In this document: one piece after another, positions 1 to 40,607 of the stretch
How the letters are laid out: the number at the start of each line of letters is the position of its first letter
Numbering within the stretch: position 1 is the first letter of the stretch
Source: Reclinomonas americana ATCC 50394
Taxonomy: Eukaryota
Direction: 5' to 3'
Length of the DNA stretch: 40,607 bases
NCBI GenBank assembly: GCA_048213135.1
Contig: PS015264.1
Location: forward strand, 20,538 to 61,144
Notes under the pieces: model-generated
Told to the model about the DNA's origin: nothing
Database searches by the model: none
The model's input: the letters and a program-made list of their open reading frames with translations, nothing else
Translations under genes and position numbers: made by a program

Positions 1-101
1 CTCGTACACTACGTACGTACGTTACGTACGTACTTACTACTACTTACTTACTCTTACTACTTCTACCTACTACTACTACTACTACTCTACCTACTACTAC
101 A

Positions 102-204
<103 letters not shown>

Positions 205-364
205 CTGAGCACCTTCCTCTTTCTCTTTCTCTGACCGCACAAATCACGCAAGAGTGCAAACGCAAACATTCCTCTCTACTCGCAACCTCATCCTTCAGTG
301 TGCGAGTATAAGTGCAGTTTGTGTGACCGTGACGCAGCTCACACCACAGCTCTCAGATTCTCTA

Positions 365-497
365 CTCTCCTCTCCTCTCCTCTTCTCCTCTCCTCTCCTC
401 TCCTCCCCTCTCCTCTCCTCTCCTCTCCATCTCCTCTCCATCTCCTCTCCTCTCCTCTCCTCTCCTCTCCTTTCCTCTCCTCTCCTCTCCTCTCCCC
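365..497. repeat. (CTCTC)n pentamer microsatellite
   Basis: Near-perfect 5-bp periodicity. Confidence 0.9.
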
Positions 498-532
498 CTG
501 TCCTCTCCACCCCTCCTCCCTCCCACACAAAC

Positions 533-2916
533 CCTTGATTGAGATCAACGACGCGGATGCAGTCGTTCAGTTCTGACACGAAGAGCCAATTGAGCACGGG
601 ATCGTGGCAGATCTTTTGCGGATACCTGCAGCCGCGCAACGGTGAGTGCCACAAGACATGAACGAGAGACAGAGAGAGAGGCTGCGCAACTTGAACTTGG
701 CGTCCTTGGCCAGACCATTGACAAAGCCGCTCTCCCCAGTTCCCGCCACGGTCAGCGTGAAACCGTCCGACACACGCACAGAGCGGATGCGGTGATTCAT
801 GGTGTCGGCCTGTTGGGTTTGGCGTCCGTGAAATCGATCATGGTAATGAACACATGCGCTCGCACACGAACCACAAAGAGCCTGTCGCCGACCAGCACAA
901 TGCCATCGGGGCAGTGGAAGCGCGCATTGTGGCCACGAATATCGTCATTAAAGCCAGACTCCTCTGACCCAGCAACCACGCGCATAGTCTGCTCAGGCAT
1001 GTCCAGCGCCACAACACCGCTCTTGACGCTCACATACACTACCGTGCCTGTGTGCAGCCAGGTGAGAGAGTGAGACGTAAGAGGAAGACAATGGAGAGAG
1101 CAGACAAACCAGCAGCATTGGCACAGACGCCCCTCGGCTCACACAGACGCGCATCGCGCCATGAGCCGTGCTCCAGACCACTGCACCACAGTGAGCTTCA
1201 CACAGATAAGAGGCGACAATGGAGGAAAAAAACGCACCGTTGTTTCTTGCCGCCGACCAGCGTCTGCACCGTAAGCTCCTCGACAGAGATGAGGCGAACG
1301 GCGTGATTGGAGGTGTCGGCGACGAGAATGTTGTCGTTGACCACACACAGGCCGGAGAGGAAGCCGAACTTGGCGGAACTGATCGGTCCGTCGACCAACT
1401 CGAAGCTGCCGACATTGGCGCCGCACAGGGTGAACACGCTGCCGGTCGGGTCGAGGCGACGGATGCATTGGTTGCCGCTCTCGGCTGCGAAAGTGAAGGA
1501 GGAGGGAGGGAGAGGGGGAAGGGAGAGGGGGGAGGGGGGCAGGGTGAGCCGAATCGGATTATCGTGAAGGCGGGCAAGAGGAAGGAGAGAGAAAGGAGAG
1601 CACAGTGAGATACAAAGAGTGATGTGAGTGAGATTTTAATAGGGAGGATAAACACGAAAGAATGCGATACAGCAATGCAGCACAGAGAGCGGAGAAACGA
1701 GCACAACAGATAACAACGACTAAGCACAGTGCAAGAGAAACGCTATCCAGAACGGAGGAGGTGCACAAGGGCGTCGTTAGAACGAATGCAAACGACCACG
1801 ATGAGACGCAAGGAAGGGAAAGAGCACAAGCAGCAGATCGAGAAGCGTAAGGTTGCGCATGAAGTGGAGAAGAAGGATGAGAATCAGACTCAAATCAGAC
1901 ACGTCAGCGCGGAGTAGAGGGGAACGCGATAATGGGAATGAGGAGCGAGACAAGAAAGACGGCTGAGAATTGCCATGAAGGCCCTTCGAAACGCCTGCCT
2001 TCCTCTTCTCTTCTTTACTCTATCCCTCTTCGCATACAAAATGCTGCACCGAAGACCTTCGATACGCCTGCCTTCCCTCTTCTCATAGCATGCAAAAGAA
2101 TTGCAATGTCCTCCTCTCCTTCCAACTTCTCTCTCAGGATGCAAGAGCCTTCGACATGCCTCCTTTCCCTGCTTTCGCACCCATTTCCCACTTCCCCCTT
2201 TCACCCCCTTCCCCCTACACGCCTTCCCCTTCGACTCACCAATCAACAGCGATCCCTTGGCCATCATCCCCAAATCACACGGATTGGCAAACATGGTCTC
2301 CTGCGCCGTCCCATCGCGATGCCCCTCCTGTCCCACACCGCACACCGTGCGCACCTCCAGATGCATCATGTTCACCCGCGGCGACGTCGCCGCCAACAAC
2401 GTCGTCGTCGTCGTCGTCGCCGATTCCTCCACAGCCGAGGAGGCAGAGGACACGGGCACCGTCCTGCGCGCCGGCGATGCCGAAGCCGTGCGCTGGTGGT
2501 GAAGTTGAGCGGCGGCGGCCACGCGCGGCGTCGGACGAGCCGAAGTCATTGATGGCGGTGGTGGTGGAATGAACGCAGGACCCGCACTCACCAGTGACGG
2601 TGGCTGCTGAGTCACCAATGGAGGTGGAGGAGGAGACACTGCGGTGGCGCTGGGTGGACGAAAGAGTTGCTGTTTGTATTGTGCTGGTTGTGGGGAACCG
2701 CGCGCAGCTGCTGCTGCTGGTGAGGGCGATGCCGAGTCCATCATGTATGCGGAGAGACGAGGAGGTGCGAGGAGAGAGGGGTTGTGACCGGCACCAGTGG
2801 GCGTCATGCTGCGCAGGAACTCCTCCACGCCTGTGTGCGCGAGTGTGAGTATGTGTGTGAGTGTGTGAGATACAGAATGTATTGACGAAACCAATCGGCG
2901 ATGCTGTTCGCTGCAT
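533..2916 (-). CDS. NHL-repeat (beta-propeller) protein with Pro/Ser/Ala-rich N-terminus; at least 7 exons, 3' end not resolved
   Basis: Manual splicing from ATG 2916 gives MQRTASPIG|VEEF...HRDGTAQETMFANPCDL...LLIA|ESGNQCIRRL...VDGPISSAKFGFLSGL...VADTSNHAVRLI...ARLCEPRGV...ARFHCPDGI...LFV|ADTMNHRIRSV...TVAGTGESGFVNG...AKFK|YPQKI. These are repeated NHL-type motifs (FxxPxGI, VADxxNHxIR, TxAGxG). All joins are GT-AG and in frame. Confidence 0.8.
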
Positions 2917-3234
2917 GGCGAGGCGAGGAGTGGAGGAGGAAGAAGGAAGGAAGGAAGCAAGCAGAGGTGTGCGCGTGAGTGAGGTTCGAGTGTAGTGGAG
3001 AGGTGCCTTGCAATCCGTTGACCGGTTCGACCGTTGGATGAAAAATGTGTCGTCGCGATTGGAGTGACTTGCAGTTGACGGAAGCCTCTCTGCAGCAGAC
3101 ACAGAAAAAGGAAGCGTGCAAGCGGCTGGCGTTGCTGCGTGCGCGTGGCATTTTGTGTAATGCATCTACAGTCGAAATCGACTTGAAATTTCACGCAAAC
3201 GCACAGAAACGCACTCGCTGACAGCGCACGCACT
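2917..3234. promoter_or_regulatory. Short divergent (probably bidirectional) promoter region
   Basis: Only 318 nt separate the inferred start codons of two divergently oriented genes. No specific element identified. Confidence 0.5.
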
Positions 3235-6160
3235 ATGGTCTCACGGCGTGATGCCGGCTCGCCCTCCTTTCTCACCGAGGTGGCGCACCTGCCAGGTAAC
3301 GCACACTCACACTCACACACACTCTTCTTTCCTCGTGTATTCACGTCCTGTTCACAGATGTGACTCGCGAGTCCATTCCTCCGCGCCCGCCTCCCTCGGC
3401 ACACGAACCGTTTGTGCTGCCGACGCCAGGCGCACAAAGTGGCTCGTTTCGACGCACAAGAGGCACGGCTGCGTCGAGTTCCGCTCTCGATCTGCGCTTT
3501 CCACCCGTGTCGCCGGATCGAGCAGGCTCGGACGCCGCCACAACACTCTCGCGCTTCACTGACCTGCGCAACACCAAGTACGACTATCTGCTCTATGTTC
3601 TCGACAAGCAAGAGGTAATCAGGCTCTACGATCATGCCTGCTTGCACCCAGTCTCATCCACCGCATGCAGGAGGACGCCGAGGGCGAGAAAAAGGCCACC
3701 ACTGCGGTTGCTTCACCGTCGCCCATGTCGCCGTCGCGTCGCGATCCTCGTCTCGATCAGCTGTATGTGTCGTTGCTGGAGCCTGTGCCATCGGCCGACA
3801 CGCAGGCCAATGGTGGTGCTGGGGATCGAGGTCGCGGAAGGGCACAGCAAGGTCAGCAATGATCATCAGATGCTGGTGTATTCCTTGTGTCGCGTCTCAC
3901 ACGCGTGCATGCATGCACAGCGGCGAGTTCCTTTGTGACCAAGAAGCGACGGCTGAACAGCCAGAGTGTCAGCTCGCATGAGAGCTTGTCGACACTGCGC
4001 AATCTGGAACGACGGCTGACCAAGCTGGCCAGCGACAGCAAGGAGCGGAGAGATCTGGAGATGCGCGTTGGTGAGCAGAAGTGTGTGCAGGAGAAGCCGC
4101 AACAGGAGGGATCGATTCTCACTGTGTCCTCTCCCAGCCGAGTACTTGCGCGAGAGACGACACTCGGACGGCACACTGAGTATTCTGGAGCGCAACAAGA
4201 GGGCGCTGATCGAGTCGGCGCCAGATGCCAAGGCTGAGCGGCTGGAGAACAAGGTGAGAGTGTGGTGTCGCGCGCGGTCCATTGTCTGTCGAGGTCGTCC
4301 TCCTCCTCACGCCACCTATCATGCAGGCGCGGTTTTTCGTGGAGCACCAGCACGAAGTGCTGCAGCGCAGTGTGGAGGTGTTTGCTGAGCGACAAGAGCG
4401 ATTGGCGGAGAAGCTGGCGCAGCAGGAGCGGGTGCGTGTGCACTCTCGTTGATCCACGGATCTCTTTTCCCACCTTTCCTCTCATCCGTGAGACCACAGA
4501 CGCAACGCTCCAAGGAGGACATTCTGGCGGAGATGGTGCAGCGTAATGTGCTCACCATTGTCATCACCACGGCCAGTCGGCTGCTGGTTCTTTCTCGGGC
4601 GCTGATGGTCAGTGACCAACCAAGTGAGTGAGAAAGTGTGCACTTGTCTCTCGCTCACTCCCCATGCGCTGCAGAACGACCGTGCTTGCCGACAAGTGCG
4701 CGTCAAACTGCACACCAAGGCCGCCTTGCTGCAGCGCAACATGCAGATGTGGTATCGTCGGCTCGTCACTCGGCGCTTCTCCAACGGCATGCGCGTTTTC
4801 ACTCGGTACTGCGAATGGAGTTTGTCAGCATTCAATCGCGTCGCTCCTCACTTCACCGCCAACACAGAGTTTTCAACGCGTACCTGTCGAAGAGGAGGCG
4901 TCGTTTCAGGGTGCAGGCTGTGAACTGGATCATCGAGTTCCTCAACGCGCAGCGTGAATCCACGAAACTGGTCATTATTGTTCGACGCTTCCGCAATGCC
5001 GGTCTGTGACTGTTGTGTATCGCGTCCGCACACCATTGTCAAGCACACTCACCGCCAAGCGTGTAGTCCGCAAGATCCAGTCGTTCTTCCGACAACGTCA
5101 GTTCCAAAACGTGACACGCTACGGTCTCAGTATGCAATCGTGGGATCGTTCGGCGTCCAATATTATCGCCGCGTACGACTATGCTTTGCAGGTTAGGTGT
5201 CGACGAGTAATTCTCTCCTTCATCCTATCTGTACCTCACACTTCCTTGCCACAGTATCAACGCGCGGCAGCCCGCAATCCCAACTTCCAGATGCCGCGCC
5301 CTCCTCCCGACAACTACATGCGATCTCTGTTGCGTGCACTCCAAGTTGTTTCGACAGTCGAGCCAGTCTGTCTGATGTGCCCTCACCCCCCTGCAGTTCA
5401 CTTTTCCCCAACGTCACCTTGTCGATCGCTGGCAAGAAGGAGCTGCTGAAGCGCATGTCCAGGTTGGATTATCATTCATTGCATGTGTGTCCGTGCCACA
5501 CCGCCGCTGAACATTTGTGTGCGTGAACACAGAGATCAAAAGATGGCGGTGCTGCAGGAACACTGGCGCGAACAGCAGCGCCAGTTCCGGGAACGTCTGC
5601 GGCAGTATCATGAGGACTTCAAGGCCTTCCAGAAAATGGCGGCCTACATCAAGATGCGCCGTGTTGTTACTGGCCGGGTCGCCGAGAACATTGATCTCGA
5701 TCCGCCTGTGTTGCCGACCATGCGCATCGTCATCTCAGAGGAAGAGGTATTGCGGTATGCTTTCGCGCTCCCCCCATCATCGTGCACTCACCGCCGAGTG
5801 CCCGTGCAGATCATGCGACTGATTGATCGCGCAATCACCGACGCCGCCATGAAACTGCGTGCCTCATTCCACCGATCCTCATCTCCGTTGCGTTCACTCC
5901 ACGTGAAGCACTCTTCACTCACGCCGCTGACTCCCCCCATATCCAGTGAGCGGCCAGTGTCGCCACCGACCACAGAAGATGTCCCGCCTCCACCATCCAC
6001 GCCACCCTCCGAAACTGCTCCTGCAGACGACGACGACGACGACGCCTGCTCGCCAGATTCCCAGCCACAGGAAACTCCAGTCGCTGCACCCGGTGCCAGT
6101 GAGAGCGCCGAGGAACGACCACTGGTGCCGATTCTGCCTCCCACTGCGTTTAGGAAATGA
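3235..6160 (+). CDS. Uncharacterised helical protein with IQ-like motifs; 14 exons
   Basis: 13 short GT-AG introns give one continuous frame from ATG 3235 to TGA 6158-6160. It contains IQ-like segments (VRKIQSFFRQR, AALLQRNMQMWYRR), charged helical stretches and low-complexity ends. No family recognised. Confidence 0.7.
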
Positions 6161-6433
6161 AATCTGTTTGCAATATGCTCATTTCACCACAGCGAGGTGG
6201 GCGTGTACACTGCTCACTTGTTCTCGGCAGCGTAGCACCAAAATGCCTTCTCACATAAACAGATCAACACACAAAATGCAAATCGCGGAAACTATACATG
6301 TCTTTTTCTCTCTACTCCTTCTCCTTATCCCGTCACTCCATAACTCACTGCACCTCAACAAACACATACAAAAAATCATGTACGGCCGAGCACGTACCTC
6401 ATTCTCTTCCACTGTCTCTACTCTTTCAGGTGA

Positions 6434-9400
6434 TTACGGACTGAACGACAGCTCAAAGGTCACTCGGCAAAACACGAAAAAGATGACGGCCATGATCGCC
6501 TGCAGCAGGAACCAGAAGCCCATCACCGACGGACCCATGATGCCAGACGAGCGGTTGATGACAAACGGCGGCGTCTGCGAGAACGACTTGCGCGGCACGA
6601 CGTTCTGCGGCGGTGGTCGCACCGGTGGTCGCAGATCAGCAGCCGCACGTAACCGCTCGTCAGCCGACAAGGAGGCCATGGAGATGCGCTCACGAGGTGG
6701 GCTGGCCGCAGCGGTGTGGTGCTTGCGACGGCGGGATGCGGGAGGCGACGGTTGCTTGGGCGAGGCATCCACCAGCGCAAAGCAGTCGACACGCGTGATA
6801 TCGCGAGTCACTGCACGCTCGTCCACTTCGTCCACAGTGGCGGCGGTCGCCGCCGACACTGGCGGTGGTGATTGAGGCGATGCGCTTGACGCAGCATTGA
6901 CCTTGCCGTGCACCGACTCGAGCAGCTCGACAATGCGTTCCTGGCGCTGCGATTCGACCGACGACTCTTGCTGACGGCGCAGCGAAGCAGTGACTTTCTT
7001 CACCGCCGAGGCCGCGGCCTCCTCGGCCACCGACACCATCTCCTGACGCATGGCCTGGCGCATGTCCAGCATGGCGGCTGTGACGAAAAGGGACAGGATG
7101 AGCTAAAGGAGGGCAAGAGAAAAAAGAGTGTGGACACACGCACCCTTCATCTCGCGTGCGAGCTGCGCCGCAAGCTCGGACACTGCACTCTCCACAACCT
7201 TTTGTGGGTTGGACGCCTGCGGAATGGCGTCGAGGCGTTCGGCCACTTGCTGCACCACGGCGTCGTGCTTGTTCTGCACAGTGCGAATGTCGCCAATCTG
7301 CTCCTCGATGCGGGTGATGCAGTCTGCGTGCGGCGGAGAGGGTGAGCTGCTGCTGATTTTAGTCGCCAGGGACACAGAGGGGGAGACAAACCGTGCCAGT
7401 TGGTCTTCTCGACGGTGTCAACAGTCTCGCCAGCAGTAGCAACAATGCCTGCGTACGTGCAAAAGGCGGTGAGGAGTGGGAGGGATAGAGAGACCGGGGT
7501 TACTGCTCACTGTGCGCACCACCAGCAGACTTCACGAAGCGGGCGGCTACCAGGTCGGTCACGCTGTCGCTAATCTGCGACGCACGCTGCAGCAGCGGGG
7601 TCACAGTTGACGAGGGAACCGCATTGGCAGTGCGGTGGAGAGCGGCGATAATGTCGGTCTCCAGGTGCTGCGCAAAGCCTGTGTGGTGTGGTGGTGGTGG
7701 TGGGGGGTGAGTTTCGTGTGTGCTTGGAGAGATCATCGGAATGTGCGAATGCACGCACCTTCCATGCGCTTGCTGAGTTGGCCTTCGCGGTTCTGAATGG
7801 CCTCCTTGGTGGCGGCGCAGGCCTTTTCAGCCAGGCGCTCCGACAGGGTCGAGAATTCCTCTGTGCGAAAGGGGGAAGTGAGTGAGGGGGAGGGCGGAGA
7901 AGGAAGAAAGGAGAAGGAGATAACGGAGAGGGAGAAAAGGGAGAGGGAGATAAGGGAGAGGGAGATAAGGGAGAGGGAGATAAGGGAGAGGGAGCTAAGG
8001 GAGAGGGAGCTAAGGGAGAGGGGGATAAGGGAGAGGGAGATAAGGGAGAGGGAGATAAGAGAGGGAGCTCAGGGAGAGGAAGATAAGGAAGATGGAGACG
8101 GAAAGGGAGAGGTAAGAGGAAGAGGAAGAGGGAAAGCGGGTAGAGGGAACAGGGAACAGGGAAAAGGGAAGAGCGAAGAGGGAAGAGGGAAGAGGGGAAG
8201 AGGGAGAGACTGAGACAAAGCAGACTGGGAGAACGGCACTCAACTCTCAAACTTGTCCTGCGCCAGCTCGCTGGCAGTGCGCTTGGAGACGGCCGACACA
8301 GTTCGGTCAATCATCTCGCTGACGCTGTCTTGCGTGGAGCGGAACCACTCTGCGTGCCATGGAGTTGAGAGGCACGAAACTGAACGACGGGTAAGGCAAC
8401 AAAGATCTCACGAACCAGTCATGTGATCGCTGAGTGCAGCGCGCAGCTGCTTCGAAAGCAGGCCAAAGGTGCCGACTCGAAGGCGAATCGACTCGGCCTC
8501 CACCATATTGTCGGCGTCTGTTATGCAAAACAGTCAGCGCACAGAAAGAGGACGCTGGCCTGCATGTCGTTCTGACGCACCAGCCACCGCCTCGGCCACC
8601 GCTTGGCGAGCCTCGTCGGGCGAGTAGGAAGTTGCAAACTTGCCGTTCTCCAGCTGCTGGTTGACCACGGCAATGGCCGCAAAGCACTCATTGATGCGCT
8701 CCGCGTTGCCGGCCGTAGCTTGTATGATCTCTGCGCGATGATGTGTACCGAAATCAGCACCCTGCATGACGACGACGAGAGACATGAAGAACATGCGCCT
8801 CACTCACCCTGCAGGTGAGCCAGCACCACATGGTGCTCCTTGGCAGACTCGAGTCGCAGCACTTTCTCTGCACGAGCGAAAGAGAGAGAAATCATAAGCA
8901 AAGAAAACGACGCGAAAATGCACGAGGAGTGCCAAGGACCTTGCAGGCGCTCCAACTCGGAGAACAGTCGGCGGTAGTAGGTGGGGGCTGCGCGCATTTC
9001 AGAGTGAGGCAAAGTAAGATGAAAGGCAGGAGAGAAGGATTAACTCACAAACTGCACTGCGGGTGCCGCCCGGCGACATGGAGTGGAACGACTGCTCGAG
9101 CGACCCAGAGCTGGTGTTCAACGCCGGTGGAGCCGGAAGGGTGCGGAAACGGACCTTCTCGCGCTGCTCGCGAGTGACGCGCGTCATCTCGGCGTGCTTC
9201 TGGCGCATCTGGTCAATGGCGTCACACACTTCGCTCGGGTTCGACGCCGTCGAGGTGGTGGTGGTGTCGGCGGCCGCGGTGGTGGTGGTGGTGGTGGTCG
9301 CGGAGGTGACAGTTGTTGCGATGCTCGGCTCGCTTTGCATGCGCTGAAGGAGTGGCTTGACGGCCTTGAGCATGGCCTCGTGGTGCTTCAGGATGTCTGC

Positions 9401-11388
9401 CGGGGTGAGAGGCAAGGGTGGGTAATGGGGAAGAGGGACAGGAGAAGGGGAAGAGGGTGGAAGAGGGTGGAAGAGGGTGGAAGAGGGTGCAAGAGGGAAG
9501 GAGAGGAAGGACGAGGGAGGAAGAGGGGGAAAGAGGGAGGAAGAGGGAGGAAGAGGGTGGAAGAGGGAGGAAGAGGGAGGAAGAGGGAGGAAGAGGGACA
9601 GGAGAAGGGGAAGAGGGAGGAAGAGGGAGGAAGAGGGAGGAAGAGGGAGGAAGAGGGAGGAAGAGGGAGGAAGAGGGAGGAAGAGGGAGGAAGAGGGAGG
9701 AAGAGGGAGGAAGAGGGAGGAAGAGGGAGGAAGAGAGGGGAAGAGAGGGGAAGAGGGTGGAAGAGGGTGGAAGAGGGTGGAAGAGGGCGAAAGAGGGTGG
9801 AAGAGGGAAGACTAGAGAGAAGAAAAGGAGAGCGAGGAGAGAGATGCAAGAGTGAGAAGAGAGACGGGAGCAGCGGTGGAAAGGAGGCGCGAACAGGAAG
9901 ATAAACAACAGTGAGATGGCAGACATCATACGCAGTTTGGTGGGTGATGTATGTGAAAGAAAGAAGCGGCAAGGAGAGAGGAAATATCAAGAAAAGAAAG
10001 TGTCTGAGAAATGCCCATTCCCTTTCCACATACCTCGCTGCTGCTCGCTAATGGCGCTCTGGCTGCCGCGAATCGTGTCGAGGTCGCCGGCAAACTCCTG
10101 CAGCAGCTCGTTCATGAACGCGGTAAAGTGCGCGCGCATGTCCACCTCCTCCGCCTGAGCAGGCATCGCCAAGGCCGCTTGCGCCTCGGCGGTGGCCGTC
10201 GACATGACAGAAGTGCTGGTGCCGCGAATGCCCTCCATGAGGTCGTGCAGCTGGTCTTGGATGAAGAGGATTTGCGTGCGCAAATCGTCGGCCACCGTGC
10301 TCAGCTCCTGGCCAGTGACAACATCGGCGGGGAGACCGCTCATGAGCGACGAGTTGAGCGAGCCGCGACGAGCTATTTTTTCGAGCAAAAGAGTCAGGAA
10401 AATGATGGAAAAAGGGAGTTAATGAGACCCGTACTCACCACGAGCGACCGAGGACGGCGTGCCGAGGTTGAGCACAGCGGGTGAGCGCAGACCAGCAAAC
10501 AGGTCGCCGGCCGTGCACGGGGTAATCGGCAGCACGTCGGGCTCCACCAGACCCTCAGTGAGGATGCTGACCGAGCCGCGGCGGTGAATCGACATGGGCG
10601 TGGTGGCGGCAGCAATGACGGCGGCCACCGCACTGCTGCTGTTGCTGCTGCTCTGCTTGATCTCTTTCTCCTTCTCGGAGAGACGCGCCTCCAGCTCACG
10701 CATCTTCAGGTAGTTCTCGTTGATCTCGTGCAGCCACTCCTGCTCCTTGTGCATGTACTCGAGCTCGACCTGCTGCAGCTTCTCGCAGTCTTGCATCGAC
10801 TCGGTGATCTGCAACGACGAACATCAAATAAGCTCGCACGCGTCACAACAAGACTGCGTTTGCGTGAAAGGCACACCTGTCGCTCCAGATCACGAATGCG
10901 CGTCTCCTTCTCCAGCAATTCGCGATTGAGATCGCGCATGTCGGTCGGCAGCTGGAACGAGGGGCGACGAGTGGCGGAGAGCGGGGTGTTGCTGCCACCG
11001 ACACTGGTGTTGAGCACGGCGCTGCCAGTGGACATGGTCGCGCGGTGTCGCGACACCACCGACGACGGAGGAGGCACGGCCGGCGATCGAGTCGACGACA
11101 GGAAGCAGTGCAACGCGTCGCACGAGTCGTCCAGTGGCGATCGCTCCGAAGCCGGTTCAGGCGCCGGTGGCGACGCGCCCAGGAACGAGTTGCTGGGCGA
11201 CATGCCTTCAGAGAGAGAGAGAGAGACACACACACCAATGAGAATATGACAAACGGTTTGTGAGGCAACAATGCACGCACCTGGTCCAAAGCTGCACGGT
11301 GACGGAATGTGCTCATCGTCCAGCAATGCAGCCGCGCTGTTCTTGCGCTGCATGCACCATCGTGTGTGAGTGAGCGCGACAGACAGAC

Positions 11389-11426
<38 letters not shown>

Positions 11427-11755
11427 CGCGCAGCACTCACCCGTGTCGACAAGGCGTGAATGGGCGAGTCCAATGGCATGAGCTCCCCGCCCGTGGGCGA
11501 CAACTGCAGTGCCGACGAGAGGCTAATGACCGACACCTTGCGCGCACTGGCATCATACGAGGCATACAGTGGCGTGGTCTCCTCATCGTCGCCTCCAATC
11601 TCCTCGGCCTCCTCCACACGCGGAGGTGACGAGGCCTCAAAGAGATCATACACGCCCTGCTTTTGCACGGCCAGGCGCACTGAGCGCCGCACAATCTCCT
11701 CTGCCGAGGAGGACGAGTCGCCCATCAACGGCAACGAGTTGTCGAGGTAGTCCAT
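6434..11755 (-). CDS. Long coiled-coil protein with a single C-terminal transmembrane anchor; about 16 exons
   Basis: About 15 GT-AG introns join MDYLDNSLPL... (ATG 11755) to TAA 6434-6436 in one frame. Heptad-like segments include DLNRELLEKETRIRDLERQ|ITESMQDCEKLQQVELE and KMRELEARLSEKEKEIK. It ends GFWFLLQAIMAVIFFVFCRVTFELSFSP*. Confidence 0.7.
7915..8075. repeat. Intronic 15-bp minisatellite (GGGAGAGGGAGATAA)n
   Basis: About 10 slightly variable units inside an intron of the coiled-coil gene. Confidence 0.9.
9430..9810. repeat. Intronic 10-bp minisatellite (AAGAGGGAGG)n
   Basis: More than 30 units, with AAGAGGGTGG variants at both ends. Confidence 0.95.
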
Positions 11756-12558
11756 ACTGGTGGCCGTTGAGTGGCGCAAGGCACGTGCCTGCTCTGCAAA
11801 TGGTGCAATTGCCGAGCAGACTCGTCGGGAAGAGGAGGAGGAGGAGGAGGGTGGAGAGAGTGTGCGGAACGAGGGCAGTGCGTGTGAACGCGAAGGAGAG
11901 TGGTGAGAGAAAGAAGAGGAAGAAGAGGAGGAAAGAGGTGGAGTGGTGGTCCTGGCGCTCTGACGGCGGAGAAACGAGTCAAAGCCGCGCATAACGGTCG
12001 GATTGTGGCCAATTGCGGAGGGTGGATTTGTGTTGGCAGGCGGTTGTGTTTTGTGTGTGAGGGAGAGAGTGCGTGCGTGCAAGTGCGCGTGTGTGGTGGA
12101 ATGCTTGAGTGAAATGCTGGATGAAGAGGGAGTGAAGATGATGAAGAGGGCGTCATTGCCAAAAATTTATTGGTTTTCTTGGATTGCGCGCGCCAGAATC
12201 TCTGAATCTGTGCCGGCGAATAAAAAGGCGGGGTGGCAGCGTGGAGAGTGAGAGGGAGATGAGGCGCGTGAGAGTTGAGGAAGGTGGAAGGGGGGTCACA
12301 GAGGGGCCGTGTGTTCAGTTGTCCGGAGAGTGCGCAAGCACGCGTTTTTGTGTGTGTTTTTCCTTTGATATGTTGAGTGGTGAGTGGTGAGTGGAATCCG
12401 TGTTATTGCACCAATAGCAATAGCAACAGCACGCCAAAGTGCCAACTCCAATCATCTCCAACGACACCAATCACGACCGCGGCGAGGAACGGCTTCGTTC
12501 AACGGCCACTCTCGGCCGTCACATTTCTTTGCTTTCCTTTCCACAAAAAGGCGTTCAC

Positions 12559-15500
12559 TCATCTCACACCGACCAATATGTCCTCGAGCTGGCGGAGCAC
12601 GTGATCGACACTGTGACCGCCGCGCACCGCAGCGTCAGAAAAATGATACGATACAGCGAACAAATCTACTACAAAGCGCCGCACCTGGTTCTCTCGTCGG
12701 CGCGCCAGCGCAGACAGTGCGCCACGATTTCGACGTAGGCAGGTGGCACCGTGTAGCCACTTGCATCGCGCGCCAGCATCTCCGGTTGTAATCTCAAGTC
12801 CAGTGACTCTGCGCGCGACGATGAGAGATGGTGGGAACCAGTATCTAAGAAGGGAGAAGGAGAAACCTGTGGACAGTCCGTGGACGACCATCATCGGTTG
12901 CATGTGGGCAAAGGGTTTTCGCAGCGTGGCCAGCTCCCACAGCACCAGGCCGAGGCACCAGACGTCGGCTGGGGGAAGGAGAGAAAGGGAAGGGGAAGGG
13001 AAGGGAAGAGGAAGGGGAGGGAAGGGGAAAGGAGGAGGAAAGGAGGGGAGAAGGAGGGGAAGAAAGGGGAGGGGAAGGGGAAGAGAGCGAGAAGAGTGGG
13101 GAAGGAGGGGAAGGAGGGGAAGGAGGAAAGGTGGGAAGGAGGAGAATGGAAAGAGAAGGACAAAAGGGAATGAGAGAGGGGCCGGAGAGAGGGGAAGAGA
13201 AAACAGGGAAGTGAAGGGAGGGAAAGAGGGAAAAGAAGGGAAAGATAAGAGAGGTGCGAAGGAAAGAGGGAGAGGGTAAGTGAGGGAAGGAATGAGAAGG
13301 AGGAAAGTAGGCAGAGCATGAATGGAAACGGATGACACAAACAGACAGAGAATGAATGAATGAGAAGAGACAACGAAAAAAGGAACGAGAAGGAAGATCG
13401 CGCACGCGTGTGTGTGTGAGAGGAGAGAATAGCGAGAAGAGGGAGTCAATTAACAACTCAGCGAAGTAGACGAATGCTCACGTGGGATACCTTTCAGAGA
13501 GTACCGTTCACCACGACCGACCTCAGGCGCCAGGTACACGAGCGTGCCGATTTGTGTCATGGTGGTGGTGGTCTCGGCCAGGCGGGCGAGGCCGTAGTCG
13601 CCAATCTTGGCTTCCCAGTCGTCGGTGATGAAGATGTTCTCGGTTTTGACGTCGCGGTGGATGCTGTTGCAGGGGGAGTGAGGTGGGACTGACACGAGAA
13701 GGAGGGAGGGTACAACACAACGCAACATTGGCTGCGGTAATGAGTGGAGAAAGTAGAGTCCGCGCACAATGCCCCGTGCGATCTGCAGAGTGCGGTCAGT
13801 TGTCCACGGGTCGGTGGCGAGCCGATCCTGTGAGAGGCAATCTGCCAAGCTGCCGCGCTCTGCGTACTCGGTGACGAGGGCGTTCTGCAGGCGAGCAGGG
13901 GTGAGTGAGAGTGGAACAGAGGAACGATCATCCGCATACCTGCTTCTCTGTCGCCACGATACCCAGGCACTTGAGAAGATTCGGATGACGGAGGGCAGAC
14001 AGCACGCGAACTTCGCCGGCAAAGGCTCTCATGGAGCGATCGGCCTCGGCGTCGCGCTCCGGCGATAAGCCAAGAACCCTGCGGGAAAGAACGATGAACG
14101 ACGACAATAAGATTGCTTTCTGCGGATGAGTTGTGCATCGAAGTTGCACATTCCTTCCTTTTCTCCGTCTCTCTCCTACAGTACGAATGCAGACGATTGT
14201 TCCTTTTTCCCTCTCTCTGTATTCTGCGCATCCAGAGCAGTACATCGCCCTCTTGCGCACAACAGGATTCCCTGTGTTCCTCCTCTCACCCTCTCTTCCA
14301 TGTTTCTCTGCTTCTACAAAAATTAAGATCTACAGCTGTTGTATCGAATGCATCTCAGTCAGTCACTCTCAGAGCCGGAGAGAGGTAGAAAGAGATAAAG
14401 AGAGCAAGAGACGCAGGCGAATAAAACAGAGAGCAGAGACCGAGCGCGTGGCATCCCTCACTTTCTCCCCCTTCCCCATCACACGCACCACGGCACGCGG
14501 AAACACTTGACGGCCACATGCAGTCCATTCCAGTCGGCCAGAAACACATCACCGAATGAGCCGACGCCGATGCGCTCGAGGGCCTCCACCTCCGACGGCG
14601 GAATGACCTTGATGCGAGCGTCTTCTGGTCCGTAGCGGCTGTCCATCTCGGGATCTGGCGCGGCAATGTACTGCAACCCGCTGGCGTGAGTGCCACACCG
14701 ACATTTTCGCTGTGCCTCGCAGCACGCAACTCGAACAAGCGGCGAGTACTGCCCAGAGGCGGCGGCCGACGAGGGGGCTGATGAAGGAAACGAGGCCTCG
14801 CTGGCCCCTCCAGTGGCGGAGGAGGCGTTGGACAAGCGCGGCGACGCGCCACCACCGTAGTACACGCTGTCGGTGTCGCCGCTGTTGATGTCGGTGCGGA
14901 TGAGGGGGGACATGTCGTCCTCGCGGAGGGTGATGCGCGTGCTCTCCGCCTTGGCCGCCTGGCTCTCCTCGACCATGAAGCGGAAGACCAGGAAGAAGCC
15001 GGAGGGGATGACCAGGGCCGTACTCTGGAGAAAAGGGAGAGGGTGGGCGAGGAGAAGGGGAAGGGGAAAGGAAAAGGGGAAAGAGAGGAGAGGGAGAAGG
15101 GAGAGGGTGGGCAAGGGAAGGGGAAGGGGGAAGGAGATAAGAGGGGAGAGGGGAGAGGGAGGGAATGGAAAGGGTGGGCAAGGGAAGGGGAAGGAGAATT
15201 AGGGGGAAGGAGAGGGGGGAGAGGAGAGAGGGGAGAGGAGAGAGGGGAGAGGAGAGAGGGGAGAGGAGAGAGGGGAGAGGAAAGAGAGGAGAGCGGAGAA
15301 GGGGAAGGAGATAAGAGGGTAGAGGGGAGAGGGAGGGAAGGGAAAGGGGACAGGGGAGAGGGAGAGGGAGATAGCGGAGAGGGAGAGGGAGAGGAGAGAA
15401 GGGAGTGGTGAGAGGAAGAGGTGAGAGGAAGAGGTGAGAGAGGGAGAGGGGAGAGGGAGAGGGGAGAGGGAGAGGGGAGAAAGGAGAGCGAAACGGAAGA

Positions 15501-17102
15501 GGAAGGGAAGGGGAGTACAAGCCACCATGCAAGGACATGAGAAGAGTGAACGAAAGAAAAGGACAGCTGGAAAGAAGGAAAGAGAGAAAGAGCAACAATG
15601 CCACAGATGAGCAAGCGAGAGAGGATGGCTGAATGGATACACGTATGAGGCACGGAGGGAGTGCATGAATGCGGAATAGGTAAGCGTTGTTGGTTAAGCA
15701 TGTGAAGAGACTAACGAAGGACAGACAGAGAGAAAGACAAAATAAAGAGAGGAGAGAGAAGGAGAAAGAAACACATTGTGACAGGCCAAGAATAAAAGAA
15801 AGAAACAACGTCAGCAAACAGTTGGAAAACGAAGAGAGGAAAGTCAGCAAGACAACGAAGAGAAAAGAGGCACACATGCGAGCAAATAACAAACAACGAA
15901 GGAAGCACTGCATGTACATGCATGGGTAATGAACGACGCTCTCTGCCGGTCAACAGACGAGCAGATCTTGTGTGCCAACAATTATCATGCCCCCACAACG
16001 CAACAATCACAAAACAATCGAACGTGTTGGTGGTCTCTGGCACATCTCCCGGAAACAGAGCAACAGACTGCGTACAGACCGTCAGCTGCCAAACAAGACC
16101 CCACTCGTGACGACTTGCACCGCCCTGCACACCAGAATATCCAACAAAACAACCGAAGTCCACGTGCAGAAAATGTACAGGGCACAGCTCAGCTCCCAAA
16201 AGCCGCCACGCCGAATGATGGCATTCACCAGGGCGATGGTGGCCAGTGCCCACAACAGTCCATTGACGACACACAGCTGGATCCAATACATGCGGTTGCG
16301 CGACAGGTTCTGCAAGGGAAAGGAGTCACCGGAAGAAAGAGATGGACGACAATACGGGGACTCTGCCTCCCCCGTCGCTCACCAGCGCCAGCATGGCTCC
16401 CGTCAATAGCAACGCGGAAATGATGCAGTTGGCCACCCACGGTAATCTGGGCGACGGCAGTGGGCGGCAGCATCGGCGGCGTCGGCGCTCAAAACTGGCG
16501 TAATCGTCCGGCGCGTCTCGCCGAGTCAGCAGGGCGCAGGCGGCGTACGCCGTGAGAATGTACTGCAGCAAAATGGTGAGTGGCTGGTGTGTTTGACTGC
16601 AAGAGAAAGGGAGGCGGAAGCGCACCAGCATGACGTTGCCGACGCTGAGTTTCTTGCTGTAGAGGCCGATCAGTCTGCGAGAAGGGGGATTAGAAATACA
16701 CAGAGAGTCGTGGGGGGCGAGAGAGAAAGACGCACGGTGCGAATGCCAAGTAGATCCACATTCCCTGCGGCAATGTGAGAGAGGGTAAAGCAAAGGTAGG
16801 AGTAGGAGACGCGAACCGTTGCGACCAGGTGGAACACCACGTATTCTGTATGGTAAGGCGGGTGGTGAGGCAAATGAAGGGAACAAGGCATGTGGAACAC
16901 GCGGGACAGGAAAAGAGACGATGAGAACGAGGACAAGTGACGGAAAGGAGAGGAAGATGGCGAGAAGGAGGAGGAGAGAGGAGAAGGAGAAGGAGAAGGA
17001 GGAAGATGTGAGATGAGAAACAGGGAGCCCGCAGCGAGGATGCAATGCAATCAACAAGTGAGTGAGAGACAGTGCTCCTCGCATCCTCTCTCTCTCTCTC
17101 AC

Positions 17103-17165
<63 letters not shown>

Positions 17166-18063
17166 NNNNNNNNNNNNNNNNNNNNNNNNNNNNNNNNNNN
17201 NNNNNNNNNNNNNNNNNNNNNNNNNNNNNNNNNNNNNNNNNNNNNNNNNNNNNNNNNNNNNNNNNNNNNNNNNNNNNNNNNNNNNNNNNNNNNNNNNNNN
17301 NNNNNNNNNNNNNNNNNNNNNNNNNNNNNNNNNNNNNNNNNNNNNNNNNNNNNNNNNNNNNNNNNNNNNNNNNNNNNNNNNNNNNNNNNNNNNNNNNNNN
17401 NNNNNNNNNNNNNNNNNNNNNNNNNNNNNNNNNNNNNNNNNNNNNNNNNNNNNNNNNNNNNNNNNNNNNNNNNNNNNNNNNNNNNNNNNNNNNNNNNNNN
17501 NNNNNNNNNNNNNNNNNNNNNNNNNNNNNNNNNNNNNNNNNNNNNNNNNNNNNNNNNNNNNNNNNNNNNNNNNNNNNNNNNNNNNNNNNNNNNNNNNNNN
17601 NNNNNNNNNNNNNNNNNNNNNNNNNNNNNNNNNNNNNNNNNNNNNNNNNNNNNNNNNNNNNNNNNNNNNNNNNNNNNNNNNNNNNNNNNNNNNNNNNNNN
17701 NNNNNNNNNNNNNNNNNNNNNNNNNNNNNNNNNNNNNNNNNNNNNNNNNNNNNNNNNNNNNNNNNNNNNNNNNNNNNNNNNNNNNNNNNNNNNNNNNNNN
17801 NNNNNNNNNNNNNNNNNNNNNNNNNNNNNNNNNNNNNNNNNNNNNNNNNNNNNNNNNNNNNNNNNNNNNNNNNNNNNNNNNNNNNNNNNNNNNNNNNNNN
17901 NNNNNNNNNNNNNNNNNNNNNNNNNNNNNNNNNNNNNNNNNNNNNNNNNNNNNNNNNNNNNNNNNNNNNNNNNNNNNNNNNNNNNNNNNNNNNNNNNNNN
18001 NNNNNNNNNNNNNNNNNNNNNNNNNNNNNNNNNNNNNNNNNNNNNNNNNNNNNNNNCCTGCAT
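12559..18063 (-). CDS. Multi-pass membrane receptor fused to TKL-type protein kinase (paralogue A); first exons hidden in gap 17166-18056
   Basis: Kinase motifs: IGVGSFGDV, VAVK, EVRVLSALRHPNLL, PIIHRDVKTEN, KIGDYGLAR, GTLVYLAPE, DVWCLG; stop TGA 12559-12561. Six hydrophobic segments are visible upstream (16850-15000) and are collinear with the neighbouring paralogue. The start at 18063 is only a candidate ATG next to the gap. Confidence 0.85.
17166..18056. other. Assembly gap (others at 23550-23569, 26043-26363, 29542-30032, 30954-31031, 39155-39174, 39458-39950)
   Basis: Runs of N, mostly abutting microsatellites. Confidence 0.99.
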
Positions 18064-18274
18064 GATGATTGGTTGGGAAGCAAATGCGAACGCGGACACA
18101 GCCAGCAGGACTCTTCCTTTTTGGCCCGTCTTTCACTGCTGTTTTGGTGCTCATAAACCAACAGCCTGTGGGTGCCGCTCCACGAGAGTCATCTCTGCGC
18201 ATGGACCTTGCTCTCTTTCCGGTCCTCGCGCGCTGCTCTCTGTTTTTGTGGAGCTCGCTTTGCTACGTCCGCGC

Positions 18275-21200
18275 TCACAGTACGTCCGACAATGGTGACG
18301 AATTGCCGGTGGATCGGGGCATCGATGTGGGTCCCTGCAGTTGCCGCAGAGCGTCCACGACTTGTTCCATGCTGTGCACAAAGCGTGAGTGAGTTTTGCA
18401 CACCGGCAAATGGTGACGTCCACACACCTCGGTCGCGTGGCCGGATCCAGTTGCAGGCACTGGTTTGTCAACGCAATCCACTCTTGCGGCAACGTGCTGC
18501 CGTCCTCGTCCACCGCGACATCGGCGTCACTAAGTTCCAAAGAGAGGCGACCGGTGGCAAGTCCGTGCAGGACCGCCATGGGAGCCAGGCCGTTGAATGG
18601 TCGCTTGCGGGTCGCCAGTTCCCACATAATGACGCCAAAGCTCCACACGTCGGCTGCGATGACACGAGAAGAATGAGGACGACGAGGAGGCAGTGGGTGG
18701 GCAGCGAGCGGCGGACAGAAGATAGCAAAGGTGGTGCACGTGTGAAGGAGTGAAGCCCACAATACAGAATGCTCACATCACATTTTGTTCCCACAAGCCG
18801 AGGTGGACGAGATGTGGAGCGATCGAGGAGCAGGTCTCGCAAACCCACACAAGAGAGAAAGGCGTACCGTTGGAGCAACAAATATATGGTAAGCGAGAAG
18901 AGGAACATGAAGACGACATGAGTGAACAATGAAGAAGACGTGGTGGCGGAACTCAGACGAAGGAAGAACATGTGAAGGAGTGAAGCCCACAACACACGAC
19001 GCTCACGTCACATTTTGCAGGTGATTTGGATGTGAGCGCAGCATCACAACCTACGTGAAAGAAAGGTGCATCGTTGGAGCTACGATAAGACAAAGCGAGA
19101 AGAGGAACATGAAGACGACATGTGTAAACAAATGAAACAGAAGTTGAGGCGAAACTCAGGTAAAGGAAGCGAACAACGAATGTCGCGCCCTGTGTTCGCA
19201 CTGCTCCTCCATATGTTGCAAAAGGAAAGCATGTGAGCAGCATCGAAACACACGTCAAAGAAGGGTGCATCTTTGGGAACAGGCACTGCGAGTGCACTGA
19301 GAGGGAATTCTACCCATCTTTCCCCACTACACCTATTTCCCCACCCCTCTTCTCCCCACACACTCACCCTGCGTCGAGTACCGTGCTCCCTGCGCCAGCT
19401 CTGGCGACATGTACTGCGGCGTGCCGACACGCGTCATTGTCGCCGTGGACTCTTGCAGACGCGCGAGTCCATAGTCGCCGACTTTTGGTGTCCACGAGTG
19501 CGTCAGGAAGACGTTGTCGCTCTTGACGTCGCGGTGCACTCTGCAGCGAGAAAGAGAGTGAGAGAGGGGATCTTCGCTTCTCTCACTCTGGTATTCTATC
19601 TAATTTTTCTACTCGCACTCGTTCACACCAACTCTGACTGTGCATCTCGATCTCCCTCGTCCCTCCACCCTTGTCCCTCCTCTCTCTCTCTCCCTCTCCC
19701 TCTCTCTCTCTGTCTTCTCATTCAACGCAACAATGGCGGCTGCAATGTGTGCAGGTAGTGCAGGCCACGCGCCACGCCCAGTGCAATCGACACGGCCATT
19801 GTCGGCGTGATGGGATCTTGACGAAACCGCACTGGATCCAGGCAGTCGGCGAGACTGCCGCGTTCGGCAAACTCGGTAATGAGAGCATTCTGCAACAGCG
19901 TCACAGTCATTCAGGAGCATAGAAAGGACAGCGGCGAGATATATACACACGCACATCCGACTCGGTGATCATGACACCGAGGCACGAGAGGAGGTTGGGG
20001 TGGCGCAGCGAGGCCATGACACGCACTTCGCCAGCGAATTGCTGCATCAAGTCTGCCATGTATTCGTCTTTCGCCTCCGAGTGTCCCAGTTGCCTGCAGT
20101 GCGACAGACAAGAGAGTTACTCTATCCCCTTCCCATTCCACTCTCTTCTTTGGCGCTGTCTTCTCTCTCCCTGGGTCTCTTGTTTCCTTCTTCTCTCCGT
20201 CTCTCGGACCCTCATATCTCTCTCTCTCTCTCACTCACTCTCTTTCTTTCTCTCTCTCTCACACACACATACAAACTCACTCTCTTCTCACTATCACTGA
20301 CTTTTCGATCTCTTTCTCTCATAGCTTGTCTTCCTTCTCATTCTTCCTTACTCTGCACTCGCACGCACCATGGAACCCGAAAGCACTTGACAGCCACTCG
20401 CACACCGTGCCACGTGCCCAGGTACACGTCACCGAATGCGCCGGCGCCCACTCGTCGACCAACGACAATGTCTTGCGGCTGGATAATTTGTACGCGCACG
20501 TCGTTGGGCCCGTAGCGCATGTCGAGTTGCTTGTCGGGTTGGGTAATGTACTGCTTGGGTGTGGCAGAGAGGTGAGAATCGCGGGTGCGAGATACTCATG
20601 GATAGAAATGTCGACGCACTCGCAAAAGTCGAGCGACGGCCGCCGACTCGGCCATTTCCATGCTGCTGTTGATGCGAATGCGCGGACTGCCCATGGGAGT
20701 TCGCGGTGGTGTGAGCAGTGGAGAGCCCTCCGAGAGGTAGGCGGATGCAGGATACTGGCGACTTTCTTCAATAAGGAAGAGCACCACGGTGAAGAAGCTG
20801 CAGCGGGGGACACGTAATCAGCGACGAGGGTGCTCGGCGAAGAGATGAGATGCGCACCCTAGTGTCACTGTCACGTCGTCGAGCTGCGGCGGAGAGGTGG
20901 TGATTGAGGGCACACAAGGCGAAGACAAGGCATGGGCAAGTCACCAGTGTCAGGCAGTTGAGCGTGTTGTCGCCGGTGGGTGCCAGCAACCGTGGGTTGG
21001 GATCGGGAGTCTGCAGCGGTTGGTGAGGTCAGCAGCAAGAGAGGAGCGAAACGCCTTCTTACCACTACGCACCGCATGAGCCAATGGGACGCAGAGTGCG
21101 GCGGTAAAGGCCAAGATGAGTAGGCAGTACGCGGTGCACATGAGCTCCCACAGGCCGGCGCGCGCGGACAGGGAATTGAGGAGAGCTAGAAGTGCCAGGG

Positions 21201-23435
21201 CGGCGAGGAAGGAGGAGAGGGCGGCGAAGGCGTAGTGCGAGGCCGGGCGGTGGAGGAGACTCTGTGGAATGGGGGAAAGGGGGTAATGAGGGGGGATAGT
21301 AGGGGAAGGGGTGGTGGGGGAAGGGATGGTAAGGGGAAGGGATGATGTGGGAGGTGGCGATGAGAGACGAAGTGAAAGCGTAAGGGATGAGGAGGGAAGG
21401 GATGAGGAGGGAAGAGATGCAGAGGGGGGATGAAGAAGGAGGGAGCGATGGGGGAAGGGATGATGAGAGATGAGATCCTGAGGGTAGAATGGGAGGGAAC
21501 CGGATGAAGAAGAAGGAATGGGAGGGAACCGGATGAAGAAGAAGGAATGGTAGAGAACGGATGATAAGGGAAGGGATTATGTGGGAAGTGGAGAACAGAG
21601 ATGAAGTGAAGACGGAAGCGATGAGGAGTGAAGGGATGAGGAGTGATTGGATGATGAGAGAAGTAATGATGAGAGGGCGGACGGTGGGGTATGGACGATG
21701 AAGGAAGGGATGAGGAAGGAAGGGAAGATAAGCAAAGAGTTAATGAGGAAAGGGATGATGAGGAAAGGGATGATCAGAGGAAACGAAGAAACAAAAGAAG
21801 GGCAAAAGAGAGCAGAGAGGAGGAGTGAGGGGGGATGCTGTGGGAACTAATACGGGAAGAAATGGTGAGAAAGGGAAGATATCGTAAGGAAACGTTAAGT
21901 AGGGAATGGCTGAAGATGGAAGAAAGCAGTGATGGGACAAGGAGGGAAAGCGTGAAGAGAAAGACAGGGTGGACGAAGAAGGAATGAAGAGAGGGAAGTG
22001 AGGGAGAAAGTTCAAAGTGTTTAGACGAGACACATGAAGGCGAGCAACGCAGAGCCTGCGGATGAAAACGAATGATTTGCAGCCAAAGTTGGGAAGATGG
22101 ACGAGCCAAAATTGGGAAGATTGACGAGCGACATTGCAGGAGTGTGTGACTCAATCCCGCACTTACCGCCGCCAGCACAGCCCACAAGCCCATGATCGCG
22201 CCGACGGCAATGTTGATGACCCACGGCCTCAGAACCCTGTCGAGGCGCGACGGCTTGTGCCAGCGTGCGCAGAGGGCGCGGCAGAAACCAATCTTGCGTG
22301 GTGGCGGTGGTCGAGTTCGTGACAGCGTCGCGGTCACCGCATAGGCGATCATGAAGTACTGCAAGCACGTGTGAGAGTGACGGATTACAAGCGCCGCAAG
22401 TGAAAGAGTGCGGGGACCTGAGAAAAGAAGGAAAACTGCGAGTACTGAGTGAGGCCGTCGACGTGGAACCACCTGCCATGTGCATAGAGGGTGAGATTTG
22501 ATGACAAGACAAGGGGAGGGGGAAAGGGAGAGTTTTTCACACCTGCCGATGAGCATCATCAGCCAGAGCATCTGTGTGAGAGGATTTGAGTGGCTGCATG
22601 CATTGTGTGTGTGAGAGAGAGATTTCAAGAGAGGGTACCGTTGACACCGCCAGGAACGCTGCATGCTCTGCGCGTGGAGGAATGAGTACAGGTGAGGGAG
22701 GGTACGAGTGAGCTGTTGCTCACCAGTGCGAATGGCCAGGCGCCCCGATGGTGCTCGTTTCCACGTCAGGTAGCCCTGTCGGACAAGGTCGGTGGGGAAG
22801 GGAGAAGAGATGGAGGGAAGCGGGGAAGGGAATGAGAGAGAGAGAGAGAGCACGGAGGCTCCGCACTGCATCTCACTCTCTTCTTTCTTGAGAGAGGCAG
22901 ACAACGGTGAGAACTGGGACGCATAATCAGTCCGAGAGATGTTCTCATCTGAAGGAGATATGCAGTCGTCTCACGTTCGTGTTGCTGTCTCCGCGAGCTG
23001 TATTCTCTGCGTGCCACTGAACACATCTGTGGAAAGGGGAACCAGAGCGAGAGAGGGAACTCTCTTCATGCGACTGTGTGGTCTTGAGACGAGTAGAGGA
23101 AGGAAGGAAGGAAGGAAAGAAGGAAGGAAGGAGAGAGAGAGAGAGAGAGAGAGAGACTGAAGAGGAGCAACCATCTCGCGCTGGCCTGTGATGCAGACTC
23201 TGTGCAGTACGGCGCCTGACTCAGCAGGAGGAAACCTCTTCGCGTTACTGCTTGCGATACGGCGTTCTCTTTCGATGACCGCTGTGCACACTTGCACTCC
23301 TGCCTCGCTGTCTCGTGCAGCTTGACAACTCTTTGCCTCCAGCAGCGCTGCTGCGAGGACAAGTTCGCACTTCTTGTCTGACTTCTTGCACATCAATCTG
23401 CATGCATGATTTGCACTGATTCTCGCTGCCCTCTC

Positions 23436-23488
<53 letters not shown>

Positions 23489-23670
23489 ACTACACTACTA
23501 CGACTACACGACGTACTTACGGAACGTTCGTACCAAGGTTACGTACCTANNNNNNNNNNNNNNNNNNNNCGTTCGTTCGTTACTTCGTTCGTACACTACT
23601 ACTACTACTATCGTACTACGTCGTACTAGTAGTTTAGTTCGTACTACTCGTACTCTCTCTCGTCCTCCTC

Positions 23671-23710
<40 letters not shown>

Positions 23711-24152
23711 CACACACGGACAACACACAGGTCAAGCATGCAGAATCTGTCTCAAGACACAATCCCTCTAGCTCTCACTCTGCCTCTCACTTCCACACAT
23801 TCTCTCCCTCTCTCTCGCACTCTCACAGACTCTTCTCTCTCTCTCACTCACTCTCACGAACACCCAAACGCACACATCACATGTTGTTCTCACTGCTTTC
23901 ACTCATTTCCCTCTCTCTCTTTCCCCTCTTTCCCCTCTTTCCCCTCCTTTCCCCCCTTCTCTCTCCCTCTCACTCTCTCACTCACCAACACCGCACACAC
24001 TAAAGTCTGCGTGAGAATCGTGCACGCAGAGATGATGCCGAACCACGTGAAGCCACCGACCTGCACAGAGATGAGCACAAACACACACAGAGAGAGAGAG
24101 AGAGAAGAGACAAAACTCCTTCATAGTAGATGTCGTAGCACCAGGTGCTCAT
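18275..24152 (-). CDS. 7-transmembrane receptor fused to TKL-type protein kinase (paralogue B); about 17 exons
   Basis: [12 protein letters not shown] (24152-24117) | [25 protein letters not shown] (24060-23986) | GYLTWKR (from 22775) is followed by six more hydrophobic segments. The kinase then has [47 protein letters not shown] and [10 protein letters not shown]. Stop TGA 18275-18277. Confidence 0.85.
18741..19275. repeat. Intronic tandem duplication, about 230-bp unit, two copies plus a partial third
   Basis: TGTGAAGGAGTGAAGCCCACAA at 18741 and 18971. AAGCGAGAAGAGGAACATGAAGACGACATG occurs in both copies. Confidence 0.9.
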
Positions 24153-24471
24153 GCGACTCTTCTTTGCTTCTTGTCAGTGTCGGAAAAATAGCGCGGGACA
24201 TGACAACTCGCCGTGCACAACAGCACCTTTGTCGCTCTCTTATGGAACTGCGAGCGCGCTCACTGTTGCGTACACACAAGCAGTGCACCGCTGATTCTAA
24301 GTGGTCAGCTGCACATTGTCCTCTCTCGTGATCGACGTCGCGTGCCTTTTCTGTGCAAAAGCATTGCGATTCATTCATTGATTTTTCGTATTCATACGGT
24401 ACCGGGTGCGGCAGCATTAATTGATTCTGCACCGCAACCGCAGCGCTGCGTATCGCGCGCCACGTCGATTT

Positions 24472-25554
24472 TCACCACTTCGTGCTCGAAAACTCTTGAT
24501 ACTTGTTCCAGTCGGCGCTTGGCGGTGCTGCTGCTGCAGGTGGCGGAGGAAGTGGCGGTGGGGGCGGTGGTGGCGGCGGTGGTGCTGCTGCTGTTGAAGC
24601 AAAACTGACGGGCGCACCAGGACCGCCGGCAGCCATGATACCGGGGAAAGCCGGCATCAGTGTGGCGATGATGAGGAAGGCGCCAATGGTGGGATCCTCG
24701 GGGCACGCGATGCGAGTGCCGACGCTAGACAACTGCACAAACTCGGATGGCGGCATCGAAGGCACCGGCAGGTGGGCTTCTCCCGTCTGGGAGCGAGCGC
24801 GCCACGGCTCGGAGGCTGTGTTCAGGGGAAGGGATGAGAGAAGATTCACAGCGAGGGAGAGAGAGACATGAACAGGGAAAGTAAGGGAGGCGGTCCTGGT
24901 TCAAATGCGCAAGATATCGATTGGAGCGTGAGGAAGATCGGGTACAAGAGGAAACGAGACAGCAGAAGAGGATTTGGAATGAGTTATGGAAGAAAGGACT
25001 GTACACGTGAAGCGCAAAGGTGTGGGTCAGTGGACGTGCAGTCTCTCCAGAAGCGAGCACTAACAGAAGGGAGGAGAAAAGATCAAAAGAGTTGTCTCTG
25101 GTGTGTGATTTCGCAACTCAGAGCACACTTGACCGATCCGCCTCGGAACAGCATGTCGAGGGTGACGGCAACAGTGGACCAGCAGGGCACAAAACTCTCA
25201 AGCGCATACACACTGTGTATGGAATGCAAGAGTGAGGGAGAGACAGGAGAGCGCAGTCGTGTAAAGAGAAACGACGAAACTTGAGGAGATCCTCCAGCTT
25301 TTGTCCGTGGGCAGCCACCATGGTCTTCACCGCATGCGACGCGTAGAGGACTGTGCACATGACGCAAAGGCGCGGGTCAGTGGTTGTGCAATCTCTCAAT
25401 TGATTGGCAAGCGGCTGGCCAACGGAAGGGAGGAGAAAGTGAACAAGCTGTCGCAGTGTTCGAAGCGGCGTGTCACAGCGAGTCACTCCCAGCAAAGCGG
25501 AGGACGACGTGGGAAACCAGAAAGGGAAAGAAGAGATTAACTCCTAATTGGCAT
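24472..25554 (-). CDS. Possible small multi-exon gene or degenerate gene fragment, Pro-rich C-terminal exon
   Basis: Exon-like blocks have plausible GT/AG ends (LYASHAVKTMVAAHGQKLEDLL|NVYALESFVPCWSTVAVTLDMLFRGGS; ASEPWRAR...FPGIMAAGG...PPPPPPPPPP...TKW*). I could not join them all in one frame. Confidence 0.3.
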
Positions 25555-25959
25555 GCAGTGGGTGGTCTCGCGCTCTCACTGCGCTTGGAATACCAAAAGT
25601 TTCGAACGAGATGCTCTGAGTGACAGCTCGTGATGTGCGCTTCTCAGCTTGTGCATATCTTTGGCCCCCCAACCCCAAAAAGAATCTGTGCTGTGTGCAG
25701 TGACTGGTGACAAGCATGTACATGCTGCAGAAGAAGAAAAAAGGTGCCGAAAGACTACATATCAGAGATGACAACTTGTGACACGCTCTCTCAATACTCA
25801 GGTAATCTCCCTCCCTCTCTATCTCCCTGACTCTCTCTCCCACGACTCTCTCTCTCTCTCTCTCTCCTTACTGTAAAAATGAAAACTCGTGGACGCGTAC
25901 GTCGCTATCGTTCGGTCACTGCACCCACGGCGCAGCGTTGCGCTGTGTCGACACACAAG

Positions 25960-27913
25960 TCACTCTGGACAAGCTGGTGAGCTCTCCCACTGCGCAATGT
26001 GTGGCACATACAGCGCATAGAACCCTAACATTGGGAGGAGGANNNNNNNNNNNNNNNNNNNNNNNNNNNNNNNNNNNNNNNNNNNNNNNNNNNNNNNNNN
26101 NNNNNNNNNNNNNNNNNNNNNNNNNNNNNNNNNNNNNNNNNNNNNNNNNNNNNNNNNNNNNNNNNNNNNNNNNNNNNNNNNNNNNNNNNNNNNNNNNNNN
26201 NNNNNNNNNNNNNNNNNNNNNNNNNNNNNNNNNNNNNNNNNNNNNNNNNNNNNNNNNNNNNNNNNNNNNNNNNNNNNNNNNNNNNNNNNNNNNNNNNNNN
26301 NNNNNNNNNNNNNNNNNNNNNNNNNNNNNNNNNNNNNNNNNNNNNNNNNNNNNNNNNNNNNNNGGAGGGAGGGAGAGAGTCTCGTTCCTCCCTCCCTCCC
26401 ACCACCCCGCACCACTCACCTTTGCAGTCGGTGCCGACCAGCAACACGATACCGGGAAACGTGGCGTAATTGGCCTCCAACATGGTAACCAGCGCCGGCA
26501 CAAACATGCGGCTGCTACGAAGCCGGCGAGGAGACATGACCAGCAGTGAGTCCACCGTGAAAGGCACAGGCGTGTTCGGTGTGCACGATCCGAACATGCC
26601 CGGAACAAACGATTGCAGCGGCACTGGCGGCGGTGGAGGAGGCGGTGGAGGCGGTGGTGGTGCAACGACCGTTGGAATGATCGAGAACAATGGTGGTGCA
26701 CAGCTCTCCCCAGCAAAGGTTGCCTGCAGGAGATAATAAGTCAGTTGCAAACTCCGCGGACGAAAAAATCCCATACACCACCAATAAAAAAACGTTCGCG
26801 AATATGTGCAGTGCCCTGACGTCAACACTCCTTCTGCACACGTACAAAAGACATTGCTCTGTTTTCACGGTGTGCATTCGCCTCACTCGTACTTCATCTT
26901 CCCGCGCGTCGTCACGCACAGGCACGCGCTCGACGCTGCGCAAGCATTGTGATTGTAATATTCCCCTCCTAATTGACTGGACACACTCTGTCTTCGCAGT
27001 ATCGGTTGTCTTTCTACTTTGTGCAGCTATCTCTATATGTCTCCCACTGATGCTGTCAGCACCGTGCTATGCGCTGTCCACCCACGATTGCAAGCGTACA
27101 TACCGGTTGGCGGCGACAATGTCGTTTTCTATGCGGGGGGCCGGCGTCCTCCTCGTGCACTTCTTCCTGCTTGCCATGTTGATCGTCGCCACCACCATCG
27201 CCAATGGTGAGTCGAGTGCGCTTCAACAGTGCGCGTCTGTCCTCGCTCGCCACCTGCTGCACCTGCAATGGCGCCAGTGCAGGAGTGGCCATGGTGCCGG
27301 TGACATCGGCGAGGCGACTCGGCGGCTCAGCGCCACGTGCGCGAATCCACCGACGCTCCTTGGCACGACGGTTTTGGAACCAGATCGCCACCACCTTACT
27401 GTGGAGGCAGAGAGAGCGAGAGAGAGGGAAAGTGAGTGTCGATACGGAAAGATTCAAAAACTCTCGCACTGAGTGCTCTACGGAGTGACGTGATCATGAC
27501 GCAACGAGGTGAGGTTGAGGTCGGCTGCAATGCGCGCCTTCTCCAGTGACGACGGGTACCGAGTGTGCGTGAAAAGGCACTCCAGTGCTTGCCTCTGTTT
27601 TGGTTTGTTTTTGCAGTGAGGGATTCTTTTTTGGGAGGAAATCATCATGGCAATACACACACACACACACCTCTTGCTTGGTGAGTCGGCGTGAGGTCCA
27701 CTCCTGCAGCAGCAGCAGCAACAGCAGCACGCGCATTCAGAGAACGTGTGTGGCACAGGGAGAGAGAGAGAGAGGAGATACCTGGACAAGCTTGTCGTCG
27801 ATGCCGTTCTCCTTCTCCCTCTGCTCCTCCTCGAGCTCCTCCTCCTCCTCCTCGGCCTCGCAGTCATGGTATTCGCGCATGAGCGTGGGCGCATACGTCA
27901 TCGGGGGGTTCAT
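25960..27913 (-). CDS. Homeodomain transcription factor (non-TALE, Q50) with acidic N-terminus and poly-Pro C-terminal region
   Basis: The spliced homeodomain reads EWTSRRLTKQE|RQALECLFTHTRYPSSLEKARIAADLNLTS|KVVAIWFQNRRAKERR (about 27703-27345), with the hallmark L16/F20, YP and WFQNRR. The downstream exons and the stop at 25960 are less certain because the model crosses gap 26043-26363. Confidence 0.8.
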
Positions 27914-30032
27914 CTCGCTGCAGCTGCACCTTGCCTCCTCTCTCTCACAAAGAAGAAAAAAGAACACGATGCGCACCGTCGACGGAAATGGCAACTTGTG
28001 ATTTTGTTTTTTGCCACATGTCGCCCACCACCGGCAAACGCCGGCTGGCTGCGATTCGCGAGACGAACATCCTGTGCTCATACTGCATGCCAAGACGGAG
28101 GCTGTGTGTGTGTGTGCGATTTTCTCACGAATATGCACTGCGGCACCGGCATTTTTATTCATCAAACCAAGCAGTGGCATTTCGGAGTGAGCGGCCGCAT
28201 AACAAACGCCGGCGGGGGGTTTCCGGAGGCACAGACCGTTGATCTTTGTCAATAAACGATTGGCTGTTTTCTGCGGGGCGCGTGACCATGCAAGAGATCC
28301 AGAGGCGGGCGCGCGTGCGAATGCTCTTGTTTTCGGTCACAGTTTGGTAATTAGAGTACACTTTAGTGCTCGCTGCGCCTGCTCGACACACGAACAGGGA
28401 GCGAGCGCTGCGGAACGGGTTGTTTAACACTTCGTGGTGTGAGTCTTCACCACGGCCACATGATGCTGTGAAATGCTATGCGCATACGTCAATGTGTTGT
28501 GTGGCGCCAACAGCGATACCTGTAAGTTTCACTGCCCGCTGCGCAGCGATACCGCAACGCTGAGGTGGCCGCCTGTGGTATTTGGTGATGTAACCGCCGC
28601 TGCGACTGCGGAGACTTCCACGTCAATCCCGCCTTTGCCTGTTCGAGGAGGGTTTGGCGACCACGGCCGGACTGAATTTTATTCAATCAAAGAGTCGGCG
28701 AAAACGTTCCGGTCGCCGATATAAATCACGATCGATTGGGCATGTGTCGCCGCGCTCGAGCTCGACGTGGCTGCCTCGGTGCCTCGCAGTCCTGCAGTTG
28801 GCCACAGCATGCCACAGATGGCGACCATTGACAATAATAACGAACGATACAGTGCGTGCGCGGCGCGTGGGGGACGACGACGAATAATCATTTCGATATC
28901 TCAAAGTTGCTGGACAGCGTCGAACACGCAGAGCGGCGCAACGCATCGCGCCGCCGGTATCCGTGACAAAAAAGGCTAAGCTTGTCAATCAATCCGTGCA
29001 CATTGCTGTGCAAGGTAAAACGCTGGCGAAGCTTGATCGCGCAACGGTCATTTCGCGACGGAAAGATGGTCATGGCACAGTGTGGCAAAGGCAATCAAGG
29101 GTCGACCACACGCCGAAGGCCGACGAACGAGCGCCACGCACTGCGGCCGCTGCGCGCACTCCAGCTCTCGACAGCCAATATATGTATAATACGTCCGCCA
29201 GCGCTGCGACTGATTCACGCTGCGATGCGGTCACTGCCTGCCGTGCACATGCTCACCTATAGGGCAGTGTGGAGGAGTGGGGAGCGCAGAGCTGGTGTTC
29301 GTCGGAAATGATGGGGTAAATATTGCGATCGATCGCGCGCCGGTATCGTGATCAGTGACGTCGACAAGAGGAAGGAGAGAGAGAGAGGGAGAGGGAGAGA
29401 GAGAGAGAGAGAGAGAGAGGAGGAGGAGGAGAGAGAGAGAGAGTAGGAGGAGGAGGGAGGGAGGAGGAGGAGGAGGAGGGAGGAGAGAGGTAGCGACGAG
29501 AGGAGGAAGGAGGGAGGGAGGGAGGAGGAGAGAGAGAGAGANNNNNNNNNNNNNNNNNNNNNNNNNNNNNNNNNNNNNNNNNNNNNNNNNNNNNNNNNNN
29601 NNNNNNNNNNNNNNNNNNNNNNNNNNNNNNNNNNNNNNNNNNNNNNNNNNNNNNNNNNNNNNNNNNNNNNNNNNNNNNNNNNNNNNNNNNNNNNNNNNNN
29701 NNNNNNNNNNNNNNNNNNNNNNNNNNNNNNNNNNNNNNNNNNNNNNNNNNNNNNNNNNNNNNNNNNNNNNNNNNNNNNNNNNNNNNNNNNNNNNNNNNNN
29801 NNNNNNNNNNNNNNNNNNNNNNNNNNNNNNNNNNNNNNNNNNNNNNNNNNNNNNNNNNNNNNNNNNNNNNNNNNNNNNNNNNNNNNNNNNNNNNNNNNNN
29901 NNNNNNNNNNNNNNNNNNNNNNNNNNNNNNNNNNNNNNNNNNNNNNNNNNNNNNNNNNNNNNNNNNNNNNNNNNNNNNNNNNNNNNNNNNNNNNNNNNNN
30001 NNNNNNNNNNNNNNNNNNNNNNNNNNNNNNNN

Positions 30033-30074
<42 letters not shown>

Positions 30075-30178
30075 GAGGAGAGGAGGAGGAGGAGAGAGAG
30101 AGAGAGAGAGGAGGAGGAGGAGGGAGAGAGAGGAGGAGAGAGAGAGAGAGAGAGAGGGAGGGAAGGGAGAGAGTTGGC

Positions 30179-30769
30179 CTCGAGTTGTTTTTTCATTAAC
30201 TCGGCCACCATGTCCACCACAACCACCACCACAAGCGAGGAGAGGAGAGAGAGGAAGCGTGAGAATTGACCTGTTTTTGAAGCATGCGCGGAGGACAACT
30301 TGGATCGACGAGAGAAGACTGAGGTTCTTGGTGAAGAGTCGACCACGAGTTGTTTCTTGCTCACCAACTCGACCACCAGATCCACTACCGCCATCACCAC
30401 AGGCGATAAGAGGAGAGGAGGGAGAGAGGAGGAAAGTATCGCAAGACAACTTGGATCACTCATGATCGCAGAGAACAGAGAGAAGGCTGAGGCTTATGAG
30501 TCTACCTCGAGTTGCCTGCTCACACCATATCCACCACCACTGCCACAAATGAGGAGAGGAGGGAGAGAGAAGTTTGACCTTGTTTTCGTCGCAGAGGACA
30601 GCTTGTATGGATACGACGACGTCGAGAGAAGACTGAGGTTCTGAAGACAGAGACGGCCTCGAGTTGTTTGCTCACTGACTGGATCACCAGATGCACCACC
30701 ACCATCACCACCACCACACCGAGGAGAGGAGAGATACAGGAGGAAACGTATCGCAGGACAGCTTGGATC

Positions 30770-30803
<34 letters not shown>

Positions 30804-30870
30804 AAAGGAAGACTGAGTTGCTTGCTCTCTGACTCGATCATCATACTCCACACTCCCGCCACCAACCAAC
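30179..30870. repeat. Diverged tandem repeat, about 150-165 bp units, about 4.5 copies
   Basis: Units begin C(T/A)CGAGTTG at 30179, 30344, 30506 and 30658. Each has a CCACCAC block, a GAGGAGAGGAG block, GACARCTTG and GAAGRCTGAG. Confidence 0.9.
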
Positions 30871-31417
30871 ACGACAACAGAGAGAGGACGTCGCACGTCG
30901 TACCGGTTTGACTCTCGACGACTAACGTTGGACTCACTCACTCAGAACAAGAGNNNNNNNNNNNNNNNNNNNNNNNNNNNNNNNNNNNNNNNNNNNNNNN
31001 NNNNNNNNNNNNNNNNNNNNNNNNNNNNNNNAGCATCAGCAGCGATGCGCCAGCTGCATCGAGTGTAGTCGAGCAAGGTGGTCGTCCGAAGACTGAGTGT
31101 AGGAGGGGGGAGAGTGAGGGATAGAGACAGACGCTTGCAGCAGAGAGCTAAAGACAGCTCTCTCTCTCAAACAGCTTCCCTTCTCTCTCTCTCTCCCCTC
31201 ACAGACGCATTCCTGCACACTGCATGTGTGTGTGAGAGAGGAACGTGCACATGCACACAAGCACAGGGCAAGGGAAAAAAGCAAGCAGACAACACTTCAC
31301 ACCCTCTGCACTCTCTCTCCTCTCGCTCTCTCTCCCCGAGGCACACGTTCACACACACACACGCACACACGGAGAACAGACGAGAGAGAGAGAAAAAGGG
31401 CAACCAAGCACACATGC

Positions 31418-31887
31418 ATGCAGACCTACATGCGCACTCCACTCTGCCACTCGTCGCACACCCTCGCTCTCACCATGTACTCACCCCTCCTTCTTTCTCC
31501 TCTTCCTCTTCTCTCTCCCCTCCCAGCACTCCCTCTGGCCAACATTCGCAGTCTATTCTCGGCCTCTCCGGTGCAATTGCAAGTGGACTGGGTGCGCGAC
31601 ATGATGCAGGCGCGACAGGTGCGACTGGCGGTGCATGCGGATGCGTGTGCGAGGGTGCGCGATTCGTATGTGCCGTTGTATCCGGAGATTAAGGAGTTCT
31701 CCATGGTTTGTTGGAAAAGGGAGAAGGGAGAAGGGAGAAGGGCGAGAGGGAGGGAGGAGGGAGAGAGATGCAAGGTGCAGCTTGTCGTGGTGCTGCTGAG
31801 TGTCAGACTGCGGCGAAAGGGTGCATGAATGCAGAAGCTTGTCGATATTCCAGATGTCTTTCAGTGCGATTTTACGCTTATTCTGCT

Positions 31888-31928
<41 letters not shown>

Positions 31929-32046
31929 GGTACAGCTTGTCGTGGTGCTGCTGGGGGTCAGGGTGCGGCGAAAGGGTGCATGATGCAGACGCTTCGATAC
32001 AACTGTTATCTTTCAGTGCGATTTTACGCTTATCCTGGTGATCGTC

Positions 32047-32085
<39 letters not shown>

Positions 32086-34741
32086 GGTACAGCTTGTCGT
32101 GCTGCTGCTGAGGATTAGGCTGCGGCGAATAGGTGCGCGTGGATGCAGAAGCTTCGATACAACTGTTATCTTTCAGTGCGATTTTACGCTTTTCCTGCTG
32201 ATCATCGATAGAGAGAGAGAGGGAGAGAGAGAGAGAGAGGCGAGGCTTGAGTGTGCTGTTGCGTTGAATCAGACTCCGATGGTGCTCAAGAGAAAGGGTG
32301 TGCATGAATGCAGAGGCTGTTGTTTTGATTGTCATTCTGTGCTATTTTCTCGAGTACGACAGAGTGGTGCATGTGAGAAGGGCGTGCACGTTGTTTTTCA
32401 CGGTGCCTTTCGCAAATTGACGAAGAGAGATGGAGAGATTGAGAGAAAGATGGAAGAGCGAGTCAGGTGCAGCTTGCAGTGTTGCTGCGGAGGATGAAGC
32501 TGCGGCGTAGGGTGCACGTGAATGCAGACGCTTGTCGATACAACTATTATCTTTCAGTGCGATTTCGTTAGTGAAGAGAGAGGCTAGTTTCCGGTGCTCT
32601 GGAGGAACAGGTTGACGACATGCTGAAGAGAAGGGTCCACGTGAATGCTGGTCGATGATCTGGTTGCCTTTCTTTACCTATCAGAATTACTTATTGTTGA
32701 GGAGAAGGGTATGCGAGAGAGCTCATCGAGGTCTTGATTCGGATCTCATTCCTTCTTCTCCTTGTGTCAGGACTTTCTCCACCCCCGCATGCGCGATTTT
32801 GTCGCCGGCAAGATTACGCTCGACGAACTGTCCAGCGACACGGGCATTCCGCGCATCCGCTGCATGCCAGTGTTTACCGAGGAGTTTGAAGAGTTGCGCA
32901 GAGATGCCCAACCTGTTGTTGCCACAATCTCACTCACTTGGGTTGCAGAAAGCTGTTGCTGGAGGTGGAGCGATTCGAGCAGCAGGTCGACGAGAGGTGT
33001 CGGCCGAATTCCATGAACAATGTTGCGTGACTGCGAGGCAAAGGAGCAGATACAGGCAAAGTGAGCGTGCAGCCGCTTACCCTTTGTTGACATGCAGGAG
33101 GGCACCGTCATGTCAGAGCTCGGCATGACTGCATTCTTCGACGCCTTTGTGGAGCACTGTGCGCGTCCCATCGGCGCTCTCTTGTACGCGGATCGCGGAG
33201 GCGCCACTCTCAACACGCAGCATTCGTTCACGGTAAAATGTTGCGTCGCCGTGTTCTCTCAGCGACGGTTCTCTCTCACTCTTGCACACGCGCGCTCTCT
33301 CTCTCTCTGTCTGCCTGTCTGTCTCGCTGTCTCTGTCTCTCTCTCACCTCTCTCTCTAATTATCTGCCTGCTTGCTGTCTGTCTCTCTCTCTCACACACA
33401 CACCGTTCTCTCGCACTCCTGCATTTTCTCTCTCTCTCACTGTTCTCTCGCACTGCTGCACACGCTATCTCTCTCTGTTTCCCTCTCGCTGTCCGTCTAT
33501 CTCTCTCTCTCTCGCTCTCTCTCTGCCTGCCTGTCTCGCTGTCTCTGTTTCACTCGCTGTCTATCTCTCTCTCTCTCTCTCTATCTGTCTGTCGCTGTCT
33601 GTCTCTCACACTCCTTCTCCTTTCTTCTCTCTTTCTCTCCCTGTCTGCGTGCTGCTCTTCTTTTCTCGCGTGTTTCTTTTCTCTCTCTCTTTTCTCTCTC
33701 TCCTCTCTCTCGTCACTTTTCGTCTCTGTTTCTCTCTCTTTATATCTATTTATTTCTCACTCTCTCGTATACGTGCACGTGCAATATGTCTCGCTCGATC
33801 CCTGTCCGTGTGCTTCTCTTCCTTTCTCGCGTGTACAGTCTCTTTCTCTCTTGTCTCTCTATCTTTCTCTTTCTCGTTACTCAGTCTCTATCGCACTCTG
33901 TCTCAGTCTCTCTTGCTCTCTTTCTCTTTATCTATGCGTGTCTCCCTCTCTCTCACTCACAAGTTCAGTTCCCCTACTGCCTCCGTGCCGTCTTCCTTTC
34001 TTCCCCCTCTCCCTCTTCTCACTGATCCCTCACTCCTCCACGCTGTCTTTCTTTTTTCTCTCCCTCTCAATCTCTATTCTCCCCCCTTCCCCCCCTCTCT
34101 CTCCCCCCCTTCTCCCTCCCCCTCTCCCCCTCTCCCTCACTCTCTCCCACTCTCTCACCCTCTCCCTTTTCTCACTCACCTCTCTTTCCCCCTTCCCCTC
34201 TCTGTCTCCCCCGCAGACCGCCCTCAAGGCGACGTCGACCTCGACTTCCACACCGACGACAGCGAGGTCACCTTCAACGTGTGCCTGTCGCACGAATTCA
34301 CCGGTGGCAATCTGTACTTTCGCGGCATTCGTGACGACCCGGCGGAGACCGGCGAGGAGTACGCCGAGTGGGTGCACCAGCCGGGAGTGGGCATTGTTGC
34401 GTTCCGAGAGCTACCGGCGTGTCGGTGTCCTCCGCTTTTTGCTTAACCCCCCGCAGGTGCACCTGGGAGCGCACAGACACGGCGCGCTGCCGATTCGCAG
34501 CGGCACGCGCGTGAATCTAATCGTGTGGTGCCGCTCGCAAGACCACCGCGTGCACGCACTGCTGGACGTGTGGAATCAGCAGGCAGAGGTGCGCGCCGCC
34601 GGCACGTTCCCGTCGCCCGACGAGGACTCGCCAGGGGTGTGTCCGCATTGCGCTCGCCAGCATCCACCAGGCGATCACGATCGTGCCGCCGATGAGGATG
34701 GTGGTGGTGGTGGTGGTGGTGGACCGTATCCGCATGATTAA
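31418..34741 (+). CDS. 2-oxoglutarate/Fe(II)-dependent dioxygenase, PLOD (lysyl hydroxylase) catalytic-domain-like; 5' end uncertain (secure from 31552)
   Basis: Spliced product: PVFTEEFE|EKLLLEVE...RPNSMNN|EG...HSFTVK|YRPQGDVDLDFHTDDSEVTFNVCL...FTGGNLYF...HLGAHRHGALPIRSGTRVNLIVW. It has the HxD...H iron triad and the 2OG-binding Arg. Confidence 0.88.
31763..32570. repeat. Intronic array of about 125-bp units separated by (GA)n
   Basis: ATGCAAGGTRCAGCTTGTCGT...TGCGGCGAA...TCTTTCAGTGCGATTTTACGCTT occurs three times in tandem, with a fourth diverged copy at about 32465-32570. Confidence 0.9.
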
Positions 34742-34764
34742 ATGCAATGACAATAGATCTCTCT

Positions 34765-35192
34765 TTACTCTCCATCTCTGCTGCTGCGCCCCACCAGCGG
34801 CGACACCACCACTCGATCGGCTCCGCGGCCGACCACGCGAGTGGCGGGCGAGAGGCGGAACGGAATGCAGTTGGAGAAGTAGGGGAAGTCGAAGGAGGTG
34901 CGTTGGCCGGCGCAGACGTTGGGGACGGGCATGAGTCTGCGGGAGGGGGGGAGAGGGAAAGGGTGGGGAGGGGAGGATGAGGGGACAGGGGAGGGAGCGG
35001 GTTGAGGGGAAAAGGGTGTGTGAAGCAAGCAGATGGGGTAGAGGAACAGGGCGGAAGGGGGGTTGAGAGACCGGGAGGAAAGACACGGGAGTAAGCTGAA
35101 CTGAGGAGCGGTAATGGACGAAGACCAGGATAAAGAGGGCGAGAAGAGTGCAGGACAATGGGATGAGAGAGGGTCAGTGATGTCCGAGAGAC

Positions 35193-35223
<31 letters not shown>

Positions 35224-38200
35224 CAAATGAAGAAGAGCAAGGAAAGAGTGAACACAGAGCACAAGGTAAGAAAGAAAGTGCAAGAGAGTGCACGGCAAGT
35301 GAGAGTGAGTTGATCAATAGAACATAAGAGAGAAAGAAGAAGGCGGAGAAGAAGGGAAGAGTGAGAAAGGTAGAGGGGGAGGACACAGGAGAACGAGAAA
35401 GATTAGCACTGTGATGATCGGGATAGATGCGGGTGGGCGACGAGAAAGTGATGGGCACAAGAGAAAGAGCTTATCAGATTGTTTTCTCTTGTTGAATGAG
35501 AATGACGAGCATGAGAGAGAGAGAGAGAAGAGAGAGAGAAGGACGACTGGAAGGGGGAACCGCTGAACCAGATGCACGTGGAAGAGAGACGGGAGGGCGG
35601 AATGCGGGACGCTAAGGAGACGGAAGTTAAATAATTGCACTGTACTGAGAAGGACCAGTGGATTATTACCCCTTCGAAAGCCTCTTATCAGGCGTGAGAC
35701 ATGCAAGAGAGTAGCGCAGGGCAGTTTCGCAAGGTATGGAGGATCGGTATTCGTCTCTGCGCCCACAAGAGAGGGAGCTGCAAAGGCAGCATCAACAGCA
35801 TTGATAATTTGTTGCAAGTGTCTAAAGAGGTGAGAAAAGAGAGAGAGGGAACTGCAAGGGCAGAGATAAGAGCATTGATAAATCGTCACAGGTGTCCACA
35901 GAGGTGAGAAAAGAGAGAGAGAGGGAACTGCAAGGGCAGTGACAAGAGTATTGATGAATCGATGCAAGTCTCTGCAGAAGAGAGAGAAACCGCACATCGC
36001 CTAAATGGTTGCCCTTTCCCTCTCCATACCTGGCCGTCAACTGCTTGTTCAAGCGCAGCGACAGCGCCGCCACATCGTGCATCACCCCCGCAATCGCCTC
36101 CGCCGTCGAGTCCCACAAAATCGGCACAGTGTCCAGCCTGCACCAACATGAGATCGACGTAATCCCTTCTGTGCACCTGAGTCACACTTACCCGGTTGCG
36201 CACACTGCGCTGAACGACAGCAGCTCGGCCACCGTGTACCGCGACTCATCAGCACGCTGGCACAAAATATTGTCCTCCAGCACCGGCAGCATGACGCCGT
36301 TGAAGCCCGTGTGCAGGAAGTTCGCTCTGCTCACATTTCACGATGACATATCCGTCACGATCATGCTGCTACCACGCACACGCTACGCACCGCTCCAACA
36401 CCGACGTGAGCAGGGCCACTGCCGAGAGCGTGCCTGGGTCGCCAAAATGCTCAACTCCCATGCACTCAATGCCGCCACCGATCGAGTCCCTTTGTTGCGG
36501 GAAGGGTGCAAATGAAAAGTCGAAGCCCTGCATTCACGAGAAAGTGAGATCACTCCTGTACGCAACAGGCGCAAGGGTGCTCACCTTGAATGTCAGGCCA
36601 AACTCCCTGGCGATTTCGTCGACTGCCGGCTGCAGCACTGTCGCGTGCTGCTCGATGAGGGCCTGCAGCCTGGCGGCGCCGTCGTCCAGCGATGCAGCGT
36701 CGGTGAAGGCCTCGGAGACTGTGGTAGGTAAAGGTGAGCACGTGGGGGGAAAAGGGAAGGGAGGTACGAGAGGCGCACCAAGGTTGGCGCATTGCAGCGC
36801 AATAGCAAAGCAGTCGCCGTCGCTGTTGTTGCCCGAGTGGAACGAGCCGGGGAAGAAGGGGTTCTGCGGAGGGAGATAAGGAGAAGGGAGAAGAAGGGAA
36901 AGGGGAAGGGAGAAGGGGACAGGGGAAGGGAGGGGATAGGAGTGAGGGGAGAAAAGAAAGGAATGAGGTGGGAAAAGGGATAGAGGAAGGGGACAGGGGA
37001 AAGGAGGGAGGAGCAAGAGGAGTACACATAAACAGGGTAACAACAGAATGGATGGGCAGAGGAGAACGGGCGAGAGATGAACGAGAAGAAAAGAGGAAGA
37101 GAGCGACTGATTTGAGGAGAATGGACGACAGGCTGGACATGAAAACAGAAGAAGAGAAAGACAGGAGAGAGTTCGGAGGAGAATAATAGGGCAACGAGGT
37201 GACCGAGGCAGGGGGATAGTGAGATGTGCCAGCAAGGCGAGAACGAAACAAGGGTCACATAAGAGATGTGCAATTAATTAAACAGTACACATGAGCATAG
37301 GGACTGACTCGCAGCGGACGCGACTGCAACAGGCACTAACAGTGGAAAGAACTGGACCATCACTCAGAAATAAACGGAATAAGAGAGAGAAAAAAAGGGA
37401 GAAAACGAATGCGTTAAATATGTCCCAATAGCACTCAAAAGCTTGAGAAATGTGTGTGTGGGAAAATTGCGAGTGTTACCCAGAAGTAAACAGAGAAAGA
37501 GTGGATCTGAAGACAATGAATGCCTTGAGTCTGTCCTCTAACAGCGTGGAAACACGCTGGCCAACACTCTGACACCTCGAGAAAGGTAAAAGAAAGTGAG
37601 AAACGTCAAGAAAATGCGCAACCTTTCTCTTTGTCACGTACTCAGCTGCATGCACAGACTGACAAACTTCTTCTCAGCATCACGCAACAAAGGGCCGCAC
37701 TTGCGCCAGAGCCGAGAATCGCAAGTTGCCGAAACCGCCCGACGCGTGCTCCGAGTCCAGTTCGGCGATGCGGCGCACCGCAGCTGCGGCTAGTTGCACG
37801 CAGTCACCGTGAACCCTGTGGAATTTGATTCAGACGCTAATGCAGATGGGGTGACACAAAAAGTAGTGTGCGCAACTTGTCATCGGCGGTGAGTTGCGCA
37901 CACACAAAACATGACGAGGTCTGAGAGCCACAGTGAGTGTCGCGAACGAGGAGGAAGAGAGCTGGAACGGCGAGACCTCTCGAATAATGTCACTGACAAA
38001 CTCGTACGAGCGGGGGCTGTGAGACAGCGCGGCGCCCAGGCCGATGCATTGGAAGCCGATGGCTGTGAATCCAAGGGAATGAGAAAAAAGGAAAAGGGGA
38101 GAAGAAGCGGCGAAACGCACCTTTGAAGCGCGCCTCCACGTCCGTCACCAGCGCCAGCACGCGCTTGCGGGCGTCGTCCAACTCGCCCGACTCGGTGTCC

Positions 38201-38383
38201 ACCAGGAGCGGAAAGTGTGATGTGGAGAAGCGCACGGTCTGCGGAATGAAGGGAAAGGAGGAAAAGGGGGAAGAAGGGGGAAGAAGGGGGAAGAAGGGGG
38301 AGGGGAAGGGAGAGAGGGGAAGGGAAAAAGGTCACTTATCAGCTCTCTCAGAGCAGCGAGTGAGAAGCAAAATGAGAGCACTG

Positions 38384-38415
<32 letters not shown>

Positions 38416-40252
38416 ATAAGGACAACAGAGTGAGAGTATGAGTTGAGAGATGCTGCGGTCTCAATAGCAAGAAAGAGTGAGAGATAGAGAATGTCTCTCG
38501 TTCATATCTCAAAACAAGGCTGCAGAGCGAGTGAGGAACAAGGTGCGAGAGCGCTGGTGTCTCTTTCAGGGCAAGAGAGTGAGAGAATGAGTTGAGGAGA
38601 AGGAAGGCGCAAAAGGTCTCTCATTTCTGCATCTTCTTCAGCTCTCTCTCTCTCTCTCGAATCTCAACCTGCAGAGCGATTGAGAAGCGAAAGGTAAGAG
38701 CGCTGGGTCTCTTTCAAGGAAAGAGAGTAAGAGAATGAGGTGGAGAGACAGGGAGAGAGAGCATGCAGGTTCTCAACAGCAAGGAAGTGTGCGAGAGCAT
38801 CGGAGTGAGAGATAGATCATGTCTCTCGTTCAATATCTCAAAACAAGGCTGCAGAGCGAGTGAGGAACAAGGTGCGAGAGCGCTGGCGTCTCTCCCTTAT
38901 GGAGTGATATAACTGGAGACAGAATGTGAGTTTCTCGCCAGGCAACTTTCCTTTCTCAGTTCTCTCAAAAGCAAATGTTGCAGAGCGATTGAGAAGCAAA
39001 GTGTGAGTGCGCTACTGGCTCTTTCAGGGCAAGAGAGTGAGAGAGAGGTGGAGAGACAGGGAGCGAGAGCATGCGGGTGTCTCAACAGCAAGGAAGTGTG
39101 CGAGAGCGTCGGAGTGAGAGATAGAGCATGTCTCTCATTCAGATCTCTCAAAACNNNNNNNNNNNNNNNNNNNNGTGAGAGAGACTTGCACATGCTCTGT
39201 TGCCCTGAAAGAGATCAACTTCGCTGTTAGACACCTCATGTTCTTCGGCTCATTCTCTAACTCTTGCCCTGCGAGAGTCACCAGCGCTCTCTGACTTTGC
39301 TCCTCACTCGCACGTGAACTTTGTATCTGAGGGAGCTGAGAAGGGGAGGCGCAGAGCGGGAGACAAGACGTGACTCTCTCTCTCTCTCTTTCTTTCCGAA
39401 AGACATGCTGGAGAGACACCATCACGCCGTACTCCTCACTCGCTCTGCAGCCTTGTTNNNNNNNNNNNNNNNNNNNNNNNNNNNNNNNNNNNNNNNNNNN
39501 NNNNNNNNNNNNNNNNNNNNNNNNNNNNNNNNNNNNNNNNNNNNNNNNNNNNNNNNNNNNNNNNNNNNNNNNNNNNNNNNNNNNNNNNNNNNNNNNNNNN
39601 NNNNNNNNNNNNNNNNNNNNNNNNNNNNNNNNNNNNNNNNNNNNNNNNNNNNNNNNNNNNNNNNNNNNNNNNNNNNNNNNNNNNNNNNNNNNNNNNNNNN
39701 NNNNNNNNNNNNNNNNNNNNNNNNNNNNNNNNNNNNNNNNNNNNNNNNNNNNNNNNNNNNNNNNNNNNNNNNNNNNNNNNNNNNNNNNNNNNNNNNNNNN
39801 NNNNNNNNNNNNNNNNNNNNNNNNNNNNNNNNNNNNNNNNNNNNNNNNNNNNNNNNNNNNNNNNNNNNNNNNNNNNNNNNNNNNNNNNNNNNNNNNNNNN
39901 NNNNNNNNNNNNNNNNNNNNNNNNNNNNNNNNNNNNNNNNNNNNNNNNNNGCACTCAGCTCTCGCACAAGACTGCAGAGCGACAGAGAAGTAAAGTGTGA
40001 CAGTGCAGGTGTCTCACCAGCATGTCTTTCGGAAAGAAAGAGAGAGAGAGAGAGATAGAGAGTGACAGACTCATCCTTGTCTCCCGCTCTGCGCCCTCTG
40101 CTTTCCAGATGTCAGATGCAAACTTGAAGAGCGAGTGAGGAGTATCGTGTGAGAGCACAGGTGTCTCTTTCAAGGAAAGGGAGTGAGAGAGAAAGAGGGG
40201 CCTCTCGAAGTTTATGTCTTTCCTGGCAGCAAAAAAATGCGCGAGAGAGTTG

Positions 40253-40285
<33 letters not shown>

Positions 40286-40590
40286 TGCATATACAAGTCT
40301 CTCTCACTCACTCAGCTCCAGCAGAAGACTGCTGAGCAAAGGAAAACTCTCTGTGAATGAGTATTGGAGATGCATTCATTGTCGCATTCTCTCTCTCTCT
40401 CTCTCTCCCTCTCTCTCTCTCTCTCCATCCTCTCTCCTCTCCCTCCTCTCCCTTCTCCCTCCCCCCGCGCAACTTGCAACTCATACAAATCCCCGACAAT
40501 CGCCGCACATCGCGTAGCAAAATCGCGATACTTTTCACTCACACTCCCATCGCAACGCGCCGAGAAGAGCGTCACGGAGCGAACCTTCAT
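34765..40590 (-). CDS. DUF711 / UPF0210 family protein; 11 exons
   Basis: MKVRSVTLF...YELQ|TVRFST...GFGNLRFSALA...NPFFPGSFH...GFDFSFAPFP...FGDPGTLSAVALLT...GFNGVMLPVLED...FSAVCATG|LDTVP...KQLTAR|LMPVP...FPYFSN. These motifs match the DUF711 family as I recall it. All 10 introns are GT-AG and in frame; stop TAA 34765-34767. Confidence 0.85.
35826..35961. repeat. Intronic tandem duplication of about 60 bp
   Basis: AGAGGTGAGAAAAGAGAGAGAGGGAACTGCAAGGGCAG..AAGAG.ATTGAT.AATCG occurs twice. Confidence 0.85.
38340..40310. repeat. Complex repeat filling intron 1 of the DUF711 gene, copies in both orientations
   Basis: ATATCTCAAAACAAGGCTGCAGAGCGAGTGAGGAACAAGGTGCGAGAGCGCTGG occurs at about 38504 and 38834, with shorter GCAGAGCGA-led subunits. 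A reverse-complement copy lies at 39175-39457. Confidence 0.85.
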
Positions 40591-40607
40591 CCCAAAAAAA
40601 CACACAC

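Follow-up and report, generated by a model that had tools for sequence, protein, structure and literature searches.

An abundant GTTGCG class of apparent U2-type intron starts follows exons without a final G in a 40-kb genomic window

The window analyzed here (the whole stretch of DNA, 40,607 nucleotides) harbors an abundant and nearly invariant class of donors beginning with GTTGCG, which is tied to exons without a final G; with the cuts placed by protein homology and the GT-AG rule, these sites appear to be genuine starts of U2-type GT-AG introns. On balance, we favor the reading that these U2-type introns carry a second signal, H/GUUGCGY (H being A, C, or U, and the slash the exon-intron boundary), beside the canonical donors and that both are read in one register. 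Intron starts are fixed by a small number of base pairs with U1 and U6, and the splicing machinery here may recognize them unconventionally, through a signal that in humans is no more than a rarity. The sample is a single 40-kb window of a draft scaffold with seven gaps, for which we built the gene models.

The 14 GTTGCG hexamers from which a first-pass annotation of this DNA had proposed the class are all present in the sequence, as are its two analogues, GTTGAGT (8238-8244) and GTTTTGT (24110-24116), both on the minus strand, and in all 16 the preceding base is A, T, or C and the base at +7 is C or T. The window contains 40 copies of GTTGCG against 20.47 +/- 4.97 expected, a count reached in none of 100 shuffles, and of the two heptamers GTTGCGT occurs 15 times (4.4 expected) and GTTGCGC 16 times (6.2 expected), with no shuffle of 200 as high in either case. 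Window shuffles gave no enrichment for GTTGAGT (3 against 6.3 expected) or GTTTTGT (6 against 3.1 expected, with 16 of 200 shuffles reaching 6), nor for GTTGCA, GTTGCT, or GTTGTG. Enrichment is thus limited to the GCG form, and the proposal that a common local donor plus one extra T is a general rule fails, whereas GTTGCG itself is above chance in the window and linked to the base at -1. The class is also a major one, as had been suggested: it accounts for 8 of 22 checkable introns in three genes and for about 14 of some 70 introns in ten credible genes (a hand list drawn from the parses and corrected). A donor-neutral parse, in which all GT were scored alike, predicted 145 introns, 11 of them starting with GTGCGT and 9 with GTTGCG, no other hexamer exceeding 4; it used 9 of the 40 GTTGCG hexamers, compared with a mean GT-site use of 3.3% (binomial 5e-6). 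Self-trained gene models, which strayed into low-complexity sequence, were used for early donor-neutral counts only, and the parser erred at weaker donors when judged against paralogue comparison.

Support that is independent of the motif exists for 10 of the 14 GTTGCG donors: four in an OGFOD2-like gene, four in two paralogous kinases, one in a homeobox gene, and a weaker one in an NHL-repeat gene. Removal of the intron restores an open, homologue-collinear frame at these 10 (open frames only at the other four), and at each of the 10 supported junctions, when both ends are allowed to move by up to 18 nt, no GT..AG pair other than the GTTGCG donor and its acceptor preserves the protein length. 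In the OGFOD2-like gene on the plus strand, four of the five introns begin with GTTGCG, and homologue coordinates continue across all four junctions. At the 56-nt intron 32893..32948 (donor aga/GTTGCGCA), residues q161 (F) and q162 of homologue P0017 meet across the junction, the spacing stays equal as far as the FE motif, and the spliced frame is open. The exon before the 76-nt intron 33022..33097 (aat/GTTGCGTG) ends with PF25238 positions 61-88, and positions 90-123 begin at the second residue of the exon that follows, the junction reading NSMNN-Y-G against NSMNN-E-G in homologues, gaplessly. For the CT-rich, 977-nt intron 33240..34216 (aat/GTTGCGTC), q263 of P0089 aligns to the final residue before the junction and q265 to the first complete codon after it, with one split codon (Y) between them, and at the 61-nt intron 34396..34456 (att/GTTGCGTT), q311 (I) of P0005 is followed directly by q312 (V), many other homologues behaving alike. 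Cluster look-ups gave only distant relatives (Heterolobosea sp. BB2, Naegleria, Amoebozoa, and plants) at ~40-48% identity over the protein, a metagenome scan with one OGFOD2 exon found no relatives, and word-based protein searches for relatives returned 0, 1, and 1 matches.

The two kinases, K1 and K2, lie on the minus strand and, being paralogues, do not provide mutually independent sites. The 63-nt intron 13664..13726 of K1 (aat/GTTGCGTT) falls within LHSLPQP-I-IHRD, and the Pfam kinase match of the exon that follows begins at profile position 120 or 124; the position of this donor and its nine nucleotides are identical in K2, where the counterpart intron 19541..19731 (191 nt, att/GTTGCGTT) was placed by the paralogue and by Pfam coordinates. 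For the 60-nt intron 14671..14730 of K1 (cga/GTTGCGTG), similarity between the paralogues begins exactly at cag/TACATT in both genes, and the coding frame upstream runs in phase into the donor; both parses missed this intron because its 60 nt are open in frame. Paralogue comparison likewise places the 980-nt intron 15025..16004 of K1 (NTFDCFVI/STALVIPSGFF), whose donor at 15999 provides a natural experiment, as at this shared intron position K1 carries att/GTTGCGTT and K2 ctg/GTGACTTG. The two proteins are only ~55% identical, so the two introns that occupy positions common to both are old.

This bears on whether the shared start could be the terminus of a transposon family that recently made introns. 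Such introner elements occur in Micromonas and Aureococcus. The introns of this kind in Amoebophrya are non-canonical (PMC7789003). As with introners, a terminal sequence is common to many introns here: the motif opens four of the five OGFOD2-like introns, the K1 intron with its donor at 14730 and the OGFOD2-like intron at 33022 match at 18 of their 19 starting bases, and two introns agree over 12 nt in their branch regions. When 15 introns were compared all against all by blastn, however, the matches were at most 19 nt long and confined to the donor or branch box, along with low-complexity CT runs, and no sequence family, terminal inverted repeat, or target duplication was detected; there are no direct terminal repeats either, and the borders are canonical GT-AG, unlike those in Amoebophrya. 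With two positions common to paralogues this divergent, we regard a mobile origin as highly improbable. Nothing beyond the splice signals is common to the 15 introns, by which the introner reading is largely refuted.

The homeobox intron, 27399..27505 on the minus strand (107 nt, ctc/GTTGCGTC), follows an exon that matches positions 8-40 of the Pfam Homeodomain, and its removal yields LNLT-S-KVVAIWFQNRRAK, leaving six residues between LT and WF, which we take to be the usual homeodomain spacing. In the NHL-repeat gene, the 65-nt intron 626..690 (minus strand, caa/GTTGCGCA) was taken by the donor-neutral parse; a neighboring exon has an NHL Pfam match, and the junction AKDAKF-K-YPQKI is spaced like ARFHCPDGI one repeat earlier, a weaker kind of evidence. 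For the remaining four donors, at 5329, 37683, 37871, and 40468, the basis is open frames and coding scores, to which 37683 adds a rough profile fit. This last one opens an 825-nt intron of a DUF711 gene, 36864..37688 (minus strand, ttt/GTTGCGTG), which the donor-neutral parse picked and around which the exon chain fits DUF711 profile positions roughly, from 149-183 to 262-304. The same gene has two further candidates on the minus strand: 37816..37876 (61 nt, caa/GTTGCGCA), which was picked only after hexamer-table training, and 38239..40473 (2235 nt with two assembly gaps inside, caa/GTTGCGCG), which has open frames only and whose donor at 40468-40473 the parse passed over in preference for a different GTTGCG at 40551-40556. 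Neither the exons flanking this long candidate nor the N-terminal DUF711 exons gave a Pfam or NCBIfam match, and YELQ/TVR, which had been put forward as a conserved motif, found no family match. The candidate on the plus strand, 5329..5532 (204 nt, tct/GTTGCGTG), lies in a coiled-coil or IQ-like gene with open frames on both sides only; neither parse picked it, and the exons around it have no Pfam or NCBIfam match. The two analogues likewise have open frames and coding scores as their basis, with no homology. GTTGAGT would open a candidate intron of 384 nt, 7861..8244 (minus strand, aga/GTTGAGTG), found by the donor-neutral parse, and GTTTTGT at 24110..24116 (minus strand, after gga) is present as sequence only, with no acceptor that has a convincing exon, no use by either parse, and no Pfam or NCBIfam match in nearby exons.

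These data bear on whether the class could be an artefact of misplaced junctions, of motifs arising by chance, of dead genes, or of a T added to GTGCGT by the assembly. The scaffold is a draft with seven gaps, an extra T inside an intron leaves the reading frame undisturbed, and six of the 16 sites stand without an independent check. On the other hand, the motif excess and the residue-exact junctions oppose chance and misplacement, the spliced OGFOD2-like frame is open over 317 amino acids, and the identical GTTGCGTTG in K1 and K2 together with the tight dependence on the -1 base is unlike what random insertion errors would leave, so that we consider an artefact very unlikely.

All 15 introns with an assigned acceptor start with GT and end with AG. 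In both donor classes, the 3' region is rich in pyrimidines and a putative branch box (CTCAC, CTTAC, or CTTAAC) lies ~8-31 nt before an end that is mostly GCAG, and the acceptors (YGCAG) and CTCAC-like boxes of GTTGCG introns are like those of the canonical class. A fixed 5' signal that does without a G at the exon end recalls U12-type introns, which also form a second sharp signal beside the main one; yet the 3' ends here resemble those of the main class, the [AG]TATCC start is found in none of the 15 introns, and the window contains no [AG]TATCC[TC][TC] at all and a single TCCTTAA box, which lies outside these introns. We therefore give almost no credence to the minor spliceosome or any other non-U2 system as the source of these introns. 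With the defining /RTATCCTT and TCCTTAAC boxes absent from them, U12 identity is rejected.

The dependence on the -1 base that had been proposed is borne out among 24 checked introns, where an exon-final G precedes none of 9 GTTGCG donors and 14 of 15 others (Fisher 7.6e-6). At -1 of the nine GTTGCG donors we find T 6, A 2, and C 1, and this composition resembles that at -2 of the 15 canonical ones (A 7, T 4, C 2, G 2), as a shifted register predicts. All 14 GTTGCG donors have G at +6 and a pyrimidine at +7, although both were among the features by which the class was picked. The absence of G at -1 needs no special cause if the first G of the intron replaces the exon-final G, since the base before it then corresponds to register position -2; the rule could be a by-product of a single register that reads G(G/U)UGCGY and cuts wherever GU lies. 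In the single-register reading that we favor, the local canonical signals (G/GUGCGY, G/GUGAGY, and G/GUUUGU) would stand beside the second class, and G(G/U)UGCGY would cover both the GUGCGY form and the second class; for the latter, the first G of the intron would fill the usual place of the exon-final G and the cut would fall one base upstream, since the GU lies there. The register would be shifted, or bulged at +3, as in rare human sites, and its reader may be a standard U1 snRNP aided by proteins or an snRNA with an altered 5' end.

Shifted-register and bulged (+2/+3) 5' splice sites in human genes were reportedly described by Roca and Krainer in 2009 and by Roca and colleagues in 2012. In Tan et al. 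2016 (PMC4856993), human 5' splice sites are described with a register shifted by one position and with a bulge at +3 or +2, the validated non-canonical registers together being estimated to make up ~1.5% of sites; a review (PMC9311317) also places shifted and bulged registers in human cells. The likening of the GTTGCG donors to these registers made in the first-pass annotation is apt. The donors resemble the human sites in starting with GUU, in carrying the usual +5 G at +6 while still being cut at GU, and in making sense only if pairing moves by one base or one U bulges. They differ in that the human sites, as presented there, are varied, whereas in this window one heptamer opens about one in five introns, and in that the core is GCG and not AAG or GAG, which standard U1 would favor. 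No account of a GTTGCG donor class was found in the limited literature searched (GTTGCG/GUUGCG introns, GTGCGT, and unusual protist U1 or donors).

The ordinary U1 5' end is ACUUACCUG. Using this textbook end, with pseudouridines ignored and the host's own end possibly different, RNAduplex predicts +0.5 and -1.4 kcal/mol for H/GUUGCGY in any register, compared with -3.1 for caU/GUGCGU and -9.7 for caG/GUGCGU; on this prediction, plain shifted pairing would give no gain over an ordinary donor. Standard U1 would be expected to favor GUUGAGU or GUUAAGU, yet GTTGAGT is the form without enrichment. The poor pairing predicted for textbook U1, together with that lack of enrichment, leaves room for a variant snRNA, and we infer that a lineage-specific change of the spliceosome may be involved. 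A dedicated reader, that is, a U1 (the sole or a second copy), another small RNA, or a protein with a surface complementary to GUUGCGY, is a possibility that we hold tentatively. Beyond the very weak binding predicted for textbook U1, it would account for the near invariance of the class (GTTGCG plus C or T, near variants showing no enrichment) and for the preference for C before the last G in the canonical class too, where checked donors comprise 7 GTGCG against 2 GTGAG. A hypothetical 5' end with ACGCAAC is calculated to bind H/GUUGCGY at -9 to -10 kcal/mol and caG/GUGCGU at -13.8 kcal/mol with one bulge, energies at which one RNA could serve both donor classes. Against this stands the fact that such an end would bind G/GUUGCGY best, yet all 14 donors are preceded by a base other than G. 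Moreover, no snRNA gene was seen in the window: Rfam at gathering thresholds returned nothing, hence no U1, U5, or U6 gene, and at E<=1 only sub-threshold miRNA- and snoRNA-like matches on purine/pyrimidine tracts. GC-rich green algae also favor GTGCGT with an ordinary U1, which further counts against a dedicated reader. Under such a reader, the sites would be a properly matched class and not tolerated mismatches. Slightly less likely is the specific version with two matched systems of the major spliceosome, an ordinary one for G/GUGCGY, G/GUGAGY, and G/GUUUGU and a dedicated snRNA complementary to GUUGCGY; if true, that snRNA, whether a variant of U1 or a novel RNA, would be a third means of recognizing intron starts beside U1 and U11.

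Rigid GTGCG(T/C) donors are said to have been described in Ostreococcus by Irimia and Roy in 2008. The canonical class in the window has the same GTGCGY core; unlike Ostreococcus, the window has CT-rich introns of great length, and its closest protein matches fall outside that genus. From a mechanistic point of view, a lineage in which about one-fifth of introns use one fixed out-of-register heptamer would offer a natural setting for studying how cut sites are chosen independently of U1 pairing, and also for learning whether the 5' ends of snRNAs evolve together with splice signals. From a practical one, gene models of this organism are at risk, because gene finders with one donor matrix score GTTGCG donors badly; our own single-matrix donor model dropped them on convergence, which is a property of the model and not counter-evidence.

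The strongest case for GTTGCG as an intron start is the OGFOD2-like gene, a 2-oxoglutarate oxygenase gene on the plus strand (31529-34741). To place its exons, 40 homologues of 300-480 residues, out of 150 relatives retrieved with one exon, were aligned to the window by tblastn, and at all four GTTGCG junctions the homologue coordinates were continuous, with neither gap nor overlap. For the donor at 34396, residue 311 (I) of homologue P0005 ends the exon and residue 312 (V) starts the next; at 33240, one split codon lies between residues 263 and 265 of P0089; at 33022, NSMNN-E-G is aligned with NSMNN-Y-G; and at 32893, residues 161 and 162 of P0017 fall on either side of the junction. Pfam places PF25238 positions 61-88 in one exon and 90-123 in the next from its residue 2, and the six exons joined give a 317-residue open frame, with a fifth intron starting atg/GTTTGTTG (the slash marks the exon boundary). 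One exon of the gene, used as query in a full HMMER search, returned 417 relatives, at most ~48% identical over the protein; those with names come from Heterolobosea sp. BB2, Naegleria, several Amoebozoa, and plants. Within the gene, the first intron checked (1065 nt) carries a 160-bp unit repeated 3.2 times (31744-32239; 87% matches) with GA runs.

Two paralogous transmembrane kinase genes on the minus strand, K1 (16891-12669) and K2 (22485-18151), allow a comparison that is free of any assumption about donor motifs, exon ends being set by where protein similarity stops. Each encodes a membrane region at the N-terminus and a TKL-like kinase domain, and their kinase exons are ~55% identical. 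A GTTGCGTTG donor occupies the equivalent place in both (K1 junction LHSLPQP-I-IHRD), and the exon after this common intron begins, on the Pfam kinase profile, at position 120 or 124. At K1 14725, similarity resumes exactly at cag/TACATT in both genes, and in K1 the sole in-phase upstream donor, cga/GTTGCGTG, lies 60 nt away. At K1 15999 (NTFDCFVI/STALVIPSGFF), K1 has att/GTTGCGTT and K2 has ctg/GTGACTTG at the same position, so that the last exon base and the donor class change together. The paralogues also differ in intron content, 12866->12809 being found in K1 only and the donor at 20857 in K2 only (both minus). The K1 intron 13490->12969 (minus) starts with GTATCCCA, which resembles the opening hexamer of a U12-type site; it has no TCCTTAAC box.

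Further junctions were checked in other genes. For example, in the homeobox gene the exon upstream of the ctc/GTTGCGTC donor covers Homeodomain positions 8-40 (Pfam), and splicing to ccacag/ gives LNLT-S-KVVAIWFQNRRAK, a spacing that we take to be usual for a homeodomain; in the NHL-repeat gene, a weaker case, the junction reads AKF-K-YPQKI, parallel to ARFHCPDGI in the preceding repeat. For ten supported junctions, a screen reaching 18 nt from both ends left the GTTGCG donor and its acceptor as the sole length-preserving GT..AG pair, with reading frame as the one criterion and stop codons ignored. The donors at 5329, 37683, 37871, and 40468 and both analogues are candidates based on open frames and coding scores. 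Three of these four GTTGCG candidates lie in a DUF711/UPF0210 gene (34765-40606, minus) with about ten introns. On sequence grounds the gene is genuine, because PF05167 and NF003700 each match three of its exons and the homologue P0157 (76% identity on one exon) spans a canonical junction, aag/GTGAGCAC; its N-terminal exons have no profile match in Pfam or NCBIfam. The nearest atlas clusters of this family are bacterial.

All 16 donors put forward in the first-pass annotation, 14 with GTTGCG plus two analogues (GTTGAGT, 8238-8244, and GTTTTGT, 24110-24116, both minus), are present where it placed them, each preceded by A, T, or C and with a pyrimidine at +7. Of 24 introns checked by homologue or paralogue comparison, 9 start with GTTGCG and 15 otherwise; the class accounts for 8 of 22 checked introns in the three most fully checked genes and ~14 of ~70 in a hand list of ten credible genes drawn from the parses and corrected by paralogue comparison. 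The proposed non-G exon end was borne out, G standing at -1 in 0/9 GTTGCG introns versus 14/15 others (Fisher 7.6e-6, paralogous and hence non-independent sites included). Bases -1 and +7 are linked across the 14 claimed donors, as T..T in 8, A..C in 4, A..T in 1, and C..T in 1 (Fisher p=0.007; one paralogous pair included).

The class also emerged from a dynamic-programming gene parser neutral to donor sequence, in which every GT scored equally. Its codon table and acceptor matrix came from 12 verified introns and their exons, and intron composition was trained without the first 10 nt; 8 of the 12 introns were GTTGCG-type, their donor regions excluded. It predicted 145 introns over the two strands, many being spurious; GTGCGT (11) and GTTGCG (9) were their commonest starts, all others reaching at most 4, and 9 of 40 GTTGCG hexamers were used as donors, against an average use of 3.3% over all GT sites (binomial 5e-6). 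With a self-learned hexamer table the counts were 15 and 13 of 155 introns. The neutral parse used 9 and the trained parse 12 of the 16 claimed donors. Against dinucleotide-preserving shuffles of the window, GTTGCG (40 observed, 20.47 expected, sd 4.97) was reached in 0/100 shuffles, and GTTGCGT (15 versus 4.4), GTTGCGC (16 versus 6.2), GTGCGT (36 versus 20.3), and GTGAGT (54 versus 29.2) each in 0/200, the ordinary local donors showing no stronger excess than the two GTTGCG heptamers. The near variants GTTGCA (18 versus 21.8; 160/200 shuffles at or above), GTTGCT (27 versus 22.7; 42/200), GTTGTG (20 versus 20.5; 110/200), and GTTGAGT (3 versus 6.3; 183/200) were not enriched in the window; this defines the signal as GTTGCG with a C or T after it, and the earlier idea of a common donor with one extra T does not hold as a general rule. 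All copies of GTTGCGT are preceded by T (11), C (3), or A (1), never G. Extra GTTGCG copies at 5887 (plus), 281 (minus), and 40551 (minus), the last taken as a donor by one parse, adjoin open frames of the same genes and may be additional donors of the class or alternative sites. GTATGCG has 7 copies where 1.5 would be expected, and the one at 13939 is a checked donor.

A mobile intron family was rejected, since all-against-all blastn of 15 introns gave matches of at most 19 nt at the donor or branch box, plus CT-rich low complexity, and two of the introns are older than the kinase duplication. U12-type introns were likewise rejected: the window has no [AG]TATCC[TC][TC], and its sole TCCTTAA box lies elsewhere. 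An artefact of assembly was rejected too, since an erroneous extra T would be neither identical in two paralogues nor linked to the -1 base. In both donor classes a CACTCAC or CTYAC box, probably the branch site, lies ~8-31 nt upstream of a mostly GCAG acceptor (e.g. 14671-14700 and 626-655, minus; 32925-32948, plus), and two unrelated introns share TGTGGCACTCAC at the 3' end.

Taken with the exon-final base, canonical G/GUGCGY and the second class, /GUUGCGY, are one heptamer differing in the second letter only. Most likely, the machinery would bind G(G/U)UGCGY first, in a single register, and the cut would then be made wherever GU lies, one base upstream in the second class; given one register and a cut at GU, the rule of a non-G exon end follows automatically. 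The base preceding GTTGCG would occupy register position -2, which in the checked canonical donors is A/T-rich (G in 2/15). We refrain from calling this simple tolerance of H/GUUGCGY by ordinary U1, whose predicted duplexes with it reach +0.5 and -1.4 kcal/mol, versus -3.1 for GUGCGU after the same kind of exon end and -9.7 after an exon-final G (textbook U1 5' end, which may not be that of this organism, pseudouridines ignored); ordinary U1 should also prefer GUUGAGU, one of the unenriched variants. A reader matching GCG, as sole or second U1, would fit better: a hypothetical ACGCAAC 5' end is predicted to give -9 to -10 kcal/mol with the second class and -13.8 with the first, although it predicts G/GUUGCGY, seen at none of the claimed donors, as best of all. 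The single-register reading places the class with human shifted-register sites, equivalently bulged at +3 or +2, described as rare in Tan et al. 2016 (PMC4856993) and a review (PMC9311317). The former estimates validated non-canonical registers combined at ~1.5% of human sites, whereas GTTGCG donors make up ~1/5 of introns in this one window and, unlike the human sites, are uniform, one heptamer with a GCG core. No description of the class was found in the literature searched, which does not prove absence, and, judged from one window, it would be of real interest for the study of splice-site recognition.

The window itself is a eukaryotic draft scaffold (G+C ~55%, seven assembly gaps) with many short exons and introns of ~55-65 nt or else long and CT-rich. 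It holds no RNA genes at Rfam curated thresholds and no snRNA at E<=1. Foldback-capable purine/pyrimidine tracts at 40242-40433 and 16950-17168 collect miRNA- and snoRNA-like Rfam matches on both strands, all below gathering score.

Follow-up and report, generated by a model that had tools for sequence, protein, structure and literature searches.

A seven-helix membrane domain fused to a TKL kinase in Reclinomonas americana, with a conserved lysosome-type sorting motif

Introduction

Fusions of a seven-transmembrane (7TM) domain to a protein kinase are in print for oomycetes, amoebozoans (including Acanthamoeba), acanthoecid choanoflagellates, sponges, and ciliates. None has been functionally characterized, and the choanoflagellate and sponge fusions have been interpreted as repeated independent events (PMC12716839). 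By description, these proteins (GPCR-TKL/K in acanthoecids, GPCR-TK in choanoflagellates and sponges; PMC12716839) combine a 7TM domain of their own cluster with a kinase, and in acanthoecids such fusions account for 92 of a cluster of 176. An initial annotation of the locus studied here held 7TM-TKL fusions to be rare, which overstated the case, since the architecture has been reported in several lineages beyond the oomycetes and Dictyostelium that it named.

Among the oomycetes, P. infestans has 17 GPCR-TKLs, 8 of them with a DEP domain (PMC5784254), and most oomycete kinases have been placed in a clade other than TKL (PMC10463195). The dictyostelid 7TMK1 proteins (D. discoideum DDB0229939 and three orthologues; PMC1420674, PMC5784254 Table S3b) likewise pair a 7TM domain with a C-terminal TKL kinase, which is predicted to accept tyrosine, having no Ser/Thr at the position of PKA T201 (PMC1420674). 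Dictyostelium 7TMK2, whose kinase is classed as "Other," and Acanthamoeba ACA1_123760 and ACA1_257010 also join 7TM and kinase domains. 7TMK1 presumably resembles the TPRA1/GPR175/CAND2 family (PF10160).

Here, we describe a gene family from Reclinomonas americana ATCC 50394 that adds a lineage to those reported and whose membrane domain has no detected relative. Positions refer to the window, the 40,607-nt stretch of contig PS015264.1 that was analyzed.

Results

Gene A lies on the minus strand at 18275..24152, as do all of its features given below. The model runs from an ATG at 24152 to a TGA at 18275 in 17 exons, encodes 633 amino acids with no internal stops, and has GT..AG borders at 16 of 16 introns, bearing out the proposal that the gene is split over many small exons. 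The product comprises a seven-helix domain (aa ~19-259), a linker, and a TKL kinase (aa ~337-612). Exon 1 (24117..24152) holds the start codon and a short N-terminus with a Trp-Cys but no signal peptide (Cys5 codon, 24138-24140); an in-frame stop lies 7 codons 5' of the start codon, and the donor of this exon, GTTTTG, is atypical. Helix 1 is encoded by exon 2 (23986..24060) and ends in exon 3 (22724..22775), which also supplies the basic cytosolic loop 1. Helix 2 (22543..22667) is divided between exons 4 (22667-22639) and 5 (22571-22543), and exon 6 (22418..22472) provides an outer loop and the start of helix 3. The remainder of helix 3, a strongly basic cytosolic loop (10 K/R), an invariant Pro-Trp, and helix 4 follow in exon 7 (22167..22358). 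Exon 8 (21073..21261) encodes helices 5 and 6, in which N185, G192, W194, E195, and C198 are invariant, and exon 9 (20945..21010) the last outer loop with invariant Cys238 (codon, 20954-20956). Helix 7 begins in exon 10 (20858..20883) and ends in exon 11 (20620..20797), where it is followed by an invariant EES and a linker of low conservation. Beyond the 69-nt linker/kinase intron (20551..20619), exon 12 (20369..20550) carries a family-specific pre-kinase segment, the glycine loop, and the VAVK lysine. The helix C glutamate, hinge, and helix E (19732..20093) are found in exons 13 (20093-19955) and 14 (19889-19732), the activation segment with its GT in exon 15 (19368..19540), and the end of the C-lobe, a short tail, and the stop (18275..18653) in exons 16 (18653-18428) and 17 (18371-18275).

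Comparison with a second haplotype (contig C418) revealed 67 synonymous and 2 replacement changes in total, distributed as 26 and 1 in the membrane exons, 10 and 0 in the linker (which also has a 4-codon in-frame deletion), and 31 and 1 in the kinase part. Exon 1 was identical at 33/33 aligned bases and exon 2 at 75/75. Purifying selection therefore acts across both the membrane and the kinase halves of gene A. The genome also holds three paralogues (B, C, and D) with the same layout, and all four genes have 8 intron positions and phases in common. Membrane parts are 25-48% identical across the four and kinase parts 50-78%. Gene B sits directly downstream (12559..16845, minus strand), with 14 exons in the window covering helix 2 to the stop and GT-AG at 13/13 introns; it is 26% identical to gene A in the membrane part and 50% in the kinase. 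Its 5' exons are covered by an assembly gap (17166..18056), and two of them, for helix 1 and loop 1, were seen in the C418 haplotype (L009, 2247-2167 and 2091-2037). These comparisons confirm that the fusion gene is real and not a product of chance.

As the fusion is known from genomic sequence, we considered whether membrane and kinase exons might be transcribed separately, or splicing might fail to join helix 1 across its gapped intron. In favor of such an artefact, the linker/kinase intron has an in-frame stop in the window copy, and the 1210-nt intron 2 (22776..23985) contains an assembly gap (23550-23569). Against it, a continuous reading frame covers helix 7, linker, and kinase N-lobe in C418, this intron included, and in paralogue D the helix 7 end, linker, and N-lobe lie inside a single 342-nt exon. 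The counterpart of intron 2 is only 58-89 nt long, with no gap, in B, C, and D, and both the shared introns and the selection spanning the two halves speak for one gene. We thus consider an artefact very improbable; the seven helices stand N-terminal to the kinase within one reading frame, and the direct fusion claimed by the initial annotation holds at the genomic level.

The kinase retains a complete set of catalytic motifs in gene A (GxGxFG at 344, K364, GEVR at 391, HRD at 471, DYG at 491, and GT..Y..PE at 508), so its description as intact stands. Profiles PF07714 and PF00069 match exons 12-16, with PF07714 scoring higher on 4/5 of the gene A kinase exons. For a C-lobe exon of paralogue C, the best solved relative was DLK/MAP3K12, then NEK7, both above CTR1 and ZAK. 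A Ser/Thr of the GT type in the activation segment is a criterion for a Ser/Thr kinase (PMC1420674), and GT is present in 3/3 complete paralogues, the reverse of the 7TMK1 condition at the PKA T201 position. At the gene level, the domain is shown to be of TKL type and is predicted to be active and Ser/Thr-specific. A profile search with the pre-kinase/N-lobe segment had 1 match in 1477 candidates, which proved to be an unrelated twin kinase; a search with a C-lobe exon had 7 in 427, and these were generic kinases at 38-49%.

We then turned to the membrane domain. Every hydrophobic segment previously quoted is present in the 633-aa model, and Kyte-Doolittle analysis with 19-residue windows gave seven peaks in gene A (1.99, 1.61, 1.11, 2.03, 2.21, 2.34, and 2.06) and likewise seven ahead of the kinase in B, C, and D. 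Helix 3 is the weakest (1.11-1.67), and soluble kinase windows reach 1.0-1.53; its call rests on charge, because the summed K+R bias falls from 47 to 10 when helix 3 is removed. K+R counts for loops 1, 3, and 5 plus the tail against the opposite side were 16/2, 18/5, 14/1, and 12/3. Leaving out helix 1 left the bias at 47, and leaving out helix 6 or 7 reversed it to a bias just as strong that puts the kinase outside (-48 and -42). Charge bias by itself therefore does not place the kinase in the cytosol. The positive-inside argument made earlier stands in part: the loops are basic, and N-out/C-in with a cytosolic kinase is the best topology and is supported, with the bias alone leaving the side of the kinase unfixed. 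A cysteine near the N-terminus occurs in 3/3 paralogues with a visible first exon, and one in loop 6, the last outer loop, in 4/4. The conservation of the proposed pair is thus upheld, and a disulfide between the two outer cysteines may be predicted from it.

Assignment of this domain to a family was then attempted by several routes. The domain had 0 hits among 1.84 billion proteins searched. A helix 3-6 profile, whose alignment (A3) includes some intron-derived columns, retrieved nothing at E<=0.001 and so did not reach 7TMK1, and it found no PDB sequence at E<=10. Of 175 pattern matches in JGI metagenomes, 0 were confirmed, and two fragments found nothing above 0.83 in the ESM Atlas. THH1/TOM1/GPR137 (PF06454) had 9 matches on other contigs and 0 at these loci, and at a PF06454 locus the membrane profile reached at best a cross-score of E 0.33. 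A fold comparison covered one modeled fragment containing an intron insert, and there it returned generic helical hairpins, no 7TM family standing out. The earlier statement that the domain cannot be assigned to a family was supported, with no relative detected and no match to the membrane-family profiles scanned.

TPRA1/GPR175/CAND2 was a candidate on the strength of its seven helices and N-terminal Cys, both as in the gene A family, and of aromatic plus acidic residues after helix 7 (DFFxE[ED] there, F..EES here). PF10160 had 0 matches in the genome (1 candidate scored) and 0 in exon pieces, where exons of 9-64 codons limit power, and the motifs QxWEC, LEhS, and Y[LP]PhhY, which are defined on plant members, are absent from the four-paralogue alignment. 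A TPRA1 identity is left without profile support.

That the bundle is a true GPCR activating a heterotrimeric G protein, with the kinase as a parallel output or as a means of desensitizing the receptor by phosphorylation, is in our view quite improbable. G-alpha genes are present on several contigs (33 matches, one fragment matching Gi/Gt/Go structures), cAMP-receptor-like pieces occur elsewhere in the genome, and the loop following helix 3 is long and basic. In classical GPCRs (A, B, C, and F), a disulfide ties the top of helix 3 to the second outer loop. Against this, no Cys occurs at either place in 4/4 paralogues, the loop after helix 4 being a mere 8 residues and Cys-less, and loop 5 has just 9 residues. 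GPCR profiles had no match on 21 membrane or linker pieces (9 + 12) of 25-143 aa, scanned as pieces, and PF05462 (cAMP receptor) matched on other contigs only, none at these loci.

A further possibility is that the membrane part works as a channel or transporter, is a degenerate lipid hydrolase, or simply anchors the protein, with the kinase regulating it or placed by it. Polar residues lie inside the helices (an Asp within helix 7 of A, C, and D), lysosomal seven-helix proteins with the sorting motif described below include transporters (PMC4649669), and there is a resemblance to alkaline ceramidases (PMC6303388) in the Trp-Cys of the N-terminus and in a His or Ser where helix 2 ends. On the other side, no PQ motif is conserved in the paralogues. 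For alkaline ceramidase/CREST (PF05875), the full set of SxxxH (helix 2), Asp (helix 3), and HxxxH (helix 7) occurs in no paralogue, HxxxH being absent in 4/4, and the four-row membrane profile scored the genome's own alkaline ceramidase at -1.2 bits (hhalign, 0.02%). We reject a ceramidase/CREST identity and regard this group of readings as improbable.

Shortly after helix 7, the family carries an acidic dileucine motif that the initial annotation had missed. In gene A, it reads E-G-S-P-L-L (aa 273-278; 20713..20730), and [DE]xxPL[LI] is kept in 4/4 paralogues, 8-19 residues past EES. Only 4/82 columns of the linker alignment are invariant, and two of these are the P and L of the motif. The chance of the motif per shuffled linker was 0.002-0.015, with the four motifs being inherited from common descent and not independent. 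A cytosolic [DE]xxxL[LI] close to the membrane, as in AP-sorted lysosomal proteins, is thus found in 4/4 paralogues. In seven-helix PQ-loop proteins, a motif of this class, proline included, directs sorting to the lysosome via AP-3 (PMC4649669), and the R. americana genome encodes AP-1 and AP-3 sigma subunits, with at least 3 adaptor sigma loci. The motif suggests an endomembrane location, and its conservation after helix 7 is a new observation.

Discussion

We propose that the gene A product is a sensor kinase of endosomes or food vacuoles, a reading to which we give an even chance. At the gene level, it is a single polypeptide in which a short N-terminus on the luminal side leads into seven helices, followed in the cytosol by a linker and a Ser/Thr-type TKL kinase that is predicted to be active. 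The outer cysteines probably link the last outer loop with the N-terminus, so that together they cover the helix bundle like a lid, and AP adaptor complexes probably recognize the acidic dileucine and route the product to endosomes, to lysosomes, or to food vacuoles. There, the membrane domain may sense a luminal or membrane cue, e.g., a digestion product, lipid, or pH, and switch the attached kinase directly, either as helix 7 and the linker move or by dimerization and trans-phosphorylation of the activation segment; a G protein would not be needed for this. With divergent membrane parts and closer kinases, the four paralogues could receive different inputs and deliver a similar output. The term "sensor" is drawn from the architecture of the protein. 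If the sorting reading is true, these proteins report the contents of endosomes or food vacuoles rather than the outside world. A dileucine of this kind may also act in AP-2 endocytosis of a surface receptor.

Lysosomal PQLC2 and Ypq1-3, seven-helix transporters whose acidic dileucines with proline (EREPLL and EQQPLL) are a model for the sorting step (PMC4649669), differ from the gene A family in their conserved PQ motifs and in having no kinase, and no sequence relation was found.

Somewhat unlikely, in our estimate, is a cell-surface one-component receptor kinase, switched by an outside ligand, with the dileucine merely an endocytosis signal for down-regulation. The topology, cysteine pair, and intact kinase fit it equally, direct activation is among the models proposed for GPCR-bigrams (PMC6033456), and one of the adaptor sigma loci is not assigned. 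It is disfavored by the proline ahead of the leucines, a feature described in AP-3 cargoes (PMC4649669), by the want of a large ectodomain, and by a gene A membrane part without an N-glycosylation sequon. A GPCR or cell-surface nature of the domain is not borne out, given the short Cys-less loop, the silence of GPCR profiles on the pieces scanned, and the lysosome-type motif.

Among known fusions, oomycete GPCR-TKLs have the domain order and predicted topology of gene A. The gene A family has no DEP domain, unlike 8/17 of those in P. infestans, and PITG_10049 (1 of about 100 oomycete TKL rows) has no N-terminal Cys and none of the family's invariant motifs. The EF-1alpha of R. americana lacks the insertion that marks opisthokonts, the group of the choanoflagellate and sponge fusions; on its sequence, the host is not an opisthokont and is possibly a jakobid. 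Other lineage markers said little: an actin fragment and G-alpha compared with the PDB were uninformative, the hit for SSU rRNA fell on a contig of probably bacterial origin, and GreA had its only match on the bacterial contig. An HSP90 tree of 88 rows, drawn from quick-search hits that covered both exons (so that Tsukubamonas and Leishmania, among others, dropped out), paired the gene with a single unnamed sequence and did not settle its group. Searches for a phage-type RNA polymerase and for arrestin, run with no positive control, gave no match.

The putative likeness to 7TMK1 comes from an unscored comparison by eye of the first 400 residues. Both have a short N-terminus whose aromatic-Cys precedes the end of helix 1 by about 40 residues (38-40 in the gene A family), a short basic loop leading into a helix 6 that opens with Trp, and a Cys where helix 7 begins on the outer side. 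Peculiar to 7TMK1 are a long first inner loop and a second outer loop that is longer (8 residues in the gene A family) and contains two Cys, and the kinases differ as well (DFG and HRDLSTKN in 7TMK1; DYG, HRDVK[ST][DE]N, and GT here). By eye, the N-terminal aromatic-Cys is absent from 7TMK2, ACA1_123760, and ACA1_257010, the last of which has P-L-L past helix 7 with the acidic residue missing.

A descent of the gene A family and amoebozoan 7TMK1 from one ancient endolysosomal seven-helix sensor-TKL fusion, predating the Amoebozoa/Discoba split, is possible, and we rate it unlikely. Were 7TMK1 a true homologue, the fusion would be much older than assumed; a common origin would run counter to the present picture, in which every 7TM-kinase fusion has its own independent origin, and would date a one-component "food-vacuole receptor kinase" of phagotrophs back to the last eukaryotic common ancestor. 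The concrete lead is the conserved lysosome-type sorting motif, visible in Dictyostelium 7TMK1 as well: by eye, E-F-x-P-L-L stands in 4/4 rows, 33 residues after the helix 7 Cys, compared with 31-42 in the gene A family.

Gene structure and haplotypes

Gene A, a fusion of a seven-helix (7TM) domain, a linker, and a TKL kinase on the minus strand, was spliced by coordinates into 17 exons running from an ATG at window position 24152 to a TGA at 18275. The model has 633 codons, no internal stops, GT..AG borders at all 16 introns, and an in-frame stop 7 codons 5′ of the ATG. When the genome was searched with exon 8, the 8 matching places fell into 4 pairs, indicating that both haplotypes are present in the assembly; the identical pairs were recovered with a kinase exon and with an exon of another paralogue. 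Paralogue B lies directly downstream of A (16845-12559; GT-AG in 13 of 13 introns), and an assembly gap (17166-18056) hides its first exons, two of which can be seen in the second haplotype. The remaining two paralogues map to different contigs: C is complete (622 aa), and D is interrupted by a gap and has one GC donor. Eight intron positions, with their phases, are common to all four genes.

Two joints in the gene A model were weak. Intron 2 is long and gapped in A, and the intron between helix 7 and the kinase contains a stop in the window copy. Both joints hold: B, C, and D have an intron 2 of only 58-89 nt, in D a single 342-nt exon spans the joint of helix 7 to the kinase, and the corresponding intron of A keeps an open frame in the second-haplotype copy. 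On this genomic evidence, gene A is shown to be a single gene joining predicted membrane and kinase parts, and it is very improbable that the fusion is a prediction error. Between haplotypes, the membrane exons differ by 26 synonymous changes and 1 replacement, the linker by 10 and 0, and the kinase part by 31 and 1, with 66 of 677 bases differing in the short introns. Both halves are under purifying selection, and the model, judged from its sequence, is not chance.

The haplotypes also differ by one codon after the ATG and by a 12-base in-frame indel directly after the dileucine motif described below (window 20620-20797 versus 5033-5198 of L009, a stretch of the second-haplotype contig). The donor of gene A exon 1 is GTTTTG, and GTTGCG donors occur at window 19731, 16004, 14730, and 13726 and at 3740 of another stretch, L011.

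Membrane domain and kinase

All seven hydrophobic segments quoted in the initial annotation were found in spliced gene A (Kyte-Doolittle peaks of 1.99, 1.61, 1.11, 2.03, 2.21, 2.34, and 2.06), and seven peaks are present in all four proteins. A signal peptide is absent from the gene A N-terminus. Basic loops face the cytosol under the positive-inside rule. Lysine plus arginine counts in loops 1, 3, and 5 plus the tail were 16, 18, 14, and 12 in the four proteins, against 2, 5, 1, and 3 on the opposite side, which backs the N-out/C-in orientation proposed previously in every case. The side assigned to the kinase requires that both helix 6 and helix 7 cross the membrane, and each scores at least 1.5 in all four. 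Helix 3 does not exceed soluble kinase windows in hydrophobicity; its support comes from charge, the bias falling from 47 to 10 on its removal. Among the invariant columns are a Pro-Trp ahead of helix 4, G-x-W-E-x-x-C opening helix 6, a cysteine of the last outer loop (Cys238), and an EES that follows helix 7; Trp-Cys is found at the N-terminus of A, C, and D. Of the outer cysteine pair noted earlier, the residues are conserved, and the Cys5-Cys238 bond itself stays a plausible prediction. Classical GPCRs typically carry a disulfide involving the second outer loop. Here that loop has 8 residues and no cysteine, so the classical disulfide is absent; G-alpha genes are present in the genome, and we consider a true GPCR improbable.

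No family could be assigned to the membrane domain, in agreement with the initial annotation, by profile, Pfam, or four-helix fragment-model searches. A profile of helices 3-6, run against 1,835,955,588 representatives, had no match at E≤0.001; intron-rich genes, this genome's among them, are under-represented in that library. Like profiles recovered the omitted paralogue in 3 of 3 leave-one-out trials (58, 72, and 77 bits), so relatives ~25-30% identical should have been detected. None of 21 separate membrane and linker pieces was assigned to a 7TM family by Pfam, and the fragment model gave generic hairpin matches only. In the genome search, PF05462, PF06454, and PF05875 matched other contigs and none of the gene A or paralogue loci, and PF10160 had no match anywhere. 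That the seven helices form a transporter, a dead hydrolase, or an anchor appears quite unlikely.

The gene A kinase retains GxGxFG, the VAVK lysine, the helix C glutamate, an 11-residue motif, and GT..Y..PE, and its exons match PF07714 and PF00069. GT in the activation segment is a Ser/Thr-type criterion in PMC1420674; judged by its motifs, the kinase is shown to be intact, with a Ser/Thr-type GT. The nearest solved relatives start with DLK/MAP3K12. DYG replaces DFG in all three complete paralogues (A, B, and C; window 19490 region). Directly before the glycine loop, a segment is conserved in these three (26 of 61 columns of that exon invariant) and may be a regulatory element. Identity among paralogues is 25-48% in membrane parts and 50-78% in kinase parts (values with D from 78 columns), a pattern that would suit several inputs and one output.

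A conserved putative sorting motif and comparison with 7TMK1

Between helix 7 and the kinase lies a linker of 40-76 residues, with only 4 of 82 columns invariant. Every paralogue nevertheless carries [DE]xxPL[LI] 8-19 residues past EES, a motif overlooked previously; A, B, and D have no other [DE]xxxL[LI] in the whole protein. It turns up in 0.2-1.5% of shuffled-linker trials, and as the four copies descend from one ancestor, they represent conservation and not four independent tests. This type of motif, proline included, is described in PMC4649669 as the AP-3 signal that PQLC2 and Ypq1 carry, both of them lysosomal proteins with seven helices. The genome here has genes for sigma subunits of AP-1 and AP-3.

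Our best overall explanation, to which we give about an even chance, is that gene A encodes an AP-sorted, one-component receptor kinase of endosomes or food vacuoles. AP-dependent delivery would bring the protein to these compartments, the cysteine pair would close a luminal lid, and the kinase would be controlled directly, either by way of helix 7 and the linker or through dimerisation. A receptor kinase at the cell surface is a rather less probable reading. The motif is a new, testable lead on where 7TM-kinase fusions act.

Such fusions are described from Dictyostelium (7TMK1 and 7TMK2, PMC1420674), oomycetes and other amoebozoans (PMC5784254), acanthoecid choanoflagellates and sponges (PMC12716839), and ciliates (PMC10463195). 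PMC6033456 counts direct activation among the ways in which GPCR-bigrams might act. The two Naegleria rows in Table S1 of PMC5784254 show no GPCR-TKL. A literature search covering few subscription papers found no fusion reported for jakobids or other Discoba, and nothing on sorting of 7TMK1. This is a real, well-supported gene family, with a known architecture in a new lineage. The closest look-alike is 7TMK1, compared by eye and unscored on four dictyostelid rows: it shares the aromatic-Cys N-terminus, a Trp opening helix 6, similar spacings, and a Cys where helix 7 starts on the outer side, followed 33 residues on by E-F-x-P-L-L. The kinases differ in catalytic-loop and activation-segment signatures. 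The boldest reading, one ancient endolysosomal receptor kinase common to both, is rather unlikely. The gene A protein would work like a GPCR-bigram (the 7TM-kinase architecture) and is at most a candidate GPCR or 7TMK1-family member.

Neighboring genes and host genome

On the minus strand of the window we also found an intron-split homeodomain gene (27059-27897; PF00046 matches each half, at E 4e-08 and 2e-05), a multi-exon NHL-repeat protein (300-1635; PF01436, E 1.8e-05 on one piece), and a long multi-exon coiled-coil-like gene (6433-11753) with one hydrophobic segment at its end, tail-anchored-like. Upstream of gene A, two minus-strand frames with poly-proline runs (24472-24900 and 26367-26864) had no Pfam match; the former stops ~320 bases before the gene A ATG and is also preserved in the second haplotype. 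Plus-strand exons at 34234-34741, with no Pfam match on two pieces, encode H-x-D then H...R, which we take to be reminiscent of a 2-oxoglutarate/Fe(II) oxygenase.

An insertion in EF-1alpha marks opisthokonts; the EF-1alpha of this genome is without it, so the host is neither choanoflagellate nor sponge. None of the matches listed for an HSP90 exon exceeds 78% identity, and the named proteins among them reach at most 75%; an HSP90 tree joined the gene to a single unnamed sequence without placing it in a group. A genome search, run without a positive control, found no phage-type RNA polymerase. This agrees with what PMC7050145 describes for jakobids; against it, the jakobid of that paper has a 20-Mb, intron-poor genome, and a eukaryotic GreA was not found in this one. 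We give a jakobid host about an even chance. GreA lies on contigs C1 and C2, which are megabase-sized, carry a 1521-base SSU rRNA, cox1, and EF-Tu, and are probably co-cultured bacteria. Divergent actin-like genes are numerous (for example on C60, C29, C551, and L018): PF00022 gave 132 exon matches, with several of them grouped on a single contig. An alkaline ceramidase with nine exons and intact motifs lies at 633-1970 of L042 (C206), and a second PF05875 member, apparently intronless, at about 1083-1940 of L039 (C209).
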